Positions 1 through 64,000 of a stretch of DNA of 64,000 nucleotides are shown piece after piece (within the stretch, counting starts at the first letter, position 1; every line of letters starts with the position of its first letter). The notes below the pieces were generated by a model. It was not told the DNA's origin. It ran no database searches and saw nothing but the letters and a program-made list of their open reading frames with translations. The DNA lies in IMG/VR virus record IMGVR_UViG_3300035498_000530, positions 32,001 through 96,000 of that record; one strand, written 5' to 3'. Origin of the DNA: a virus (lineage: Duplodnaviria; Caudoviricetes). Both the position numbers and the translations under genes were made by a program.

Positions 1-2885
1 ATACTCCAACATCAGCATGGTATCATATATTAAGAATGAATTATTCTGGTAGTACTGGTTATTTTGGTGATTTAGCTTTGTCTATTAATGATTCTGGTGG
101 TTTATACTGGCGTAGAGTTACTAATGGATCTAGTTTTGGTTGGGTCAGGACATTAGATCAAAATGGTGGTACATTATTTGATGGGAAATACTTAAAAAGG
201 ACTGGTAAATCAGCAAGTTGGTATAATGGTAGAGATAGTGCTATGATTATACAATCATCTATTGATTCATATAGCCCAATGCTATCAGCAAAAACAAGTA
301 ATGGTTCTTGGGAATTTGGTCCTTATACTAATAATTCAATGTGGTTGAGTTATATTACTGATACTAACTATTCTGCAAAGACTAATACCCAAACTGCAAA
401 ATATTCATTTGGAGCTGATGGAAATCTTACTGCGGCTAAGTTTACTGGTGCTTTGGCTGGTAATGCTTCTACTGCGACTAAATTAGCTGCAGCTAGAACA
501 ATTACATTGAGTAATGACTTGGATGGCTCTGTATCATTTGATGGTAGCGGTAATGTTACTCTTAATGCTTCTATATATTCTTGTACTGCTGCTGTTAATA
601 ATACTAATAATTATCCATATCATAGAATAGCTAAATTAGATACTATTACTGCTAGCTATGCAGATAGATGCGCATTATTATATATAACTGCAGATTATGA
701 TGGTGGTATATTCGGTATTATAAAAATAGCATTAAGAACAAATAATTCTAGTTCAGTTAGCTCAGCTACAGCTAGATGGCTGGTAAGATCTTCTAACATG
801 GCTGTAGATGCTATTCAAATTGGTATATATAATGTATATGGTTCTACATATGCAGATGTATTCTATAAATCTGCTAATGCTTATGCATCAATATCAGTAA
901 GAGCCCTCGAAGGACAAAGAGCATCTATAACAAGAACTTGGACTTTGGTAAATTCTACAGAAGTTAATAATACTACTTCATCAGATAAGCTTACTAGTAC
1001 CGAAGTATATGCTAGTATTGCTTCTGCTGGTACAGAATTACATAGTCAAGCATATTCTTCAATTAATACTGCTTCAGACTGTGGTACTGTAGGAAGTATT
1101 TCTGTTCCAAGTGGATCTTCAGACAAAATACTTACAAGTACAGGTTCTGCTAGTGAATGGAGAAATACAGCTAAACTAGTATCAGTTACTACAAAAGACT
1201 TGTATGGCAATGAAGGATTAAACTTGCATGCTTCTAATATGCAATTTGAAATTGGTAGTAATTCTAATTCATATATCAAGGTTCCTGAGAATGTAAGTGG
1301 TCAATTTGTGGTTGGTGCAATAGATGGAAAATTCTGTGGGGTTGGTATTGATCAATCCACATATGGTTCTCAAACATTAACATCTTATGATGATGATAAT
1401 GATAATGATATGCAAGATGCTACACTTTGGTTGGGAGATCCTGATAATTCAGCTTATGTTGTATTTGTAGAAGATGTTTTGGGTGGAGAAATAGATACAA
1501 GTCCTAATGATGAATCTGGTAGTGGTGTATTTGATAAATATTGGTCCATAAGTAATAATGGTAGTGCGAGATTCCGTAATAATACTATAAGTACTCTTAA
1601 GACATATAATATTCCAATTATAGATAATGGTAATGGAACTATGTCTAATGTAAACTCATATTATAAACCAGATTATCAATATACAGATCCAACATTTCGA
1701 CTTATAACAACTAGCACAGATACTATACTTTCAATTGGAGATTCTTATAGTAGCTCAATGAATAATAGTAGTGCCACAGGAAAATTAAGATTATATGGAT
1801 CTTATACAGGATATACAGATATACAAACGAAAGCATATGGGTCAAATAATACATTATCTTTACCATCAAGCACAGGTACATTAGCTATAACATCAGATAT
1901 ACCTGGGGTAAATGGCAAAGATGCAGGAAAAACTTCTACAATATATGCACCGACAACTTACGGAAGTAATGGATATGTTTTAATATCTAATGGAATGGAT
2001 AAAGCTCCAACTTGGACTAGTATGGTTCATATTACTGGAGATGAATTATATTTGGATAGTGGAAGTAGTGGAGGAAATAGTTATCTTCATGGATTTAATA
2101 ATGTAACTATAAGCACATTTACATATGATGTAATTCTAAAAGCAAATAGACATATAAGTCTCACATCTTTAACTGGATCAATAGATATAAATTCAGCAGG
2201 TTCTGTTAAGATAGCTTGTGAAGATGTTATTGATATTGATGCTGCTAGTACAATTACTATAGATTCAACAGGTGGTACTATTAATATAGATTCTACAGAA
2301 AGTAATGTATCTATTACTGCAGCTTCTGGTATTTCTTTAAATAACTCCGATGGTCAATTATCATTGCTCTCACAAGGTATTGCTGGTTGCATAGACATTA
2401 GATCAGCATATAATACAATATTATACTCTTCACATGGATCTATCAATTTAACAACTGTAGAAAATGGCATATATATAAATAGTGGTGATGACTTTACTTT
2501 AGATACTACTAATGATATGACTTTTTCATCTACTGGAAATATAATATTGGCAGCAGATTATGATTCAGTTAAATTAGAATCTGGTAAAGCTTCGGTATCA
2601 TGTGTTAATGCTAATTCCGGTGTTAATTTATATGGTACAGAAATAAATATTACTGGATCAGGAGGATTTGTAAACATAAATTCTGATAATGATATAACGA
2701 TTAAATCTAATGATGGAGGAGTTATTATATCATCAGAAAATGATATTGACATAAACTCAGTTGGAGTTACAAATATTAAAAGTCCATGTAATTATGATAC
2801 TTATTGTACTATACCATCATATATGATAACTAAAACTAAACCAACATCAGCGTATATTGATACTATGTATCTTATAGTAGAATAA
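1..2885 (+). CDS. Tail fibre / receptor-binding protein, 5'-truncated by the window edge
   Basis: Frame is open from base 3 (TPTSAWYHILR) into the ATG at 36. Contains GNASTATKLAAARTITL..GSVSFDGSGNVTL, a typical phage fibre motif, an LPSSTGTLA..SDIP module, and C-terminal S/I/D-rich beta-helix-like repeats. Confidence 0.75.
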   Translation, partial: TPTSAWYHILRMNYSGSTGYFGDLALSINDSGGLYWRRVTNGSSFGWVRTLDQNGGTLFDGKYLKRTGKSASWYNGRDSAMIIQSSIDSYSPMLSAKTSNGSWEFGPYTNNSMWLSYITDTNYSAKTNTQTAKYSFGADGNLTAAKFTGALAGNASTATKLAAARTITLSNDLDGSVSFDGSGNVTLNASIYSCTAAVNNTNNYPYHRIAKLDTITASYADRCALLYITADYDGGIFGIIKIALRTNNSSSVSSATARWLVRSSNMAVDAIQIGIYNVYGSTYADVFYKSANAYASISVRALEGQRASITRTWTLVNSTEVNNTTSSDKLTSTEVYASIASAGTELHSQAYSSINTASDCGTVGSISVPSGSSDKILTSTGSASEWRNTAKLVSVTTKDLYGNEGLNLHASNMQFEIGSNSNSYIKVPENVSGQFVVGAIDGKFCGVGIDQSTYGSQTLTSYDDDNDNDMQDATLWLGDPDNSAYVVFVEDVLGGEIDTSPNDESGSGVFDKYWSISNNGSARFRNNTISTLKTYNIPIIDNGNGTMSNVNSYYKPDYQYTDPTFRLITTSTDTILSIGDSYSSSMNNSSATGKLRLYGSYTGYTDIQTKAYGSNNTLSLPSSTGTLAITSDIPGVNGKDAGKTSTIYAPTTYGSNGYVLISNGMDKAPTWTSMVHITGDELYLDSGSSGGNSYLHGFNNVTISTFTYDVILKANRHISLTSLTGSIDINSAGSVKIACEDVIDIDAASTITIDSTGGTINIDSTESNVSITAASGISLNNSDGQLSLLSQGIAGCIDIRSAYNTILYSSHGSINLTTVENGIYINSGDDFTLDTTNDMTFSSTGNIILAADYDSVKLESGKASVSCVNANSGVNLYGTEINITGSGGFVNINSDNDITIKSNDGGVIISSENDIDINSVGVTNIKSPCNYDTYCTIPSYMITKTKPTSAYIDTMYLIVE

Positions 2886-2897
2886 AGGAGTGATAAT

Positions 2898-3512
2898 ATG
2901 CCTGAATATATTAAAGTAGGATCTGAAATTAAAGAAGTTAAACTTATATATATAAAAGATTCTGGAATTATAAAATCAGTAAAAGAAAAATATGTAAAAG
3001 TTTCAGGAGTTACACAAAAAGTATTTTCTACAAATACAAATACTCAATGGACTTGTACAAAGGTAACTGGTAATGTGGACGGATTGACAGCTGGTACTAC
3101 TTATGAATATATTATAAATTCGCAACCATATAGTAGTAATAATGTATCAGATTTAACAACAATAGACTTAAAATCAAATATCACAGTTTCCCCAGGAGAC
3201 GTATTAAGTTTAAATTTTGATCCAAATTTTCATTATGCTATTGATGAAGATGGAGATCCTGATGCTTCAGTAACTTTTGATTTTTATACATATATTAATA
3301 ATAGTAATTGGATAGATGATACATATGAAATAGATAAAGATAATTGGAGTTCTGTAACTGGTTCTTATACGTATAAAGGTACAACTTCAGGAACTTTAAG
3401 TATAAAGATTACTCTTGGACCTGGTGCAGATTCTAGTGATACTAGTAGCGGAATTAATTTAGATTATTTTTATTTATATCTAAATAATAAAGCAATATTA
3501 ATATTACGATAG
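2898..3512 (+). CDS. Tail-fibre-associated protein
   Basis: AAGGAG RBS; N-terminal YIKV..IKEVK..YIK repeat typical of fibre accessory proteins; beta-rich. Confidence 0.5.
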   Translation: MPEYIKVGSEIKEVKLIYIKDSGIIKSVKEKYVKVSGVTQKVFSTNTNTQWTCTKVTGNVDGLTAGTTYEYIINSQPYSSNNVSDLTTIDLKSNITVSPGDVLSLNFDPNFHYAIDEDGDPDASVTFDFYTYINNSNWIDDTYEIDKDNWSSVTGSYTYKGTTSGTLSIKITLGPGADSSDTSSGINLDYFYLYLNNKAILILR

Positions 3513-3535
3513 AACATAAACAGGAGGAATGCAAA

Positions 3536-4006
3536 ATGTCAGTTAAATTATTATTAAACAATTCTGATAAAGAATTAGATTTGGTATCAGTATATGGAGA
3601 AACAAGATATAATGACGATGGTAGTACGTCTCCATTATTAAAATTCTTATTTAACCCTGATGAATTCAGTATGTCAGAATTGTATACTTTGTTTTCTAAT
3701 AAAGAATCTTTAGAATCTTTTGATATTATAGATATAAATATAAAAAGAGATGTAGATTTTGAAGGAAATGAAAAACTTACTGAGGAAAGGACTCCTTATA
3801 GATATACTAATTATTCTGAATTGGTGTCTGTATCTTTTAATAGTCATATTACAGCAAAAGCTACAGATATAACTCCTCAAATGGAAGAAAAATCTATAGA
3901 AGTAGTCCTTGCTCAATTATCATATATAGATGTATTATTAAAAGAACGTGAAGAACTTATAGATGCACAAGCTGAAGCTATGGCTGAAATTCTTTGCGGT
4001 GAATAA
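3536..4006 (+). CDS. Putative tail-fibre chaperone-like protein (paralog of 4053-4481)
   Basis: CAGGAGG RBS; shares F.F..D.....E.Y..FS....., Y..Y....L.SV, L.Q..Y.. and A.AE..AE/D with the next ORF. Confidence 0.5.
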   Translation: MSVKLLLNNSDKELDLVSVYGETRYNDDGSTSPLLKFLFNPDEFSMSELYTLFSNKESLESFDIIDINIKRDVDFEGNEKLTEERTPYRYTNYSELVSVSFNSHITAKATDITPQMEEKSIEVVLAQLSYIDVLLKEREELIDAQAEAMAEILCGE

Positions 4007-4052
4007 TACTATTCTAACAATATAATAAAAAAATTTAAAGGAGGCTAATAAA

Positions 4053-4481
4053 ATGGCTAGTAAAATTATCCTTACAGATGGTACTACATTTGAATGCAAG
4101 ACAGCTATGGGCTTGAAGTCTTTCATTAGTGGTATCAATAGAGAGAGTATAACATTTAACTTTGATGCTGATAAATATGATCTTAATGAAATCTATGCAG
4201 CATTTAGTGATTCAACAAAGACTTCTGAAATTATTATTGAGGAAGGCGAAGATGAGAACGCTACACAGTATCATCACTACGATTTCACTATTCTTGCATC
4301 TGTTACAGTTAAGGAGCAGACTATTTCTAAAGAAACAAATGATAGTCCTGCTGTTACAGATAAGGTAATCACTGCTACACTTGGTCAGAGAACATACTCT
4401 GAGAAGCAGATTGATTCTAAGAATGAAGAAATTGATGCTATTGCTGAAGTACTCGCTGATCTTATAGGAGGTGCAGAATAA
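4053..4481 (+). CDS. Putative tail-fibre chaperone-like protein
   Basis: AAGGAGG RBS; late motif at 4016; paralog of the preceding ORF. Confidence 0.55.
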   Translation: MASKIILTDGTTFECKTAMGLKSFISGINRESITFNFDADKYDLNEIYAAFSDSTKTSEIIIEEGEDENATQYHHYDFTILASVTVKEQTISKETNDSPAVTDKVITATLGQRTYSEKQIDSKNEEIDAIAEVLADLIGGAE

Positions 4482-4630
4482 TGACAAACGCACAGCTTAA
4501 AATTATCATCTACGCAGTAAAGTCAAGAATTAAGCGTGGTGAGGATATTACTGAAATTATTGCTTCTTATCCAAAACTTTCAGAAGAGGAAATTACTAAG
4601 GTTAAAGAGGCTGTAGGTATTACAGAGTAA
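4481..4630 (+). CDS. 49-aa small phage protein (XkdX/CD1375-like position), absent from the ORF track
   Basis: TAATG overlap with the upstream stop; GGAGG RBS; MTNAQLKIIIYAVKSRIKRGEDITEIIASYPKLSEEEITKVKEAVGITE; followed by a terminator. Confidence 0.75.
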   Translation: MTNAQLKIIIYAVKSRIKRGEDITEIIASYPKLSEEEITKVKEAVGITE

Positions 4631-4638
4631 TACATATC

Positions 4639-4678
4639 AAGAGAAGAGGGTTAATATCCTCTTCTCTTTATTTTGTTT
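4639..4678 (+). terminator. Intrinsic terminator
   Basis: AAGAGAAGAGG/CCTCTTCTCTT stem followed by a T-tract. Confidence 0.8.
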
Positions 4679-4690
4679 AACATAGTAATA
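4679..4690 (+). promoter_or_regulatory. Late-type promoter AACA-N6-TA (representative plus-strand copy; others at 4016, 9228, 13221, 23453, 61806)
   Basis: AACA-TAGTAA-TA immediately after a terminator and shortly before an AAGGAGG RBS; the same spacing recurs ahead of most structural operons; matches the AR9 late consensus AACA-N6-TA/G. Confidence 0.75.
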
Positions 4691-4717
4691 ATAGACTAAT
4701 TTAAGGAGGTATACTAA

Positions 4718-6799
4718 ATGCTGAAGGTAGATTATGTCGATATACCTAAGAGATGGAGTGATGATAAAGACATATCTGAGTTTTATCCTTGTGGTGGCGA
4801 TGCGTACTTAAGCGAATTATCTAAGGAAGAAGTACGTATATTCAGAACCAAAGAAGATAAGAAATATTTAGATATGTGGGTATCTGAATCTGAAGGTGAA
4901 AATATCGCAGAAAATAGAGTAAGAATACTTCTTAATGGATTATGTATTGTTGATACAGTAGAAGATCTTATAGACTACAAATTCAAATCTATTAATTATA
5001 TCTACTTAGTAAAGAAACTTACTAGTGAATCTTTAATAGAGAATGTTCTATATAAGTTCTATGGATGTTCTGATAATGATACACTTGTATATACTGATAT
5101 GGAAGAAGATCCATACATATATAGAGGAAAAAATAAAGAAGATAAGATATTTGATTACTATAAAACCAAGGCTGAACTTATAAGCAGCATTGGTCAGCTT
5201 AAATCAATGGTTCCAGTATTCCTTCGTCAGACAACAAAAGAATCTGTTGTGGATTCTAGCACTGGTGAAGTAACTGGTTATCAGTTAAGAAATCAAACAA
5301 TAGCGCCATATACAATGGGTAGCTATGTATTTTTATCTAATGGTGATACTGTAGAAGAGGTTTGTTCTCAGATAAGTAAATTCCACAAGAGAAATACAAT
5401 TGTAACAGTAAATTCAGACTTAGTAACATTAAAGACTTATACTGACTGGAATGAACATACTACAGTTGGTACTTTGATAGTTCCATTTACTGTTCCAGTA
5501 GATAACTTTTTTGAATATACATCTAATAGTACATCAAGTACAGATGAGATAGAGTCTGATTATATGGATGTATATATTGGTTCTACTTATATATCTCAAG
5601 ATAGATATAAGATAAGAAAGAACTTTACATACGAGGGAAAGAAATATGATTATGTATTAGATTTCAGAGATGCATCAGATATAACAGATGACTATAATTC
5701 TGGTATAACTACTGATGGTTATTATGATAAATCAGATGCAGATCATACAAACGTATATAAATACGTTATTGAGGAAAATAGAAGTGTATATATTACATTT
5801 TACTATAACTCATATCCAGAAGTTGATTCTCCTATAATGAGATTGATTGATGGTCATGATATAATAAAAGAATCTATCCCTGTAGATAGATTAGAAGATG
5901 TATCAACAACATCAAAATCTACTGGTGAAACAACTTTGGTTACAGCAAGTGCTTTGAGAGAACTTAAAGAAGAATTTATAGATTCTCTTGAGCGTTTCAC
6001 AGGAAATAATGTATTACATCTTGATTCTGAATCTGTTTCAGGTAAAGTATTAGATGTAGATCCATATTTCATATTTAAAGCAGTAGTTCCAACTGGTAAA
6101 GGATTAATCCTTAATAAGAGGTCTGGGTCTACTATATTCTTAAAGCTTGATAGAGCTTTAACAACTAATGCACAAGTATTATTGAGTGGTATCTATGATG
6201 ATCAGAGTATGAGTACAACTTGGGGAGATACAATGCTTTATCCAATATATACTCCTGATGATGTTAGATATAATAATTATGATGGTACTAGTGAAGATGC
6301 AGATACAACTGTAACTGACTCCGAATCATATCCAGTTTCTGGTTATGAATTCAACAAAGGAGATATAGTTCAGCTTGTATATAATGATGTAAAGACTTCT
6401 GGTGAATCAACCGAAGGAAGATTTTACGTTAATAATGGCTCTAGGTATAGATTAGTAGAGATAAATGCAACTGCTACTAGAAACTTACCTATAGTAATAG
6501 ATGAATCAGAGTATCCTTTGGATGAAACAAGTGATATTAATATATATCTTGCTTCGGATATAGGTACTAATGATAGTGTAATGAGTAATATAAGATGTCA
6601 TCCTTCAGTAGAATATAGACATGGAGTAGATACTATATCAGTCAGAAAAGATGAAGATGTAAATGCTCTTGTTGAAGGGACAGATTATACTATAGATTAT
6701 GAACATGGAATTATTAAAGTTTTAAATATCGGTAATTTAGAAACTCCAACATTCCATATTAAAGTAACATCAATACGAAGTGTAAGAGGGGTGATTTAA
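4718..6799 (+). CDS. Virion structural protein (baseplate/tail region)
   Basis: 693 aa; late motif; AAGGAGG RBS; C-terminal LVEGTDYTIDY..GII motif common in baseplate/tail proteins. Confidence 0.5.
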   Translation: MLKVDYVDIPKRWSDDKDISEFYPCGGDAYLSELSKEEVRIFRTKEDKKYLDMWVSESEGENIAENRVRILLNGLCIVDTVEDLIDYKFKSINYIYLVKKLTSESLIENVLYKFYGCSDNDTLVYTDMEEDPYIYRGKNKEDKIFDYYKTKAELISSIGQLKSMVPVFLRQTTKESVVDSSTGEVTGYQLRNQTIAPYTMGSYVFLSNGDTVEEVCSQISKFHKRNTIVTVNSDLVTLKTYTDWNEHTTVGTLIVPFTVPVDNFFEYTSNSTSSTDEIESDYMDVYIGSTYISQDRYKIRKNFTYEGKKYDYVLDFRDASDITDDYNSGITTDGYYDKSDADHTNVYKYVIEENRSVYITFYYNSYPEVDSPIMRLIDGHDIIKESIPVDRLEDVSTTSKSTGETTLVTASALRELKEEFIDSLERFTGNNVLHLDSESVSGKVLDVDPYFIFKAVVPTGKGLILNKRSGSTIFLKLDRALTTNAQVLLSGIYDDQSMSTTWGDTMLYPIYTPDDVRYNNYDGTSEDADTTVTDSESYPVSGYEFNKGDIVQLVYNDVKTSGESTEGRFYVNNGSRYRLVEINATATRNLPIVIDESEYPLDETSDINIYLASDIGTNDSVMSNIRCHPSVEYRHGVDTISVRKDEDVNALVEGTDYTIDYEHGIIKVLNIGNLETPTFHIKVTSIRSVRGVI

Positions 6800-7588
6800 T
6801 TGATCACTAGTGGACGTTTTTACAATGAAGATAAAATAACAGAAGCTGAATTATGCGATGGATTAAGAACAATAATCCATAAAGCAGATATAGCAACTAA
6901 ACGTAGTACATATACTACACTTGATCCAGTAGTTTATGGTCCAGAAAATTATTCTACAGGAAATGTATTTGAAAAATACAGCTTGAATAATTCTATTACA
7001 TTTGGATATAGACTCAACAAGGATGATATAAATACAGATATAACTAAAACATACTATAAGGTAGCTAATGAAACAGTAAGAAGTTTTTCTACATCAGATA
7101 TTAAAACTAATGTAGATATGACTAAATTTGTTACAATTAGTGGTCCTTATGATTCTGATATTGAATTAAAAGTATCTATAACAGATAATATAGTTCAATA
7201 TAAAGAAGAAACAGATTTGTGCGGTGGTATAACCAAAGAATATACTTTCCCAATACATTTCTATAATAAGGTATTTTTAACAAGTACTTCTGGTACTATT
7301 TCTAATTTGAATGATTCAACAGTTAGTTCTTTTAGTAGTACTTTAGTAGAAGACAAAGGATCTTTTAAATTAACAGTAGAACCAGCTAGTAGTACTTATA
7401 ATATAATATTATGTACTCCTACAGCATGGGGAGATCCAGATATATCAGTAGGTGGCCTTACTGGCGGATTTATAAAATTAGATTCAACTATAAAAAGATC
7501 TATAGGAAGTAATTCAGTAGAATATAATGTATATAAATCTGTAGTAGCAGGTCTTGGTAAAACAACTATATATGTTGAATATAATTAA
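6800..7588 (+). CDS. Putative virion protein
   Basis: TTG start with GAGGGGTG RBS; T/S-rich and beta-rich; lies within the tail operon. Confidence 0.45.
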   Translation: MITSGRFYNEDKITEAELCDGLRTIIHKADIATKRSTYTTLDPVVYGPENYSTGNVFEKYSLNNSITFGYRLNKDDINTDITKTYYKVANETVRSFSTSDIKTNVDMTKFVTISGPYDSDIELKVSITDNIVQYKEETDLCGGITKEYTFPIHFYNKVFLTSTSGTISNLNDSTVSSFSSTLVEDKGSFKLTVEPASSTYNIILCTPTAWGDPDISVGGLTGGFIKLDSTIKRSIGSNSVEYNVYKSVVAGLGKTTIYVEYN

Positions 7589-7593
7589 GGAGA

Positions 7594-8064
7594 GTGATTA
7601 TATTGGCTAAAGGTATACAAGGTGGAGTTGATATAATTAATACTCTGCATCAGAAAAATGATTCTAATTTTTATATAGCTTATGCTTCTGATATATTATA
7701 TGATACTGATGGTAGAACTAAGGATACTAGTATATTAGATACAATTGATAATATCAATAAAAAATCTCCTTATTCTATTAAAGTAACTATACAGAAATCA
7801 GCTTGGTCAAATACTAACAAATACGATATAGATTTAACCAAGTATTTAACAGAAACAATACTTAGAGATTCTACAGTAATTGTTACACCATTTGACAATA
7901 GTGAGCATAATGTAGAAATAGCTAAAGCTTGTATAGAAATATATAATAAAGGAACTACATTATATTTAATTCGTAATGGACAACAAATTACGTTCGATAT
8001 GGATCTGACTATAACTGTAATCCCTGTAAATAGTAAGAATGTAATAACAACGACTACTACATAA
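7594..8064 (+). CDS. Putative tail-associated protein
   Basis: AAGGAG RBS, GTG start; VTI..SAW motif seen in tail-fibre domains. Confidence 0.45.
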   Translation: MIILAKGIQGGVDIINTLHQKNDSNFYIAYASDILYDTDGRTKDTSILDTIDNINKKSPYSIKVTIQKSAWSNTNKYDIDLTKYLTETILRDSTVIVTPFDNSEHNVEIAKACIEIYNKGTTLYLIRNGQQITFDMDLTITVIPVNSKNVITTTTT

Positions 8065-8083
8065 TTAAAAGAGGTGATTTACT

Positions 8084-8458
8084 TTGGATCTTATAATCGA
8101 TGTAATAGCCAAATACTGGCTGCAATTTCTTTGTTCTTTGCTATCTGCATTGTTAATAAAGAGCTTTGCAGTCATAAAGAAACAGTTGAATGATTTTAAA
8201 ACTCAACAAGATGCAATGAAGAATAGTGTTATAGGGCTTATCAAAGAGAGAATCAGTAGAGCACATACCTACTGGACTCAGAAAGGATATTGCCCAATAA
8301 CAGCTCTTGAATCTATTGAACTCGTTTATAATCAGCTTAAGGAACTTGAAGATAGTGAAACATATGATAATCTCATTAGAGAATTAAGAAATATGAAGCA
8401 TTATGAATCGACAAGACCACATGAGGAGGATGATTTAGATGGGTATTATAGTCAATAG
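8084..8458 (+). CDS. Holin-cluster membrane protein (1 TM)
   Basis: TTG start with AGAGGTG RBS; N-terminal hydrophobic helix; KGYCP...E.IE.VY motif typical of Firmicutes phage pre-holin genes. Confidence 0.6.
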   Translation: MDLIIDVIAKYWLQFLCSLLSALLIKSFAVIKKQLNDFKTQQDAMKNSVIGLIKERISRAHTYWTQKGYCPITALESIELVYNQLKELEDSETYDNLIRELRNMKHYESTRPHEEDDLDGYYSQ

Positions 8459-8879
8459 AGAACCTAAGTTGTCTCCAGAACAGAGACAGCATATGCAGAA
8501 AAAACAGAAAGATTTTAAGAAACTTGAAAGGAAAGATCCTCAACATAATATTAAACAAAAGGCTGTTAAACAACCTCAGGTTGTGGTTCAGAATCAAGTT
8601 TCACAAACAAAAAAGAAATTTGAGTTTTCTAAAATACTTGCAGTTAATCTTATAGCATCATACTATGTAGGTGTAATTATAGGAGTAATTTCAGTTATTG
8701 TAGATAGTTCAAATATAAATTCACTACTTACATACATAGGGGGAGTGGTAGGTGTAGGACTGTCATTCTTTTTATGGAAGGCTAAAGCCGAAAATGTAGT
8801 GAAAATAAAGAAAGATTCTGGTATGGATATAACCCAAATACCAGAAGATCAAAATTTTAGTAATATTCAAGAGTTTTAA
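8439..8879 (+). CDS. Holin-like membrane protein (2 TM)
   Basis: KKKFEFSK followed by two hydrophobic helices and WKAKAEN. Confidence 0.55.
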   Translation: MGIIVNREPKLSPEQRQHMQKKQKDFKKLERKDPQHNIKQKAVKQPQVVVQNQVSQTKKKFEFSKILAVNLIASYYVGVIIGVISVIVDSSNINSLLTYIGGVVGVGLSFFLWKAKAENVVKIKKDSGMDITQIPEDQNFSNIQEF

Positions 8880-8894
8880 AGGAGGATTGATACT

Positions 8895-9182
8895 ATGAAT
8901 TTTGATATCACAAGTATTATTGAATTGGCAACATTGATTCTTACAGGTGTGGTCTGTACATATATCATACCATATCTCAAAGAAAAACATCTTGATTGGC
9001 TTGTTAAAACAGCAGTATCTGCTGCAGAACAGGTTATGAAAGATTCTACTGGTGCTGAAAAGAAAGAATATGTTATTAAATGGCTTAATAACCGTGGTGT
9101 AACATATGATTCAGACAAGATCGATGCAGTAATCGAATCTGCAGTATATGATATTAAAGCTGCCGAAACCAATAATAATTAA
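8895..9182 (+). CDS. Phage holin, LL-H family
   Basis: N-terminal TM, then AVSAAEQ...GAEKKEYV...IDAVIESAV signature. Confidence 0.8.
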   Translation: MNFDITSIIELATLILTGVVCTYIIPYLKEKHLDWLVKTAVSAAEQVMKDSTGAEKKEYVIKWLNNRGVTYDSDKIDAVIESAVYDIKAAETNNN

Positions 9183-9188
9183 ACTCTT

Positions 9189-9223
9189 AACCCAAGGATT
9201 CTATATCCTTGGGTTTTTGTTTT
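9189..9223 (+). terminator. Intrinsic terminator
   Basis: AACCCAAGGAT/ATCCTTGGGTT stem plus T-tract. Confidence 0.8.
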
Positions 9224-9265
9224 CATCAACATATCAGTAATGAAATAATTAAGGAGGGAATTAAA

Positions 9266-12200
9266 ATGCTTTTTAAGACTAATATTCTTAATAATCTTAG
9301 TTCAAATAAAGTAACATCGTCTTTAGCTATGATGATATCTAAAGATAATTGGACTGAAGATCATACAAACAAAGTAGAAGTCGAAGGAACTGATTTATAT
9401 TATTTCGATCAAGTTCAAGGATATATTGTTCCAGATAATTCTTCTTTAACAGAATATAATGATGCTGGAATATTTATAAATAAGTCTGGAGTTAATTATA
9501 TAGAGTTCGGATGTAGTGAATCATATACTCCAGCAAATGACATAAGTATTGTATTGTACTACAATACAAATTTAATTACAACCTCAGGTACAGGATATCT
9601 TCCATTAACTGGAGGTACTGTTACTGGAAGAATTAATCTTAATTATGGTAGCGGTGCTAGTAATGATATAGGTCATATAAGAGGAAACTATATAGATAGT
9701 TCTTCAGGAAGTACAACCAATTATTGGCAGATAGATTTTACTGCAAATGGTAGATCTCAAATTTGTATAGATGATATAAATATCAAAAAAGTAAGTGATT
9801 ATAATACTGGTTCAACAGGATATTTATATAGGTATTATCCAATAGGAATAAAAAATACATCAAGTCTTGGTTCTTATTTGTCACAAAATACATTATCTGT
9901 AAATAGTTATGCTATACATGTTATGTATAATGGCGGCGCATCAAATGGTACAAAAGATTTTAGTATGATTCCAGGTGGAACTGGTAGACTATATATAGGA
10001 TATAGCACATTAGTTTTAGGAAATTCTATGACTGTAGCAAATAATAATTATGCTGGTTCTATAAGATTGTATAGAAATGGAACAGGTTATACAGATATTC
10101 TTACTACATATAGTACTAATACTAGTTCTAATTATGAAATATATCTTCCAAATAATAGTGGTACTATAGCATTAACATCAGATATCCCTGAAATAAATGG
10201 TGGATTGGGTCTTGAAGGTTCAGGTATATATGTACCAACTACTTCTGGAGAACAAGGATCTTTGCTTATGTCTAATGGAACTAGTGATGTTCCATCATGG
10301 ACAGATAAATCTATATATATTGATAGTATTAATACATCAGATAGTAGTATAGATTTAAAACTTAATGGTAGTTTATATATTGGTAGTGGTTATGATAGAG
10401 ATTTTGATCCTACTGTAACAATATCAGATGGTACTATTACTGCAGATCTTTATAGTGGTAAATATAAATTTATAAATTCATATGATTATTATGATGAATC
10501 ATCTGATAAAGGAATATGTCTTCCTTTAGCATTTGGATATGATGGATATGTTGGAAAATTTGAAGATGACGAAGTTAGTATATATTATAAAAATGGTAGC
10601 AATACTGTAAATGGATTTGCTAAATTGATAATAGGTAATAATTATAAGCAGGGGACCAATTTCAATAGTGAAGGCTCTATAAGATTATATACTTCTTCTA
10701 CAGGCAGTGTTAATATAGTTACATCACCTAGTGATGATAGTTATACTGTAACTTTACCATCAAATAGTGGTACATTAGCATTGGTATCAGATATTGAAAC
10801 TATGAGTCCTAAAATAAATATAAATGGAGATTCAGAGTCTGATACTTCTGTAATATATAGCCCAATTGAATCTGGTACTAATGGGTCATTACTTAGATCT
10901 AATGGGAAAGACAAAGATCCAACATGGACCGATGATGCATTATATTTTAATAGTAGTAATTTAGTATCATTAAAAGATATACATATTGGAACAAAGAGCA
11001 GTGAATATTCTACTAATGGATATGATCCAAGTAATATATTATTAAAAACAGATGGATCCGGTGTTTTTAGGACTAGAGTGCTTACTAATAGATTAGAGTT
11101 TTATCCAGGAAATGCTGGTAATAATAATTATTTATACTATACAATTATACATGGACCAAATACACTTAATGATGGTTCTAATAATATATATCTTCCAACA
11201 GGAAATGGCACATTGGCATTAACCTCTGATATTTATACATATACTACAGTGGTTGGATGGTATAATAGTACTTCTAATTTAGCTGCTAGTAATGGATCAG
11301 TATCATTGAATTTGGTAAAAACTAAAGATAATAAAACTTATACTGTATCTTCTTATAAAATAATAAAGGGCACTAATGGTATTAATGTAACATCCGATTC
11401 TAATGGAACTATTATTATTGATGGTTCAGAAATCAATGGTTCTGGATCTGGTTCTGATACCACTGTTGAATCTAGTGCTATAAATTTTGCTTCTAGCTCT
11501 GATACTACATATTCTATTCCTCTTATTGATTATAGTTTGTCTGAGGGTACAGATACTATAGATACGATATATAGCTCTAAAGATAATGGTGATTTATCTT
11601 ATGATAATTCTACTGGTACTTTAAATGTGAGTCAAATTAATACTACTTACATATCAGATGGTACAGACGATGGAAGTATCTCGGTAGGAAGTGTAATAAG
11701 TATTTATGCTAATGATATACAAATAAATAGTGATTATTATGGAGTTACCTTTAGCACTAATGCATATCATAATGGTGATATATACGCTACTTATATATAT
11801 CCAAATGCTAGCTATTGTTTTGATAGTAGTACTACTTACATAAAAGATGTTACATTAGCTAATACTATAATACTTAGGCCAGGATGGCAAAGTAACGAAG
11901 ATGATAATACAGTAATGTATTATATTAATTCTGATGATAGTACAGTTAAAAATAATAATAAAGATTATGTTTATTTAACTTTACCAACAAAAGATGGTAA
12001 ATTGGCATTGGTAGATGATATTCCTAAAAAGATTAGTGATTTAACTAATGATGATATAGGTGATGATACACAACCTATATACATGAAGGATGGAGTATTA
12101 AAACCTATAAAATATTCTATAGGAGAAATTGTTAAATTGGATTATGAAGATAGCGAAGAACCTTATGCTATTTCTAATTCTGGTGATGGTGATAATGTAT

Positions 12201-13162
12201 TAACAGAACGTGCTATATATTATGGCCTACCAACAATAAATGGAGCCCATGATTATACATCAGATACCAATATATATGCACCAACTTCAGGTGGTACTTC
12301 TGGATACTTCTTAACATCTAATGGCTCTTCAGTACCAACATGGTTTGATGGAGTATTTTATGAATCATCTAGTAGTAAAATTGTATTTAAAAAGTATTTA
12401 GAAGGTAGATATACTAATAATAGTACTACAAGTACCACATGGAAAATAGATACTTCAAACGGAGATGCTATATTTTCATCTTTATATCTAAATTCACAAT
12501 CAAATCAGGCACGTATTAGTTATTTAGGATCTTCAAATATTAATTTGACAGTACCTGAAAATAGTGGTACTATAGCTTTAACTTCTGATATATCAAAAGC
12601 CATATCAAATATAAAATATACAATGCCAATAGAATTTTCTCTTGATAAAACAATAAAACTTGGTAGTAATAATTCAGGAATATTAATGCATGATATTGAT
12701 GATGTATATGGATTTTTATTTCAAACTAATAATTCTAATAAAGGAACAGATTATACAGAAACTATATTAAAATTTGGTGATGAATGGTCAAAGGATGATA
12801 CTGATGGTAGTGATGAATATGTTGATTGGAATGGTTATTTTAATTTCACTACTAGAAATGCAAAAGTGTCTATTACAGGCAATGATACAAGCGGATCAAT
12901 ACAATTAAATGCACAAAAGGCATCTACAACTGGTGCTAGTATTAAATTAGATGGACTTAATGGTAGAGTTAGTGTAACAGGAAAACTTGATGTAAGCAAT
13001 TCCACTGTAATAGGAAAACTTACTTTACAAGGTGTTAGCTCAGCTACAAAAATATCATCAGACACATCAGTATACTCTATAGGTAGAGTAAATGTAATGA
13101 GTTCTGGTAATGCTGTTCCAAATGGATTAGCAGAAGGCGATATACTTATGGTATATGAATAA
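9266..13162 (+). CDS. Second large tail fibre protein (start corrected to the ATG at 9266)
   Basis: AAGGAGG before 9266; late motif at 9228; YLPLTGGTVTG motif; repeated LP..SGTLAL.SDI modules. Confidence 0.75.
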   Translation: MLFKTNILNNLSSNKVTSSLAMMISKDNWTEDHTNKVEVEGTDLYYFDQVQGYIVPDNSSLTEYNDAGIFINKSGVNYIEFGCSESYTPANDISIVLYYNTNLITTSGTGYLPLTGGTVTGRINLNYGSGASNDIGHIRGNYIDSSSGSTTNYWQIDFTANGRSQICIDDINIKKVSDYNTGSTGYLYRYYPIGIKNTSSLGSYLSQNTLSVNSYAIHVMYNGGASNGTKDFSMIPGGTGRLYIGYSTLVLGNSMTVANNNYAGSIRLYRNGTGYTDILTTYSTNTSSNYEIYLPNNSGTIALTSDIPEINGGLGLEGSGIYVPTTSGEQGSLLMSNGTSDVPSWTDKSIYIDSINTSDSSIDLKLNGSLYIGSGYDRDFDPTVTISDGTITADLYSGKYKFINSYDYYDESSDKGICLPLAFGYDGYVGKFEDDEVSIYYKNGSNTVNGFAKLIIGNNYKQGTNFNSEGSIRLYTSSTGSVNIVTSPSDDSYTVTLPSNSGTLALVSDIETMSPKININGDSESDTSVIYSPIESGTNGSLLRSNGKDKDPTWTDDALYFNSSNLVSLKDIHIGTKSSEYSTNGYDPSNILLKTDGSGVFRTRVLTNRLEFYPGNAGNNNYLYYTIIHGPNTLNDGSNNIYLPTGNGTLALTSDIYTYTTVVGWYNSTSNLAASNGSVSLNLVKTKDNKTYTVSSYKIIKGTNGINVTSDSNGTIIIDGSEINGSGSGSDTTVESSAINFASSSDTTYSIPLIDYSLSEGTDTIDTIYSSKDNGDLSYDNSTGTLNVSQINTTYISDGTDDGSISVGSVISIYANDIQINSDYYGVTFSTNAYHNGDIYATYIYPNASYCFDSSTTYIKDVTLANTIILRPGWQSNEDDNTVMYYINSDDSTVKNNNKDYVYLTLPTKDGKLALVDDIPKKISDLTNDDIGDDTQPIYMKDGVLKPIKYSIGEIVKLDYEDSEEPYAISNSGDGDNVLTERAIYYGLPTINGAHDYTSDTNIYAPTSGGTSGYFLTSNGSSVPTWFDGVFYESSSSKIVFKKYLEGRYTNNSTTSTTWKIDTSNGDAIFSSLYLNSQSNQARISYLGSSNINLTVPENSGTIALTSDISKAISNIKYTMPIEFSLDKTIKLGSNNSGILMHDIDDVYGFLFQTNNSNKGTDYTETILKFGDEWSKDDTDGSDEYVDWNGYFNFTTRNAKVSITGNDTSGSIQLNAQKASTTGASIKLDGLNGRVSVTGKLDVSNSTVIGKLTLQGVSSATKISSDTSVYSIGRVNVMSSGNAVPNGLAEGDILMVYE

Positions 13163-13175
13163 TTTTTAATAATTT

Positions 13176-13210
13176 AGACCAATGGTAACATCCATTGGTC
13201 TATTGTTTTT
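13176..13210 (+). terminator. Intrinsic terminator
   Basis: AGACCAATGG/CCATTGGTCT stem plus T-tract. Confidence 0.75.
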
Positions 13211-13256
13211 AAATAACTCAAACATCTAAGTAATTAAATAAAAGGAGGAAAATCTT

Positions 13257-14810
13257 ATGTCAGAATTATCAAATGTCGTAAAAAAGATTAATGATGTATC
13301 AGATAAATTAACAGAAATAGCGTCTGAAATAGATTCCCATAAGAATGACACTATGAGTCATTATGAGCCAGAAAAATATAATGATATTAATAATAGAGTA
13401 TCAAATATAGAATCCACTGTAGGAAACATAGATTCGTCTACATTAATAGCTTTAGCTGATTTATCAAAGTCAGATATTAATAAGCTTATTAAATTATCAA
13501 AATCAATAGACTCTATAAATAATATGGTAAAGTATCAGTACATATTGTTTGATTATATACTTAATAAAACTTCTGCTCCTCAGAATATAAAGGATATAAT
13601 TGAATTAATCAAATCAAATAATGGAGATGATACTAGTGAAGATACTAATAGCGATACTGTTGATTCCGTATCTAACAGCAATGTAACTAACGAAGTTATA
13701 TCTACTATAAATGCTTATGATATTATTCAAAATTCTAAATATAGATTTGTTACTACAGATCAGATAGAATCTTGGGATAAAACAAAGAGGGATTTAGAAG
13801 CATTAAAGTGTAGAATTAACTTTACTGAGAATACTTCAATCATAAACTTAAAAGATATTCCTGTGGCTGATGAGAACAATGATGGTATTATAACATCTCA
13901 GATGTATAAAGATATTATAGATATCGAAGTTCCACAACCTGATTGGAATGTCAAAGACGAGAAAGATATAAATTATATTAAGAATAAACCAACTACACTT
14001 CCAGCTAAAGGTGGAAATGCAGATACAGTTGGTGGTTATACTATAAATAAGATATTCACTAGAAATAAATTAAGATATACTGTAGGATATAGGTCTGATG
14101 GTATATATGATTATTTCTTAGAAGATGACTCTATAATAGATATTCTTAAAGATATCCATAGTAGAGTATTATCACAATCAAGTCCTAATATAGTAGAATT
14201 CCCTTCAATGGTAGTAGATATAGTATCAGATGAAGATTTGGTATTAGAAGATTTAGACCTCAGAGGAAATAATACTATAGTTAAAATAAGAGCAAAGTCT
14301 GTATCTTTTAGTAGATGTAATATATCAGGTATCACATTCAATGGTATATCTGGAAATAGTATTATCATATTGGATAACAATACTATACTTAATTCTACTT
14401 TTGAAGATATCAATTTTATTATCTCTGGAAGTAATAATATGATTACTCATAACAAGTTTAATTCCTCAAATGGTATTACTATCTCAGGATCAAAGAAAAT
14501 TTTATGTAAGTTCAATACTATATCTTATAATACAATGACTAATGGTTCATTGCTTATAGATGGATCTACAATGAATATAACTAAGAACAACATACAGTTT
14601 AATACTTTTGATAATGATATCATAATCAAAGGAAGACTTGTTAAATATAATACATTTATATCAAATCTCTATAAAGATGATTGTACTATTAAAGTCCAAG
14701 GAGGAGTTGATAACTTCTTCATGGAACCATCTTTAGATAATATAGTATTCTCATCTAATACTTTAGCAACAAATAATGAAACAGGATCTACTTCAAAGAA
14801 GGTAGGATAA
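13257..14810 (+). CDS. Tailspike-like protein with C-terminal right-handed beta-helix
   Basis: N-terminal coiled coil; QPDWN..D...YIKNKP fibre motif; N/I-rich parallel beta-helix repeats; late motif at 13221. Confidence 0.55.
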   Translation: MSELSNVVKKINDVSDKLTEIASEIDSHKNDTMSHYEPEKYNDINNRVSNIESTVGNIDSSTLIALADLSKSDINKLIKLSKSIDSINNMVKYQYILFDYILNKTSAPQNIKDIIELIKSNNGDDTSEDTNSDTVDSVSNSNVTNEVISTINAYDIIQNSKYRFVTTDQIESWDKTKRDLEALKCRINFTENTSIINLKDIPVADENNDGIITSQMYKDIIDIEVPQPDWNVKDEKDINYIKNKPTTLPAKGGNADTVGGYTINKIFTRNKLRYTVGYRSDGIYDYFLEDDSIIDILKDIHSRVLSQSSPNIVEFPSMVVDIVSDEDLVLEDLDLRGNNTIVKIRAKSVSFSRCNISGITFNGISGNSIIILDNNTILNSTFEDINFIISGSNNMITHNKFNSSNGITISGSKKILCKFNTISYNTMTNGSLLIDGSTMNITKNNIQFNTFDNDIIIKGRLVKYNTFISNLYKDDCTIKVQGGVDNFFMEPSLDNIVFSSNTLATNNETGSTSKKVG

Positions 14811-14832
14811 TTTGTAATAGGAGGTATAATTT

Positions 14833-15348
14833 ATGGAAATAAAAGATATTCTATTAATATTTTTTATTATAGTTTCACTTGATGTAGTTGCTATTGCAAT
14901 TAGCATAACAGCTGCAGTAGTATCATATAAAACATATGTAAAGACATTTAAGTCAACTATAACTGATAGTAAGCAGAGTATAGAAAAAATAATGAAGTAT
15001 GATTGGGTATCAGATAATATAGATACTATTATATCTAATAATTCTTCTGAATCTAATGATGTAATTATAGATAAAGTAATATATTTCTTATATGAATCTG
15101 GTCTTACTAATGGTAATATAGAAAATTCTTCTAAAGAATATATAAGAATGACTGTATTGAACAGACTAAACAAAATGAGAAAAAAAGAAATGGTTAAGTT
15201 TAAAGATATTAAGAAAGAATCAATATCAAATAAACTCAATATAGATATAAACAAAGATATTGTAACTAGTTCTGATGGTGGAGTTCATATGACAAATATG
15301 TTTGATACCGATCTTTCAAATTTCGACAATACTCAATACGAGGAATAA
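14833..15348 (+). CDS. Hypothetical membrane protein
   Basis: AGGAGG RBS; N-terminal TM segment. Confidence 0.55.
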   Translation: MEIKDILLIFFIIVSLDVVAIAISITAAVVSYKTYVKTFKSTITDSKQSIEKIMKYDWVSDNIDTIISNNSSESNDVIIDKVIYFLYESGLTNGNIENSSKEYIRMTVLNRLNKMRKKEMVKFKDIKKESISNKLNIDINKDIVTSSDGGVHMTNMFDTDLSNFDNTQYEE

Positions 15349-15352
15349 AATA

Positions 15353-15382
15353 GAAGGAAGAGTCTTAATTGACTCTTCCTTC
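15353..15382. terminator. Hairpin between convergent genes
   Basis: 12-bp stem GAAGGAAGAGTC/GACTCTTCCTTC. Confidence 0.65.
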
Positions 15383-16648
15383 ATACATTTTCTTTGCAGA
15401 TATTAATTGATCATTAATATACTGAAGATTTGCATAAATAAATATATTTGTTATATATGATGTAACAGGTTCTTCTACATGTATTATTAGATTCTTATAA
15501 TCTACACTTATATGCTTTCTTTCTCCATCATTGTATATTCTGAAGTTCAAGAATATAGCCGGAGACAGTCCTGTAGCTATAGTATATTCTATAAGCTGCT
15601 CTAAATCGCTTCCCTTAAACAATTCACTTAAATCGATATCGATTGGTTTATCAATAGTATCTTCTTCATATTCAGTCTGAAGATATTGATTCCAACCGTG
15701 CTCATCAACATTATCTATTGTAGGAAGTTTAATAGAATTAAATACATAAGCACTTTCATTATTCTCTATAAGACCACCACGTTCTATTATAAGATGCTCA
15801 TTTCTAGAATGATATACATAGAACTTCGGTGCCATCATATTAGCATTTACAGTAAGTTCTAGACCAAAATCTTTTGTCATTTGATCTACTCTTGTACCGT
15901 CATCTATACTAATATCACCAGGAATATTTAAATGCATATTTGTATCTACAACTCTTACAAAGAACTCATTCTTACCATTAATACATCTATATTTATACAT
16001 GAATGGTAATAAAGAATTCTGATTAAGATAATTAATAAATGGTATTATATTATCTATCTTTTCTTCATCTTCATTTATAGTAAAACCTACATCTGAAGCT
16101 AATTGCATCATAAGATTATATGGTATATGCATATCCATATCAAAGTTAAGATTCTCTGTTGCGCCTGCACGACAAGCAAGCTGTAAATATCTAAATAAAT
16201 CTAACTGTTTAGCTTTTGTAGATACTTTAATCTTAAAGTTTACAGATACAGACATTTCTTCACAAGATACTGAAATAAATGCATTATGCTTATTATCTTT
16301 AAAGAATGCTCTATCTAATAAACCATTGTACATATTAATATTCATGCCATATTGATAAAGATATACATTATCTCTATTATAAGACATATCTATACTAGGC
16401 GTTATATACAATGCAGGAGACTTTCTCTGCAATATTGTAACTTTATCATATCTTCTTAACTGGTCCATTATATTTGATCCTTCCATCTGAACAGATGTAA
16501 AGAAATCATCTTTAAATTTTGCTAAGAACCATTTCTTAATAACTTCTACACATATTGAATATGAGTGTATGAATGAAGGAATTATTAATGAATGATAAGG
16601 TATCTCTATTTTATCAGTAGTAATACTATGTATCTTTCTGATTTTCAT
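15365..16648 (-). CDS. Hypothetical protein, possibly virion neck/tail-completion
   Basis: 427-aa ORF with AAGGAGG RBS; function not recognised. Confidence 0.5.
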   Translation of the reverse strand: MKIRKIHSITTDKIEIPYHSLIIPSFIHSYSICVEVIKKWFLAKFKDDFFTSVQMEGSNIMDQLRRYDKVTILQRKSPALYITPSIDMSYNRDNVYLYQYGMNINMYNGLLDRAFFKDNKHNAFISVSCEEMSVSVNFKIKVSTKAKQLDLFRYLQLACRAGATENLNFDMDMHIPYNLMMQLASDVGFTINEDEEKIDNIIPFINYLNQNSLLPFMYKYRCINGKNEFFVRVVDTNMHLNIPGDISIDDGTRVDQMTKDFGLELTVNANMMAPKFYVYHSRNEHLIIERGGLIENNESAYVFNSIKLPTIDNVDEHGWNQYLQTEYEEDTIDKPIDIDLSELFKGSDLEQLIEYTIATGLSPAIFLNFRIYNDGERKHISVDYKNLIIHVEEPVTSYITNIFIYANLQYINDQLISAKKMYEGRVN

Positions 16649-16717
16649 ATTTTAATCCTCCTTTACAAAAAATAAACCATTACCGATATGTTGACCGGTA
16701 ATGGTTTTAAAATTTCT

Positions 16718-17008
16718 TTACAATGGCTTCTTATAATATCTATCACAATTATGAACATCTTCATATTCTTCATAAAGTTCATTTACGTCAAATATTGATT
16801 CGTACTCTTCATTAGAATCCTTTACGATAAAATAATTACCATATACTGGATGATAATATTCATTCTTAGAACCATTATCATTCGTTGCTTTAAAATAGCA
16901 AAATACTAAACCCATATAATCTGGTGGGTCTATACCTACACATTGCACTGTATCAACTTCTTCTGAAATATTATCTACATACATGTATATACCGCCTATT
17001 TTAATCAT
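16718..17008 (-). CDS. Hypothetical protein
   Basis: In the minus-strand operon; followed by terminator 16674-16707. Confidence 0.5.
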   Translation of the reverse strand: MIKIGGIYMYVDNISEEVDTVQCVGIDPPDYMGLVFCYFKATNDNGSKNEYYHPVYGNYFIVKDSNEEYESIFDVNELYEEYEDVHNCDRYYKKPL

Positions 17009-17550
17009 TCTATTATCTCCTCGTTATCTGAGTTGCCTATATAACTAAATACTACATCATGTAAACTTGGTTCATTAAGATTTATTAAGTTATGTTCTTT
17101 AAGTATACATTTATCTTCCATATCAAGATCAAAATCATATAAGTACTTCAGAGGAACAACGAATTGTATATGTATATCGTTGTAATCCTCTGGATTCTTA
17201 CACTTATCAAATAATGAATATTTAAGATCTAATATAGTTTCAACTATATCTAAACACGCCTCTTTAAATCTTTCTTCATCAACAAGATCAATGTTGTATA
17301 AACTCATATAGTTACTTATTGTTTTATGTGTAAAAGTTATAACGATGTTAAATACATCTCCTTTGAATCCTATATCTACATCTGCTGGATACAACTCAAA
17401 GGCTAATTCATTTTGAACATCCTTTATACTTTTTCCTTTTTTGCCAGTAATCACTCCCCATATAGTTTCAAATATTTCTGTTTTCACATATATAAGTGAA
17501 ATTACGAATGAGAATACTACTGCAAATATAAGCATCTTAATTAATATCAT
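17005..17550 (-). CDS. Membrane-anchored hypothetical protein (start probably 17550; paralog of 17537-18082)
   Basis: AGGAGG before the ATG at 17550; N-terminal TM; YNIDL..EERF..AC..I.E aligns with FNLDL..EDDF..FC..I.E. Confidence 0.55.
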   Translation of the reverse strand: MILIKMLIFAVVFSFVISLIYVKTEIFETIWGVITGKKGKSIKDVQNELAFELYPADVDIGFKGDVFNIVITFTHKTISNYMSLYNIDLVDEERFKEACLDIVETILDLKYSLFDKCKNPEDYNDIHIQFVVPLKYLYDFDLDMEDKCILKEHNLINLNEPSLHDVVFSYIGNSDNEEIIE

Positions 17551-18082
17551 CTGTAACTTCCTCCTGAATTTCTTCTTCTGATGTACTTTCTTCACATTGA
17601 ACTTCTTCAAATTCCACTGCTTCGGATATATAATCAATATCTATAGGTCTAAATAATTCATGTAAAGATTTCTTTTTTGAATCTACATCTATCTGATATA
17701 TCCATTGTGGAGTCATAAAAGTTGCTCTAATTGGTTTGATTTCTTCGCCTTCTTCAAAATTCTTTCCACTATTAAAGTATTTAGGCATATGATCTCCTAC
17801 ATCTTCACATATTGATTTACAAAAATCTACAAAATCATCTTCATGAAATAAATCAAGATTGAACATAGACTTTGCAAAGTGACAAACTTCTGGAGTTATT
17901 ATACACTCTAGTATATAATGATCATTTGTTCCTTGATAAAAGAACAATATTGGACTAGGATTTTTGTTCTTATTATTTTTTGATAAAACCATACTTTTTA
18001 TTACACTGAATGATTCTATTACAATATAAACTAAAATCGCAAGTCCGGCTGCAGTTAAGATTTGATCGAATGTAATTGTCAT
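17537..18082 (-). CDS. Membrane-anchored hypothetical protein
   Basis: AAGGAG RBS; N-terminal TM; acidic tail. Confidence 0.6.
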   Translation of the reverse strand: MTITFDQILTAAGLAILVYIVIESFSVIKSMVLSKNNKNKNPSPILFFYQGTNDHYILECIITPEVCHFAKSMFNLDLFHEDDFVDFCKSICEDVGDHMPKYFNSGKNFEEGEEIKPIRATFMTPQWIYQIDVDSKKKSLHELFRPIDIDYISEAVEFEEVQCEESTSEEEIQEEVTDDIN

Positions 18083-19629
18083 GATATTGGTTGAACTCCT
18101 TTTAAGTATTTTATTTGGTTTAATTCTTCCTGAGTATAACTATCAATACCCAGTCTTCGTAATGTATTACAGTTAACGATAGTATCTTTGGCATGATTCA
18201 ATCTATTATCAAATCTACCATCATTAGTTGATATATACATAGTGTTTCGTGGATTAAATGTTTTCTCACAAGCAGCAATCATCTCTTTGTTTATGAGAAA
18301 CATTATATTCAAAGTATCACCGTCAAAATCGGCAGCAAGAAATGGTAATACCTGTAATGGTATTGACATTGTATCATTATCATTAATACCTATACAATAC
18401 ATCTGCATTATGCTGCCAAAATTTATTGTTGGATTTCTATTAATCAATACAGGAATACCTACTTCATGTTCGTGTATGATATTCTGAATGATATTGTAAA
18501 TAGTTTCATCCTTAACTCTTGTAGCCCTACTCCATTTCTTATATGCATCATGATAAGACATAGCATAAGTCTTCTTCAAGATATTTACTATAACCTGTTC
18601 TAATAATTGAACAAGTCCTCTATATGGTAATCTTACACAATCACATCTTAATTCAGGACCTGGAACAATTACAGATCTTGATGTGAAGTTACAACGACCA
18701 CCAACAGATGTTCTAATAACACCTTTCTTTTGTGCCAAGATTTTCTGTATTTCTAATGACAACTTATTATAGTTAGTCTGAATGTCGTACAGAAGTTGAT
18801 TCTTTGGCTTTGATTTTCTGTTGATTCCTAAAGTATCTTTGTTAACTACATGAACTAACTTAGCCATGATATTATAATACTTATTACAGCCTTCGAATGC
18901 GAATACACCATTATCAATTCGATATGGTCTTAAATGAGTAGTGAATACAGGAATACCACTAATAAAGACAAGATCTCTATTAGACTTACCAGCATAATCA
19001 TTATACTCATATATAGCATCATACTTTTCTTTCTTTGCTGGATATTTGGAAAGATAGTATTTCATAATCTCATCGAACTTTTCTTCGAATTCTATTATAC
19101 CAATTCCACTATAAGGATTAGAATCAAGTTTATCTTTTCTCTTCTTAGAGAAACCATTGATATCCTTTTCATCCCTTATACACAATATATTGTCAAGGTT
19201 TTCTGCACCGACAAATGATTGTATTAATAAGAATAAACTAGGATGAATAATATGACCACTCGTAAGTCTCATCCATCCCCATATATCGAAATTATCTCCG
19301 ACATACTTTACTTTACTTTTACATAAAGGACATGTATGCCCTTTATATATGGCTCCTTTAATATGACCACATACGCAACTATACTTCTCAATATAAGGTA
19401 CCAAGTCCATAATTGTCGTACCAAATTTTGATGAGTATATAGAGTTTTCACTCTTATTGTCTTTCTTTGTTCCCTGAGGTTCCGATATTTCAAAACCCTT
19501 TCCATAAAGAAAATCATTGTTCATTTCTTTATCCATATCTATTCTGACGATCGATGTTCTATACTCATATTGATCATCGTCAGGAAGCATTTCGTTTTTG
19601 TCCACATATGGATTAATTTTAAGTTCCAT
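18079..19629 (-). CDS. rpoC: Phage multisubunit RNA polymerase beta' subunit, N-terminal/catalytic half
   Basis: Zn-finger CVCG..CPLC; GGRCNFTSRSVIVP; LINRNPTI; catalytic ADFDGD; early-type motif at 19709-19719. Confidence 0.93.
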   Translation of the reverse strand: MELKINPYVDKNEMLPDDDQYEYRTSIVRIDMDKEMNNDFLYGKGFEISEPQGTKKDNKSENSIYSSKFGTTIMDLVPYIEKYSCVCGHIKGAIYKGHTCPLCKSKVKYVGDNFDIWGWMRLTSGHIIHPSLFLLIQSFVGAENLDNILCIRDEKDINGFSKKRKDKLDSNPYSGIGIIEFEEKFDEIMKYYLSKYPAKKEKYDAIYEYNDYAGKSNRDLVFISGIPVFTTHLRPYRIDNGVFAFEGCNKYYNIMAKLVHVVNKDTLGINRKSKPKNQLLYDIQTNYNKLSLEIQKILAQKKGVIRTSVGGRCNFTSRSVIVPGPELRCDCVRLPYRGLVQLLEQVIVNILKKTYAMSYHDAYKKWSRATRVKDETIYNIIQNIIHEHEVGIPVLINRNPTINFGSIMQMYCIGINDNDTMSIPLQVLPFLAADFDGDTLNIMFLINKEMIAACEKTFNPRNTMYISTNDGRFDNRLNHAKDTIVNCNTLRRLGIDSYTQEELNQIKYLKGVQPIS

Positions 19630-19708
19630 TTATGTTTCCTCCTTTATTGTATTTAATTAGTTATAAGTTTTGAATCTTGTAATAATTCACACCTAACTAT
19701 TTCATGTT

Positions 19709-19719
19709 TATAATATATA
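19709..19719 (-). promoter_or_regulatory. Early-type promoter motif YATATTATA (representative; also 23395, 32848, 34322, 38781, 40401, 41727, 43827, 45298, 46635, 47332 on minus; 57001, 60893 on plus)
   Basis: Same AT-rich motif lies just inside a terminator or divergent gap ahead of 13 non-structural transcription units; resembles phiKZ-like early promoters (TATATTAC in phiKZ). Confidence 0.7.
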
Positions 19720-19777
19720 AGAAAAAACTATATTAGACAAAAGATATCCCTAGGAATCTATGTTCCTAGGGATGATT

Positions 19778-20470
19778 TTAAGAGAAATTAATATCATTAT
19801 AATGAGACCAACTTAATATCTCGTTTCTCATGTTTAGTAAATTATTATCATCAGTTTTATCTCCATCGTTAATAGCTTTATCCAAATATGTAATTATCTT
19901 TAAGGCTATCTCCTTGGTTATTCCAAGCTTGTAAGTTTTTAAAAATTGATACCAATTTCCAAAGCACATACTAGGGGATATGTATAACTGATTACTAGTA
20001 TTATGGTACATTTGATGTGGAGTTTTAGAAAGCATTACAAGTTGAACATGATGCTTAATATGCTCCAACTTAGTCAGCTGTACAACTCTAAATGTATTAA
20101 CACAATATCCTGAATTTAGCATATGCTCTGTTATAATAAAAATTATATCAAATAACGTAAGCATGTTATGATGCATTTCGATACTAGCCATTTCTGAAGA
20201 TATATTACCATGTATTTGGCAATGGTCTAATCCAATAGAATATAAAAATGATTTATAGTTTGTATAAGTTTTACTATGTCTGAAACGGGATTCACAGTTT
20301 ATTATAAATCTTCGATAAACATCTGCATCTGATAATGTTTCTCTTGTTTGCATAAAAGGTAATTGAATAAAAGTGTTTGGTGATACTATTATGGGGTTGA
20401 CGTCATTATCCATGCTATAAATATCAGCATAACCATAACAGTTCACATTCTCATTAGCATCCACTGCCAT
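19778..20470 (-). CDS. HNH/His-Me-finger-like protein (paralog of 35367-36113)
   Basis: C...G....IEMHH....LSKTPHQMYH; late motif AACA-TTATAG-TA at 20492-20481. Confidence 0.45.
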   Translation of the reverse strand: MAVDANENVNCYGYADIYSMDNDVNPIIVSPNTFIQLPFMQTRETLSDADVYRRFIINCESRFRHSKTYTNYKSFLYSIGLDHCQIHGNISSEMASIEMHHNMLTLFDIIFIITEHMLNSGYCVNTFRVVQLTKLEHIKHHVQLVMLSKTPHQMYHNTSNQLYISPSMCFGNWYQFLKTYKLGITKEIALKIITYLDKAINDGDKTDDNNLLNMRNEILSWSHYNDINFS

Positions 20471-20520
20471 TACCTCCTTTTACTATAATGTTCCTGAAGA
20501 AAAGATGTTAAATATTCATT

Positions 20521-20958
20521 TTATTTCTTCTTTTTATATTCATCATAGTATGATAAATTAATATCTATTCCATTAAATCCTGGGGTGGATTCATATTCAG
20601 ATTTAAATCGATACAAACCATTGTTATGCTGTTCTGATTCTTCCGGATCTGGCTTTAGCCATTTATATATGAAATCTTTGATTTTGTATATTTCGATATC
20701 ATTTAAACTAAACATAACACGCAATTCGCCAATGTGTGGTATATCCATAATGGCAACAACGTCAGTTCTAATAATACTATCATCACTACCATGACCGCAT
20801 ACTTCATTTAATACTTCTTCAATAGATATATTATTATGCATTTGCTCATCAAACATAATATGTTTAGGATCATCATTTAAATTTTTTTCTTTTAATCTAC
20901 TAAGTCCATTTATAAGTGCATATGAGCATATTGTATCTTTATCTATAATAGTTTCCAT
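20521..20958 (-). CDS. Hypothetical protein (paralog of 20961-21416)
   Basis: IDKDT.CSY..IN and NNISIEE shared with the neighbour. Confidence 0.6.
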   Translation of the reverse strand: METIIDKDTICSYALINGLSRLKEKNLNDDPKHIMFDEQMHNNISIEEVLNEVCGHGSDDSIIRTDVVAIMDIPHIGELRVMFSLNDIEIYKIKDFIYKWLKPDPEESEQHNNGLYRFKSEYESTPGFNGIDINLSYYDEYKKKK

Positions 20959-20960
20959 AA

Positions 20961-21416
20961 TTATTCCCTCCGATATGTTAATTTCATCTTTATACCTCGA
21001 TGGTGATCAGAATTACTAAAATACTCCTTACTTTTAGTTTCAATAGTATCTAAATCTTCTCCTTCAAGTAACATTGAAAAATTTGTTAATGACTCATACA
21101 TAAAACGTCTAGCATCATTATTTATTCTAATATAATTCGCATTTACGGAATAACGCATATTTATTTTTCCTAATGATTCTATATCCATATCTATATCAGC
21201 TCCAGCTACCATATAACCACTATAATTATCAAATTTATTATTGAATCGTGGGAATACGATATTTGATATTTCTTCAATAGATATATTATTATACTCTTGA
21301 TTTCTCAATCTGATAGGATCCCCTGCCGTACTAGCATTCATCAAATTAGTAATATATAAAAAATTTGCTCTATTTATTTTTACATACGAGCATGTTGTAT
21401 CTTTATCTATCACCAT
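20961..21416 (-). CDS. Hypothetical protein (start corrected to 21416)
   Basis: AAGGAGG before the ATG at 21416; AACT-N6-TA at 21456-21445. Confidence 0.6.
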   Translation of the reverse strand: MVIDKDTTCSYVKINRANFLYITNLMNASTAGDPIRLRNQEYNNISIEEISNIVFPRFNNKFDNYSGYMVAGADIDMDIESLGKINMRYSVNANYIRINNDARRFMYESLTNFSMLLEGEDLDTIETKSKEYFSNSDHHRGIKMKLTYRRE

Positions 21417-21535
21417 AATATAATACCTCCTTTTTATTAGCATTTAATTAGTAGTTATTATTAATAATTTGACAAAAAATAAAGAGTGAGGACTAATCCC
21501 CACTCTAAATCTGTTAACTTTGTTTAACTGTATAT

Positions 21536-22045
21536 CTATTGATTGTTCCAACATTTTTTAAATAACGTGCTAACTTTGTTTACATTTATCGGCATATCCA
21601 TCCATAATACCTTATCCATATTATTTTTTTTATCATGATATTCCATGCGCATAAAAAATGACCATACTTGATCTTCTGAGCATATATCAAATATATGCTT
21701 TTCATATTTACCATGTTCATTTTTAGCCTTTTGATATTGCTCATCATTAGAGATACTATTTAAATTTTCTTTTAAAAATTTTATGATATCATCCTTAACA
21801 AAATAACCAGACTGATTAAATCTTGGTATTAGACTAATAAAAATAATAGTATTCTCCGCTCTAATATGGATATTTGGCATAATTCTATTATCTTCAATAT
21901 CATCCAGTATATCTTCAATAGAACTTATAATATCATCTTCTGAATGTATTGTTGTTTGTATCTTGTAGTGCATCAAAGAAATATTATAGCTAACTATTAT
22001 TTTTATTTTTTCTCCTTCGTTTTCTATTAACTTTAAGTTACTCAT
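21536..22045 (-). CDS. Hypothetical protein
   Basis: CAGGAGG RBS; 169 aa. Confidence 0.6.
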   Translation of the reverse strand: MSNLKLIENEGEKIKIIVSYNISLMHYKIQTTIHSEDDIISSIEDILDDIEDNRIMPNIHIRAENTIIFISLIPRFNQSGYFVKDDIIKFLKENLNSISNDEQYQKAKNEHGKYEKHIFDICSEDQVWSFFMRMEYHDKKNNMDKVLWMDMPINVNKVSTLFKKCWNNQ

Positions 22046-22115
22046 ATTATCAATCCTCCTGACAAATTAATCATTATTTAAGTAAAAATAAAAGGGAGCC
22101 GAAGCCCCCTATTTG

Positions 22116-22535
22116 TTATGCAATTTCTGCACCATTGATTCTAATAGTAGTAGTTATCTCGCAGTTGTTGTTGAATATTTTTTCTGAGTGAAACTTTGTT
22201 GTGCTCTTTTTATTCATAACACAATCTACTACTGTTTCTGAATTTAACTGGGATTCAAGAATTCTTTCGATCTCATTTCCAGCTATGTCATTATTTACAT
22301 ATTCATTTGTATTGAATGTTATAGAAATACTGGAATAAGAGCATACTGATATAGTAATCATAACAGTACCCTTTATATATTTACCAGCATGGTCAAGTGT
22401 CTTAAGAGTTGATTCTAACTCTTCTACAGATGATGATTCAAACCACTTAGTTCTTTTTACTGATGATGACTTTATAAAGTCATCAGTTATTTCTACATCC
22501 ATGTTTAAAAAAGTTTTAATAATATTATCAGCCAT
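22116..22535 (-). CDS. Hypothetical protein
   Basis: GGAGG RBS; downstream hairpin near 22094-22110. Confidence 0.6.
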   Translation of the reverse strand: MADNIIKTFLNMDVEITDDFIKSSSVKRTKWFESSSVEELESTLKTLDHAGKYIKGTVMITISVCSYSSISITFNTNEYVNNDIAGNEIERILESQLNSETVVDCVMNKKSTTKFHSEKIFNNNCEITTTIRINGAEIA

Positions 22536-22553
22536 AATTGTTTACCTCCAGAC

Positions 22554-23231
22554 TTATCTTCTAACTTCTATTTCCATGTACATACCATCAGTGATTACAG
22601 ACCTGTATACAGGCTTAGTTCTATCGTTAAGAATATGATCATCGATCTCATTCATACATCTTTTTATAGCTGAATCAAGTGTATTTTTACTTAAATTATT
22701 TGAGTGCATAAATATTCTCACGATTTCGCCATTGGCGAGTTTTCCATTAATTGTAAAAACGCCAGAATCTATACTATCGGATTCTCCCATAAAAATATCT
22801 TCATTTATTATATCAAAGATATTTTTATAATTGTTCAGTTCGATGAGTTTATTATTTGTGCAATAGCATCCCTGAAAATCATTTAATACAATATCGGTTT
22901 TTATAACTGGATCAAAGATATATCTGGGATTACTATAAGCAATACTATCTGGGTCTGGTTTACAACCATCAGGACTTACATTTTTTTCTTCTATTACAGA
23001 AGCTTTGATGGTTTCTTTGAAAGTATCCTTGATAGTCTTTCCAAGATCCTCAACCGTGATATCTTTGCAACTAATGTTGATACCACACTCAACATTTTCA
23101 AACTTGTAAGAGGTTTGACGTTTCTTGCTTTCTCCGTTTTCCTCTTTTAACATTGTTTTAACCACGTTACCATTAAACTTTACACTTATTTCAATTGCAC
23201 CGTTGATCTTTCTTGTTGTGTTATCTGTCAT
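22554..23231 (-). CDS. Hypothetical early protein
   Basis: GAGGT RBS; early motif at 23395-23404. Confidence 0.6.
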   Translation of the reverse strand: MTDNTTRKINGAIEISVKFNGNVVKTMLKEENGESKKRQTSYKFENVECGINISCKDITVEDLGKTIKDTFKETIKASVIEEKNVSPDGCKPDPDSIAYSNPRYIFDPVIKTDIVLNDFQGCYCTNNKLIELNNYKNIFDIINEDIFMGESDSIDSGVFTINGKLANGEIVRIFMHSNNLSKNTLDSAIKRCMNEIDDHILNDRTKPVYRSVITDGMYMEIEVRR

Positions 23232-23485
23232 AATATTACCTCACTTATTATAGTGGCTCTTGGTCTTAGATTTTATTATTAGTATAACCTCCACCACTGT
23301 TGTTTATCTGTATATATTACTTATCCATACCTAGGAACATAGTAATTATACTATATGACAATACTATATAAGATACATGTATCTTATTCACAGTTATAAT
23401 ATACAACTAATAATACCTACTTTTACAAAAGTCCATTATGGTTGAAACGGTAAACATACCAATAATAAAGAAAGGAGGATATACA

Positions 23486-26191
23486 ATGAGTATAAACTTA
23501 GATCTAGTCGCAACAGAAAATCCATTTGTTGATGAAATAATGTATTATACTAAAATACTTACATATAATGCTGTCGTCAAAGATGAGGACAGAGCTTCGG
23601 CTAAAGAAACAGATGAATCAATAGATAACTGGAGAAAATATAGAGCTTGTATGGAAAATAGAGTTCGATTTTCTACGTTATCAGATATGATAACAAAAGA
23701 CATGCTTACTCCACAAAGAGATGGAGTTCCAGAAGTAGGAATACCAGTAGCATTAGCAACATCAGATTCTGAAGATGCTGTAGAAGGAGATCTTCTTGGT
23801 GGTATAACAAGAATCCATAAATATAGATTTGTTGCTTTGTATAATGACGATGGAACTCCAATGGTTGATGATGAAGGATTTGGTATGGTTGATAATAGTG
23901 AAATACTCCCAGGAGATCCAGACTTTGTTTTAGAGGAAGAGTATGTGGATATAGATCAATATATAGAAGATCCAAATTTATTTCCTGATGAAATTAAAGA
24001 GTATCTAACTGAGTATCTCAAAGAGAAATTTATCAATGAATTCGTTGAATTGAATGATTATTATAGAATGCTTAATGGTCTACCAGATTGTGATGACCCA
24101 GGAATAGATATAAGGGATTATTACTCTGCTGTAGGAATAGATGAAACTACAGAAGAAGGTCAATTAATTATATCTAACTTAGAGTCTGTATCTTTTGAAA
24201 ATCGTATAGACCAACCGTACTATATACATGAATTGGATTCTAATGCATTAGCATTAGTAATAGGATATGGTATCTTTGATGCTATAAAAGAAGATTATCC
24301 AAAAAAGAAATACTTAGATCATTTATCAGAAGCGAAGATAGATATATACACTGCTAGATTAGCATACAACTTTCAATTATTATATCTACCAGATGTCGAA
24401 CTTAATGAGATAAGAGAAAGATATAAAGAGAGATATGAAATAAATAGAAATGTTGTAATCAAAACTGTATATTCTGAAGCTATGAAATATGATTCAGATT
24501 ACTACAATGAGTTTATCATTATATATATTCTTATACATACAATGATAGACATATTATGTCGTATACAGGAAATTATTCTTAGAAGAGAGTTTATAGATTC
24601 TAGATGTATAAAGTATATATTTAGTATGTATCAGATTCCATACTATGAAGAAATTCCTGTAAAGTATCAAATAAATCTTATGAAGAATATAAACAATCTT
24701 CTTAAGTTTAAATCTACAGAAAAGAATATGACTGATATCTGTGCATTATTCGGATTCAAGAATATAGATATATATCGTTACTATATTCTTAAGAGAAGAA
24801 ATAGAACAGAAGAAGATTATTATGTAGATGAAACCATAGGAGATAATCATGATCCTTTGAGCGAATATGAGATGAACTTTATAAAAGTCCCATTAGGAGA
24901 TTCTGCTGATTTATACATAAAGGAAGATGAAAATTATCTTAGTTATGATGAAGTAACAAAAGCAGATGACTATTGGGATGGAGAAATATCTCATGATAAA
25001 ATTAAAAAAGAACATGCATTGGAAGAATTTGTATACAGAAAGAGTAAATATCTTTCTGTAGATACTATAAATGATATTGCTAAGAGCTCATTTGAATCTA
25101 GTTATTTCAATGGAATATTATTCGATGAATTTAACTTAGATGGAGTTCATAGTAATGATGGAGAAGAATATCATATACACTCTCAAAGAGAGGATAATTT
25201 ATTGATATCTGTTCCTTTGATAAGCACAAGCCAGAGTTTCCAATTAGCACATTTATTTGTGCTTATGTATGATTTAGCATTTGCTTATTATGGAATAGAT
25301 TCTACAATACAATATGATATAGATAATATACTTTATGTCTTAGGATTTAACTTTACTGATATCACTAATAGATTTAATGATTTAGCAGAAGATCTTAGAC
25401 GTAGAGGATATAATATACAAAAAATGCTTGATAATGACAATGATGAATCTACAGATCCATTACATATTCAAGACACGTTTAATATAAAAACCAGTTCTGA
25501 AACAGATATGATTTTTACAGCAAAGAATCTTGTAGAATTATTTAATTATAATATGGAATTCAGACAATATCTTTGTGAAGAAATGTATAACGCTCAGACA
25601 TGGGAAGACTATAGAGCTTTTGAAGAAATATATGATGCATTTATGATCTCTAAGTATAATAGAGATTACTTTGCAAAGAATGATTCTCCAAAAGATATAG
25701 GTGATTATTATGAAACATTGACAGACTATCTTAGAGTAAAAGACCCTAAATTGTATAACTGTGCTATAGAAGTTAGAAATATGACAGATGAAAAGTCTAA
25801 GATAAAAAGAATAAATGCTCTTATGTATAATATTACACAGAGTATAGATCTTGTTCTTAAAGATGAAGATTTATCTAGTAGCATATATACTAATCTTCCA
25901 GGTGTTAGTGCAGAATTCGTTAGGGAATATATGGCTAAGATAATAAACTTCTTTAAGTCATTTAGAGTTCAAATATATAATGTAAATTCAGTTCTTCAAT
26001 TCGGATCAGATGATTATGGTAAGTATCTTACTTATATTAGATACAATGATCGTATTGGAGATATTACATCTTATATGAGAAAATATGATCACTATGATAT
26101 GAAAGATGACATGCAAAAATTAATCAATATTGAAAAGACTGATAAGTTCAGCATGTTTGACAAAATCAAAATAACAAAAACATATAAATAA
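23486..26191 (+). CDS. Large virion structural protein (baseplate-like; start corrected to 23486)
   Basis: AAAGGAGG before 23486; late motif at 23453; LLKFKSTEK..DI..LFG resembles baseplate-wedge/P2-I-like segments. Confidence 0.55.
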   Translation: MSINLDLVATENPFVDEIMYYTKILTYNAVVKDEDRASAKETDESIDNWRKYRACMENRVRFSTLSDMITKDMLTPQRDGVPEVGIPVALATSDSEDAVEGDLLGGITRIHKYRFVALYNDDGTPMVDDEGFGMVDNSEILPGDPDFVLEEEYVDIDQYIEDPNLFPDEIKEYLTEYLKEKFINEFVELNDYYRMLNGLPDCDDPGIDIRDYYSAVGIDETTEEGQLIISNLESVSFENRIDQPYYIHELDSNALALVIGYGIFDAIKEDYPKKKYLDHLSEAKIDIYTARLAYNFQLLYLPDVELNEIRERYKERYEINRNVVIKTVYSEAMKYDSDYYNEFIIIYILIHTMIDILCRIQEIILRREFIDSRCIKYIFSMYQIPYYEEIPVKYQINLMKNINNLLKFKSTEKNMTDICALFGFKNIDIYRYYILKRRNRTEEDYYVDETIGDNHDPLSEYEMNFIKVPLGDSADLYIKEDENYLSYDEVTKADDYWDGEISHDKIKKEHALEEFVYRKSKYLSVDTINDIAKSSFESSYFNGILFDEFNLDGVHSNDGEEYHIHSQREDNLLISVPLISTSQSFQLAHLFVLMYDLAFAYYGIDSTIQYDIDNILYVLGFNFTDITNRFNDLAEDLRRRGYNIQKMLDNDNDESTDPLHIQDTFNIKTSSETDMIFTAKNLVELFNYNMEFRQYLCEEMYNAQTWEDYRAFEEIYDAFMISKYNRDYFAKNDSPKDIGDYYETLTDYLRVKDPKLYNCAIEVRNMTDEKSKIKRINALMYNITQSIDLVLKDEDLSSSIYTNLPGVSAEFVREYMAKIINFFKSFRVQIYNVNSVLQFGSDDYGKYLTYIRYNDRIGDITSYMRKYDHYDMKDDMQKLINIEKTDKFSMFDKIKITKTYK

Positions 26192-26211
26192 TATTATTGG
26201 AGGTATACATA

Positions 26212-27246
26212 ATGAATAAAAATAGATTTCTAATTGATAATTTTGAAATGAAAGATAGCTCTACCTTATCTACTCCTCCACATAGTCCCTTTAGAAAAAC
26301 AGAAGTGACTTTTTATGTAGCAGGAACAGATAAAGTTATATGGAAAGGTAGCAACAGAAGTGTTTTAGGTGGTGCTCCATTTACAGCTTATGATCAATTT
26401 GAAATAACAGACCCTAGTGGATACGATCTTAGAGAATGCATGGTTAATTATGATTATTTCTCTACAGATGGTGGAACAGATGATTCATCTATATTTAAAT
26501 TAGCCGATACTGAAGTTCTTAATACTCAAGAGGCTAAGATAAATGAATCTAAATGTTATTTATGGTGCATAGGCAAAGGAGGAACAGTATCTAATCCTAC
26601 CCAGCTTATAGCTAATGAATTTGCATCTTGGATATGGCCTACAGATCTTATCCCATTTAGGACTCTTAAAGACCCTATAGGAACAGGATCCAATGAGGAC
26701 TTGATTGGAAAGTATTATGGATCAAGATATATTGCAGGAGTAACAGATTCAGATCAGACTTATTATGCTTATTATTTCAAGAAGATAACTAACGCTTCAG
26801 CTAAAGTAAGAATTAATGGTGACGGATATTCTATTACTGATGCTGTAGCAGATTCTTCTGCAATTAAGAAGCAGCTTGAGTCTAGATATAGAGCTAAACA
26901 TGGATTGGGTGTACCTGAGGACACAAATAATCTTGGCTTAAGATATTATAATACTCATGAAACAGAGTTTTATACAGAACTTAAACTTAGCATCACAACA
27001 ACAGAACTGAGAGAGTGGTTTCTTATTACTGATAACGATAATGTTAATCCAGATAATACACCTCTCAGTAGTGCAATTGTAGATTCATTATCACTGTGCC
27101 AGGCAACTCCAATATATAATAAAGATGATTATACTAAGCCGGTGGCTTTTAAAAATATAACTCCAATGACCAAGCTTAATTTCTATTCAGAAAATATTGG
27201 AGACTTGGACAAAGGTATAGATATTGTATACCAGCTATATTATTGA
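26212..27246 (+). CDS. Putative baseplate/structural protein (start corrected to 26212)
   Basis: GGAGG before 26212; WCIGKGG...IPFR...YYFKK pattern of jumbo-phage baseplate proteins. Confidence 0.5.
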   Translation: MNKNRFLIDNFEMKDSSTLSTPPHSPFRKTEVTFYVAGTDKVIWKGSNRSVLGGAPFTAYDQFEITDPSGYDLRECMVNYDYFSTDGGTDDSSIFKLADTEVLNTQEAKINESKCYLWCIGKGGTVSNPTQLIANEFASWIWPTDLIPFRTLKDPIGTGSNEDLIGKYYGSRYIAGVTDSDQTYYAYYFKKITNASAKVRINGDGYSITDAVADSSAIKKQLESRYRAKHGLGVPEDTNNLGLRYYNTHETEFYTELKLSITTTELREWFLITDNDNVNPDNTPLSSAIVDSLSLCQATPIYNKDDYTKPVAFKNITPMTKLNFYSENIGDLDKGIDIVYQLYY

Positions 27247-27303
27247 TAAATTGTGGGAATGTAGTTCAATACTTCATTCCCGATTTTTATTGGAGGGATT
27301 AAA

Positions 27304-28533
27304 ATGTCACAAAAAAGAAAGGCTAGAGAGATCACCAAGCAAGAGGAAATTGATTTCTTCTTGAACTTGACAGAAGACGAATGTATTAAAACTTCATTTA
27401 TCGCAGAGAATTTTGGTATATTTGAAAACGGTAAATCTAAATACAATACGTACGATATAATAACAATACCACCAGGATCATATAGTTTAGGTGATAAGAA
27501 AAATACAAAACCGTTTAGAACAACACTCGGATTATGGGTGTTTAATAAAGGACTAATCGAGAAAGACTTTGGTAATATACTTGGTTACATAAATACTCCT
27601 ATAACCAAAAAAGGCTTAGGTAAGATCAATAAAGAATTATCATATGCCTTAATGGAAGATAAGATTACTATAGATCAACTGAAGACATTTATAATGAAAA
27701 CACAAAAGTGTCAAGCATTTGTAACTATACTGTCTTCTAATCAAACATTAGATATTCTTTTGTGCTCTAAAAGGATTGAAAGTAAGAAAAAAGAGCTCGC
27801 TAAGAAATATGAAAAAGAATTAGCTGATGGCGATTTGGTAACAGTAACAAAAATGGAAGAAGAACTTTTAGATTATGCTAAAGATCTATTGGATGGCGAT
27901 CCATCATTAGATTATTTTGATTCTGGAGCTGCCGGTTCTTATGGCAATAACTTCAAGAATATGTATGTAATGAAAGGTGCCATGAAGGATCCAGATCCAA
28001 CTAAAGGTTATAACGTAGCGCTATCATGTTATTCTAGCGGTATATCAAAGGACGAGTACCCAATTGTGGCAAATAGCTTAGCAGCTGGTCCTTACGCTAG
28101 AGGTAAGAAAACGAAAAATGGTGGATATTTGGAAAAGCTTCTCTTATCAGCTTGCCAACATATTGTTCTTGATGAACCAGGTTCAGACTGTGGTACTAAA
28201 AGATGTGTTACAGTTCATTTAACTGAAGCAAATGTTTCAGATTGGATGTACTCATATATATCTGAAGGATCAAGATTAATAGAACTTACTTCACAGAACA
28301 AAGATAAATATATTGGTAAAACCGTTAAGTTCAGATATTCCAGTCTATGCGAAAACGAGCATATATGTAATAAATGTGCTGGTAATCTTTATTATAGATT
28401 GGGAATTAAAAACGTAGGAAGCACTATGCCACAGATAGGTTCAACGCTTAAAAATATAGCTATGAAAGCATTCCATGATTCAGTTCCGGTACTTACTGAA
28501 ATGGATCCCATGAAGGCTTTCGGTATTAATTAA
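27304..28533 (+). CDS. rpoC: Phage multisubunit RNA polymerase beta' subunit, C-terminal half
   Basis: SGAAGS, bridge helix RGKKTKNGGYLEK, DCGT, second Zn site C..ICNKCAG, trigger loop QIGSTLKNIAMKAFH. Confidence 0.9.
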   Translation: MSQKRKAREITKQEEIDFFLNLTEDECIKTSFIAENFGIFENGKSKYNTYDIITIPPGSYSLGDKKNTKPFRTTLGLWVFNKGLIEKDFGNILGYINTPITKKGLGKINKELSYALMEDKITIDQLKTFIMKTQKCQAFVTILSSNQTLDILLCSKRIESKKKELAKKYEKELADGDLVTVTKMEEELLDYAKDLLDGDPSLDYFDSGAAGSYGNNFKNMYVMKGAMKDPDPTKGYNVALSCYSSGISKDEYPIVANSLAAGPYARGKKTKNGGYLEKLLLSACQHIVLDEPGSDCGTKRCVTVHLTEANVSDWMYSYISEGSRLIELTSQNKDKYIGKTVKFRYSSLCENEHICNKCAGNLYYRLGIKNVGSTMPQIGSTLKNIAMKAFHDSVPVLTEMDPMKAFGIN

Positions 28534-28549
28534 GAAGGAGGTCCTATGT

Positions 28550-28603
28550 ATGATGGCAGCATTTGGGATTTGTATATTTATAATGGCAATAGTTTTGCTA
28601 TAA
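28550..28603 (+). CDS. Putative 17-aa hydrophobic peptide
   Basis: AAGGAGG-N8-ATG; MMAAFGICIFIMAIVLL; followed by hairpin 28621-28644. Confidence 0.35.
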   Translation: MMAAFGICIFIMAIVLL

Positions 28604-28651
28604 TTTAGCAAAAAATAAACCCCGTAGGTAATAATACCTACGGGGGACTTG

Positions 28652-29464
28652 TTATCTATTTGAGAAATACATATTAGATAATAGCTTATATAAATATATA
28701 ATTATGTTCATATTATAAGATATATCTAAAGATCTTTTATCTTCTTCTGATATATGATCAGCATAATATTCGCCTGAGACGAGATTCATACCAAATTTAT
28801 ACTTAGATATAGATGAAAATTCTCTATAGAATTGATGTACGAATTCATAGTTAGTATAATTACTATAAGTATTTTTTACTACATCTATTGCCTGAGGAAT
28901 ATCATCAAATCTTTGTAATATATAGAACACTACTGTTAAAAAATCTAGGAAATATCCTTTATGATACTCTAGTGCTTTTTCTCCAATACCTTTGACATCT
29001 AAGATATCTTCTTTAGAGATATTATCATATCTATAATAACACTCTAATTTGTTTCTAGGTGTTGGTATTTTATAAAAACTATTATATATATTTTTCAAAG
29101 AGAACCTAAAGTCACCGAAATGTGTATACTTAGGCTCCCTATTAATCACAAAAACAGCATCATTCTTAATAGCAAGTACATCATTATTTGAAATAGCATT
29201 TTGCTCGAAAAATTGCCGTTTTGCATAAATAATACCTTGCTGAATAGATTTATATATAGATTTATCATTCTTGATTTTAAGACCTACATATACTTCCCTT
29301 GAATGTTTATCAAGGGAGTTTAAATAATCATATTCTGATTTTGGTATTCTTTTTGTAAAGAGTAATGCATTTATATTAGCCTTAGATAAATCATATTCTA
29401 TTATAGTTGCATTCTTAATATAATCTATATCTAGCAAATAGTTTACATTCTCGTATAGTTCCAT
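28652..29464 (-). CDS. Small family-B DNA polymerase-like palm protein
   Basis: IIEYDLSKAN (motif A-like), LAIKNDAVFV (motif C-like), VKGIG; only 270 aa. Confidence 0.45.
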   Translation of the reverse strand: MELYENVNYLLDIDYIKNATIIEYDLSKANINALLFTKRIPKSEYDYLNSLDKHSREVYVGLKIKNDKSIYKSIQQGIIYAKRQFFEQNAISNNDVLAIKNDAVFVINREPKYTHFGDFRFSLKNIYNSFYKIPTPRNKLECYYRYDNISKEDILDVKGIGEKALEYHKGYFLDFLTVVFYILQRFDDIPQAIDVVKNTYSNYTNYEFVHQFYREFSSISKYKFGMNLVSGEYYADHISEEDKRSLDISYNMNIIIYLYKLLSNMYFSNR

Positions 29465-29949
29465 TATACAATACCTCTTTCTATTAATATCCTAAGATAT
29501 CTATCTCGATCTTGTCCGAAATTGTATAATCCTTCTAAGCTAAGAGAAGTATCAACTAATCCTTCAAGATCAGATGTATCATGTATATAATTTGCTATAA
29601 TTCCATATCTTTGTTGAAGAATCTTTATAATAGATTCTGTTAAAATATCTTTAGAGTTAGTATCATTATCTATAAGAATATATACGTCTTCTCCTTCATA
29701 TACATCCACTACTATTGACATAATCTCTAAAAAAGAATCATTGTTGCCATATACATAATTTATATACTCATTGTCGAATAGAACTTCATCACCAAAATCT
29801 ACTCCATTTATACGAAAAGCAGGAATCAGATAATGTAATCTGGTTCCTGCCTCTACTATAGATAGAAGATTATAAACTTTGGTAAACATATTTCCACTTC
29901 TTCTGAGTATATCTATATCTCCAAATACAATTTTCATATTATACCTCAC
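29464..29949 (-). CDS. Hypothetical protein (weak paralog of 29939-30652)
   Basis: Coupled ORF; LIP....F..EY..YV....F..I...YG pattern shared with the neighbour. Confidence 0.55.
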   Translation of the reverse strand: MRYNMKIVFGDIDILRRSGNMFTKVYNLLSIVEAGTRLHYLIPAFRINGVDFGDEVLFDNEYINYVYGNNDSFLEIMSIVVDVYEGEDVYILIDNDTNSKDILTESIIKILQQRYGIIANYIHDTSDLEGLVDTSLSLEGLYNFGQDRDRYLRILIERGIV

Positions 29950-30652
29950 ATAACGGGTTCTTTAAAAGTTTACCCGCTTTCTTACTAGATTCAAAGATAT
30001 TATTGTAATAATCACTAACCTCAGCAAATGTAGCATTACCATGACCAATAAATGGCCTATATTTATTATACAGTATTGATACTATTTCCGGAGGTAATAA
30101 TATATTACGTGAAGTATCTATAGTATACTCCTTATATAAGTCTTCTGTAGACATATATCCATATATAAATAGATTTGCCACTATTGCATTGATTGCAAGT
30201 GGTGGTTCTACTATAAATGAAAATGTATGATTATTCTGAACACAAAATGCAAACTCATTTACATTAGTCAGCATTGGTATATTTATACCATACTTTGACA
30301 TGATATATCTTGAGAATGTATCAAAATATCCAGCATCTTCATTTCCACAATAGAAGATAATATTAGTTCCTCTGAGAATTGTAGCTGCAAATAGCATACA
30401 GATAAAATCTGTTGGTTCTCTAGAATCTAAATATAATGAATATTGATATTCATACTCATTTATATTTCCATTTATCATATAATCCAATGCAGTATAAGGG
30501 GGGAGTAATATACTCCCCATAAATGCATTTGGATATGATAATAAATTAGAATACTTTGATTCTTCATCATCAATTATAATCAAACAAGCTTGGTGAATAC
30601 CAGCTTGTATTATTGAATTAATAACTTCTGAATCTTTAGTTACATACAACAT
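29939..30652 (-). CDS. Hypothetical protein
   Basis: AAGGAG RBS; 237 aa. Confidence 0.6.
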   Translation of the reverse strand: MLYVTKDSEVINSIIQAGIHQACLIIIDDEESKYSNLLSYPNAFMGSILLPPYTALDYMINGNINEYEYQYSLYLDSREPTDFICMLFAATILRGTNIIFYCGNEDAGYFDTFSRYIMSKYGINIPMLTNVNEFAFCVQNNHTFSFIVEPPLAINAIVANLFIYGYMSTEDLYKEYTIDTSRNILLPPEIVSILYNKYRPFIGHGNATFAEVSDYYNNIFESSKKAGKLLKNPLCEV

Positions 30653-30664
30653 ATCCTACACTCC

Positions 30665-31975
30665 TTAAAACTTATCTAAGTTATAATTTCTCTTATTCTT
30701 GTTTTTCTTTGATTTCTTTCCACCATATCTTCCACTATTAGAATCTTCACCATAATCATAAGATTGAGAGAATGTATATGATGGCTTCTTTTCGGGTTTA
30801 GTATACTCTTCCTGTACAATATCTTCTTGAACTACTTTTTCTTCTTCATGATATTCCTGATTAACTTCTGCAGTTTCAGGTTTAGTATCAACAGAAACTT
30901 CAATATTTTCAGTCTGATTTTCAGGATTAGGCATATCATCATTATGAACATCAGATGTATTATCGCTCCTATTATAATCAATAGATCGTTTATTAATCTT
31001 AAAACCATGTTCATTAGAATCATTATCCCTTCTACTATTAAAAAATCTACTAGGATCCATTAAAGCTTCATCAGTTTCAATATTAAAATTGATTGCTTTA
31101 GAAGATTTAACTTCTCCTATAACCTTTGTAAACTTTGTTCCATCTTTCCTAGTTAAATTAAGTTTCATGTGTTTATTTCCTCCTTCTTTATAACTGTATA
31201 TGAACTTATCTTTAACAAACTTTTGAAGTTTGTCTGGTTCATATACTTTTCCACATTTGTTACATACAAGATTGTTAAACCCATAATCATAATCTATTTC
31301 TCCACCACAATACAATGGAGATTTAGTATCATCATTTAATTGAGCAGAACAATATAACTTGTTTCCATCAAGTTCATATACATATGGAAAGTCTAAAAGA
31401 CACACTCCAAATCCAGGACGAATACCATAATTCATCCAAGATAAAGTTCCTATATCATTTAGAACATACTTTCCAATTACAAACTTGGTAAGTAAATTAT
31501 ATACATCTTCTGAAACAGATTTGAATTCTTCTTTATTGATAATTGGTGTTATCCTTTCGAATAATCCTACTGTTCCACAAGGACTTACTTCAAAACATCT
31601 TGTTACAAATGGTTTGAGTAAGAATTGATTTTTATATTCATCTGGATTATCTGATAATCCAACTTTATCTAGAGCCACTTTAACTATAATACTACTATTC
31701 TCATAATACATATAGACAGCTCTATTAGTACCACAATGAAATCTTTTAAAACCTCGTTGTGTCATTATATCATCTATCATAGATAATTTTAGTTTAATCT
31801 TTCCAGCATATCTTAATGATGTTGCTACTTTGTTTAAACTCTGTATATCATAAACAGATAATAAGCTTAATAATGGAGGAGCGGTTAAACTTTCCCATTT
31901 AAAATCTAGTGGAGATTTATCTTTAGAATAAAGATAATCTAACACATGACTCCTTTGGAGTTTCATACTAACCAC
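30665..31975 (-). CDS. Protein-kinase-like protein with Zn ribbon and disordered tail
   Basis: CGTNRAVY (Gly loop), IIVKVA (beta3 Lys), N.DE (alphaC Glu), ND....MNYG (catalytic loop), LLDF; C..CGG..CNKCG. Confidence 0.6.
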   Translation of the reverse strand: MVSMKLQRSHVLDYLYSKDKSPLDFKWESLTAPPLLSLLSVYDIQSLNKVATSLRYAGKIKLKLSMIDDIMTQRGFKRFHCGTNRAVYMYYENSSIIVKVALDKVGLSDNPDEYKNQFLLKPFVTRCFEVSPCGTVGLFERITPIINKEEFKSVSEDVYNLLTKFVIGKYVLNDIGTLSWMNYGIRPGFGVCLLDFPYVYELDGNKLYCSAQLNDDTKSPLYCGGEIDYDYGFNNLVCNKCGKVYEPDKLQKFVKDKFIYSYKEGGNKHMKLNLTRKDGTKFTKVIGEVKSSKAINFNIETDEALMDPSRFFNSRRDNDSNEHGFKINKRSIDYNRSDNTSDVHNDDMPNPENQTENIEVSVDTKPETAEVNQEYHEEEKVVQEDIVQEEYTKPEKKPSYTFSQSYDYGEDSNSGRYGGKKSKKNKNKRNYNLDKF

Positions 31976-31979
31976 CCCC

Positions 31980-32810
31980 TTAATTATTCATTATTGCCTC
32001 TAAGAATTTAGCTTTTCTCATTGCATGCTCATTCTTAAGATGATCTGGTAATGAGACTGTTAAATCATCAACATTTGGCCCATTCAGTAATGCATTATAC
32101 ATTCCACTACTAGAATTATTAGAATGCATATTGATAAGATCATTATATTGAGATCTATTATATATAGCACCGAGATTGGAATTCTTCTGTAATTTGGTTG
32201 ACATAATTTCATCAGTATATTCTAATCCTTTGTCTTCCATTTTATTTCCAGTCATAAGTTCACCAAGACTAATATCTCCAAGCTCTTTATTTCTTTCAAT
32301 ATTTCTATTGATAAGTTCCATAGCTTCGATTTGTTCTCTTGGTATCGGAATAGGATATTTTGGATAATCATTTCTCATATTATTAATAAGCTGCTGTTGT
32401 TGTTGCATTCTTAATTGTTCTTCTTGAAAAGCTTTATATCCAAACTTATTTTCAAAATCATTATCAAATTCTTTTTCTTCTTCTGGACTAAGTGGTCCAT
32501 TATAAAATTGGTCTAATGATTTGAATATATCTCTGAGTTTATTATATTCAGAGTTATATTGCTGTTGCTGCTGTAGTTCATACTGCTGCTGTTGTTGTTG
32601 CATTGTATATGGGTTTACAAACCCTTGACCATAATAACCATTGTACCCCATATTATTATTGTACATATTATTTGGTCTGAAATAAGAATTATTGTTATTC
32701 AATAAACTACCAATCGGTGCCGGTTGTGGCTGCATTGGACGATCATTCATATACGTTGCTGCCAAAGGACCTCTTGGTGGTCTGTTGTATTTTTGATTAA
32801 AGTTGTCCAT
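31980..32810 (-). CDS. Q/N-rich low-complexity early protein
   Basis: AGAAAGGA RBS; early motif at 32848; N/Y/G/Q-rich N-terminus with polyQ runs. Confidence 0.65.
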   Translation of the reverse strand: MDNFNQKYNRPPRGPLAATYMNDRPMQPQPAPIGSLLNNNNSYFRPNNMYNNNMGYNGYYGQGFVNPYTMQQQQQQYELQQQQQYNSEYNKLRDIFKSLDQFYNGPLSPEEEKEFDNDFENKFGYKAFQEEQLRMQQQQQLINNMRNDYPKYPIPIPREQIEAMELINRNIERNKELGDISLGELMTGNKMEDKGLEYTDEIMSTKLQKNSNLGAIYNRSQYNDLINMHSNNSSSGMYNALLNGPNVDDLTVSLPDHLKNEHAMRKAKFLEAIMNN

Positions 32811-32953
32811 AATAAGTTTTGTCCTTTCTTGTTTCGACTTTCAACTTTATAATATGTATTTATAAAGTAAAATACCCCAAAGCGTAACTAAACGCTTTGG
32901 TATATTCTTTATTCTTAAGTTTGATATTTTATAAAAAGTTACCCACAAAGGCA

Positions 32954-33643
32954 TTAAAAGCCTTTGTGGTTTATTAGCCTTGAATACACATCCATCTCGT
33001 CCCTCGAAGGTATACATACTATAGCTTGAGTTGGATGATTTGGTGGGTCAAAGCAAGACAAATAATTATTATAATATTCTTCTAGAAATGTTCTTGTATC
33101 GAAGTCTATTTTGTTATTATAGTAGATAAACATCTCTAGAGTTTCTCTATTAATAGCGAATCCATTTACTTTAATAAAACTTCTATAAGCTTCCTTAATT
33201 TTGGATTCATTAGATAATAATATATGTCCTCTTATATGATATAGATTGAACTTAAGATTATTTTGTATAATAAAATTAACACAATCCATAATTATTTGCT
33301 GATTCTTAACTGGCTCATCAGATGATGATACTAAAGTCAAATCAGGCTTTATATTATTCATCCATCTATAAATCCAGTCTTTAAAAGTTTCAACACATAA
33401 TCGAGAATCGCTTATTATATTTATTTGATCATATGATTCTCTATACTTTAAAGCAAGTTGAAGAGCCATTTTAATTCCAGTAAGTTCTGACATATTATTT
33501 GTAAATCCATATAATACTTCTTTGGTCTCTTCAACTACATCTTTATTCCCATAAACTGCTACTGCACCTGCACAACCGATACTAGTATTATTTCTAGGAT
33601 CCGTCATCATTGATGCATCACTAAATATGTTTAAAATTTTCAT
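32954..33643 (-). CDS. rnhA: Ribonuclease HI
   Basis: IFSDAS, TNNMSEL, ISDS, HIRGH, NNKID catalytic motifs. Confidence 0.9.
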   Translation of the reverse strand: MKILNIFSDASMMTDPRNNTSIGCAGAVAVYGNKDVVEETKEVLYGFTNNMSELTGIKMALQLALKYRESYDQINIISDSRLCVETFKDWIYRWMNNIKPDLTLVSSSDEPVKNQQIIMDCVNFIIQNNLKFNLYHIRGHILLSNESKIKEAYRSFIKVNGFAINRETLEMFIYYNNKIDFDTRTFLEEYYNNYLSCFDPPNHPTQAIVCIPSRDEMDVYSRLINHKGF

Positions 33644-33664
33644 TTTCTTTATCTCCTTATTAGA

Positions 33665-34291
33665 TTATTCTTGGTAAACTAATTCTTTTCCGGTACTCCT
33701 CTCCCAGAAACTTATGATTGGTTCAAATATTGTTTTCAAATCATTGTATACAAGATCTATACCAAAATAGTCTGCACCTTTATTAATATGACCATTTTTA
33801 TCTATATGAAATATAGCTAGATTAAAGTATCTCTTATGACTATCATTTTCAGTGAGTTTAATACTCATAAAGGTTCTACCTTTATCATCATATCTCTTGT
33901 TGGACATCTTCATCTGAATATAATATTTTCCAGTAATATTCTTCCATTCATATCCATATTTAAGAATAATATTTTTGATATATGCTAATTGTTTATCTGT
34001 ATCATCATATATTTCCTTAGACATCTTTCTATTTGGTTCTATGATTCCACTAGTAAACAAATTATCAGCAAAGTCTTCTATACTGATTTCAAGGCCATCG
34101 TCGTTGGTATCTTCTCTTATCATTTTAATAACACTTATAGTTTTCTTAAAATGCCTTCTATGATGTTCATCCTTCCTATATAACTTCATCAGAGTTTGTT
34201 GATTTCTCGACGAAACTTCTATATCGAAATAAACACTATTATTATCCTTGGTCCATTGATGGGCCCATTTGTAATATTTCTTAAATAGCAT
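33665..34291 (-). CDS. Hypothetical early protein (start corrected to 34291)
   Basis: AAGGAGG before the ATG at 34291; early motif at 34322. Confidence 0.6.
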   Translation of the reverse strand: MLFKKYYKWAHQWTKDNNSVYFDIEVSSRNQQTLMKLYRKDEHHRRHFKKTISVIKMIREDTNDDGLEISIEDFADNLFTSGIIEPNRKMSKEIYDDTDKQLAYIKNIILKYGYEWKNITGKYYIQMKMSNKRYDDKGRTFMSIKLTENDSHKRYFNLAIFHIDKNGHINKGADYFGIDLVYNDLKTIFEPIISFWERSTGKELVYQE

Positions 34292-34399
34292 GCTATCATC
34301 CTCCTTAAGTATTATTAAATCTATAATATACAATCTCTTTTTACATTATAAAAGGCTTTAGCAGTATAAAACCGCTAAAGCCATATGGAAAGGAGAAAG

Positions 34400-34852
34400 T
34401 TAAAATGATTTTGACTTTACAATCTTAATATTATTCTGTTTGAGATCGTTAATAGCAGAAAGCATACTACTTGCTGCTCTAGACTTTCTCTGTTTTGGTG
34501 CGGTATTTTCTTCAATAAAGTTTCTAATACTTGCATTTGATTCTATTACTACAAAACAATTGTCTGCATTAATAGAATTAGCATTAGCTACAGTAAATAC
34601 TGCTTCAGAGATACTCATATTCTGATCTTTAGCAAGTCTAGCAACATTCTCAATTTCCATAAAATAGTTACCTTTTGATTCGATTACAGTTACCATTTCT
34701 GGAGTAAACTCCATTACACTTTCTGGTACAGTTCTACAACTTTCAACTTCGTTCATAAGTTCATCAATAACATAACTATCTGTAGCATTTTCTACAACAG
34801 AAGTTTCTGCTTTGACAGATTCAGTTATGATGTTATATGCACTATTAAGCAT
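34400..34852 (-). CDS. Hypothetical protein, possibly virion
   Basis: AAGGAGG RBS; followed by hairpin 34354-34382. Confidence 0.55.
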   Translation of the reverse strand: MLNSAYNIITESVKAETSVVENATDSYVIDELMNEVESCRTVPESVMEFTPEMVTVIESKGNYFMEIENVARLAKDQNMSISEAVFTVANANSINADNCFVVIESNASIRNFIEENTAPKQRKSRAASSMLSAINDLKQNNIKIVKSKSF

Positions 34853-34869
34853 AGTATTTCCTCCTTTAT

Positions 34870-35352
34870 TTAATCTTTATTATATGTTTCCTTAATTTTA
34901 TGAACTAAACGACCATTATGTAGTTCTACATAAGAATCGATAATATCCTCATACCTTTTCAATATTCCAGAGCCAGTAATATATGCATTACCATATACTT
35001 GAATAGCTCCTTCTAATTCAACATCTTCTCCAACTCTTGCACATCCTTTAATGCAGCAACTTCCCCCAACAATAGCATTATCCATCAATATAGCATTACC
35101 AGATATGCAAGCTTCATCTTTAAGTATGGCATTATTTAAAACGATTGCTTTAGAGTATGCTCTAGCGTCCCCGTAAATCCAGCTTGTACCATACTGGGAA
35201 AGATTATATTCAGATTGAACATATCCTCCGATATCCCCTGCCTTCACGTCATTAAAATCCTTTAATGCTTTTATCCTATGTAATATCATACCATGTCCAT
35301 ACTTATGTATCGTAATATATAAATCTGGACATATTATATACTTTTCAGCCAA
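34870..35352 (-). CDS. Left-handed beta-helix (hexapeptide-repeat) phage protein
   Basis: RIKALKDFNDVKAGDIGGYVQSEYNLSQ..WIYGDA followed by hexapeptide repeats. Confidence 0.8.
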   Translation of the reverse strand: MAEKYIICPDLYITIHKYGHGMILHRIKALKDFNDVKAGDIGGYVQSEYNLSQYGTSWIYGDARAYSKAIVLNNAILKDEACISGNAILMDNAIVGGSCCIKGCARVGEDVELEGAIQVYGNAYITGSGILKRYEDIIDSYVELHNGRLVHKIKETYNKD

Positions 35353-35366
35353 CCTCTATCCTCCTT

Positions 35367-36113
35367 TCAATCAGAGACATTTAAACCAATACTTTCCTTA
35401 CTAGATTTAGACATAATATCTTTCATCATATTTATAATTTCCTGTTTTGTAGGAAGATTCCAAGATCCAGATGCATCTACATAGATATAGTGTTTATCTA
35501 AGAATTGATAAGCGTCAGAGCTATTCCATATCTTAGTATATTCTTCTATTCTATTTAATACATCCATCTGATCTGGAGTTATAAAGTCCTCATACTCGTT
35601 AGCGAATTCTCTATACTTACCCATTACATGTGTTGTGGGGATAAATATGTACTGATTATGAACAAGTTCATGAACAGTTTCAGATAATGGTATAAGACCA
35701 ACTTTAAGTTGATAATGAAGTTTAATAACTTCTTCTGCAACAAGCTCTACATCTAATGATTCATACATAGCTTGTCTTTTTCTTACAACAATCCATATTA
35801 TATCTTCAATACAAAATGGATCATGATGTATATGTATCTTTATATTAGCTGATTCAGCATTAGATACACTTTCATAAAAACTACATTTATTCATGTCAAG
35901 ATTTTCTCTCATAAACTGAATCAATGTTTGATATTCAAAAGATCCTCTGCATATACGTTTAATATCTAATATATACCTTTGAAATTCTTTATCATCTGAT
36001 AGATTATAGTCAGGGATGTCATAGTCAGGAACTTGATTAAGTTTAACTACGCTGACTCTATCGGAATCAAATACAGGCTGTATAAGATTACTGGGATCCC
36101 TCATTTGTACCAC
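35367..36113 (-). CDS. HNH/His-Me-finger-like protein (paralog of 19778-20470)
   Basis: KCSF...IHIHHDP...LSETVHELVH; late motif AACA-TTATAG-TA at 36144-36133. Confidence 0.45.
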   Translation of the reverse strand: MVQMRDPSNLIQPVFDSDRVSVVKLNQVPDYDIPDYNLSDDKEFQRYILDIKRICRGSFEYQTLIQFMRENLDMNKCSFYESVSNAESANIKIHIHHDPFCIEDIIWIVVRKRQAMYESLDVELVAEEVIKLHYQLKVGLIPLSETVHELVHNQYIFIPTTHVMGKYREFANEYEDFITPDQMDVLNRIEEYTKIWNSSDAYQFLDKHYIYVDASGSWNLPTKQEIINMMKDIMSKSSKESIGLNVSD

Positions 36114-36161
36114 CTTCCTTATATAAATACTTTACTATAATGTTTAATGTACCGAAAATGG

Positions 36162-36286
36162 ACAAAAAATAAAAAAGGGGTGCCGTAGGATATCTATCCT
36201 ACGGCAAGTTCTTGTAATGAAAAATGACTATAGTTTAAACACTAAATACTTAAACACAAGGAGTATTTATTGCTTTTTACTTCATC
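36162..36286 (-). ncRNA. Candidate late sRNA H (~125 nt)
   Basis: AACT-ATACAA-TG at 36297-36286; no ORF; terminator TGCCGTAGGAT/ATCCTACGGCA 36181-36206; contains anti-SD (complement of AAGGAGTAT). Confidence 0.5.
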
Positions 36287-36314
36287 ATTGTATAGTTAGT
36301 ATTGTAATAATTTA

Positions 36315-37049
36315 TTACACATCTTGTATTTTGATAAGTAAAGACTTTAAGTAGCTTAATGTATCAGCTGCAAAATAGTTATACTTTTCAAATTTAGATT
36401 CAAATAACAAAGAATTTTCATAAAGATGTAAATTATCCAAAGCATTTTCTGGATCATCAATGTTATTTACTCTATAGTTTAAAGATAATAACACATCATG
36501 AAGATATTGTATTAATCTTTTTGCTTCTTCTTTATCTACATTATCAGGAACTCTATGATCAATATTGATCTGTGTATCACTTGTATCTTTTTGCTTAATA
36601 GTAAGCTCGTAATCTTTAAGAAGATCTAATGAATAATTATATAAGAACTCTGTTGCAATATTAAGAATATCGCATATAGGTCCTTCTTTCATATTGCTAC
36701 TATTTAAAGATCCAGAATTTGTCAAATCAATAAATCGCCTAATATATTTATCTTTTTTAGGATCATATTCTTCCATAGATATATTTCTATCAAATTCATG
36801 CTTATCTACTATATACTCATCAAGTTCCCAACCCCTTTTCATAATTTGGTGCATCTCAATATTTGAAATTCTACAAGCATGAATTATAAGATGTATTGCA
36901 TCTACATAACTAAATTTAGAATTCTTTATATACTTATCGTAATCTATAAGTGATACTAATTCATAAACAGATATAATATCTACATCTGTATTCATTGCCT
37001 TCTTCAATATTGAAATTGTTGCTTCTTTAAGTTTCATGTAGTTTTCCAT
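36315..37049 (-). CDS. Hypothetical early protein (paralog of 37049-38722)
   Basis: YDPKKD..IR and DI.NIATE.LY..SL.LLKDYE shared. Confidence 0.65.
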   Translation of the reverse strand: MENYMKLKEATISILKKAMNTDVDIISVYELVSLIDYDKYIKNSKFSYVDAIHLIIHACRISNIEMHQIMKRGWELDEYIVDKHEFDRNISMEEYDPKKDKYIRRFIDLTNSGSLNSSNMKEGPICDILNIATEFLYNYSLDLLKDYELTIKQKDTSDTQINIDHRVPDNVDKEEAKRLIQYLHDVLLSLNYRVNNIDDPENALDNLHLYENSLLFESKFEKYNYFAADTLSYLKSLLIKIQDV

Positions 37050-38722
37050 TATTCATCCTCCTCAATATTCTTTCCCACAGAAGGTGACTTTAAATATCCG
37101 ATTATACTAGATGCAAATGCTGCGCATTGGGCACCTGATAATTCTTTTGCCTTGGTTTCATAAAAATTTAAAAAAGATAAAGTATTTTTTGCATGATGCT
37201 GTACTCCATCTAAAACTTTGTTTACAAATATTAACATGTCTTCAGCATCTTCTTTAATTGATGATTTTATTACTGAATATAATCTTGATTCTATGTTTTT
37301 CTGAATATGCCTTGGTTCTTCAATTCTATTCTTATCTGGCATATAAAGAATACTTATAAAGAATTCATAGTTATCTTTAAGTCTATATTCTAAATCATAC
37401 TTGAAGAGATAGTCTGCTCTCTGTCTTAAAATAAATTTAATAGCAGAATAGTATGTGTCTTTAAAATCATCTAATAATACCATATTGATAAATCGTATAG
37501 ATTTAGATGATTTTAATTCATATATTGATTCTGTTATATCATTTATAAAAATATTTATAAAATGACTATACTTTAATTTTATTAGCTCATCATCTATATT
37601 ATAGACTGGCTTTTTGAAAAATACAGAATCAATATATCCGTTTAATATACAATTGCTAATATAATTAATTCTTTCTCTAAAGAAATCCACGTAATTATCA
37701 ATGATTTTCATAATACCATCATAGTCTTCTTTATATTTATAATCATAGATATAATATTTATTGATAAATTGTCTTTTGACACTATCCATATCAAATTCTG
37801 CTTTAGAATCTTGTGAATCTGTAGAATTATCAGATTTCTCATTATCAGATAACCAATTTTCTTTTTCTGATATTCTCTTAATCATAGATTGAATATCATT
37901 ACAGATATACTTAATCATATTATATAAAGAAATAGCATCTTTATTTTCTAAGCGTGTTCCATCTGGAACTTTTGTTCTACTATAGACATATTCAAATAAA
38001 TCTTTATCTGTTATAAATCTTTTTTCTTTTATACACTTTGAAAGAATTTCGTCTGCTGCCATTATACTACCATATATCATATCAAAAAACAATGTGTCTC
38101 CACCAAAATAAATATTACAGAAAAGCGTTGCTTTACCGCCTGCAAATCTTCTATAATATTCAGCATCTTCAGAATAGCATGAAATGAGATCATCTAATTC
38201 TTCATCTAGTTCTGTATTGCCTTCATAATCTTTAAGAAGATTTAATGAATGATCATATAATAATTCTGTTGCAATATTGATTATATCATCCATAATACTC
38301 CCTATACTAGGAATACTATTAACGCTTACAGTATCAGGAGATTTATTCGTAGATAAGTAATGTCTAATACAATTATCCTTCTTAGGATCATAGTCTTCTT
38401 CTGACTCTTCTTTACAGAAATTATGTCTTGAGCAAATATATTCATAAAGATCTCCATTATGCCTTATAATACTCTGCATTTCTTGCTCTTGCTTACAGCA
38501 ATAAAATGCTACATTAGCTATATTATGACACATAGAAAATCCTATTTCTGATGCAAATAATGGACCTCTAAATATACTCATTTCATCATTATCTGGAGCA
38601 GTAATAGTTGATACATAATCAAATATTCTATCTGCAGCTCTATCTGGTCTACCTTCATTCATTGCGTCTGTTAAAGCTTCCTCCACTTCAACTCTAAGTT
38701 GATCATAGTTATAGTTTTTCAT
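37049..38722 (-). CDS. Hypothetical early protein
   Basis: AAGGAGG RBS; early motif at 38781. Confidence 0.65.
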   Translation of the reverse strand: MKNYNYDQLRVEVEEALTDAMNEGRPDRAADRIFDYVSTITAPDNDEMSIFRGPLFASEIGFSMCHNIANVAFYCCKQEQEMQSIIRHNGDLYEYICSRHNFCKEESEEDYDPKKDNCIRHYLSTNKSPDTVSVNSIPSIGSIMDDIINIATELLYDHSLNLLKDYEGNTELDEELDDLISCYSEDAEYYRRFAGGKATLFCNIYFGGDTLFFDMIYGSIMAADEILSKCIKEKRFITDKDLFEYVYSRTKVPDGTRLENKDAISLYNMIKYICNDIQSMIKRISEKENWLSDNEKSDNSTDSQDSKAEFDMDSVKRQFINKYYIYDYKYKEDYDGIMKIIDNYVDFFRERINYISNCILNGYIDSVFFKKPVYNIDDELIKLKYSHFINIFINDITESIYELKSSKSIRFINMVLLDDFKDTYYSAIKFILRQRADYLFKYDLEYRLKDNYEFFISILYMPDKNRIEEPRHIQKNIESRLYSVIKSSIKEDAEDMLIFVNKVLDGVQHHAKNTLSFLNFYETKAKELSGAQCAAFASSIIGYLKSPSVGKNIEEDE

Positions 38723-38821
38723 TTTCGTTGTCCTCCTTATTGATCTTATAGTGTATTATATAACTTCTGTTATACAGATCTATAATATATAGTCAAAGCA
38801 TATTTAAATTATAAAAAATAA

Positions 38822-38849
38822 AACCCTAGAGCTATTACACTCTAGGGTT
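38822..38849 (-). terminator. Repeated terminator family AACCCTAG(T/A)..CTAGGGTT (copies 38822, 40441, 41766, 43869, 46676; plus-strand use at 60838)
   Basis: Near-identical stem ACCCTAGTAG/CTACTAGGGT with a TTTATTTTT tail. Confidence 0.8.
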
Positions 38850-38888
38850 ATTATTACAATAATATCAAGACTCATGCTTTGAATCTAT

Positions 38889-40322
38889 TCATTCTTTAAC
38901 ATGATTTTTAATATCAATATCTTTATCTGTAGTACTTGATGTTGGATTATTACTTAAGCCAGCCATACTATTATACAAATCCTGTTCAGATGGATCTACT
39001 ACAGGTTTAGGATCACACTTAGGTCCAGTATATGCAGTATTCTGATTAAAACTATATATGGGTGCTCCATAGTTAAGCTGCTGACCATAGTCAAATGGCA
39101 ACTGCTGATAAGGTTTAAATCCTGGATAATACTGCTGCGGCTGACCATACTGCATATGTGGGGTAAACGGATTCCAAGATTCATTCTTACTAGGATCATT
39201 ACTATAGTATTTTCTCTTATCTTCAAGTATAACCCTACAGCATTTATGCACCTCATTCATTATTCTTTCATCAAATAAATACAATAAAAAGTTCTTTTGA
39301 TTACCTGATAATGACTCGTTATCATATATACTATGTCTTATTTCATCGATTTCAAGTACTACACAAGAAAATGCTTCTACCTTGTTATTATGCTGTATAT
39401 TGATACTTGCATACAAATTAACAGAAATATTAAATAATTTATCGAGATATTCACGTAACCATTCAAAGCTACTTTCATTTTTACAATATTCTGAAAATTT
39501 GTTTTCTATATCATCAAATTCTTTTCTGATATAACCAGGTTTATTTAATGATAATACATAACCAATACAGTCATATGCAATAGAATACCTAGATCCGAGC
39601 AAATTAAAAAGAACAAAATCAAATGATATTTTATTATGCAGTTCTTCTATGAATTCATCATACATTTTCAAATTGAAGTACTCTTTAATAATATCAGGAA
39701 TGCATTTTACTAAATATTCAGTAAATAAGATTTGAGTAGACTCTTTATAATCTGCTAAATCTTTCTCTATATTAATAGCAGTATCCATCCTATAATTTAT
39801 ATGATCCATAAAGTATTCAATCCAGTCAGCGCTATAATTGCTGCATGAAAATGGAAAACGACTTTTTAATGCTATGATTCTGTCATTTAATGAACTTTCT
39901 GAAGAGTTTATACTTGTGCATCCATGATGCATAAAATCTATAGCTAAAAGTTTTTCATAATTACGATCATACATAGAATCATATAAACTCATACCAATCA
40001 ATATATCATGATCGTTGAATCTTAATGAAGAATAAGAATAGATTACTGCAGGATCCAATGATACCATATCTTTTATTTTAGATACAATATAATTAAAAAG
40101 ATCATTAACTTTAGCTATTTTCTTATCCTCCAATGTAATTCTACAATATGATTTTCCATTAGAATCTGGTGTATAGAGCAACAAAGCTACATCTTTTGTA
40201 AATTTCTTATAAATGTCTTGATCATTAACAATATTATCAACCGAATATACTACTTGCTTTTGATCTTGATAAATAAAATCACCCATCTCCATTACTTCGT
40301 TTAAAAGTTCTTTTCTAATCAT
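38889..40322 (-). CDS. Hypothetical early protein, helical family, with Q/Y/P-rich tail
   Basis: Conserved leader cassette upstream; IPDII..YF and S.NQK.FLLY shared with 40503-41642. Confidence 0.65.
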   Translation of the reverse strand: MIRKELLNEVMEMGDFIYQDQKQVVYSVDNIVNDQDIYKKFTKDVALLLYTPDSNGKSYCRITLEDKKIAKVNDLFNYIVSKIKDMVSLDPAVIYSYSSLRFNDHDILIGMSLYDSMYDRNYEKLLAIDFMHHGCTSINSSESSLNDRIIALKSRFPFSCSNYSADWIEYFMDHINYRMDTAINIEKDLADYKESTQILFTEYLVKCIPDIIKEYFNLKMYDEFIEELHNKISFDFVLFNLLGSRYSIAYDCIGYVLSLNKPGYIRKEFDDIENKFSEYCKNESSFEWLREYLDKLFNISVNLYASINIQHNNKVEAFSCVVLEIDEIRHSIYDNESLSGNQKNFLLYLFDERIMNEVHKCCRVILEDKRKYYSNDPSKNESWNPFTPHMQYGQPQQYYPGFKPYQQLPFDYGQQLNYGAPIYSFNQNTAYTGPKCDPKPVVDPSEQDLYNSMAGLSNNPTSSTTDKDIDIKNHVKE

Positions 40323-40468
40323 AGTAGTTTCCTTTCTTGTATCTTAGTAGATACCTATGTATTATTATTTAGCTCAACATAATTGCTATATTATTACTAT
40401 TATAATATGTAACCATATGTACTAAGAATAGCAAAAAATAAACCCTAGTAGAATGAACTACTAGGGTT
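40323..40468 (-). repeat. Early-gene cassette repeat, copy 1 (terminator + early motif + structured leader + AGAAAGGA RBS)
   Basis: Minus strand ACATATTATA...AATATAGCAATTATGTTGAGCTAAATAATAATACATAGGTATCTACTAAGATACAAGAAAGGA. Confidence 0.9.
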
Positions 40469-40502
40469 ATTATTAATCAACAACATTAGTGCTTATGATC
40501 AT

Positions 40503-41642
40503 TTATTTTCTTCCATCATATGATGGAAAATTCTTATCTGGTGCTACAGTATTTAAATTATCCATCCAAGAAGTATTTCTATTATTAAATAAAGCCGCAC
40601 CAGCATCATATGGATTATTAGAATTAGACTCTAATGATGAAACTCTATATTCATCTTTACTTAATGAGAATATAGAATCTTTTATAGATTCGATAAGCTT
40701 TTGAGAAATATATAATAAAAATTCTTTTTCATTCTTAGACATTCTTGATCTTTTAATAGAATCTTCTATATTTTCAATTTCAGAAGAAGCATTTACATAA
40801 TTACGTTTCTTAAATATAGTAAATCGCAAATTATCTTTAATTGAGTCATATGGCATATTAAGTTCTTTACAAGAAGATATAGACTCAAGTAATTTTATTA
40901 TAAATTCATATGATTTTTGTTTTGGCTGGTATGATTCATCAAAGTATTTTGAATATTCATCATCAAATAACTTAAAATACTCATAAGTTTGTTTATCATT
41001 ATTACGACTCTCTAAATTAATCATTAGATCATATATTCTTGAATAATGGGCTGGATTTTGTCTATATAAAAATAAGGTGAATGGTATTTCATCTGTTTTA
41101 TCATCCAGATTATAATTAGCAACATAAGTTGCAAGATAGTATCTAAATATATCTGGTATACTATCATATATAAACTTTGCCAATAGTATATAATTAGGAG
41201 TTTTGCAATCTCCTAAAAATTGTTTAATATCAAACTTTCCCTTAAAAGCATAGCACCATGAACAATTATATATTCTTTCACCATTTGCGCCAGTATAATT
41301 AGTATTATATAAAATACTGTATAATATATCTACTTTATTTACATTAACACCCTGATTATATAAAGATTCAGCATTTAAAAGTTCATAATGCGGTATTTGA
41401 AGATATTTAGTATAAAAATCATCTGATGATCTTATATATTTACTGATTGGATCAATAATCCTATAAAAATCATCATTTATGGTTTTATAATTTGAATTAT
41501 CAAACAAATCTATAGTTGTACCTTCATATAAAGCAATAGTTAAACTACTCATAAATTCATGATATGATCTTTGATTAGAAATGATATCATATAACTTATA
41601 ATTATAATTTTGAGTATTGTTGCAATTTTCTTTCTTGTCCAT
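40503..41642 (-). CDS. Hypothetical early protein, helical family
   Basis: Leader cassette upstream; paralog of 38889-40322. Confidence 0.65.
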   Translation of the reverse strand: MDKKENCNNTQNYNYKLYDIISNQRSYHEFMSSLTIALYEGTTIDLFDNSNYKTINDDFYRIIDPISKYIRSSDDFYTKYLQIPHYELLNAESLYNQGVNVNKVDILYSILYNTNYTGANGERIYNCSWCYAFKGKFDIKQFLGDCKTPNYILLAKFIYDSIPDIFRYYLATYVANYNLDDKTDEIPFTLFLYRQNPAHYSRIYDLMINLESRNNDKQTYEYFKLFDDEYSKYFDESYQPKQKSYEFIIKLLESISSCKELNMPYDSIKDNLRFTIFKKRNYVNASSEIENIEDSIKRSRMSKNEKEFLLYISQKLIESIKDSIFSLSKDEYRVSSLESNSNNPYDAGAALFNNRNTSWMDNLNTVAPDKNFPSYDGRK

Positions 41643-41789
41643 AATTCTTATCCTTTCTTGTATCTTTTAAGATACTTATGTACATATTTATTATTAGCTT
41701 AGTACAATCGCTATATTTTATACTAATATAATATGTGGTTAAATGGCATTTAACAAAAAATAAAACCCTAGTAGTATGAACTACTAGGG
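41643..41789 (-). repeat. Early-gene cassette repeat, copy 2 (diverged loop)
   Basis: AATATAGCGATTGTACTAAGCTA...GTACATAAGTATCTTAAAAGATACAAGAAAGGA. Confidence 0.85.
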
Positions 41790-42325
41790 CTATTACTAAT
41801 CATAATATTAATATTTAAGTATTTACTACCAAATTCTTTTTCTAAATCTTCTAATATTTCATCTAACCATTCCATACGATTGTAAATAGGTGTAACAGGA
41901 TAAGTATTATTATTTTGCTCAATCTCAATAATAGGACTTATAGTAGGAATTAATGTTTTAATAGGTTTCAATTGATTATATTCTTCTGATCTATGAATTT
42001 CAGCTATAACATAGTAATCATAGAATCTATTTTCTCCTATATCATTAGCAGATTCTATAGTAGAATAGTCATCGCCTATATCTATAATCTTAAATCCGTA
42101 TCCATCAATATTGTTCAAGGAACATAGTTTATTAGTAATTCCAATACCAAAATCACTATATCTCCACTTTACATATTCATACTCTATATAATAGTATGGA
42201 GTTTCTTTTCCATTACCACTATAATACTTTATTGTATCTGCATAAGATAACTCTCTATAAAGATTCTTTATCTCTTCAAATGCTTTATTTTCGCATAATA
42301 TTATTACCTGAGATCTGAATCCCAT
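41768..42325 (-). CDS. Hypothetical protein
   Basis: MGFRSQV start with AGAAAGGA RBS; VKW and IGDD motifs common in small phage proteins. Confidence 0.6.
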   Translation of the reverse strand: MGFRSQVIILCENKAFEEIKNLYRELSYADTIKYYSGNGKETPYYYIEYEYVKWRYSDFGIGITNKLCSLNNIDGYGFKIIDIGDDYSTIESANDIGENRFYDYYVIAEIHRSEEYNQLKPIKTLIPTISPIIEIEQNNNTYPVTPIYNRMEWLDEILEDLEKEFGSKYLNINIMISNSPSSSYY

Positions 42326-42837
42326 AATTGATCATCCTTTCTATCTTCATCTTCTTCATAAATTATAGACATTGCTGATTCAATATCAAGACTAAAAATA
42401 TCAGTTTTATCTTGATATATAATTGGATATACAACTACAGACCTAATAACACAATCGTATTCGGGATGAGCATCACTAAATATATCTTTATTATGATTGT
42501 ATAATGCTATTGCTTCTGTTTTTGCTTCGTGCAGTGATGTGTAAATATCAGTACTATGACAAACAAAAGTACCCTGTCTAAATCCATCTACATGAAATAC
42601 TTCTGTAAATTGCCCAAAATAGTAAGTATTTGATTCTGGTTCCAGAAGCATTATAGTTTTAATAGAAGATTCATCATCATCCCATCTATCGGACTCTTTT
42701 AAATACTCTATTAATTTTTCTTTAGACTCAGAGAAACAATCAACAAGTCCATATACATTATTATACATTTTATGATAATGAATATAGAATAACTTTCTTT
42801 TGATTTCTCTTACATTGTCCTTGGTTTCAGCATCCAT
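42304..42837 (-). CDS. SESKE-domain family protein (1 copy)
   Basis: SESKEKLIEYL....L.EPE..YY...IY.S..EA. Confidence 0.65.
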   Translation of the reverse strand: MDAETKDNVREIKRKLFYIHYHKMYNNVYGLVDCFSESKEKLIEYLKESDRWDDDESSIKTIMLLEPESNTYYFGQFTEVFHVDGFRQGTFVCHSTDIYTSLHEAKTEAIALYNHNKDIFSDAHPEYDCVIRSVVVYPIIYQDKTDIFSLDIESAMSIIYEEDEDRKDDQLWDSDLR

Positions 42838-42839
42838 AT

Positions 42840-43751
42840 TTAATCATCCTTTCTATTATATCCAGTTGTAAAATAATTGTAACGTTGAAAATGATAAATG
42901 CCATCTTCTTTGAATTTAACGCTTCTGTATAAATATATACATTTATACATATACTCGACTCTTTCATATCTAGAATCGCATTTACCATAAAAATTATCCA
43001 TAATCCTTTTGGTATCCTTTATTGCTTCTCTATATGAAACATATATGGTTGGAGACCAAGCGCTAACAATAGGATCATCATCTTCACTAGTATTTGAATA
43101 CCAATGGCTTTCTGTAATAAAATATGATGATGATTCTGGAACTCTTATAGTACTTATATAGCTATCATTATAATAACCATCAATATTATTACGTTTATCT
43201 GTAAGATACTCTATTAATTTTTCTTTAGATTCTGACATTACTCTGCATGCATCTCTAAAATAAATATAAAAAGTTTTAATTTTATTATCATCTACATTAT
43301 CATCGTAATCCAGGAGTTCAATATTACTATCTTCATAATAGTCTCCAATTTCTTCAGAATGAACTTTAGATATTATAATAACAGTTTTATATGCTTCCTT
43401 TCCTTCCTTAAAATGATTATTATACAATTCATTAGATTTGACTTTTGCATAATCATAATCTGTATATACATTATCATAATAGTTCAAAGCATCACAATTA
43501 TCAGAACATATTGTATTCCAATAAACTGCCTCTGTATATCCTGACTGATAATAAGTTTCAGCTTCAGGAAGATATATTGTTTCTACAATAGGATTATCCA
43601 CACACTGCAGAAGATTTGATACTTGATCTTCTGATTTGCATATAAATCTCACTCGCCTACCAGAAACAACATTAATTCCCTTTTCATATATTGCATAAAG
43701 CATCTCTACGCAATTATTCTTTATTGGATTGGTTTTTCTTTCTTCTTCCAT
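42840..43751 (-). CDS. SESKE-domain family protein (2 copies)
   Basis: Tandem domains; leader cassette upstream. Confidence 0.65.
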   Translation of the reverse strand: MEEERKTNPIKNNCVEMLYAIYEKGINVVSGRRVRFICKSEDQVSNLLQCVDNPIVETIYLPEAETYYQSGYTEAVYWNTICSDNCDALNYYDNVYTDYDYAKVKSNELYNNHFKEGKEAYKTVIIISKVHSEEIGDYYEDSNIELLDYDDNVDDNKIKTFYIYFRDACRVMSESKEKLIEYLTDKRNNIDGYYNDSYISTIRVPESSSYFITESHWYSNTSEDDDPIVSAWSPTIYVSYREAIKDTKRIMDNFYGKCDSRYERVEYMYKCIYLYRSVKFKEDGIYHFQRYNYFTTGYNRKDD

Positions 43752-43894
43752 AATTTGTCCTTTCTTGTACTTATTGTACTTATGTATTATTTAATGACTC
43801 AACATAATTGTCATATTATACAAATCTATAATATATAGTCATATGGTATTTAAATTATAAAAAATAAAACCCTAGTAGAATGAACTACTAGGGT
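43752..43894 (-). repeat. Early-gene cassette repeat, copy 3
   Basis: AATATGACAATTATGTTGAGTCATTAAATAATACATAAGTACAATAAGTACAAGAAAGGA. Confidence 0.9.
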
Positions 43895-43902
43895 ACTTTT
43901 AT

Positions 43903-44334
43903 TTAGTCTTCGATAGTGCTTATAGTTTCAAGAACATAAGCATCTTCTCCTCTGCCTTTGATAAGCATATATAATGTTTTCTCTGATGATTGCAATTCAT
44001 ATGTCTGATTTTGTCTGCAAAACATACCTTTATTATTTCTATAAAGATCTTCAAGATTCTCTTTAGATTTAGTAGATAATATGCAGATATTTCCATAATA
44101 TGGAATAAATTTTTCGTCTCCTTCATCATTAGAGACCCATTCAGCATATTCAGCTTGATAATATGCATCTTGTTCTGGAAGTCTCAAAGTTATTAATCTT
44201 TTATTAATATCTTCTTGATTCTTCCATCTTTTGCTTATATATTGATATACTAGTTCTTTTGACTCAGACATGTATCTTACAAGGCCTCCGTCATTATAAG
44301 CATAAAATATCTTTGAATTTCTATCAAATAACAT
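43903..44334 (-). CDS. SESKE-domain family protein (1 copy)
   Basis: MSESKELV...LRLPEQDAYYQAEYAEW. Confidence 0.65.
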   Translation of the reverse strand: MLFDRNSKIFYAYNDGGLVRYMSESKELVYQYISKRWKNQEDINKRLITLRLPEQDAYYQAEYAEWVSNDEGDEKFIPYYGNICILSTKSKENLEDLYRNNKGMFCRQNQTYELQSSEKTLYMLIKGRGEDAYVLETISTIED

Positions 44335-44336
44335 AA

Positions 44337-45218
44337 TTAGTTATCCTCTTTTCTTATTACTTTACTAAGACTCTTATAGTTGTTAAGACAATAAAAGCCG
44401 TCTCCATCTTCTTCATATGAATATATAGTCACGTTACCAAAAAGATATTTGTATTTATTAGAAGTAATTTTATTATCTTCATAAATATCAAATGCTCTTC
44501 TTTCTGCTTCAGCGGCTGATAAACAAACGTTAGTATTATAAGATTTAGACATAACAGGATTTTTACCAAAACTAAACCATTCTTCATAGCATCCTATATA
44601 ATAAATATCACTACTTGGAAGTTTCAATTCAATTATTGCATCTTTATTGATGTTATTCCAACTTGATATTTCACTAATAAGATCTTCTTTAGACTCTGAC
44701 ATTATTCTTATTACACCCTGTTCAACATAAGCATAAATCGTTTTAAAATCTTTATTATCAGTATCCTTTTTATCATCTATATATTCAGTATTAGTAACTG
44801 CATAGTATTCCCCAATATAGCGAGTATTTACTTTGGATATTGTGTTTATTACATTATATGACTCTACTCCTTCTTTAGAATGATCATTATATAATCTTTC
44901 ACCATCCATTACAGCATCATTATAGTTTGCATATACATCACCATAATATTCAATAGTATCACGAACATAATCTCTATTTACTTTACGATAAATTACTTCA
45001 TGATATCCCGCCTGATAATATACATCTGATTTTTGAAAGTGGAGTTTCATAGCACATAAATTTTTATTTCTCAACAGTTTAAATGCCTGATCCTCTGAAT
45101 CACTTAAATATTTGATTTTAAAGTGACCTTCTGATAATGAATAACGTACTACATAATCATCTTTAGTTTCATTTGCATTTTCGTTTTCATTAACTTTCAT
45201 TTCTTCATTTTCTTCCAT
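44337..45218 (-). CDS. SESKE-domain family protein (2 copies)
   Basis: Paralog of 42840-43751; leader cassette upstream. Confidence 0.65.
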   Translation of the reverse strand: MEENEEMKVNENENANETKDDYVVRYSLSEGHFKIKYLSDSEDQAFKLLRNKNLCAMKLHFQKSDVYYQAGYHEVIYRKVNRDYVRDTIEYYGDVYANYNDAVMDGERLYNDHSKEGVESYNVINTISKVNTRYIGEYYAVTNTEYIDDKKDTDNKDFKTIYAYVEQGVIRIMSESKEDLISEISSWNNINKDAIIELKLPSSDIYYIGCYEEWFSFGKNPVMSKSYNTNVCLSAAEAERRAFDIYEDNKITSNKYKYLFGNVTIYSYEEDGDGFYCLNNYKSLSKVIRKEDN

Positions 45219-45360
45219 AATCTTGTCCTTTCTTGTACTTATTGTACTTATGTATTATTATTTAGCTCAACATAATTGCCATATTATTATACAGATCTAT
45301 AATATATAGTCAAAGTATATTTAAATTATAAAAAATAAAAGACTGCCATAAGACAGTCTT
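45219..45360 (-). repeat. Early-gene cassette repeat, copy 4
   Basis: AATATGGCAATTATGTTGAGCTAAATAATAATACATAAGTACAATAAGTACAAGAAAGGA; different terminator (AAGACTG/CAGTCTT). Confidence 0.9.
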
Positions 45361-45374
45361 TATTTATTAATCAA

Positions 45375-46553
45375 TCAGTAATGTACATTATACATATTCT
45401 CATAATCCCGAACAATACTATCCATGAAAATTAATTTTTTCTTTTCTTTGTTTAAATATGTATTATTATTAAAATACAACTTATCATACATCTCATCAGA
45501 AATTGTATCTTTGATTGATTCTTCATATTCTTTCATTACCCTATAGCACTCCTTATAAAGTTCTATTAATCCCTTTCTAATACCAGAATTATAATCTTTA
45601 TCAAAAAGACTAATGTTTGATATAATATAAATCATTTCATCAATAAACTTTGTCATATCTTCAAAATTAACCCTATTTATTATTACAGGCATTGAATTTT
45701 CTGATGATGGCTGCTTTACTACATATCTATGATGCTTATAAATCAATATAGCCTCAACCAATGCGTATATATATGTCAGCATAGCATTTAAAGACTCTTC
45801 ATCATGTAAACCACGACTTTCATTAAAATAACTCTGTATTTTGTTAGCATCTATTGTAGGTTTTGGTTTATTGTTTAATGAAAAAGGATCATAGTAATCT
45901 GGTGCTGGATGCATTATAGTATTGTATATATCAGTATGCTCAGATTCTGATATTTCAATATATGAATGAAAACTAATAACCCATTTAAAATTAAGCGGAT
46001 TTCTCTTAGTAAATTTCTCAAATATATTATCAAAATGTATATGTATATATCTTTGAATAATACTAGGAGCCATGTATGCAAAGATTGACATAAAAGCGGC
46101 AGAAGAATTAGTTATTTCATCTTTCTTATAATTTTCATAATTTCTTATATTGGTATATCTAATATTATTTGGATTGATCAAATTACGAGCTATATTAGTA
46201 TAGAATATATTGGATCGATTATCATTTATCAATCTATCCTGTAAATAATTAAAAAATCCATCAGGATCACGATAATTAGATTTATTGTATTCATAGTGGT
46301 ATCTAATAAATTCATCATCTGAAACAGAATACAGCATTTTAAACTCTTTAGAATCCACATTATCTTTAATAGTATTTATAAATTCTATAAAATAATTATA
46401 AACTATTGGATCATCAGACATATATGGTTCTACGTACTTCCAAATACTGTCTACATCATTTTTACGATATATCATATTTGCAATATCTCGTGTAAATTTG
46501 TAATACAGTGTTGAACTTGTCATGATACTAAAAATAGTTTTCTTTTCTTCCAT
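45375..46553 (-). CDS. Hypothetical early protein, helical family
   Basis: Leader cassette upstream; Y.KFT.D.A..Y and P.II..Y shared with 38889-40322. Confidence 0.65.
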   Translation of the reverse strand: MEEKKTIFSIMTSSTLYYKFTRDIANMIYRKNDVDSIWKYVEPYMSDDPIVYNYFIEFINTIKDNVDSKEFKMLYSVSDDEFIRYHYEYNKSNYRDPDGFFNYLQDRLINDNRSNIFYTNIARNLINPNNIRYTNIRNYENYKKDEITNSSAAFMSIFAYMAPSIIQRYIHIHFDNIFEKFTKRNPLNFKWVISFHSYIEISESEHTDIYNTIMHPAPDYYDPFSLNNKPKPTIDANKIQSYFNESRGLHDEESLNAMLTYIYALVEAILIYKHHRYVVKQPSSENSMPVIINRVNFEDMTKFIDEMIYIISNISLFDKDYNSGIRKGLIELYKECYRVMKEYEESIKDTISDEMYDKLYFNNNTYLNKEKKKLIFMDSIVRDYENMYNVHY

Positions 46554-46700
46554 AATCTTATCCTTTCTTATATCTTCTTAAGATACCTATGTATTATTTA
46601 ATGACTCAACATAATTGTCATATTATTATACTACTATAATATATAATCATGTATACTAAAAATAACAAAAAATAAAACCCTAGTATTAATTACTAGGGTT
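46554..46700 (-). repeat. Early-gene cassette repeat, copy 5
   Basis: AATATGACAATTATGTTGAGTCATTAAATAATACATAGGTATCTTAAGAAGATATAAGAAAGGA. Confidence 0.9.
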
Positions 46701-46710
46701 ATTATCTTGT

Positions 46711-47253
46711 TTAAACTGATTCTTTTTCAGTTAATAATCTTAATCTGATTTCTCTCATCTTATCTGCACTCAACTCAGGTTTAGAATAACTGCTTATATT
46801 TATATTATCAAATAATCCAATAGCAAGTTGTAAATCTTGTTCATAAGTATATTCATCTTTTTCAATATCAGATTGGTACTTCTCTTGGTTGTGCACATGA
46901 TGTTCCTTAAGAAGTATTAATGTAATCCCTCTTAAAACATTTTCAACTATATTACCATAAATAATATGATAATCGCTAGGTAAATTTTCTTTAACTTTAC
47001 TTACAAGAATATTATGTAATTTAGTTATGCCTTCATCTGTAAACATATCATCAATGTTTCTATCTTTTGACAAATAATGAAAAATATATAATTCCTTTAA
47101 TCTATTTTCATAAATCTCAATAGTATTATTGATACATTGTTCTACTTCAGCCTTGATATATTCATCAAAATTAATTTGTTCAGTTAATCCACGTCTAATA
47201 CGTTCAATTGATTCTTCGCTTAATTTTCCATTACACATGTTTTCTTTATTCAT
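46711..47253 (-). CDS. Hypothetical early protein (start corrected to 47253)
   Basis: AGAAAGGA RBS of cassette copy 6 lies before the ATG at 47253. Confidence 0.6.
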   Translation of the reverse strand: MNKENMCNGKLSEESIERIRRGLTEQINFDEYIKAEVEQCINNTIEIYENRLKELYIFHYLSKDRNIDDMFTDEGITKLHNILVSKVKENLPSDYHIIYGNIVENVLRGITLILLKEHHVHNQEKYQSDIEKDEYTYEQDLQLAIGLFDNINISSYSKPELSADKMREIRLRLLTEKESV

Positions 47254-47403
47254 AACTTTTTCCTTTCTTGTACTCATTTGTACCTATGTATTATTATTTA
47301 GCTCAACATAATTGCTATATTATTATACTACTATAATATGTAATCATTGTAATTATATTTAACAAAAGATATCCCTAAGGAATTTACTATGTTCCTTAGG
47401 GAT
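47254..47403 (-). repeat. Early-gene cassette repeat, copy 6
   Basis: AATATAGCAATTATGTTGAGCTAAATAATAATACATAGGTACAAATGAGTACAAGAAAGGA; terminator of second family ATCCCTAAGGAA/TTCCTTAGGGAT (related copies near 19746 and 57847). Confidence 0.9.
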
Positions 47404-47409
47404 AAATGT

Positions 47410-47742
47410 TTAGTCGTCTTTAAATGCTACATTTAGAATTCTTAGTCTTACTGTCTCATAATACTTAATAAGCATATTTTTTCCATATCTTACTTCCATG
47501 GTTTCAATATCTTCTATAAATTTTCTTTTTACGTTATATATGATTCTGTTAGCAACAGATTCATCTAATCCAAAATCTCTAGCTAATATCATTAGTTCTC
47601 TATCCTGAGATTTAAAATCATGTGTAGTCATAGAGTTTAACTTCTCTTGAGAATATGACATATTAGCTCTTTTATTTTTATCATAATATTGATCTGGTCC
47701 GTATGTATAATCATATTGAATTGAACCATAATGGGTCGACAT
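47410..47742 (-). CDS. Hypothetical protein
   Basis: GGAGGT RBS; last gene of the tmk-thyX operon. Confidence 0.55.
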   Translation of the reverse strand: MSTHYGSIQYDYTYGPDQYYDKNKRANMSYSQEKLNSMTTHDFKSQDRELMILARDFGLDESVANRIIYNVKRKFIEDIETMEVRYGKNMLIKYYETVRLRILNVAFKDD

Positions 47743-47744
47743 AC

Positions 47745-48200
47745 TTATACCTCCGATGTGTTATTTTCGACTATCAAGTCAGTTACTCCTAAATATATGT
47801 AATGAGCAATTATATCAAATGGATCACTAAAATACATAAATAATACAGTTAATATCTGATCTGATATTCTATATTTAACACGACTGAGGACTTGCTTTCG
47901 AAGATCCATTTCATCTTCTTCTGTAAGATATTCTTTATTCTGAATCGTCGTAGGATTCAATATTAATACTTCTTTTATAGATTCATCTACAATAAGCTTT
48001 ATATATTCTATAGTATTCTTATATCCTTGAACTATATCAAGCTGAGATACCATAGTATTAGATGTATATATAGCTTTTCTCTCAAAGAATAATGAGATAA
48101 GAGCTTTTCCAATGAAGTACATTCCTGTATATAATATTACAAAGAATACTATCATCATAATAGCCATAAATATCTGGTAATTAAGCATCGTATATGTCAC
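47745..48200 (-). CDS. Hypothetical membrane protein
   Basis: N-terminal TM; EYIK..VDE.I...L...V.S.VK resembles 46711-47253. Confidence 0.55.
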   Translation of the reverse strand: MTYTMLNYQIFMAIMMIVFFVILYTGMYFIGKALISLFFERKAIYTSNTMVSQLDIVQGYKNTIEYIKLIVDESIKEVLILNPTTIQNKEYLTEEDEMDLRKQVLSRVKYRISDQILTVLFMYFSDPFDIIAHYIYLGVTDLIVENNTSEV

Positions 48201-49341
48201 CTCCTAATGATCTTATGTATGGAGTTAATACTTTATCTAAAGACAAAGCATACTTTCTTATCTCATCCTGAGCATGTGGATCTGTTCTTAACTCTATAAA
48301 CTTCTTATAATTACCCAAAGTCATAGTCATATACAATTCATAACAGTTTGTATTATTAAGAAGTACTGCTCTAGCATCTTCTTTTTTAATACCCTGTGAT
48401 ACTAAATTTGAATAATTATTAGTAGCATTGTAAAAGAGAAGATTACATAACTGACTGAATTCGAATTCTCCTTCAAGACCTTCAACACTATATAACTGTC
48501 CTTTATAAGCATCCGGATTAGGAACAGTAAATGAAGCATGAGAAGAATCTACATATCTCTGACTCTGCTGAGTAATACCATTTCTATGTCTTACTAATTG
48601 ATGAGTTGCTGTTCTAGAAGCATTAATGAATCTTACAGTTACAGTACTAGTATTAAGTATATCAAGTGGAAGATTTCTATATCTATTATTAGATATCTCA
48701 GAAAATGTAGTATCTCCTGATATAATCTCTACATACTTATCATCTACACCAAATAACTTCTTTCCTTCTTCTTTCAATTCTTCATTAAGCTTCTCTATAT
48801 CTTCTGGACTATATGTATTCAAGCTATCTGACTCTGAAAATACATCAAATTCACTAATCGGGAATGTTTCTGCATAATCAACAGATCCAAATAAATCTTT
48901 TCCCCATGATGTATTTTCTATTATAGCTATAAGCATTTCTTCTATAATTAAGCATATTGAATCATCATCATATAACTTTGAATCTGCATATACCATATTA
49001 AATAAATGGATATATCCTCTAATAGATCCACTTATAATAATAGATGCTAACAAATCTTCATTCTCATAAGAATAATCCTTCAACTGGAATACGTTAAGAT
49101 ATTTACAATATGTAAGTAATGTAATTATATCTTCCAAACACAAAGCATAAGAGATATCAACTCTCATAGATATATTAGAGTGCTCTAATACGCTAGTATG
49201 ACCACTCTTTATTCTTCTCTTAATATAATCAAGTTTACCTTCTCTATCCTCAGGTAATTTAGTATTATAGCATGATGAGCATGCCTTACTACAAATATCA
49301 ACAGCATCATTATATCCTAAAATCTCTATATCTACACACAT
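48181..49341 (-). CDS. thyX: FAD-dependent thymidylate synthase ThyX (long form)
   Basis: GHTSVLEH, THQLVRHR, QQSQRYV, EDAR.VL, HAQDEIR. Confidence 0.92.
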   Translation of the reverse strand: MCVDIEILGYNDAVDICSKACSSCYNTKLPEDREGKLDYIKRRIKSGHTSVLEHSNISMRVDISYALCLEDIITLLTYCKYLNVFQLKDYSYENEDLLASIIISGSIRGYIHLFNMVYADSKLYDDDSICLIIEEMLIAIIENTSWGKDLFGSVDYAETFPISEFDVFSESDSLNTYSPEDIEKLNEELKEEGKKLFGVDDKYVEIISGDTTFSEISNNRYRNLPLDILNTSTVTVRFINASRTATHQLVRHRNGITQQSQRYVDSSHASFTVPNPDAYKGQLYSVEGLEGEFEFSQLCNLLFYNATNNYSNLVSQGIKKEDARAVLLNNTNCYELYMTMTLGNYKKFIELRTDPHAQDEIRKYALSLDKVLTPYIRSLGGDIYDA

Positions 49342-49342
49342 A

Positions 49343-50089
49343 TTATTTATCCTCCCTTGATTCGTCTATTATACGTTTTATAATATCCATTACATATGAA
49401 TTGAAATAATCAGTAACTTCTCTATTTTCATCAAAACATGAAAGACTATCTACAAGCAATAGCATACTACGACCTGGAATCTTAGCATAGTCTTTTGAGT
49501 ATTCATGTATCATATAAAACTTTTCACTATAGTGATAGTCATATACTTTAGAAAGATAGTCAGTATTACTCTCTATCTTATCTAATTTATCTGTTCTAGC
49601 TTTCATTAATTCTAAAGCTTTATCATAACTTTGTCTAAGAAGAACTACAAGATTTGGTAATGGTATACCAAATTCATTGTGTTCCATATTAGTTATGATA
49701 TTATAATCTTCTATATCATTAGCTTGATATATTATATTTGATAAAGTCCATCTATCTGTAACTATGATAGCATTCGGATCTTCAAATATTTCTTTATTTT
49801 TCATAACAGTATCGAATCTATTCATACAATAAAAGTATGCTGGGATCTTGCCTGTAAATTCAGATGGATCTCCATATACTCCATTTACATAATTCCTTAC
49901 AAATATAGATTCTTCTGCTCCATATGTTATACTATTAAAGAGATATACCTTTGCCTCAGGATATATCTTTTTCAATAAACCTACAACAATAACTGCTATT
50001 GTTGATTTAAAACTGTAATCTGGACCTTCAAAGTCTATTATAGTAGCTTTACAATCTACCATAGGACTTGTAGATCTAGTATTTTCCAT
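49343..50089 (-). CDS. tmk: Thymidylate (dTMP) kinase-like
   Basis: P-loop FEGPDYSFKST; DRW..SN..YQ; P.P.LVVLL; adjacent to thyX. Confidence 0.85.
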   Translation of the reverse strand: MENTRSTSPMVDCKATIIDFEGPDYSFKSTIAVIVVGLLKKIYPEAKVYLFNSITYGAEESIFVRNYVNGVYGDPSEFTGKIPAYFYCMNRFDTVMKNKEIFEDPNAIIVTDRWTLSNIIYQANDIEDYNIITNMEHNEFGIPLPNLVVLLRQSYDKALELMKARTDKLDKIESNTDYLSKVYDYHYSEKFYMIHEYSKDYAKIPGRSMLLLVDSLSCFDENREVTDYFNSYVMDIIKRIIDESREDK

Positions 50090-50145
50090 ATAAATCGACC
50101 TCCATATTTTATATTTATTTTAAAGTTCTTCCAGTATTATATTAT

Positions 50146-50283
50146 TAAACAAAGGAGCGCCCAGTAGACCGATCCTACTGGGCATAATTTGTAACAATAC
50201 ATACAAGAAAGGTTTAATGGAAATCTTATATTCCAACTTATGAAACTTAAGGGACATTTATGGACAATATTTTATTGACCCTC
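50146..50283 (-). ncRNA. Candidate late antisense sRNA C (~138 nt)
   Basis: AACA-TATAAG-TG at 50294-50283; stem GCCCAGTAG/CTACTGGGC 50159-50183; complementary to early-gene RBS/start regions. Confidence 0.6.
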
Positions 50284-50312
50284 ACTTATATGTTATTAGT
50301 TTATAATATTTT

Positions 50313-50591
50313 ACAAAGTGTATCCCGTATGGGGTCATAACTTCCATACGGGATAGGAGAAATTGTATGCATGAACCATGCCATACCTGATACGCATTAA
50401 CCAATGGAATGGAAAATGTGTTTTTGTTGTAAGGTTTAATTTTATCGCAATCTCAGGAACAGAGTAGAATATGATATAGTATTGTGTATTTTTATATTGA
50501 TTTGAGGATTGTTATAAAACATGTATAAAAAGTAACAATAAAATTTTGTAAAATCTTTATACTATATCAATCTTCTGTTATATTAAACCTC
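50313..50591 (-). ncRNA. Candidate late sRNA B (~280 nt)
   Basis: AACA-TATATT-TG at 50602-50591; terminator TATCCCGTATGG/CCATACGGGATA 50321-50355; internal inverted repeats (AGGTTTAAT/ATTAAACCT; TGATATAGTAT/ATACTATATCA). Confidence 0.55.
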
Positions 50592-50620
50592 AAATATATG
50601 TTATTAGTGTATAATTTTTT

Positions 50621-50838
50621 ACAAAAGAAATCCCGTATGGCTCACAGGTACCATACGGGATATATCTAAGGAAAATAAGCAGCAAAATGGCAAGTCAAGT
50701 CGCTTTCCAAAGGGTGCACCTTTATATATTTACAAGGAATTTTTATTGAATAGAAATGTATTAGATTTGTAAAATTAAGTAAATGCTACAATACTACATC
50801 CTTACCGGAAGCAAGTCGGCTATTTTATACTTATCTTC
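50621..50838 (-). ncRNA. Candidate late sRNA A (~218 nt)
   Basis: AACA-TTTATT-TG at 50849-50838; terminator ATCCCGTATGG/CCATACGGGAT 50630-50661 with a TTCTTTTGT tail on minus. Confidence 0.55.
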
Positions 50839-50863
50839 AAATAAATGTTATTCTTGTAATAAA

Positions 50864-53800
50864 TTATTGTAACTTCTTTTCATGAAGCATTGGTTCGTAT
50901 TTAATACCCATTATATCTTTTACAGACCTTGCCAATTCTACAAGAACTTTATTTATACCACCAGATACTTCAATAGAACATACCATTCTACTACTTACTG
51001 AAAGTGTAGATAAGAATAAGTCTATTGGTTCTTCTGGTCTGAATGAACTATATGGTTCTTTTCCTTCTGGGAATATATCTTTACAAACAGCTTTAAGAGC
51101 TGACTGAGTAACAAGCTTATCACCTACAGAGAAGTCATCTTGGTACTTAATGTAAAATTCAATCTTAACACCATCTGAAGTATCCTTTAATTTACCAGTT
51201 GGAGCAAGTTTTTCATCTGAACCAAAGTTTGGAGTTACAGCATAATCATTAACAGATCCTTTAGCTGCTTTCTTTAATTTCTTAACTCCAGATTCATAAG
51301 AATTACATATCTTCTTCAATGAAGGAGATAATTCTTCTGTATCTACAGTTCTATATACTTTAATATCTTGTACAATACCGGTATTCTTAGACTTTATAGG
51401 AATTCTACCGATATCTGATACTATTTCTTCATCATCAGAAAGTTGTTTAAGAAGAGCATTCATATCATCTTCATCAAATGTATTCTGGAATAATATGAGT
51501 GTTTCGCCTTCCTGAATATTCTGTCCTTTCTTTACCATAGATAATACATTTGTCGTCTTAGGTAAAGTTACTTCTTTCTTTACTACTACATCTGAAGACA
51601 ATGCTTTAGATAACCATGGTGATACAATACCAGAGTCTTCATAACCTTCATCTGTAGTTATAATAGCTACTTTAGCAAGAGTACCTATCTTATATCCTAT
51701 ACTATTAGGATTTCCTATTTCATTGGAATATGATGATTTATCATATGCTAATATCTGATTTGGTTTTACTTTAGATCCTTTCTTTAAGTCAGAATCTAAC
51801 TTAAGAGTTACATAGAAACCACCATCAGAGTTCTTTTCAACTCTTTCTCTAAGATCTATAAACTCTGTTGTATTATTATTATATTTCACTTTAAGATATT
51901 CTGGAGTTGCTTCTATTACTTCTCCAGCACCTTTAGCCTTATGAGCAAATATATCTGTAGTCAAATATGGTAATGCTTCGTCTGCACCATTGGTAATCAA
52001 TGCAGGAGAAGATTTTCTAACTCTCATACCATGTTTTGCTGTCTGTACAAATGTCATAGCAGATCTAAATGGATCATCATGCGTAGTACCAAATGGAGTA
52101 AGTGCTTCTGTCATACACATAGATTTAACACTACCCATATCTTCTTTAGATCCAGATTTTAAATATCCTCTACTATTACCAACACCCATATCTATAGTAG
52201 CCTGTCTAGTAATACCTACATTGCCAGCAAAACCAGTAGACATAGCTAATACATTTGTCATTGAATCGTCAAACGTACGTTTATCAAGACCATAGCTTCT
52301 TTCTGAGTTCATACCAGATAATCCCTTAAAGGTTACTGCATTAGAAGTCTCTATTTCAAGAAGTGGTGTAAGAATAGATGCATCTGCCATCGTAGGATCA
52401 AGCATTACAAGATCTATTACAGCAGACTGTTTCATAGTCATAGGAGCTTTTTTAGTTCTCTTTAATTGATTTCTATAAGCACCATATGATTGTGCTAAAG
52501 CTTTATATACATAACCAGCAACAATTTCATTCTTTCTAAATCTATTACCAGATATATCTACATGCTTATTATATTTATTATCAGTAAGTAATCCATTAGC
52601 ATAAGCCAATGCTGTTACATAATCTGACGGTAAATCAAAGTCTTTACATACAGATACCGTTATAGGATCCATCATCAAATCATAGAAGTTATCAAGACCA
52701 TCTGCTTTAATTCTTCCACCAAAGTTATCTAACTGTTCTACCCATGTAGATTTCTTATTAAGATCTGCTATACTCATTTCATTAGTATCACATATTCTAA
52801 GACCATTCATAAGAAGATCTGCACTTGCTGTTGATTCATAATATAATAAACCATCTTTAAATTTGATTTTATCATACATACTAGTTTCAAAGTCAGGATT
52901 CTTCTTTTCAAAAAGTCTATAATTTATATTAGCTTTATTAAGAGCTGATACCAATCCTTCAGCATGAGCCATAACTACTATAGTTGGTATCTTTGAATCA
53001 AGAATACTACAAACTGAATAAGCACAGTTGCTTGGTGCTGAAGTATCATCATAATCTCTTTGGAATTCTTCGCTAGATTGACATAATAAGTTAACTAAAT
53101 ATGTTGAGAATCTATCTCCAGATTCTTGACCAAAATATAATAACTTACTATTCTCTTTAGTGTAAACAACTGGAATACCATATTTTAAATCATACTTATA
53201 ATTCTTTCTGATCTCATCTTGGTTAAGATATATAATAAAATCTTTAGTTTCAATTTTACTAAATGCTCTTCCTATATCTACATAATCCATTGGAAGATCG
53301 TATTTAATAGATATCTTTTCTGTATTACCTTCGGTAGCATCAATATCTTTATATCTATTCTTTGTAAGAAGCTTAATTACTTTATTAGCAGCTACATTAG
53401 ATTTACCAACAGAATTATTTTGTATCTGCAAGAAAATCTTATTATAGTTTGATACAATTTGGCATACATCTGGGTCTGTTTTTATTATTGGTAATAATAA
53501 TAATTGACCCTGGATTGATTTTAGGTTGCCTCTGAGCCTCATAAACTGATTGTCTACGAACAGTGGAACGTCAAATTTGAGCTTGAAGCGCTGTCCAAGT
53601 GCATCTTCACAGTCAAGTGTCCAAGTCTCTATTAAATCCTCAGATGTGGATGTATTTTGTACATCCATAGATCTAACCACTACAGGTATAGTTTTATCTT
53701 TAAAGCTATTTATAATCTTTACAATATCTTCATTTATATCATAAGTCTCATTAAATTTAGCATAACTAAGATGTTTCCATTCTTCATTAATACTATCCAC

Positions 53801-55363
53801 AGGAACAGAAGTTTCTTTAATCTCTTTAGGTTTATCTTCTTCAAGATAATCTTTTACTGTTTTATTATGGACTTTAATATTATCAAAAGATTTACCTACT
53901 TCAGATAATCTCTTACTTCGAGCAGCATTTATCTTAATAGTATTTTCTTCATCTTCTGATACTGTATCCATAATTTTAGATATATATTCATTATTAGATA
54001 ATTTATCTACAGCATCTTCTACAGAATTACTAGAATTAGCCACAGCTTTAATATTATCCAATAATTCTTCCTTAAGTTCATCAGATATTTCTTTCTTAGC
54101 TTTAGTTTCATTCTTATTAATATTTGTAGTTTTTTCTGGTCTTGCTTTCTTTACACTTGTTTGCTTTTTATTATCTGGAGACATAGAAAGTACTGATATT
54201 TCTTTTGGCTTAATTGTTCCAGATTTACCAGTAAGTCCTTTATACTTAATTGGTCTTTCATTATTTTCAAGACTATCAGTAATAGTTGCAATAATAACTT
54301 TTGGAGAATCTGTATCTGGGTCTCCTAAATCATCTGTATTTGCATCTTTTGCTATTACTCTTTTTATAAGATTAATGAACTTTATAGATTTAGTTTTATC
54401 AAAGTCTTTAAAATCCATCTTAAAGTAATTATTTTCTCCTACGAAGATTATATTAAATCCTTTAAGGGTTTCTTGGACATGTTCTGGATATCTATAAGCC
54501 ATTCTTATTATAACTGATACTGGATTAATAGTTTTCTTATAATCCCACATATTACCATTCTTAATATTCCAATCCAATATAGGAATAAATATAGTTTTAT
54601 GTGTATATCCATATTGATCATATCTGCCATCATTAAGAAGTCTTATCATAAAATCATAATAAAGCTGTACAGCTTTGTCAGCTTTCCAGAAATTATTCTT
54701 AAAGAATGCTTCAGTATAATATGATAAATCAGCAAATAAGTTAAGTCCTTTATATAATTTAAGATTACTAAAAGTCTTCATTATAAATGGACATTCAGCT
54801 TTAACCTCTTTGTATATATCAAATACATTCTTATTAGTTTTAAGTCTTTCATTATATAATAACTTTCTTAATTGTGTATCATTCTTACCGTCTTCGGTTA
54901 AATATGCATCTCTAAATATAGTAATAGCATTTCTTCCTCTGAGATATTCATCTGTCATTTCACAATCTTTAGATATAAATGTAGGTCTATAATCTATATC
55001 TTCATTTACAGATTCTACATTATTTATTATATCTGAATTATATAATAAATCTTCAACAGATTCTTCTAATTCTACCGATTCAGAATCTGGATATAATATA
55101 TTATATCTATTATCTACTGGAGCAGATTCCTGTAGATAATTCTTACTGTTTATATAATAAGTAACATCTTTATCAAGATAGTAAGCCTGATAAGATTTTG
55201 CTCTATTTATAAACATTGGATTTTTCATAAGATTAATACTAGATTTAAAATTTGGAGTCAATAAGTAAATCATAGCACCATGTTTCTTATCATTCTCGTT
55301 TATTGGTAATAAGCATTTCTTCTTAAGTAATTTATTTGGAATTACTTCATCTAAAAATAGCAT
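50864..55363 (-). CDS. rpoB: Phage multisubunit RNA polymerase beta subunit (large part) with N-terminal extension
   Basis: NVGITRQ, PFGTTHDDPFRSAM..Q..H, GYEDS, GDKL....KAV, SVSSRM; ends shortly after SRM, so the extreme beta C-terminus is absent; late motif AACT-ATAAAA-TA at 55399-55388. Confidence 0.92.
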   Translation of the reverse strand: MLFLDEVIPNKLLKKKCLLPINENDKKHGAMIYLLTPNFKSSINLMKNPMFINRAKSYQAYYLDKDVTYYINSKNYLQESAPVDNRYNILYPDSESVELEESVEDLLYNSDIINNVESVNEDIDYRPTFISKDCEMTDEYLRGRNAITIFRDAYLTEDGKNDTQLRKLLYNERLKTNKNVFDIYKEVKAECPFIMKTFSNLKLYKGLNLFADLSYYTEAFFKNNFWKADKAVQLYYDFMIRLLNDGRYDQYGYTHKTIFIPILDWNIKNGNMWDYKKTINPVSVIIRMAYRYPEHVQETLKGFNIIFVGENNYFKMDFKDFDKTKSIKFINLIKRVIAKDANTDDLGDPDTDSPKVIIATITDSLENNERPIKYKGLTGKSGTIKPKEISVLSMSPDNKKQTSVKKARPEKTTNINKNETKAKKEISDELKEELLDNIKAVANSSNSVEDAVDKLSNNEYISKIMDTVSEDEENTIKINAARSKRLSEVGKSFDNIKVHNKTVKDYLEEDKPKEIKETSVPVDSINEEWKHLSYAKFNETYDINEDIVKIINSFKDKTIPVVVRSMDVQNTSTSEDLIETWTLDCEDALGQRFKLKFDVPLFVDNQFMRLRGNLKSIQGQLLLLPIIKTDPDVCQIVSNYNKIFLQIQNNSVGKSNVAANKVIKLLTKNRYKDIDATEGNTEKISIKYDLPMDYVDIGRAFSKIETKDFIIYLNQDEIRKNYKYDLKYGIPVVYTKENSKLLYFGQESGDRFSTYLVNLLCQSSEEFQRDYDDTSAPSNCAYSVCSILDSKIPTIVVMAHAEGLVSALNKANINYRLFEKKNPDFETSMYDKIKFKDGLLYYESTASADLLMNGLRICDTNEMSIADLNKKSTWVEQLDNFGGRIKADGLDNFYDLMMDPITVSVCKDFDLPSDYVTALAYANGLLTDNKYNKHVDISGNRFRKNEIVAGYVYKALAQSYGAYRNQLKRTKKAPMTMKQSAVIDLVMLDPTMADASILTPLLEIETSNAVTFKGLSGMNSERSYGLDKRTFDDSMTNVLAMSTGFAGNVGITRQATIDMGVGNSRGYLKSGSKEDMGSVKSMCMTEALTPFGTTHDDPFRSAMTFVQTAKHGMRVRKSSPALITNGADEALPYLTTDIFAHKAKGAGEVIEATPEYLKVKYNNNTTEFIDLRERVEKNSDGGFYVTLKLDSDLKKGSKVKPNQILAYDKSSYSNEIGNPNSIGYKIGTLAKVAIITTDEGYEDSGIVSPWLSKALSSDVVVKKEVTLPKTTNVLSMVKKGQNIQEGETLILFQNTFDEDDMNALLKQLSDDEEIVSDIGRIPIKSKNTGIVQDIKVYRTVDTEELSPSLKKICNSYESGVKKLKKAAKGSVNDYAVTPNFGSDEKLAPTGKLKDTSDGVKIEFYIKYQDDFSVGDKLVTQSALKAVCKDIFPEGKEPYSSFRPEEPIDLFLSTLSVSSRMVCSIEVSGGINKVLVELARSVKDIMGIKYEPMLHEKKLQ

Positions 55364-55406
55364 ATACTTACCTCCTTTAATTTATCTTATTTTATAGTTC
55401 AATTTG

Positions 55407-55774
55407 CAAAAAAGGATGAGATAGGCATTTCTGCCTATCTCATAGAGGTGTTCATTTAGGTTAAATAATATATATCATATCATAGTCAGTGTCTGGAACA
55501 TTGTGTGCGATTGTCTATATTATTTTAATTTTTCGGAGGTTAACTTTTGTAATTGAAAGCAATTCGTGAAATTTTTAGTTATTGCACCGAAAGCGTTGTT
55601 ATATTTTGGCATTTATTGTTTGTTTTTATTTAACCTAAATGTGAAAAATGTCTATAGATTATATTTATCTCAATTATATATCTATCTTTTGTGCATTATT
55701 TATAAATACTACATAATTGTGTACGCAGGTTTTAAAAGGAAACTTTGTAGTATCTGATCCTATATAATCTATTT
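55407..55774 (-). ncRNA. Candidate late structured ncRNA D (~368 nt)
   Basis: AACA-TCTAAT-TA at 55785-55774; terminator ATGAGATAGGCA/TGCCTATCTCAT 55416-55443; perfect 16-bp long-range stem 55453-55468/55626-55641. Confidence 0.55.
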
Positions 55775-55810
55775 AATTAGATGTTAAGTTTGGAATTATC
55801 AGATTTGGTT

Positions 55811-56077
55811 TTCCCTCTCTCCCCCCTTACACCCCCCTCTCTCTCTTTCCATCTTAATTTTTATTATACTATATTATGCCTCATTGGACTTTTACTATAT
55901 TATTTTATCCTTCTCTCTTTTATACGTTTATTTCTTAAGTATTATTATTTTATTACCAATTGGTATATTACTATCTGCTCGCTCGGCGCTCGCTTTAGGG
56001 TTTTCTTTTTCTATACCTATTGGGCTCTCTACTGTTTGATTTTACCCCCCTACCCCCCATGGTAACTTTTTACCATG
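55811..56077. other. Candidate replication origin / G-tract element
   Basis: C6-TTACA-C6 (55821-55837) and C6-TA-C6 (56045-56058) flank a pyrimidine-skewed stretch with three GCTCG repeats; near the switch in gene orientation. Confidence 0.4.
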
Positions 56078-56205
56078 AGGAGTAATGAGTGATTTGCTAT
56101 CCAAAAACTGGTACCAATATAGATACTATAGCCCCTATGGAATCTATCTTTGAAATATACGGTAGGTCTCCAGTCCAACACAATAGCCAGTCCGTCGCTC
56201 TCTAT
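56058..56205 (-). ncRNA. Candidate late transcript E reading into the G-tracts
   Basis: AACT-AAAAAG-TA at 56216-56205; hairpin CATGGTAA/TTACCATG followed by G6-TA-G6 instead of a U-tract. Confidence 0.4.
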
Positions 56206-56235
56206 ACTTTTTAGTTATGTACTAAGTATTTTTTT

Positions 56236-56434
56236 ACAAAAGAGGACCAGGTAGTCCGAGTGACTACCTGGATTTTTTGGATGTTTGAGATCCACATTTT
56301 GGCTGAGTGTGTTAATTTGTGTTTCTCTTTGTTGACATGAACTAAGAAAGGAACAAACCTTGATGTGCGTAAACAAGTGAAAATTACATTCCGAGAAGGT
56401 ACTTTTAAATAGCAATCATATAATAATCCCTTGT
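56236..56434 (-). ncRNA. Candidate late sRNA F (~200 nt)
   Basis: AACA-TTATAA-TA at 56445-56434; terminator CCAGGTAGTC/GACTACCTGG 56247-56271; complement of TAAGAAAGGA at 56343-56352. Confidence 0.5.
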
Positions 56435-56456
56435 ATTATAATGTTATGTACTGTAT

Positions 56457-56967
56457 AAAATAAAACCCGAAGGATTTTTATTATCCTTCGGGCATAATAT
56501 TATTGATTGCTGAAATAATTGTTATTGTTAGCATAGAACTATGCTTGTATAAATATAATTTTACTTATTATTTTTCCGCATATTAAATTACTATAGTTAT
56601 AATCTGCTGTCTCGCACGAAATATAGGTACTATTATATAGTAGTATTTCATATAAGCGTTTTTGTTATTCACACTAAATAAAGCAATTAATATTTTTGTT
56701 TTTGTTTTTGAAAGTTACTGTTAATTGGGGACAAAAACCCTTGCTATGTCTTTGCTTTATAATAGTAGTTATGAGTAATAACATGTGAGTGTTTTTTATG
56801 TTTTTACGCATAGTTTCAGCAATAAATATTATGGATACTTGATACTTTGACTATAGATTTATGACGTTCCCCTCTTTGAAAATGATTGAACTTACTTAGT
56901 TCTTTAGTGTAATTACTTTATGAGATTGCTAAATCACAATTTTTTCGGTCAAATTATTTTTATACCT
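56457..56967 (-). ncRNA. Candidate late structured ncRNA G (~510 nt)
   Basis: AACA-ATATAG-TA at 56978-56967; terminator CCCGAAGGAT/ATCCTTCGGG 56466-56492; long-range stem 56493-56515/56814-56833. Confidence 0.55.
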
Positions 56968-57072
56968 ACTATATTGTTAAGATACATATTAAAATATAAA
57001 TATATATTATAAACCTGTAATGTAATAAATATATATTACAAAAACTATACAATAAGAAAGAGGTGATCTAAA

Positions 57073-57192
57073 TTGACTAAGAAGGACTTTTTAGACATAA
57101 TAACAACTTATGACCCGAAAGAACTAAATGATCTAATCAAAGAGAAGGGTAAAAAGCCTAAAATCATAACCCCAATTATATTCTTTGATTGA
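57073..57192 (+). CDS. 39-aa early protein, absent from the ORF track
   Basis: AAAGAGGTG RBS, TTG start; MTKKDFLDIITTYDPKELNDLIKEKGKKPKIITPIIFFD; early motif at 57001. Confidence 0.65.
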   Translation: MTKKDFLDIITTYDPKELNDLIKEKGKKPKIITPIIFFD

Positions 57193-57237
57193 TATATAGA
57201 TCAAGAGAGGGTAAATAATAGAAAGGAAAGATAACTT

Positions 57238-57516
57238 ATGAAATCAAAAATTAATAAAACAGTACTTACAGCTGAAGAATATGTAATGTTTATTACTGAA
57301 AAATCTCATACTCTTAATACCAAAGAGGATGATGAAATTCAGATAGAAAAAATTTTAAACGATGAAGGATATGATATATGGTCTTATCCTTTAGATGAAG
57401 TTGACGAGGCTATGGAAAATAATGATCATATTGCTCTTGTTAAGCTTAATCATTATAGGAATGGTAAAGTCAGCTATTCTGAACATAGATGGTACGAGGT
57501 ACCAATATTAGACTAA
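57238..57516 (+). CDS. Hypothetical early protein
   Basis: AGAAAGGA RBS. Confidence 0.6.
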   Translation: MKSKINKTVLTAEEYVMFITEKSHTLNTKEDDEIQIEKILNDEGYDIWSYPLDEVDEAMENNDHIALVKLNHYRNGKVSYSEHRWYEVPILD

Positions 57517-57539
57517 TATTTACTTAAAGGAGAAAACAC

Positions 57540-57836
57540 ATGAAAAGAAATATAGATTATAATAGAATAAAAAAGAGTCATGTCATTTTTAATGACATCA
57601 AAGGAAACGAATATGAAGGAGAATTTACTTCAGAAAGAGTAGAAAGAACAACAGTTCCAGAAGGATTATATACCTATGAATGTAGGCATAATGATGATGG
57701 ATATGTTGATGTTCCTGCAACTATTGAAGACAAAGTCTTTGTAAACTTCTGTGGAACTTTCTTTACAGATAAGAAAGTGTATTTCCCAGATAAGATGGAC
57801 CATTGTATTGTAATAGACAAAATAAACTACAAGTAA
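57540..57836 (+). CDS. LPD28 (large polyvalent protein-associated domain 28) protein
   Basis: FT..RV.R.TVPEGLY.YE.RH.DD...PATIE..V.VNF.GT signature. Confidence 0.75.
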   Translation: MKRNIDYNRIKKSHVIFNDIKGNEYEGEFTSERVERTTVPEGLYTYECRHNDDGYVDVPATIEDKVFVNFCGTFFTDKKVYFPDKMDHCIVIDKINYK

Positions 57837-57904
57837 GAAAACTATCCCCTAAGGAATTTACTATGTTCCTTAGGGAGTTTTATATATCATAGGAGGAATT
57901 AATT

Positions 57905-59107
57905 ATGAAAAAGAGAATTGCAAAATACGATTCCGATCAAATGGAGCAAATCCGTTTGGGATTGGAAGATGGTCTGGATGTAAGTTGGTATGCTGATCCA
58001 AGATATGATAGCGAGCAAATGAATCGTATAAGAACTGGTCTTAAAGAAAATTTGTATGTAAAATGGTATGCAAATCCAGATTTTAACAAAATGCAAATGA
58101 GAGAAATCATGATAGGACTTAGAAATGGTTTAGATGTAAAATGGTATGCTAAACCAGAGTTTAACCAATATCAGATGGAACAGATAAGATATGGACTTGA
58201 AGAAGGACTCGATCCAAAATATTATGCTGATCCTGCATATAAGCCATATCAAATAAAACAGATCATTCTCGGATTAAAATCCAAGGTTGATGTTTCTATA
58301 TATTCAGAGATCATTGAGGTTGAAGAAGAGGAAGATAAAGAAGAAAATAATACTTCTAATCCTTATTATGCTGGTATAGCTTTATTTGGAAATTCAGAAA
58401 ATAAATCTAATGATAAGAATGAACTTTTTACTTTTGATTCTGATAATAAGAATATTGTTAATATATATAAAGGAAAGGGGGTTATAGAAGATATATGTCC
58501 CGATTTCGATATTAATATAAATGATATTATTAATAAAAATCCAGAAGATTTAACAGATGATGAAAGATCTGTATTATTGGATATTAACTTATTTAGTAAT
58601 CGTAGTAGATATCTTGATGGAGACGATTCTTTTTATCTTGATATTAAGAGAATTATTCATGAGCGATTTGGAATTGAAGATTCTGATGATTATATCCATC
58701 AGATGATTAAAATATCTAGTTTATCTGAAGAGTCAGAAGAAGATGAAGAATATGAATCTAGTGAAAAAGATTATGAAGAATCTAATGAAGATAATTCTTC
58801 ATCTGAAGACGAAGATGCTGATGATACTTCAACTACAAAAGAGTCTCCTATAAAGAAAGTATTATCTTTCTTATCAAGAGGTGCATATAACGAAGATCAA
58901 TTACATCAGATTAATTTAGGAAAAGAGCATGGAGTTGATACTTATGTATATTCTGATCCAAGACTTAATGCTAAGCAAATGAAACAGATAAGAAAAGGAT
59001 TAGAAGATGGACTTGATGTATCACTATACGCAAAAACTTGGGTTGATCATAAGTACATGAAGAAAATGAGAAAGAAACTTAAGAAAGTGCAGAAATTTTT
59101 TGAATAA
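57905..59107 (+). CDS. Tandem 25-aa repeat protein (QM.QIR.GLE.GLDV..YA.P)
   Basis: About five N-terminal and two C-terminal repeats separated by an acidic insert. Confidence 0.7.
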   Translation: MKKRIAKYDSDQMEQIRLGLEDGLDVSWYADPRYDSEQMNRIRTGLKENLYVKWYANPDFNKMQMREIMIGLRNGLDVKWYAKPEFNQYQMEQIRYGLEEGLDPKYYADPAYKPYQIKQIILGLKSKVDVSIYSEIIEVEEEEDKEENNTSNPYYAGIALFGNSENKSNDKNELFTFDSDNKNIVNIYKGKGVIEDICPDFDININDIINKNPEDLTDDERSVLLDINLFSNRSRYLDGDDSFYLDIKRIIHERFGIEDSDDYIHQMIKISSLSEESEEDEEYESSEKDYEESNEDNSSSEDEDADDTSTTKESPIKKVLSFLSRGAYNEDQLHQINLGKEHGVDTYVYSDPRLNAKQMKQIRKGLEDGLDVSLYAKTWVDHKYMKKMRKKLKKVQKFFE

Positions 59108-59138
59108 TATGATTTTTATATAAGAAAGGAAGATTATT

Positions 59139-59966
59139 ATGGACAATACATTGAAAACATTTTATGCAGAAATAGGTACAGACGATTATATATATTCTGT
59201 ATCTCAATCAAAAGAGAAAGTATTAGCAGAAGCATTAAAAGAAAAGGGTCATTTTAAAGGAAGAGTTGCAAGGATTATAAGTATGCAACTTCCAGAAAGA
59301 GATATATATTATCAACCTATGTTAAATGTAACTCTCAATGATGGTGAACTTTTATATCAAATTTGTGAAAATGAAATTATAGATTCATGGGAAGATGCAG
59401 TAAAAAGATCTCATGAATTATATATTAAATATAATTCTAAAATTGATAAAGATTATACATTAGAAGAAGCAGTTTCTTATATGGAAGAATTAGAACCTGG
59501 TAGTGGGCTTTATATGGTTAATTTTGATGATCCTGAAAAGGTAATTAGAATAATAAGTTCATCTGAAAGAGGATGTGATATGAAATTAGGTAAGTTTTTA
59601 ACTGTAAAATTAAATGGAAAAACAATAGAGCCAATTACTTTATCTAATTTAAAGAAACGCATTGAGTCTATTAATAAAGAATCTAGAGATGATATTTCTA
59701 TAGGAATATCATATACTGTAGACCTTTTGCCAGAGGCAAAGTATAATGCCGATCAATTAAGAAAAATATTCTATGGTATTGAAAACGGTGTCGATATATC
59801 TAAATATTATGATCCAGAATTTGATGCTGATCAAATGGCTCAAATATATTTAGGCTTACAACATGGTATAGACTTATCGGTTTTAGGGCATGACTGTGAT
59901 TATACTAAAATGGAAAATATCAGGCTTCAGTTAGAAAAATTGTTAGAAAAGAAATCAGAAGAATAA
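59139..59966 (+). CDS. Fusion of SESKE domain and QM.QI..GL repeats
   Basis: SQSKEKVL...LPERDIYYQ at the N-terminus; YDPEFDADQMAQIYLGL at the C-terminus. Confidence 0.65.
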   Translation: MDNTLKTFYAEIGTDDYIYSVSQSKEKVLAEALKEKGHFKGRVARIISMQLPERDIYYQPMLNVTLNDGELLYQICENEIIDSWEDAVKRSHELYIKYNSKIDKDYTLEEAVSYMEELEPGSGLYMVNFDDPEKVIRIISSSERGCDMKLGKFLTVKLNGKTIEPITLSNLKKRIESINKESRDDISIGISYTVDLLPEAKYNADQLRKIFYGIENGVDISKYYDPEFDADQMAQIYLGLQHGIDLSVLGHDCDYTKMENIRLQLEKLLEKKSEE

Positions 59967-60056
59967 ATAATTATTAAGGGCTACCAATTTGGTAGCCTTA
60001 TATTTTTTGCTACTAAGGACATTATATTAAAAATACTAAAGGAGTATAATAAAATT

Positions 60057-60440
60057 ATGAATAAGAAAAAGAAGAGAGAATTTATAAATGGTCTTGATAA
60101 GTTAGATAATGAATTGAATGATAAGATTAGCTCTATAGACAATAATGTCAGAATTATGACTCCAGAAGGAATCAATAATCAGCTTAATAAATTATCTATA
60201 GTAGAATTAGAGTATTATGCTAATAAGCTTATAGCACATGCCGATGATGATACTATAGGAAAAATATTTAATTATCTTCAAGATACATTTAATATAGGAA
60301 ACAAAGAATTTGATGTCATATGCCCTAAGAAGGATAAGAGAGAGTTAATGGATTTTACTTTAGCTTGGTTTAAGAGTAGAAACGGAGAATCCATAAAACT
60401 TCTTATACTTAAATTTAAGGCATTAGAAGCAGTAGCATAA
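60057..60440 (+). CDS. Hypothetical protein
   Basis: AAGGAG RBS; upstream hairpin near 59976-60000. Confidence 0.55.
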   Translation: MNKKKKREFINGLDKLDNELNDKISSIDNNVRIMTPEGINNQLNKLSIVELEYYANKLIAHADDDTIGKIFNYLQDTFNIGNKEFDVICPKKDKRELMDFTLAWFKSRNGESIKLLILKFKALEAVA

Positions 60441-60455
60441 GAAAGGATAATTAAT

Positions 60456-60830
60456 ATGAAAGAGAAACAAAAATTTTATGTTTTAATAGATGATGATCAT
60501 GTTATTATAAATATATCAAAAAATAAGGATCTTATTTCTAGCTTGGTAAAAGAAGAGGAAGGTAAACGTTTACAAGAATGGAATATTGAAGAAGAAGATT
60601 ACTATTACCAGCCTGTATATTCTGAAACTTATACTGATAATAATTTGGAAGAAGAATATATCTACGGAGGTAAGATCTGTTCAACAAAGAAAGAAGCAAT
60701 AGAAGATTATCATCGATTATATACTAGCTATTATGAGAATGAAGATAATTCATGTGGATTCATTAATTTTATTTCTAAAGAAACTGATGGTGATGAATTA
60801 TATAAAGTCTTATATAGTGAATTTGTATAA
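60456..60830 (+). CDS. SESKE-domain family protein (divergent)
   Basis: ISKNKDLI...YYQP.YSE...ICSTKKEA; AGAAAGGA RBS. Confidence 0.6.
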   Translation: MKEKQKFYVLIDDDHVIINISKNKDLISSLVKEEEGKRLQEWNIEEEDYYYQPVYSETYTDNNLEEEYIYGGKICSTKKEAIEDYHRLYTSYYENEDNSCGFINFISKETDGDELYKVLYSEFV

Positions 60831-60943
60831 ACAGAGTACCCTAGTAGTATGAACTACTAGGGTTTATTTTTTGTATAATAGTAATTTTATCAATATATTA
60901 TAACTATGTATTAAATATATTTATCTTAAGGAGGATAATAAAA

Positions 60944-61474
60944 ATGGAAAATGTAAAAGACCTTATAAAGGATATCCATGATAATTTAAAACAAGCTTCA
61001 GCTTCTTCTAAGGATGAAGTTAAAGTTATGAAAGCTATGCTTAATGACAAAGACTTTACTGTAGATATCTATGGTAAAGATGGTAAGGTTGGAGAATATA
61101 ATCCATCTTCAGAAGTAAGATCTGCTATTGGTGGTATCATTGCTTCAACAACTAAGATTACTAAGACAGAAGCAGAAGGAATGATTGGCAATTATGAATT
61201 TAAGAATTCAGAAGCTGAAGCATTCGTTAATCTGTCTAAGGAGTATGTAAATACTTATCTTGATACAGGTAGAAAACTTTCACTTGGTTCAAGAAAAGAA
61301 TCAGACATCTCTCTTCTTAGAAAGGAAGAGAAAGAAGGATATGTATCATATCCTAAGAAGATTGGTGAAAAAGATGGTGTTGCTATTTATGATAAAGGCA
61401 AGACATTTGTTCCGGCACATAAAGGCATCAAAGTTATTTCACCTTGTCCAGAACATTTAAGATCAGATAAGTAA
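60944..61474 (+). CDS. Putative HU/IHF-like DNA-binding protein (divergent)
   Basis: C-terminal half EAFV...L..G.KLSL...RKE.KEG..P...FVPAHK.IKV parallels HU; own early motif and terminator. Confidence 0.4.
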   Translation: MENVKDLIKDIHDNLKQASASSKDEVKVMKAMLNDKDFTVDIYGKDGKVGEYNPSSEVRSAIGGIIASTTKITKTEAEGMIGNYEFKNSEAEAFVNLSKEYVNTYLDTGRKLSLGSRKESDISLLRKEEKEGYVSYPKKIGEKDGVAIYDKGKTFVPAHKGIKVISPCPEHLRSDK

Positions 61475-61477
61475 TAA

Positions 61478-61711
61478 AAACAAAGGGTTTCCCCATAGGA
61501 TTACGGTCCTATGGGGAATTTTATTTTTTGTGGTAGTATTTTTATTTTTTCGCAAATTTAATGAAAGGAAATTTTATTTTATGATCTTCGAATTAAGGAC
61601 TGCACCACAAAAAATAATTTTGTCGTCATCTGTTAACAACTTAATTTAATCAGGAGAAATTTCCAATGATGAACATACGAAAATACGGCTAACTAAATTC
61701 ATACATCCATT
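61478..61711 (-). ncRNA. Candidate late sRNA I (~234 nt)
   Basis: AACT-ATTATA-TA at 61722-61711; shares bidirectional terminator TTCCCCATAGGA/TCCTATGGGGAA 61489-61518; 14-bp stem 61521-61534/61604-61617. Confidence 0.5.
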
Positions 61712-61897
61712 ATATAATAGTTATGTTGTAATTTGTTTATTTTTTCAATTCTCAGAGTATTACCATAGGTATAATTAGAGCATTTCCATACATTTTATTA
61801 CTGCCAACATATTAGTAAATCACATATAAAAGGAGGATAGAATCCATTCTAGATAACTAATAAAATTATAAATATTGAAGAAAGGAGGACATATGAT

Positions 61898-64000
61898 ATG
61901 GCGTTGAAAAATGTTTCATCATATATCAAGAATTTAGGTAAATCTGTTAAATACGCTGCTGCAGATGAATTCGAGAAGAGAATGCCTGCGGCATCAGAAT
62001 TTGTGCAAACAAACCAAGAGTTGTTTCAAGAGATATATAAGTCTGCTTCAGACTTAAGAAAAACAGCTACACGTATTACTAGATCTATTCAGAAGTCTAA
62101 TGTATATGCTGCTGCTGATTCTGGTATCAAGAATGTTCTTGAAGATATCCAGACAGGTAAATTCTATAATAAAGAACGTGATGAAGATGTTGCTGCTAAA
62201 GTTCTTGGTCTTAATGCTGATGATTATTCATCTGATGAAGAATTCGATTGGGATTCAGATGATTTTGGTTCAGAAGGATCAAGCAGTAGTAGTAAAAGTT
62301 CAGGTGGTGCTGGTGTTAAAGTTGCAACTGGACTTAGTATTATGAGTGATACTACAAAAGCTGGTTCTACTATGGTATCAACTACTATAGCTAAAACTGG
62401 TATGGCTATTATTGACTCTAACAAAGCATCAACCAATTTATTATTCCAGCAGAATACTAGATTATTAAACAATCTTCATGCTAGCATATATAGTATGAGC
62501 AATGTTATTTCTGAGAATCTTGGAAATATGGGACAAGCATTTAATACTTATGCTGACAACAGCAAAATTTTCTATGAGAGTATGACTAAGAATACCAATG
62601 AAATCAAAGGTATGCTTGGTGAACTTCTTGAAATGGAAAGAAATAGATACGCTACAGAACAGGAGAAAGAGAAGAAAGGCAAAACTTCATATAGTGAAAT
62701 TGCTGGTGCTGAAGGTACTCCTGATCTTAAAGCTTATTTCGGTAGAGTTAAAGCTAATGCTAAAGGTATGGGTGGTATGTTCGAGATGCTTAATGCATTC
62801 GAAGGTAATGCTCTTGAATCTTTAGTATCATCACCACTCAAATTTATACCAGAAGCTGTTGTTAAAATGGCAGTCCCAGCTACAGTTGGATTTGCTATGG
62901 ATCAGCTTGATAAGACACTTAGCGGTGTATTTGGTAATATGATCAGCAAGTTCAATGAAATGGCTGCTGATGAAACAAGTGGTTTCCTTGCAAAGAACTT
63001 AGGAAAACTTCTTGGTATCAAGAATACCATTACTGAACTTAAGCCTACTAGAGTAGATGCTAATGCAGTTCCATTTGATAATGTAGTTAGAGAAGCAATT
63101 ATTACAGAAATCCCTACATATCTTAGAAAAATCTTGTCATATATTAGTGGCGAAGAAGAAATGATTTTCAATCGTGATTCTGGTTCTTTTGTAACTGGTA
63201 GACAGTTACAGGAAGAATTAGAGAATGTCGAAAAGAACGCAATATCTAGTGCATTTAGCGATTTCAATAGTGAACTCGATAATATGCTTAAAAAGATCAG
63301 ATTTGAATCTGGTGAATCTAGAGATAATTTCGACAAAACCAGAAAGAAAATTAATAAGTCACAATACCGACGTGGATTTGTTGGTAATATAAATAATATG
63401 GATTTTGAGAAAGCCATGGACTTATTCGGACTTGACTATAGTGACGAAGAGGCTTTCTATATCTATAAATCTTTATTTAAGAATGTTTCCAAGCAGAATA
63501 CAATGAAGCTTGCTGGAAATATTATGTCTGGTAGAGACAAGCAGAACCAAAGAATGCAAGACTTGCAGAACAGAGGTGTATATGGTGCTCTATCAAATAA
63601 TTCCAATGTAACGCAGTTTACTAAGGTAGACAAGTATGGTAATAACCTTTCTAAAGGTATAAAAGGATTAGCTTCAGGTAAAGATGCAGGTGGAGTATTA
63701 GGACTTGATAAGTATAATAATGATATATTCTATTATCTTAGATCATCAACTAATGAACTCATAAATCTTAGAAACGCAGTTACTATGATGATTAATGAGG
63801 GTTTAGTTGGAGGTGGAAGTTCTAAACGTAAAGGTGGAAAGAAGTACACATTTACTCCTGCTTCTGAAGACTTTAATATACAAAAGCAAAAGACTAAAGA
63901 TCCTACAAAGCTTAGTAAAGATCTTGAAAGAAAAGCTAAAGATAAATATACAGACGAAACTAAAGACTTAAAGAATAATAAAGACAAACGTAATAAGTTC
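61898..64000 (+). CDS. Giant late (virion; possibly tape-measure/ejection) protein, 3'-truncated; absent from the ORF track because it has no stop in the window
   Basis: AAAGGAGG RBS; MALKNVSSYIKNLGKSVKYAAADEFEK...; late motif at 61806; helical composition. Confidence 0.7.
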   Translation, partial: MALKNVSSYIKNLGKSVKYAAADEFEKRMPAASEFVQTNQELFQEIYKSASDLRKTATRITRSIQKSNVYAAADSGIKNVLEDIQTGKFYNKERDEDVAAKVLGLNADDYSSDEEFDWDSDDFGSEGSSSSSKSSGGAGVKVATGLSIMSDTTKAGSTMVSTTIAKTGMAIIDSNKASTNLLFQQNTRLLNNLHASIYSMSNVISENLGNMGQAFNTYADNSKIFYESMTKNTNEIKGMLGELLEMERNRYATEQEKEKKGKTSYSEIAGAEGTPDLKAYFGRVKANAKGMGGMFEMLNAFEGNALESLVSSPLKFIPEAVVKMAVPATVGFAMDQLDKTLSGVFGNMISKFNEMAADETSGFLAKNLGKLLGIKNTITELKPTRVDANAVPFDNVVREAIITEIPTYLRKILSYISGEEEMIFNRDSGSFVTGRQLQEELENVEKNAISSAFSDFNSELDNMLKKIRFESGESRDNFDKTRKKINKSQYRRGFVGNINNMDFEKAMDLFGLDYSDEEAFYIYKSLFKNVSKQNTMKLAGNIMSGRDKQNQRMQDLQNRGVYGALSNNSNVTQFTKVDKYGNNLSKGIKGLASGKDAGGVLGLDKYNNDIFYYLRSSTNELINLRNAVTMMINEGLVGGGSSKRKGGKKYTFTPASEDFNIQKQKTKDPTKLSKDLERKAKDKYTDETKDLKNNKDKRNKF

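Follow-up and report, generated by a model that had tools for sequence, protein, structure and literature searches.

Promoter-bearing, ORF-free DNA beside an RNAP gene in an uncultured AR9/PBS1-like jumbo phage: a candidate mixed set of late noncoding RNAs

Small RNAs in phiKZ-like phages have already been described. In 201phi2-1, 11 sRNAs and ten CDS-free transcription units have been mapped (PMC11512511), and late antisense promoters are on record for AR9 (PMC5312081); the statement of an earlier note on this DNA, that its ORF-less transcription units have no described equivalent in phiKZ/AR9-like phages, is therefore too strong. The genome analyzed here is that of an uncultured, 222.7-kb AR9/PBS1-like jumbo phage, which is 93% coding. 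The window, a stretch of 64,000 nucleotides, contains the two largest ORF-free stretches of this genome (50090-50863 and 55364-57237), and these gaps flank a gene for a 1,499-aa RNAP beta-like protein, which has its stop at 50864 and its own promoter at 55399. Neither a tRNA nor an Rfam match was found in the gaps. On balance, we favor the reading that both gaps are minus-strand arrays of stand-alone late cassettes, heterogeneous in kind, that would give noncoding RNAs late in infection; each cassette would consist of a late promoter of the non-virion-RNAP type, 100 to 510 nt without an ORF, and an intrinsic terminator.

All nine minus-strand AACW-N6-TR sites from which the units had been proposed are present (Table 1), and late promoters of the AR9 type are indeed a feature of this genome, with the consensus AAC(A/t)T-N-WA-N-TAA located 34 to 44 nt before SD-led starts. 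The enrichment of the motif in the gaps is only 1.8-fold (13 minus-strand matches versus 7.2 expected, P=0.025), and the loose form is nearly uninformative; genome-wide, it has 651 matches, where ~430 per strand are expected, and is rarer than in shuffles. Further minus-strand matches in the gaps, not listed before, lie at 50579, 55452, and 56793. A promoter matrix was trained on 43 gene-proximal promoters; its information content is only ~10.6 bits, and its training set has a median score of 12.7 bits. At 9 bits or more, the gaps hold 7 minus-strand matches versus 1.13 ± 1.0 in shuffles, two of the seven being true gene promoters, and only 2 plus-strand matches; genome-wide, such matches are ~20-fold denser in noncoding DNA. 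The matrix supports five of the nine sites (50294, 55785, 56216, 56445, and 56978), with U1, U2, and U9 scoring poorly and U8 weakly. Every one of the 43 gene-proximal promoters has TA, never TG, at its end, and it is because of this training set that the four TG sites (U1, U2, U3, and U9) reach only 3.3 to 9.2 bits. A terminator comes before an SD-led ORF in only 12 of the 97 matrix matches genome-wide, and the clean orphans among these 12 are 50294, 55785, 56445, 56978, and one at genome position 12.5 kb; the ORF-less promoter-to-terminator orphans of the whole genome are essentially the gap units and one other. A tRNA gene elsewhere in the genome, which has the identical promoter-RNA-terminator layout, provides an internal control.

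Table 1. Features discussed in the text (window coordinates; RNA lengths are predicted)
Feature	Span	Strand	Promoter or motif	Matrix score (bits)	Terminator	Description
U1	50622-50849	-	50849-50838	5.5	50661-50630 (strong)	Weak TG-type motif, ~177-nt body
U2	50315-50602	-	50602-50591	4.4	50352-50323 (hairpin, poor U-tract)	TG-type motif, 239-nt body
U3	50147-50294	-	50294-50283	9.2	50184-50158	Predicted ~137-nt RNA
U4	56455-56978	-	56978-56967	10.7	56493-56465	Late promoter, predicted ~510-nt ORF-free RNA
U5	56237-56445	-	56445-56434	12.0	56271-56247	Late promoter, predicted ~200-nt RNA
U6	55786-56216	-	56216-56205	9.5	None of its own	Unit with G-tracts
U7	55408-55785	-	55785-55774	12.9	55443-55416	Late promoter, predicted ~367-nt two-domain RNA
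U8	61489-61722	-	61722-61711	7.9	61518-61489 (bidirectional)	Moderate motif
U9	36170-36297	-		3.3	36206-36181	
Possible C-rich transcript antisense to U6	55741-56271	+	55741-55753 (promoter-like)		56247-56271 (bidirectional)	
Early-gene 5' modules	38720-47379	-				Seven paralogous modules, proposed U3/U5 targets: 38857-38720, 40475-40319, 41795-41636, 43900-43745, 45366-45212, 46707-46547, 47379-47249 (alignment A1; nhmmer E, 1e-20 to 4e-40)

Intrinsic terminators, which had been assigned to eight of the nine units, are clear in seven, and the eighth, that of U2, is weak. Between 49.9 and 57.4 kb there are 10 terminator-like sites versus 2.1 expected; the usual place of a terminator in this genome is 5 to 40 nt past a stop codon, whereas those in the gaps are 120 to 745 nt from any gene. 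The head-to-tail stacking is found as described, the next motif starting 17 to 31 nt past each internal terminator. None of the nine units contains a minus-strand SD-led ORF of more than 14 codons, and this absence is meaningful because, among the intergenic 7-mers of the genome, AAGGAGG shows the highest enrichment, and SDs are near universal. It is very improbable that the gaps encode unrecognized small proteins, whether in minus-strand frames of 40 to 66 codons (50257-50120, 50404-50282, 56415-56215, and 56811-56674) or in plus-strand micro-ORFs of 5 to 22 codons behind SD-like motifs. Genuine SD-led ORFs of 39 to 50 aa do occur elsewhere in the genome, and plus-strand SD-plus-start look-alikes are enriched (10 versus 2.7 ± 1.6 expected), as previously noticed; however, the minus-strand frames all lack an SD and one of them crosses a terminator, the plus-strand frames comprise 1 to 22 codons, mostly with TTG starts and without an upstream plus-strand promoter, and the translations resemble composition-driven junk. 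The gaps also stay closed with any stop codon read as sense.

The nine units do not form a single family, the only sequence shared among them being one duplicated terminator-promoter junction of 63 plus 24 nt, that of U2 and U3 (D1, 63 nt, 83%; D2, 24 nt, 79%; spacing, 308 nt). The motifs of U1 and U9 start 15 to 18 nt past a stop codon, and both units are better regarded as ordinary 3'UTRs: for U1, the simplest reading is a long structured 3'UTR, with terminator, that belongs to the RNAP beta gene. U9 was rejected as a unit of its own; the gene at 36315-37049 has its 3'UTR and terminator there, and past them, at 36144, the next gene has its true promoter (15.8 bits). U2 and U8 are doubtful as stand-alone units. 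U8, a weak candidate for an RNA unit, runs antisense between two plus-strand genes, with a fold z of -1.8 and 3 anti-SD clusters versus 0.5 expected.

Internal structure, which had been attributed to most of the units, is confined to some of them. The bodies of U1, U2, U4, and U7 fold better than shuffles (z of -2.5, -3.0, -2.8, and -2.3, respectively) and more strongly on the minus than on the plus strand (plus-strand z of -0.6 for U1), whereas U3, U5 (z of ~0), U6, and U9 are no better than shuffles. At full length, z is -4.25 for U4 and -4.2 for U7. U4, which has no Rfam match, is closed by a long helix between 56832-56814 and 56515-56497 (inverted repeat I4); U7, which is located directly upstream of the promoter of the RNAP beta gene, contains a perfect 16-bp stem between 55641-55626 and 55468-55453 (inverted repeat I5), and both of its closing stems are kept in the centroid. 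These two units would be larger structured RNAs of ~510 and ~370 nt.

The RNA-sense bodies are rich in anti-SD clusters (14 versus 5.7 ± 2.1 expected), in agreement with the earlier note, and 3 each are found in U1 (0.9 expected) and U7 (0.8 expected). U5 carries UCCUUUCUU at 56352-56344, a 9-mer complement of the early-class SD AAGAAAGGA, and the U3 segment 50223-50193 (UUUCCAU..CCUUUCUU.G.UAUGUAUUGUU) runs antisense to early-gene leaders, across their AUG, their SD, and an upstream box. The 5' modules of these early genes are arranged in the order terminator, early promoter TATATATTATAG, two-hairpin leader, SD AAGAAAGGA, and ATGGAA start; the window has 14 copies of AAGAAAGGA versus 1.2 expected, 11 of these being true SDs and one lying on the plus strand inside U5. 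When 177 start regions were scanned, U3 alone showed more complementarity than expected by chance (P=0.033), namely, to the seven paralogous early leaders, and seven of the nine units did no better than shuffles; U5 gave a P value of 0.087, and Fisher's combination of all nine P values came to only ~0.045. Cofolding of U3 with five early leaders yields ddG values of -14 to -22 kcal/mol (z of -2.1 to -4.9 versus shuffles). A tenth unit, U10, which is located outside the window, is antisense to another gene at 24 of 25 positions spanning its SD and AUG (blastn E=0.001 genome-wide, z=-4.0). From this complementarity, we infer that U3, and perhaps U5, may be small antisense RNAs whose CU-rich segment would mask the SD and AUG of AAGAAAGGA-class early genes, resulting in a late translational shut-off of these genes, and that U10 would act likewise on its own counterpart. 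No leader homology within U3 or U5 was detected by nhmmer. The complementarity of U3 and U5 could also be a relic of an inverted gene-start duplication instead of selected pairing.

It appears improbable that all nine units constitute one dedicated regulon of late trans-acting sRNAs directed at phage early or host mRNAs, whose SD and AUG they would cover. The anti-SD clusters, the opposite-strand look-alikes, and the matches of U3, U5, and U10 to gene starts are in its favor; however, besides the lack of a common sequence, the complementarity of U1, U2, U4, U6, U7, and U8 to the 177 start regions is not above that of shuffles, U1 and U9 read as 3'UTRs, U2 and U8 have weak promoters, U4 and U7 as predicted structured RNAs of 370 to 510 nt are unlike seed-type sRNAs, and U6 is a separate element.

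The terminator-promoter junctions of the gaps can be likened to the PeSL cassettes of T4-type phages (PMC2839356), and the units might then be decayed or empty cassettes, that is, gene-shuffling junctions whose genes were lost and whose transcripts are functionless by-products. The duplicated U2/U3 junctions with their unrelated bodies would fit such an origin, as would the near-identical terminator-promoter-leader modules on seven early genes and, in U3 and U5, a plus strand that resembles a gene-start stub with SD, ATG, and only 5 to 8 codons. Between two relatives that are 90% identical (L006 and L007), the ORF-free region changes at about the synonymous rate (conservation of 0.67 to 0.90 versus 0.88 at RNAP third codon positions), with indels and copy-number changes, which points the same way. 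We nevertheless consider this explanation unlikely: no protein remnant is detectable in the gaps by tblastn, the stubs point away from any plus-strand promoter, U4 and U7 possess long-range perfect or near-perfect helices, and a 93%-coding genome retains ~2.6 kb of this DNA. Moreover, relatives at 41 to 47% RNAP identity (the closest at 47%, with none nearer) have ORF-free DNA next to the RNAP gene as well, together with terminators and orphan late promoters. Within the preferred reading of stand-alone late cassettes, several units are probably small or structured RNAs, together making up a mixed set.

U6, as judged from its sequence, is a conserved G-tract element unlike the other units. No G6 runs occur in the genome outside U6, which contains its only G6-N-G6 motifs, at 56058-56045 (G6-TA-G6) and 55837-55813 (G6-TGTAA-G6-AGAGA-G3). 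The same G-tract cluster, preceded by an orphan late promoter near the RNAP gene, is also found in three uncultured relatives (L003, L006, and L007) and in the cultured Listeria phage LPJP1, whereas the element is absent from PBS1; each of the five genomes has a single copy, which is located downstream of a late promoter, always in the sense orientation of the transcript, and is followed by very AT-rich DNA. U6 may give a G-rich RNA or act as a transcription-coupled DNA element, in either case driven by the late promoter. In mitochondrial CSBII, runs of the G6-A-G8 type stop transcription and prime replication, and the origins of T4 and T7 are transcription-primed. If the G-runs of U6 are comparable to CSBII, at least the gap at 55.4 to 57.2 kb, which has a block of 26 leftward genes on one side and a rightward block of 30 kb on the other, would be cis-acting DNA, a transcription-primed replication origin of the R-loop/G-quadruplex type at the main leftward/rightward gene divergence, with promoters and terminators whose role would be priming and insulation rather than the making of RNA products. 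The G-tract, its AT-rich flank, and its position agree with this possibility, to which we attach little probability: GC skew gives no independent origin signal because it simply follows the gene strand (coding-strand skew, +0.17), the gap has no iterons or direct repeats, the G-tract lies away from any strand switch in L003 and L007 and is missing from PBS1, and U1 to U3, U4, U5, and U7 would be left unexplained. On the plus strand, a 94-codon frame opposite U6 is without an SD and has a junk-like sequence. The promoter-like site of the possible C-rich antisense transcript scores 11.1 bits, and the plus face of its terminator has a dG of -16.1 and the tail ATTTTTTGG.

The RNA polymerase (RNAP) gene of this phage is flanked by the two largest ORF-free stretches of a genome that comprises 222,731 bp with direct terminal repeats at ~29% GC and is 93% coding according to a simple gene call. 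Its 1499-aa product matches PHROG phage RNA polymerase beta subunit families (E=7e-134), and the nearest cultured homologues, found in the Listeria phage LPJP1, in Bacillus PBS1/AR9-type and Staphylococcus S6-type phages, and in Yersinia phiR1-37, share 29 to 32% identity with it. The longer stretch contains only SD-less junk frames, and the remaining gaps of the genome are accounted for by small SD-led ORFs or ordinary terminator-promoter-SD junctions. An earlier note had grouped nine ORF-less minus-strand units (U1 to U9), each headed by a late promoter motif, into a single small RNA (sRNA) regulon. This observation could be confirmed in part, and its interpretation finds partial support: some five of these units are credible candidates for late non-coding RNAs, the others being 3'UTRs or weak calls. 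Two or three units resemble antisense regulators, two would be larger structured RNAs, and another is a conserved G-tract element. Their clustering around the RNAP gene, the complementarities to early leaders and start regions, and the conserved single-copy G-tract unit are new.

The late promoters of AR9, which are used by its non-virion RNAP, have the consensus AACA-N6-TA/G, in which transcription begins at the final base (Lavysh et al. 2017, PMC5312081). This type of late promoter motif is real in the present phage: 43 copies are located 30 to 50 nt upstream of start codons, nearly all of them SD-led, and they yield the genome's own late consensus AAC(A/t)T-N-WA-N-TAA, which is similar to that of AR9 except that the TA ending is used almost exclusively (43/43). 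The loose pattern AACW-N6-TR, on which the nine units had been called, is nearly uninformative; it has 651 matches over both strands and is rarer genome-wide than in dinucleotide shuffles (~430 per strand). An excess in the four gaps does exist (13 minus-strand matches versus 7.2±2.5 expected, P=0.025; three of the 13 were absent from the original list), albeit measured with that pattern. The too-loose motif is now replaced by a genome-specific promoter model, a matrix trained on the 43 gene-proximal sites (training median 12.7 bits, minimum 5.7), under which the promoters of U3, U4, U5, U6, and U7 stand, U8 is borderline, and U1, U2, and U9 are unconvincing. At a threshold of at least 9 bits, the gaps contain 7 minus-strand matches versus 1.13±1.0 in shuffles, whereas the plus strand has 2; the seven include the genuine promoters of tmk and the RNAP gene. 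Genome-wide, matches of this strength are ~20-fold denser in non-coding than in coding DNA. The hexamer ATTACA precedes the AAC core by 4 to 8 nt at the three weakest of the sites, as it does at four genuine gene promoters; such patterns occur genome-wide, 10 of 26 in non-coding DNA, and may represent an upstream promoter element.

Features of the late units, their putative targets, and related loci (window numbering unless a genome or contig is named)
Feature	Promoter site	Matrix bits	Extent	Strand	Remarks
U1	50849	5.5		-	
U2	50602	4.4		-	
U3	50294	9.2	50283-50147	-	~137 nt, best defined
U4	56978	10.7	56967-56455	-	~510 nt, best defined
U5	56445	12.0	56434-56237	-	~200 nt, best defined
U6	56216	9.5		-	
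U7	55785	12.9	55774-55408	-	~367 nt, best defined
U8	61722	7.9		-	
U9	36297	3.3		-	
U10		14.0	genome 12533-12650 (window -19467 to -19350)	+	~115 nt RNA, terminator
RNAP ORF			50864-55363	-	
ORF-free stretch			50090-50863		774 nt
ORF-free stretch			55364-57237		1874 nt
Intrinsic terminator			50661-50630	-	
Intrinsic terminator			50184-50158	-	
Intrinsic terminator			56493-56465	-	
Intrinsic terminator			56271-56247	-	
Intrinsic terminator			55443-55416	-	
Intrinsic terminator			36206-36181	-	
Intrinsic terminator			61518-61489	-	
Hairpin, duplicate of 50661 stem			50352-50323		U-tract poor
Promoter-like site	55741	11.1		+	
ATTACA-type sites			36308, 50860, 61732	-	
U3 antisense segment			50223-50193		UUUCCAU..CCUUUCUU.G.UAUGUAUUGUU
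Seven paralogous 5' modules			38720-47379	-	before unannotated early genes
U10 target gene			genome 17599-18396 (L149:5599-6396)	-	265 aa
G-tracts in U6			56058-56045		G6-TA-G6
G-tracts in U6			55837-55813		G6-TGTAA-G6-AGAGA-G3
Locus with G-tract cluster, LPJP1			MZ422438 75618-76670 (L151:4732-5784)		G6-TT-G6
Locus with G-tract cluster, relative L003			L003:15079-15360		G5-A-G5-TTTTTA-G5-A-G5
Locus with G-tract cluster, relative L007			L007:12015-11885		G5-AT-G6-TCTTA-G6-TA-G7
Repeat-rich ORF-free DNA			L007:11145-13328, L006:11127-12942		~1.8 kb
tRNA-like gene (GGTTCACTAGCTCAGTCGGTAGAGC...), beyond window			140560-140760	-	promoter AACAATATATTA, own terminator
Candidate early promoters TTATATATTATAA	57003 (+), 19717 (-), 92821 (+)				
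~55-nt repeat (TTGTAAAAgtaggtattattagttGTATATTATAActgtgaataagatacatgta)			-31864; 23428 (-); 164458 (+)		three intergenic copies
Small SD-led ORF			57073-57192	+	TTG start, 39 codons
Large ORF	61806	14.5	61898-82999	+	7033 codons

The absence of SD-led ORFs claimed for the units holds, as no minus-strand SD-led frame exceeds 14 codons in any of them; AAGGAGG is the top-enriched intergenic 7-mer of the genome. The frames in the gaps stay closed when TAG, TGA, or TAA is read as sense, here and in the relatives, and a tblastn search for pseudogene remnants with all own proteins and the relatives' ORFs returned no match in the gaps below E=0.004. No Rfam family matches at gathering score over the whole window, at E≤1 in 50.0 to 57.3 kb (ROOL, GOLLD, 6S, introns, and riboswitches included), or in the loci of three relatives, and ARAGORN detects no tRNA or tmRNA in the window. 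As for the terminators assigned to eight of the nine units, seven are clear (dG -15.9 to -19.8, T-rich tails), the duplicated hairpin has a weak tail, and U6 is without a terminator of its own. Elsewhere in the genome, terminators are located 5 to 40 nt past a same-strand stop codon; those in the gaps are 120 to 745 nt from any gene. Among 97 genome-wide matrix matches of at least 9 bits, 12 meet a terminator before any SD-led ORF, and a genome-wide scan of the kind that had been proposed leaves only five clean orphans, U3, U4, U5, U7, and a tenth unit beyond the window at genome ~12.5 kb (U10). A tRNA-like gene at window 140.6 to 140.7 kb has the same promoter-RNA-terminator layout and serves as an internal positive control.

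The nine units do not form one family, the only shared repeats being those of the U2/U3 junction. There, the terminator-promoter junction that holds the promoter sites of U2 and U3 is duplicated at a spacing of 308 nt (63 nt with 83% and 24 nt with 79% identity), and the bodies that follow are unrelated; no direct repeats are present in 55.3 to 57.3 kb. U4 and U7 are predicted to be closed by long-range helices, one of which, in U7, is a perfect 16-bp stem, and they fold with z of ~-4.2 with their terminators (-2.8 and -2.3, respectively, for the bodies alone). The site of U9 is situated 18 nt past a stop codon and is followed by ~80 nt and a terminator, after which the next gene has its own promoter (15.8 bits) and SD; U9 is a 3'UTR. 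Similarly, U1 begins 15 nt past the RNAP stop codon and runs 177 nt to a strong terminator (fold z=-2.5), which is most simply a structured 3'UTR of the RNAP gene. U8, a moderate promoter match, is antisense between two plus-strand genes and ends at a bidirectional terminator.

Early genes of this phage use the SD AAGAAAGGA and late genes AAGGAGG. The window contains 14 copies of the early 9-mer (1.2 expected), 11 of them true SDs. Seven early genes without any PHROG match are preceded by paralogous modules, each consisting of a terminator, the early promoter TATATATTATAG, a two-hairpin leader, the SD AAGAAAGGA, and an ATGGAA start, and the seven leaders align (nhmmer E 1e-20 to 4e-40). The anti-SD character attributed to the units is borne out: opposite them, 10 SD+start look-alikes are found on the plus strand versus 2.7±1.6 expected, and the RNA-sense bodies, with terminators removed, hold 14 anti-SD 5-mer clusters versus 5.7±2.1 expected, or 6.4 per kb versus 2.0 per kb in coding sense strands. 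The same bodies show a depletion of SD-like words. Targets were searched among 177 gene start regions by contiguous-helix and mismatch-tolerant scans against shuffles, followed by cofolding; a duplex-folding search was dropped because its full-length duplexes were unrealistic. The contiguous-helix scores place no unit above shuffles. The mismatch-tolerant scan places U3 at P=0.033, U9 at P=0.047, U5 at P=0.087, and the other six at 0.17 to 0.93.

Of the nine, U3 makes the most convincing case, with predicted pairing to early leaders. One segment of it is colinearly antisense to the AUGGAA start, the SD AAGAAAGG, and the upstream box of the seven paralogous leaders, and its cofold ddG against five of them ranges from -14 to -22 kcal/mol (z -2.1 to -4.9). 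U5 holds an exact complement of AAGAAAGGA, and U3, U5, and U10 all carry contiguous anti-SD and anti-AUG tracts. These facts would also be explained if U3 and U5 retained the remains of gene starts duplicated in inverted orientation; nhmmer finds no leader homology on the plus strand at U3. U10, whose terminator tail is similar to that of U3, is complementary at 24 of 25 positions to the start region, SD and AUG included, of a gene 5.8 kb off, inside a late operon, and this complementarity is clearly beyond chance (blastn E=0.001 genome-wide, scan z 4.4, cofold z -4.0). The target searches narrow the picture: antisense control of start regions is plausible in the case of two or three units, and for the others it is unsupported. 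Testable pairs are thereby given, namely, U3 (perhaps U5) with the seven early leaders and U10 with one late-operon gene.

U6 is something other than the remaining units, a conserved single-copy G-tract element. It contains the genome's only G6-N-G6 motifs, with four G-tracts split into two pairs 210 nt apart. In the relatives retrieved with the RNAP protein at 41 to 47% identity (genomes of 216 to 253 kb), exactly one G5-N(1-6)-G5 cluster is present per genome, always close to the RNAP homologue in DNA free of ORFs, 80 to 250 nt past a same-strand orphan late promoter; in all, four other jumbo phages have the cluster behind an orphan AACA-N6-TA promoter, with very AT-rich DNA after it. The only cluster of LPJP1 lies in a 1-kb ORF-free divergent gap directly upstream of the RNAP homologue, ~280 nt past AACATATTAATA and on the strand of the RNAP gene, a layout as in the present phage. 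PBS1 has neither a G-tract cluster nor equivalent gaps. The uncultured relatives L003 and L007 fit a four-tract G-quadruplex motif by sequence (tracts ≥3, loops ≤7), and LPJP1 has only its single pair of tracts. Both in this phage and in LPJP1, the 5' part of the element has recurrent GGACT-like words.

The element may act either as a G-rich RNA or as a transcription-coupled DNA element, e.g., an R-loop origin. Transcription-primed origins with G-runs include mitochondrial CSBII, T4 oriF/oriG, and the T7 primary origin; similar to these, U6 has a promoter directed into an RNA-sense G-run, AT-rich DNA after it, and one copy per genome. Unlike these origins, the element may equally function as RNA, and its four G-tracts form two separate pairs in this phage. 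GC skew was rejected as an origin signal, as it tracks only the coding strand. The terminator of U5 at 56271-56247 also has a plus face, and a C-rich antisense transcript could run to it from the promoter-like site at 55741. We consider it rather doubtful that the late RNAP makes antisense RNAs masking the early SD AAGAAAGGA and AUG and that the G-tract element, in addition, yields an RNA or R-loop signal. In such a scheme, which would apply to a clade of AR9-like jumbo phages infecting Firmicutes, antisense RNAs from the phage late RNAP would shut off translation of the early gene class, and the product of the G-tract element would be a G-rich RNA or an R-loop serving as a replication start or another genome-level signal. 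LPJP1 is cultured and has been engineered previously (PMC8460666), so that an RNA- or replication-level function of its G-tract element is directly testable.

Searches for closer relatives, by blastn among cultured phages and by an exact-pattern scan of viral contigs, returned none, and when viral and metagenome contigs were scanned with protein anchors, the best RNAP identity was 47%; the gaps do not align to the relatives except at the G-runs. Genomes of the L003 type have a 14.5-bit orphan promoter 97 nt past the RNAP stop codon, followed by ~170 nt of CU-rich ORF-free DNA and a terminator. Those of the L006/L007 type instead have repeat-rich ORF-free DNA with several terminators past the RNAP gene; it includes perfect duplications of 475 nt and 137 nt and three ~100-nt tandem units, each with an opposite-strand terminator, and its repeat copy number differs between 90%-identical genomes. 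Conservation of the ORF-free region among L006, L007, and L014 is no better than at third codon positions. An apparent 4.4-kb gap upstream of the L007 RNAP gene is not real, as it holds a 1277-codon minus-strand ORF; the ~1.8-kb gap downstream is the only genuine one.

To our knowledge, little has been described of the post-transcriptional timing of gene expression in RNAP-carrying jumbo phages. The small RNAs of phiKZ-like phages are so far without targets, and the concrete pairs presented here bear on that gap. The c4 antisense RNA of P1/P7 is processed from the operon under its control and serves immunity, and RsaE/RoxS-type sRNAs of Gram-positive bacteria are C/U-rich, host-encoded RNAs with UCCC loops. 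In both cases, as predicted here, trans pairing of a short RNA to the ribosome-binding site prevents translation; the units differ in that they would depend on a phage RNAP and late promoters, with paralogous early leaders as the proposed target. PeSL (promoter-early stem-loop) cassettes of T4-type phages, situated beside genes for small proteins, have early promoters of the host sigma70 type (Arbiol et al. 2010, PMC2839356). They likewise show repeated terminator-promoter junctions around variable payloads, with duplicated junctions and unrelated bodies, whereas the junctions here carry phage late promoters (phage early ones in the seven leaders) and payloads without an ORF.

The earlier note knew of no equivalent in phiKZ/AR9-like phages, a statement that goes too far. 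In 201phi2-1, 11 sRNAs (3 intergenic) and 10 CDS-free transcription units of unknown function are described, one of the units being conserved in phiKZ, EL, and PA3; these 201phi2-1/phiKZ RNAs were seen experimentally, are mostly 5'UTR derived, and had no targets proposed (PMC11512511). They share with the present units the setting of jumbo phages with their own multisubunit RNAPs and short, ORF-free, promoter-to-terminator RNAs, but they come from another clade with Gram-negative hosts and are unrelated in sequence. In AR9, seven late promoters drive antisense transcription, and the late promoters for RNAs other than mRNA, mapped by dRNA-seq, are cis-antisense or internal (PMC5312081). Late promoters for RNAs other than the mRNA of the downstream gene are known in AR9 and are predicted here as well; unlike those of AR9, the units predicted here are stand-alone, ORF-free, terminator bounded, and clustered around one gene.

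Several further features were observed. The large ORF at 61898-82999 is preceded by a late promoter and a leader of 92 nt that has two boxes resembling an SD; Pfam and PHROG gave no match to the first 700 residues of its product. The sequence TTATATATTATAA is a candidate promoter for the early (virion) RNAP and is similar to the early consensus of AR9, AAATATATATTAT; 16 of 25 copies of TATATTATAA fall in the 7% non-coding part of the genome. Every copy of the ~55-nt intergenic repeat has an early-promoter-like box, and one copy is near the genome end. The early-type promoter at 57003 precedes the small SD-led ORF, which is probably a real small early protein missed by simple ORF lists.

Follow-up and report, generated by a model that had tools for sequence, protein, structure and literature searches.

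The early region of an uncultured AR9/PBS1-like giant phage carries six copies of a leader element that is real and undescribed. We lean towards reading these repeats as intergenic early expression cassettes whose 5'UTR is a cis-acting RNA element, serving post-transcriptional co-regulation of an early regulon. The window, a stretch of 64,000 nucleotides, is part of a 222,731-bp genome (30% GC) of a phiKZ/AR9-like jumbo phage. The genome matches the RNAP beta-like subunits of jumbo phages (PHROG), among phages it is nearest to Listeria LPJP1, PBS1 and Staphylococcus S6, and a 100% identical sequence is present in four other samples.

The leader and its cassette

A search of the genome with nhmmer finds exactly six copies of the leader, and a gapped leader pattern matches six times in the genome against an expectation of 0.00; the repeat itself is beyond chance. 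All six leader-bearing genes lie on the minus strand, as does every feature located below. Each cassette is intergenic, spans 125-180 bp and follows the same order: an intrinsic terminator, an AR9-type early promoter, a 5'UTR of 70-79 nt (about 75 bases), an 8-nt Shine-Dalgarno sequence (SD), AGAAAGGA, and an ATG. The 5'UTRs occupy 40323..40395 in copy 1 (73 nt, predicted +1 A 40395, ATG 40322-40320), 41643..41721 in copy 2, the most diverged (79 nt, A 41721, ATG 41642), 43752..43821 in copy 3 (70 nt, G 43821, ATG 43751), 45219..45292 in copy 4 (74 nt, G 45292, ATG 45218), 46554..46629 in copy 5 (76 nt, A 46629, ATG 46553) and 47254..47326 in copy 6 (73 nt, A 47326, ATG 47253). The corresponding SDs are at 40330-40337, 41651-41658, 43758-43765, 45226-45233, 46561-46568 and 47261-47268. 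A preliminary description of this DNA had noted the leader shared by six genes, and these copies prove to be the only ones in the genome. Its start for copy 6, the SD-preceded ATG at 47253, also holds in preference to the ORF-finder's 47277, an ATG without an SD that lies in the loop of the second hairpin.

Identity among the leaders is 62-87%. The first 150 coding nucleotides are 57% identical against a shuffled baseline of 54%, and the encoded proteins are ORFans, without a detectable family match, that are either unrelated to one another or paralogs with 27-38% amino-acid identity. Given this drift of the coding regions behind it, leader conservation exceeds the neutral expectation as judged from the sequences. 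Homologs of the leader were found in none of the collections searched and Rfam returned no match, so covariation cannot be extended beyond the six copies.

Upstream of the leaders lies an invariant block, A[T/C]ATATTAT-N6-R+1, which matches the early consensus of the AR9 virion RNAP, AAATATATATTAT-N6-G+1 (Lavysh et al. 2017, PMC5312081). Both have the core ATATATTAT followed, after 6 nt, by a purine start, while the AR9 +1 is G and the predicted +1 here is A in four of six copies. Homologous split RNAP subunits and the AR9 late motif AACA-N6-T[AG] are also present in this phage; the early motif is found ahead of genes about 32 times, whereas virion genes carry the late motif instead, which is absent from the six spacers. 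The core ACATATTAT of copy 1, at 40402..40410, matches the AR9 consensus, and the others are at 41728-41736, 43828-43836, 45299-45307, 46636-46644 and 47333-47341. Analogy with AR9 thus supports the assignment of the leader promoters to the virion-RNAP early class, and from it we infer the start site and the early timing that the preliminary description had ascribed to these genes. Transcription is predicted to start 7-10 nt before the first stem, which would therefore be transcribed. The AR9 paper (PMC5312081) describes no shared structured leader, unlike what is seen in this phage.

Terminator-like sites number 12 against 1.3 expected. The intrinsic terminator of the unit preceding copy 1 is at 40441..40468, and others are at 41764-41791, 43869-43894, 45338-45361, 46676-46700, 47370-47404 and 38822-38849. 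A seventh copy consists of the promoter only (38775..38825; TTGACTATATATTAT-AGATCT-G+1, +1 at 38775). Its homology to copy 4 stops at +6, which shows that the promoter is a module separable from the leader; an unrelated 53-nt leader follows, opening with a 7-bp hairpin at +1.

Pairing in stem 1 and hairpin 2

Stem 1 (S1) comprises 4-5 bp around an 11-nt loop, AAUUAUGUUGA, that is identical in five of six copies and reads GAUUGUACUAA in copy 2. Its arms are UAGC/GCUA in copies 1 (40370..40388; dG -2.0, z about 0), 2 (41695..41713) and 6 (47299..47317), and AUGAC/GUCAU in copies 3 (43794..43814), where two pairs are swapped on both sides, and 5 (46601..46621). Copy 4 (45263..45281) has the G·U intermediate UGGC/GCUA. 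Hairpin 2 (HP2), of 4-7 bp, lies directly 5' of the SD, adjoining AAGAAAGGA and leaving the SD uncovered. One sequence type, GUAUCU/AGAUA(C/U), is seen in copies 1 (GUAUCU-ACUA-AGAUAC, 40339..40354; dG -5.4, z -2.95), 2 (GUAUCU-UAAA-AGAUAC, 41660..41675) and 5 (GUAUCUU-AAG-AAGAUAU with a closing G·U, 46570..46586; z -2.5). The other, GUAC/GUAC, is seen in copies 3 (GUAC-AAUAA-GUAC, 43767..43779; z -6.3), 4 (GUAC-AAUAA-GUAC, 45235..45247) and 6 (GUAC-AAAUGA-GUAC, 47270..47283; z -3.4). Every sequence detail of the preliminary description, including the covarying S1 around its loop and the swap between HP2 types, is correct on the minus strand.

Across the six copies, S1 and HP2 are 100% paired, against 15-46% for slid controls, and three pairs are altered on both sides. 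Pairing is preserved at each of the five variable stem positions, among them two neighbouring pairs exchanged on both arms at a distance of 15 nt, and none of 500 column shuffles reached the observed pairing or covariation score. RNAalifold recovers both hairpins. Two single changes, A-U to G·U in copy 4 and G-C to G·U in copy 5, preserve pairing on the sense strand only. HP2 is stabler than shuffled sequence in all four copies tested, which cover both sequence types (z -2.5 to -6.3). S1 alone is no stabler than shuffles (z 0 to -0.6), and whole-leader folds do not differ significantly from them (z -0.04 to -1.1). The AU-rich sequence offers many alternative helices: one, joining the 5' flank to the loop, fits the alignment to 96%. 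In copy 3, a further helix around S1 is possible, between GUAU at the +1 and AUAC.

S1 and HP2 types occur in all four possible combinations, so the copies recombine, each stem staying internally matched. As the six are related and recombining, they represent about 3-5 independent compensatory events, and significance of the R-scape type is out of reach; pairing of S1 and HP2 is moderately beyond chance. Selection at the RNA level, claimed earlier for the structure as a whole, is plausible for these two hairpins because the changes are compensatory and the G·U pairs form on the sense strand only; the claim is not supported for the pairing of the loop with downstream sequence, which is at chance level (see below). 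Gene conversion between repeats could produce likeness without selection, and templated mutation of quasi-palindromes could match the arms without any RNA function.

These processes bear on an unlikely alternative, in which the repeat is only a recombination and expression cassette, shaped by concerted evolution and the needs of promoter, terminator and SD, with S1 and HP2 as incidental inverted repeats. The model for such a cassette is the promoter-early stem-loop (PeSL) of T4-type phages (Arbiol et al. 2010, PMC2839356; Comeau et al. 2014, PMC4122927), which likewise couples a terminator stem-loop to an early promoter, recurs in a plastic region between small ORFan early genes and has copies that recombine with one another. 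The mosaic of hairpin types, the shuffle-level stability of S1 and the wealth of alternative helices all suit this account. PeSL promoters are, however, of the sigma-70 kind, and PeSLs lack the additional conserved leader of 70-79 nt with its two compensated hairpins and invariant loop. Homology here extends more than 70 nt past the start, to the ATG, although the promoter-only copy shows that the promoter needs none of it; the matched changes on both arms and the stability of HP2 in both sequence types also speak against incidental repeats.

Loop pairing and other readings of the leader

The loop UUAUGU is complementary to a downstream ACAUA(A/G) (ACAUAG at 40355-40360 in copy 1), and UGUAC in copy 2 to a GUACA created by a 4-nt insert (41679-41683). 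On this complementarity, present as first reported, rested the proposal of an H-type pseudoknot combining S1 with a second helix (S2) as a protein-bound translational operator or enhancer. In the T4 gene 32 mRNA leader, a pseudoknot mediates translational autoregulation by gp32; that leader, too, has a small 5'-proximal structure and an A/U-rich unstructured tract before the ribosome site. On paper, the leader here could adopt an H-type topology, with sterically acceptable loops (L1 2-3, L2 3 and an A-rich L3 of 8-11 nt). The complementarity is present in all six copies, both partners have changed in copy 2, the U18-R49 pair alternates between U-A and U·G, and S2 replaces S1 in the nested minimum-energy folds of copies 2 and 6.

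The complementarity is nevertheless no better than chance. Shuffles of the downstream linker give equal or longer complementarity to the loop in 13-31% of cases with Watson-Crick pairs and 42-49% when G·U is allowed, and the copy 2 pairing arises in 15% of shuffles and 14% under a random-insertion model. Copy 2 breaks two S2 pairs and needs a 2-nt register shift, and the six copies hold no in-register double-sided change. Estimated roughly in the style of pknotsRG, the pseudoknot energy (-1 to -3 kcal/mol) brings no gain over nested folds at -2 to -4 kcal/mol, and membership in the target of the predicted late RNA described below would account equally well for the invariant ACAUA block. An autoregulatory operator of the gene 32 type is also ill-suited to one element serving six different ORFan genes, none recognisably ssDNA-binding. 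We therefore consider the pseudoknot improbable; co-regulation by the leader does not require it.

Signals at the DNA level are very unlikely to account for the repeat. A candidate sigma-A-type host promoter, TTGAG(C/T)-N18-TACAAT/TATCTT, overlaps the S1 3' arm and the HP2 5' arm; it scores 9/12 in copies 3 and 4 (TTGAG(T/C)-18-TACAAT), and an upstream TTGACT-16-TATAAT scores 10-11/12. Such sigma-70-like sites are, however, no more frequent than expected (79 observed, 83 expected); copies 1 and 6 have poor -10-like hexamers, copy 2 has lost the -35, and AR9-type phages transcribe without host RNAP (PMC5312081). As the operator of a DNA-binding regulator, two half-site spellings in one genome would not fit one dimeric protein, and the G·U-type changes leave mismatches in DNA or in the antisense strand.

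We give even less credence to antitermination, in which nascent hairpins would modify the virion RNAP for read-through of the terminators between units. The put RNA of HK022, a cis-acting antiterminator, likewise places two hairpins in the nascent transcript just past an early promoter, and here a strong terminator follows every unit. The stems are, however, far shorter than those of put, a spacer of 16-20 nt takes the place of the tight junction, and another polymerase is involved. Read-through would also serve no purpose, since every unit is served by a promoter of its own immediately past the terminator; to our knowledge, no antitermination of jumbo-phage RNAPs has been reported. A type III antitoxin decoy, also raised initially, shares with ToxI-type RNAs a small repeat, pseudoknot potential and a phage-related context, but is rejected, as the repeats, instead of standing in tandem, are scattered one to an intergenic spacer with 0.7-3.4 kb between them, and no ToxN/AbiQ/CptN-like protein is encoded downstream.

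A predicted late RNA and possible co-regulation of the early units

The co-regulation reading treats the 5'UTR as a cis-acting RNA element common to six units, with two sense-strand hairpins kept by compensatory change. HP2 and the 8-nt SD may provide strong, unoccluded ribosome loading. Known 5' stabilisers of Gram-positive bacteria include the 5'-terminal hairpins of the ermC/aprE type, the cryIIIA STAB-SD and the polypurine stabiliser of phage SP82 early RNA; like them, the leader combines upstream hairpins with a strong, extended SD that can pair with the 16S 3' end. Many other early messages of this phage open with a hairpin exactly at +1, yet S1, 8-10 nt from the predicted 5' end in four of six copies, is too far from it for a 5'-terminal protector, and a stabiliser leaves the invariant 11-nt loop unexplained. 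Under co-regulation, S1 would present this loop to a putative trans-acting factor, protein or RNA.

A candidate for a second trans-acting partner is a unit without an ORF (50147..50283) that has an AR9-type late motif (AACA-TATAAG-TG), a +1 at about 50283 and a terminator; its expression as an sRNA is predicted by analogy with AR9. It holds UUUCCAU...CCUUUCUUGUAUGUAUUGUUAC, complementary to the leader linker, the SD and AUGGAA, and resembles an inverted, decayed copy of the leader. Among 18 late non-coding sites, it is the one that targets the leaders. By cofolding ddG, the leaders rank 1, 2, 3, 7, 23 and 27 of 203 ribosome-site regions; only three leaders pair strongly, and copies 1 and 2 do not stand out (z about -1.3). 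In four copies, HP2 survives in the cofold, extruded as a hairpin and flanked on either side by an intermolecular helix. The invariant flanks of HP2, AAUACAUA and AAGAAAGG, together with AUGGAA in three copies, would form the putative landing site, and an sRNA made from the late promoter may thereby shut off the leader-bearing messages late in infection.

The six leaders and their two hairpins

Six minus-strand genes with start codons at 40322, 41642, 43751, 45218, 46553 and 47253 share a leader, as the preliminary description had stated and as alignment of their upstream regions bears out; the leaders are referred to here as copies 1-6 in that order. A whole-genome nhmmer search retrieved these six leaders and no others, along with one further copy, a seventh, that consists of the upstream promoter module without the leader (the promoter-only copy) and precedes an ORF ending at 38722. 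The leaders occur one per spacer, 697-3425 bp apart, with pairwise identities of 62-87%, as compared with 57% over the first 150 coding nucleotides (shuffled baseline, 54%). The leader is conserved beyond neutrality.

Two hairpins define the leader. Stem 1, near the 5' end, has the spellings first read from the sequence, with UAGC/GCUA in copies 1, 2 and 6, (A)UGAC/GUCA(U) in copies 3 and 5 and UGGC/GCUA in copy 4, and it encloses an 11-nt loop that is AAUUAUGUUGA in five copies and GAUUGUACUAA in copy 2. Hairpin 2 swaps, also as described, between GUAUCU/AGAUA(C/U) (copies 1, 2 and 5) and GUAC/GUAC (copies 3, 4 and 6), and it directly abuts the Shine-Dalgarno (SD) sequence AAGAAAGGA. RNAalifold returns exactly these two hairpins, which are paired in 100% of alignment cells, with both-sided changes at two adjacent pairs in stem 1 and at one pair in hairpin 2. 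None of 500 column shuffles reached the observed pairing or covariation score, a control that is inflated by sequence kinship (according to the tool's own warning) and that reflects only ~3-5 independent events here. When the partners are slid, pairing falls to 15-46%. The alignment is also 96% compatible with a rival helix in which the 5' flank pairs with the loop, indicating that the AU-rich sequence is permissive for pairing. Hairpin 2 is thermodynamically solid (-3.0 to -5.4 kcal/mol; z = -2.5 to -6.3), stem 1 is marginal (-1.7 to -2.8 kcal/mol; z 0 to -0.6), and the MFE z-scores of whole-leader folds lack significance. A mini-ORF in the stem 1 loop, AUG-UUG-AGC-UAA, was considered and dropped, as it has no SD and is missing from copy 2.

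The leader sequence family is new, with six related copies in one genome. No second stem 1 element, sense or antisense, was found elsewhere in the genome, and a blastn-short sweep gave low-complexity AT matches only. The strict leader pattern had 0 matches in viral contigs, and a gapped pattern that fits all six copies had 0 in viral contigs, four chance matches in metagenomes and one in genomes, from a Clostridia MAG. A covariance model run on five relatives (41-47% RNAP identity) retrieved only non-homologs (E 0.36-0.96), no multi-copy leader lies near the RNAP gene of these five, and Rfam cmscan of 38000-48000 (E<=1) gave only sub-threshold matches on terminator hairpins. In four other samples, JGI 3300035499, 3300043104, 3300043077 and 3300043078, the region is 100% identical, which leaves no microdiversity to compare. 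One gene of a 252-kb relative (G004:C1:162530-162750, -) carries a hairpin of 10 bp that shares its outer five pairs, GUAUC...GAUAC, with the first hairpin 2 type; it abuts the same ribosome site, AAGAAAGGA, without a stem 1, and may be a distant echo of the hairpin 2-SD module.

The promoter-terminator cassette and its phage

The genome (222,731 bp, direct terminal repeats, 30% GC; the window is bases 32001-96000) encodes homologs of split RNA polymerase beta/beta' subunits (PHROG 3148/14872, 2987 and 2962; E 1e-62 to 1e-134), with pieces of the jumbo-phage-type multisubunit enzyme at 50864-55363 (-), 18079-19629 (-) and 27304-28533 (+). In tblastn with the 1499-aa subunit, the closest named phages are Listeria phage LPJP1, Bacillus phages PBS1 and Goe21 and Staphylococcus S6-type phages (~30% identity), placing the phage in the AR9/PBS1 branch of phiKZ-like phages; megablast against known phages gave no match. 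The host is probably a low-GC Gram-positive bacterium, judging by these relatives and by SD usage. No tRNA was found in the window. A ThyX-type thymidylate synthase domain (PHROG 85; Pfam Thy1) is encoded at 48181-49341 (-), just upstream of the early cluster, and hints at thymine DNA, unlike the uracil DNA of AR9/PBS1.

The most conserved block upstream of the leaders is A[T/C]ATATTAT, invariant in the six copies and the promoter-only copy. It is the core of AAATATATATTAT-N6-G+1, the AR9 early promoter consensus that the virion RNA polymerase reads (PMC5312081). By analogy, transcription is predicted to start at the purine 7 nt after TATTAT, a G in copies 3 and 4 and the promoter-only copy and an A in copies 1, 2, 5 and 6, giving 5'UTRs of 70-79 nt in which stem 1 would begin at +8 to +12. 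From the AR9 promoter class we infer early-type transcription of the six units; the genome has ~32 instances of the early motif with a purine, an SD and an ORF downstream. The AR9 late motif, AACA-N6-T[AG], lies on the plus strand 22-59 nt upstream of many virion/structural gene starts within positions 1-27000 of the window (for example at 19, 2854, 4027, 4690, 7572, 9239, 13232, 23464 and 26190), so this phage has both promoter classes in common with AR9. That motif is absent from both strands of the six leader spacers, and an antisense late promoter within the leader was dropped for this reason. A sigma-70-like TTGACT-16-TATAAT can be read in three copies, and such sites are not enriched (79 found versus 83 expected in shuffled DNA).

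At the head of each spacer, immediately before the promoter, a strong intrinsic terminator closes the preceding unit (12 found versus 1.3 expected). Up to +6, the promoter-only copy matches copy 4; beyond that point the two sequences are entirely different, which makes promoter and leader separable modules. Nearly the same terminator hairpin (AACCCTAGTAG...CTACTAGGGTT followed by a T-run) recurs between early units at 40441-40468, 41764-41791, 43869-43894, 46676-46700 and 38822-38849, and once more at ~60.8 kb (60829-60888), with the stem kept by matched changes in the variants. Elsewhere, 10 of 25 other predicted early transcripts with an AR9-type promoter and G+1 (whole genome; e.g., 38775 (-), 57017 (+), 92835 (+), 180174 (-), 175411 (-) and 183731 (-)) fold with +1 to +3 inside a hairpin, compared with 4.0 +/- 1.8 in shuffles (0/300 reach 10); early messages of this phage seem, in general, to begin with a stem-loop. 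In three relatives (G001-G003), ATATATTAT-N6-G is followed immediately by a perfect 10-bp hairpin.

The closest known systems are, at the promoter level, the AR9 early promoter and, at the cassette level, the promoter-early stem-loop (PeSL) cassettes of T4-type phages (PMC4122927). As in PeSLs, a composite of terminator stem-loop and early promoter is repeated, here in six plus one copies, in the spacers of an ORFan-rich early region. All four combinations of stem 1 type and hairpin 2 type occur among the six copies, pointing to exchange among them, and such exchange may lie behind part of the leader's uniformity. Unlike the sigma-70-type T4 promoter of PeSLs, the conserved core here is a virion-RNAP motif in an AR9/phiKZ-like phage, and unlike both PeSLs and the AR9 promoter, the cassette is paired with a phage multisubunit polymerase and with a long leader carrying compensated hairpins. 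We consider a function-less PeSL-like repeat a rather unlikely account of these copies.

The proposed pseudoknot and the proteins behind the leaders

Pairing of the stem 1 loop with the downstream linker had been proposed to form an H-type pseudoknot. The complementarity itself is present, UUAUGU facing ACAUA(A/G) and, in copy 2, UGUAC facing GUACA, and the geometry is acceptable (L1 2-3, L2 3 and L3 8-11 nt), but the pairing is at chance level: shuffled linkers give equal or longer loop complementarity in 13-31% of cases with Watson-Crick pairs and in 42-49% with G·U pairs. For copy 2 the shuffle value is 15%, and in 14% of trials inserting 4 nt at random brings back 5 bp or more. In register, no pair of the helix is changed on both sides; two pairs are broken in copy 2, which needs a register shift. 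Nor does the energy exceed that of nested folds, with a pknotsRG-style estimate of -1 to -3 kcal/mol versus -2 to -4 kcal/mol for nested folds of the same segment. The earlier claim of selection at the RNA level is plausible for stem 1 and hairpin 2, which are compensated and fully paired; the loop-to-linker helix, which does not rise above chance, is a possible but unsupported element. A pseudoknot operator of the T4 gene 32 type, acting on the mRNA of its own binding protein, would be expected to precede an ssDNA-binding autoregulator, whereas six different genes follow the leaders with no SSB or other family match among them; despite the available complementarity, we regard such an operator as unlikely.

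The downstream proteins are ORFans with no Pfam or PHROG family: two paralog sets whose members share only 27-38% identity, and the products of unrelated genes. Neither of two viral scans with these proteins gave a match, two word-index searches recovered nothing beyond self matches, and in an exhaustive HMMER search with a profile the five paralogs of this phage were joined only by one spurious eukaryotic repeat protein. Five early ORFan genes at 41768-45218 (-), encoding 185, 177, 303, 143 and 293 aa, contain one ~140-aa domain, once or twice, with the motif SESKE...TI.LPES..YY. AF2 models of the five paralogs reach a best pLDDT of 90.7, with the other four at 56-74, and the modeled domain has no PDB neighbor (Foldseek best E 0.12; VIA best Z 3.9). 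The 477-aa protein behind leader 1 (38889-40322, -) and the 379-aa protein that follows leader 2 are paralogs with 28% identity; the former contains a weak 40-residue match to the AbiEi winged helix (PADLOC E 0.0016).

The remaining explanations fare worse. Of the stem changes, two are single-sided: A-U to G·U in copy 4 and G-C to G·U in copy 5. On the opposite strand or in DNA these would be C·A mismatches, and a signal acting at the DNA level is very improbable; put-like antitermination is more improbable still. An antitoxin decoy of the type III toxin-antitoxin class, also raised in the preliminary description, was rejected. ToxI-like RNAs consist of tandem ~36-nt repeats immediately upstream of a toxin gene, with a ToxN/AbiQ/CptN-family endoribonuclease downstream; the copies here are single in each spacer and not tandem, and Pfam, PHROG and PADLOC searches of the downstream genes for ToxN/AbiQ/CptN found none, the weak AbiEi-like stretch in the 477-aa protein being the only match.

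A candidate late antisense RNA and the proposed mode of control

A predicted ORF-less unit at 50147-50283 (-) combines a late-type motif, AACA-TATAAG-TG, with a terminator. The leaders are complementary to its middle section, UUUCCAU...CCUUUCUUGUAUGUAUUGUUAC, and the plus strand at this site reads as a decayed, inverted leader of the copy-3/4 type with a start codon (GTAACAATACATACAAGAAAGGTTTAATGGAAATC). Because long AU-rich sequences sum to large energies, full-length duplexfold ranking was uninformative and was replaced by seed-limited duplex energies, which put copies 3 and 4 first and second among 203 ribosome-site regions, and by cofold ddG, which allows intramolecular structure and ranks the six leaders 1, 2, 3, 7, 23 and 27 of 203 (mean -7.4, sd 4.0; best -22.9). 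The strongest predicted partners are leaders 3, 4 and 5, and predicted pairing is strong for these three copies only. Among 18 late non-coding sites, this unit is the only one with a leader preference; two further late-type tandem units, at ~50591 and 50838, show none.

In the predicted complexes with copies 1, 2, 5 and 6, both hairpins stay folded while the candidate RNA pairs with AAUAAUACAUA and AAGAAAGG, the invariant flanks of hairpin 2, to give a three-way junction; in copies 3 and 4, the predicted pairing runs straight through hairpin 2. These models suggest that antisense pairing may explain why hairpin 2 is constrained in shape and not in sequence. The predicted targeting by this RNA would also account in another way for the unchanging ACAUA, a block that the preliminary description had assigned to the pseudoknot.

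Taken generally, we lean towards an early expression cassette with a 5'UTR that acts as a module for control at the RNA level. Several features could contribute to such control. Firstly, stem 1 would present its invariant loop to a partner. The second feature is hairpin 2, which abuts the SD without covering it and may thereby favor efficient ribosome loading; the 8-nt SD, AGAAAGGA, is perfectly complementary to the Firmicute-type 16S 3' end. Finally, the hairpin 2 flanks, SD and start codon together would be the likely target of the late antisense RNA. A more specific form of this cassette reading is tentative and, in our judgment, somewhat unlikely: here the leader would mark out a regulon of early genes as a new cis-regulatory RNA of the phage. 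A phage-made factor would read the stem 1 loop, either alone or knotted to the A-rich linker, and the invariant flanks juxtaposed by hairpin 2 would serve as landing site for a late RNA derived from an inverted leader copy. If so, the phage would possess a self-derived leader/anti-leader circuit for shutting off virion-polymerase transcripts.

In practical terms, the promoter, leader and 8-nt SD form a compact, naturally occurring module for expression in a low-GC Gram-positive setting. The modular terminator-promoter design of T4-type phages also occurs around a phage-encoded multisubunit polymerase, where it is extended by a structured leader. We know of no post-transcriptional control of early messages in AR9/phiKZ-type phages, and the leader of the six units, with its candidate late antisense partner, provides a concrete and testable handle on early-gene shut-off.

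Follow-up and report, generated by a model that had tools for sequence, protein, structure and literature searches.

The window (i.e., the whole 64,000-nt stretch of DNA that was analyzed) spans bases 32001-96000 of one contig, which is 222,731 bp long and has 30% G+C. A minus-strand gene at 50864-55363 encodes the 1499-aa beta subunit of a phage multisubunit RNA polymerase (RNAP beta), the C-terminal third of which shows ~37% identity to that of Staphylococcus phage S6 and ~36% to that of PBS1. By this resemblance, and thus on the evidence of protein sequence, the AT-rich phage is assigned to the jumbo phages of the AR9/PBS1/S6 kind, all cultured members of which are only distantly related to it. 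A thymidylate kinase-like gene (tmk) and thyX lie downstream of RNAP beta, and the gap of 774 nt between RNAP beta and tmk contains a predicted small RNA gene, sRNA C, together with two neighboring cassettes (A and B). Close relatives of the window were found neither in a DNA search of the phage collection nor among viral contigs queried with RNAP beta and with tmk; the contig L016 represents the same phage, and its RNAP beta–tmk gap is identical.

More than 1800 related RNAP beta proteins were present in metagenomes, on contigs of up to 270 kb; their lengths range from about 860 to 2400 aa, some bear acetyltransferase, peptidase M23 or phosphoesterase domains, and one is labelled as belonging to a Paraclostridium MAG, which is a hint at the host group. 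The wider surroundings of RNAP beta have several features of their own. A single ORF of ~7033 codons starts at 61898 and runs on to ~82999 (G000 93898-114999), and giant genes adjoin the RNAP region in relatives too (>3100 residues in L012 and >3650 in L013, the latter protein with peptidase and glucosaminidase domains). In strong contrast to the genome at large (30% G+C), 55780-56080 (plus strand) contains long C- and CT-rich runs; it falls within the large non-coding region that extends from the RNAP beta gene to the plus-strand early cluster. The tRNA scan of the 64-kb window yielded none; outside the window, a sequence at G000 ~172,560-172,740, upstream of gene 139792-140562 (window numbering), resembles the 3' half of a tRNA.

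The features in and next to the gap are the following:

49343-50089: tmk, thymidylate kinase-like gene
50113-50127, minus strand: tmk's own predicted promoter, an AACT variant of the late motif
50138-50145, plus strand: early-promoter-like octamer, the basis of a plus-strand reading of the region
50147-50283, minus strand: predicted sRNA C transcript of ~137 nt, with promoter, 5' hairpin and terminator
50158-50184, minus strand: terminator hairpin of sRNA C (terminator scan), followed by a U-rich tail (50147-50157)
50196-50212, minus strand: anti-leader/anti-SD segment; its complement matches the AAGAAAGG SD and the two flanks of leader hairpin 2
50213-50227, minus strand: conserved block (AAGA)UUUCCAUUA, the complement of the start-like string UAAUGGAAA
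50235-50245, minus strand: complement of the start of gene 57238-57516 (11 nt, a single match), in a predicted hairpin loop
50246-50283, minus strand: 5' domain, beginning at +1, with the conserved UUGKCC motif and the start-motif complement 50258-50269
50284-50294, minus strand: predicted sRNA C promoter (AACA-N6-T), the adjoining G at 50283 being the predicted +1
50313-50849, minus strand: cassettes A and B (+1 at ~50838 and ~50591, respectively), with the same promoter subtype and a terminator stem in common (repeat family D11)

The sRNA C promoter fits the AR9-type late class, i.e., that of the non-virion RNA polymerase. The late consensus of AR9 is AACA-(6N)-TA/G, the last base of which is the transcription start (PMC5312081). 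Throughout the genome analyzed here, AACA-N6-TA is 4-fold enriched in intergenic DNA and is found 33-44 nt before many gene starts, usually directly after a terminator. A promoter subtype with TGA(R)G at the start is common to all three gap cassettes, and four of its five intergenic copies genome-wide fall in the 774-nt gap. Since tmk has its own promoter, sRNA C is best regarded as a separate unit and not as a tmk leader. The late-motif variant AACT takes the place of AACA in the tmk promoter of each of the four related phages (50113-50127 on the minus strand here, ~1590 in L002, ~5965 in L006, and ~15093 in L012). The predicted transcript folds with an energy of -33.4 kcal/mol (z = -2.6), and its only same-strand ORF (45 codons) lacks an SD and runs through the terminator. 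By sequence criteria sRNA C is an independent, non-coding unit with its own predicted promoter and intrinsic terminator. Rfam covariance models applied to the whole window gave no match at the gathering score; the best weak hits reached 14-16 bits, the thresholds being 50-100.

In cassettes A, B and C, as well as in those of the relatives described below, the terminator is directly preceded by a CU-rich, anti-SD-like stretch, often with CAU 4-8 nt ahead of that stretch; such a layout would suit pairing of the RNAs with translation-start regions. A clear target family within the phage was found for sRNA C only, none being evident for A and B. As a detail of the two neighbors, sRNA B reads CAU, seven bases, and CUCCU directly 5' of its terminator (region 50355-50375, minus strand), and sRNA A has UUCCUUA at the corresponding relative place (region 50665-50700, minus strand).

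The promoter-RNA-terminator cassette recurs in the RNAP beta–tmk gap, on the same strand, in three related metagenomic lineages: L002, which is the closest relative (85% identity in the RNAP beta C-terminus) and has two cassettes in its gap, L012 (80%), and L006/L014 (78%). The homologues have in common the promoter, a 5' hairpin from +1 with the UUGKCC motif, the terminator, and an internal block. Across the relatives, a one-pair deletion in the terminator stem is compensated and pairs are swapped, and RNAalifold on three homologues recovered the terminator alone. In this phage and L006, the internal block, which includes UUUCCAUUA, agrees at 13 of 13 positions (shuffle p = 0.004); L014 and L012 have UUUCCAUUA as well, and no other internal block is conserved. 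No cassette was detected in Listeria phage LPJP1 and Staphylococcus phage S6, where RNAP beta is followed by only ~100 nt, nor in L004/L005 and L013, in which synteny differs.

The gap might instead yield no stable RNA at all and consist of duplicated terminator/promoter junctions insulating RNAP beta from tmk, in which case the matches to gene starts described below would be by-products of AT-rich, start-like sequence. The modules are indeed duplicated, 10-mers are common in DNA of 30% G+C, and random windows exceed the sRNA C stretch in their total number of 10-mer matches. Yet three other lineages retain bodies of 100-140 nt, flanked by promoter and terminator and containing conserved internal blocks, tmk has its own conserved promoter, and a 17-mer match like the one in sRNA C lies far beyond chance; we therefore consider such RNA-less junctions improbable.

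The plus strand also had to be considered. The first-pass annotation had set against its own proposal the scenario that the region is a decayed plus-strand copy of an early cassette, not transcribed on the minus strand, which is unlikely because the minus-strand unit is conserved. In a broader form, the plus strand would be the functional or ancestral one and would carry, reading rightwards, a decayed or still active early promoter-leader-start cassette composed of the octamer at 50138, a hairpin, the leader-like 17-mer, an SD, and either a mini-ORF (50217-50243) or a 26-codon hydrophobic ORF (50260-50340); such a cassette could serve as a decoy, encode a tiny peptide, or supply the toxin of a type-I-like pair in which sRNA C would be the cis-antisense RNA. 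The order of these elements mimics that of real early cassettes, the opposite strand of all homologues reads SD-like sequence, 4-8 nt, and ATG at a similar distance from the terminator, and the conserved block contains ATG GAA A. However, the octamer, the core motif of which occurs 238 times in the genome, differs from the seven leader promoters at the flanking bases and is absent at the corresponding place in the relatives, in which no opposite-strand promoter is conserved; moreover, the spacing from SD to ATG is only 4 nt in this phage, the terminator scan found none that follows on the plus strand, and the plus-strand fold is not better than that of the minus strand. A functional or ancestral plus strand thus appears quite unlikely.

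Coding on the opposite strand was rejected: the ORFs have 8, 10, 11, 24 and 32 codons among the homologues, with indels that are not multiples of three and no visible coding constraint. A cis-antisense or type I toxin-antitoxin pair is not supported either, as the opposite-strand ORF varies in length and frame and no promoter is conserved on that strand.

Because the promoter/terminator architecture is kept in relatives and neither a promoter nor an ORF is conserved on the opposite strand, we take a minus-strand RNA of ~137 nt from 50147-50283 as likely, with good confidence for a prediction from sequence. The cassettes probably represent a newly recognized, conserved small RNA family upstream of tmk in a small clade of uncultured AR9-like jumbo phages.

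The genes to which sRNA C is complementary belong to early clusters on both sides of the RNAP region, and the matched start regions are as follows:

40323-40363, minus strand: leader and start of gene 38889-40322, a perfect 12-mer target
41643-41690, 43752-43788, 45219-45256, 46554-46595 and 47254-47292, strand as for 40323-40363: close paralogous leaders
32811-32860: looser leader copy
57233-57243, plus strand: start of gene 57238-57516, 11-nt match
59137-59148, plus strand: start of gene 59139-59966 in the plus-strand early cluster, 12-nt match

Each leader copy stands behind a YATATTATA early-type promoter, and the layout common to the six close copies and the looser one consists of this promoter, a small stem-loop, an 8-nt block, the variable hairpin 2, and the SD AAGAAAGG, located 8-9 nt before the ATG. 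On both sides of the RNAP region, the early clusters employ the matched SD variant (AAGAAAGG without GGAGG), and gene 59139-59966 lies within the plus-strand cluster that is driven by a promoter at ~57001-57020. The minus-strand leader gene cluster (36315-47742) is an insertion of ~11 kb relative to L014, which has at this place only two small leader genes with a different leader. For the 293-aa leader gene, no homologues were found beyond the phage itself, and a scan of viral contigs for the leader pattern returned chance matches in coding DNA only.

As to the plus-strand promoter itself, the sequence at 57001-57020 agrees exactly with the early promoter consensus published for AR9, down to the G located six bases downstream (PMC5312081); it is followed by a TTG-start ORF of ~40 codons at ~57073 and then by the early cluster 57238-61474.

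The first-pass annotation had described sRNA C as a late-expressed concatemer of antisense sites against the start regions of the phage's own early genes, and all sequence strings that it quoted were found at the positions it gave. Read on the plus strand, 50196-50212 equals the 8-nt block of the leader joined directly to the bases that follow hairpin 2, i.e., both flanks of the hairpin are matched. The 12-mer within it is perfect at 40331-40342 and 41652-41663, and 11 nt plus one G-U pair are available at 43759, 45227 and 47262; the copy at 46562 also requires one G-U only, which brings all six close copies to 12 consecutive pairs with at most one G-U. Further along, 50235-50245 is identical to 57233-57243 on the ATG of gene 57238, and 50258-50269 is identical to 59137-59148, which covers the ATG of gene 59139; the initial 10 nt of this match recur on the starts of the genes that end at 41642 and 32810.

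An exact 17-mer of such make-up is expected ~1e-4 times per genome, as estimated from base composition. The 10-nt core of the leader has 10 copies in the genome (nine in sense orientation at gene starts and one in sRNA C). Compared with 3000 random 149-nt windows, the stretch ranks in the top 3-4% for matches to start windows as well as to start codons and SD windows, whereas its reverse complement is ordinary. In the count of matches at annotated starts versus internal ATG windows that the first-pass annotation had proposed as a check, complements of at least 10 nt were found at 13 of 186 starts but at only two of 547 internal ATG windows (p=8e-7), and 8 of 180 starts were still matched after the leader paralogues had been collapsed to one (p=3.5e-4). 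No start enrichment at 10 nt or more was seen for sRNA A, sRNA B or the reverse complement of C.

The matches themselves hold, but they stem from few independent events, namely one leader family, one start motif on three related starts (59139, 41642 and 32810), and one 11-mer (57238). The term concatemer, with its four antisense sites, is therefore weak, and a single start-region-like stretch with two short motifs added describes sRNA C more aptly. The stretch aligns colinearly to a start region of the 43751/45218 leader type with two substitutions and small indels, and the spacing from anti-SD to anti-AUG is 4 nt in sRNA C versus 8-9 nt in the targets.

The segment that faces the leaders is predicted to be accessible. 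It lies between the last internal hairpin and the terminator with a mean probability of being unpaired of 0.63 (0.69 for the adjoining conserved block at 50213-50227), and sRNA C would thus present, at the functional site, a mostly unpaired seed with 12-17 nt of complementarity to the SD and leader of six to seven genes. Whole-length duplexfold was dropped as a statistic because of huge loops, and 22-nt sliding windows, cofolding, and exact complement counts were used instead. The pairing of both hairpin flanks across the SD that had been suggested in the first-pass annotation is also predicted by cofolding: in the minimum-energy dimers with the genes ending at 40322, 46553 and 47253, hairpin 2 is kept and both of its flanks are paired, and in the two copies of highest affinity (43751 and 45218) the hairpin is opened and the duplex is longer. 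Net binding across the leader copies ranges from -12.5 to -20 kcal/mol. Shuffled RNA bodies gave -8.7±2.3 (40322) and -11.6±3.0 (45218) with the two leaders tested, which places the actual binding energies ~1.7 to 2.9 sd ahead of the shuffles, a modest advantage.

Conservation bears differently on the anti-leader segment than on the cassette. The segment is not conserved: L006, L014 and L012 have other sequence at this place, and the resemblance in L002 is not significant (p=0.31). The L006/L014 RNA shows no complementarity to the two early leaders of its own phage, nor does the L012 RNA to the early leaders of L012, and the L006/L014 and L012 RNAs show no enrichment at their own gene starts (20 and 8 starts available, respectively). 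Covariation between seed and target was absent in the relatives compared (L006/L014 and L012; L002 is represented by 3.9 kb). The leader cluster and the anti-leader segment are both lineage-specific and thus co-occur. A 13-nt start match of L006 was dismissed as a conserved target, as the orthologous gene starts differently in the phage analyzed here.

With this pattern, a real sRNA C might match the leaders only incidentally, having gained an inverted start-region fragment by recombination among shuffled promoter and terminator modules; its true role could then be, e.g., pairing with host mRNAs through UUUCCAUUA and the CU-rich stretch, or protein binding. Several observations agree with a fortuitous match: UUUCCAUUA, and not the anti-leader segment, is the only conserved internal block, the RNAs of the relatives match neither their own leaders nor gene starts, sRNAs A and B have the same layout but no phage target, the junction modules are visibly duplicated (repeat family D11), and the colinear alignment to one leader type could produce the same k-mer pattern without any function. 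On the other hand, the sole inverted copy of the leader core in 223 kb falls in the accessible part of an sRNA body (~1% of intergenic DNA), its core of 11-12 nt is perfect although the flanks have diverged, the hairpin flanks are joined exactly, and the enrichment survives the collapsing of paralogues. An inverted duplication could be either the origin of a regulator or a neutral relic, and descent alone does not therefore decide. We regard an incidental match in an RNA with another role as a serious possibility, which follows close behind antisense shut-off.

The explanation that accounts best for the locus is antisense shut-off of the early genes that bear the leader; it is plausible, if only tentatively adopted. 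Of the late, multi-target antisense RNA proposed in the first-pass annotation, the late-promoter minus-strand RNA is likely in view of the conserved cassette and the AR9 consensus, and the targets do stand behind early-type promoters; its regulatory part is weakened by a seed that is not conserved and by the relatives' RNAs, which lack matches to their own leaders. According to the antisense model, sRNA C would be transcribed by the phage non-virion RNA polymerase from its AR9-type late promoter and would expose the accessible anti-leader stretch, which looks derived from an inverted start region. It would then pair with the SD (AAGAAAGG), the flanks of hairpin 2 and, in some copies, the AUG of the six to seven paralogous early genes; a few further early genes with the same SD variant could be bound as well. 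The most likely effect would be a block of ribosome binding, perhaps with decay of the early mRNAs, once the non-virion polymerase is active. We infer the transcription of sRNA C, its timing, its pairing in vivo, and the repression from sequence.

Several known systems resemble parts of the proposed mechanism. The c4 RNA of phages P1 and P7 acts in trans on an mRNA of its own phage, masking a ribosome-binding site by short complementary blocks; it is processed from the operon of its target, belongs to temperate phages, functions in immunity, and has one target. The proposed action of sRNA C, in trans on mRNAs of its own phage through short blocks that mask ribosome-binding sites, would be alike, but sRNA C has its own predicted promoter and terminator, comes from a jumbo phage of lytic type, and its candidate targets are six to seven, or more, paralogous leaders. 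In T4, two proteins, the repressor RegA and the endoribonuclease RegB, shut off early mRNAs via their translation-start or SD regions. The late shut-off of the early class proposed here would be the same, whereas the agent would be an RNA that reads the SD variant and the leader flanks. Taken to its full extent, sRNA C would be the RNA counterpart of RegA/RegB, i.e., an sRNA made by the late polymerase that reads the early-class SD variant and both flanks of the hairpin (as a three-way junction) and silences a recently expanded family of early genes (for host takeover or anti-defense), with the repeated leader as their address tag; we offer this extended version as speculative and rather doubtful. 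Among the CU-rich anti-SD sRNAs that Gram-positive bacteria encode, RsaE/RoxS, SR1 and RNAIII have their own promoter and an intrinsic terminator, and an accessible pyrimidine-rich stretch in them pairs with the SD/AUG of several mRNAs. The layout of sRNA C is similar, but it is encoded by a phage, has a predicted phage-polymerase promoter, and shows no Rfam relationship to them.

In AR9, antisense transcripts from late promoters are cis-antisense to the genes that they overlap (PMC5312081); these share the promoter class and the broad phage group with sRNA C, which differs in being predicted as a free-standing intergenic RNA with distant targets in trans. PreS of phage lambda is a trans-acting, base-pairing sRNA that is reported to act on the host replication machinery and to support the lytic cycle (bioRxiv 10.1101/2024.10.31.621285). 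The c4 antisense RNA is listed among phage sRNAs along with the sar RNA of P22 and the OOP RNA of lambda, each of the latter two pairing with one phage gene (PMC12197685). All of these are trans-acting or base-pairing as sRNA C would be, but among the phage sRNAs compared none is described as switching a temporal class of genes via a common leader. The antisense model, if it holds, would accordingly be a variation on the known trans-acting sRNAs of phages and not a new category.

To our knowledge, the temporal shut-off of early genes is understood in a few model phages only, in which proteins carry it out, and we know of no post-transcriptional switch of such a kind in jumbo phages with their own RNA polymerases. 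If true, antisense shut-off by sRNA C would add an RNA layer to the timing of phage development and would give a reason for the elaborate 5' leader that the paralogous early genes have kept in common. Even if the antisense reading fails, the cassettes would define a new conserved sRNA family in a large uncultured AR9-like clade.
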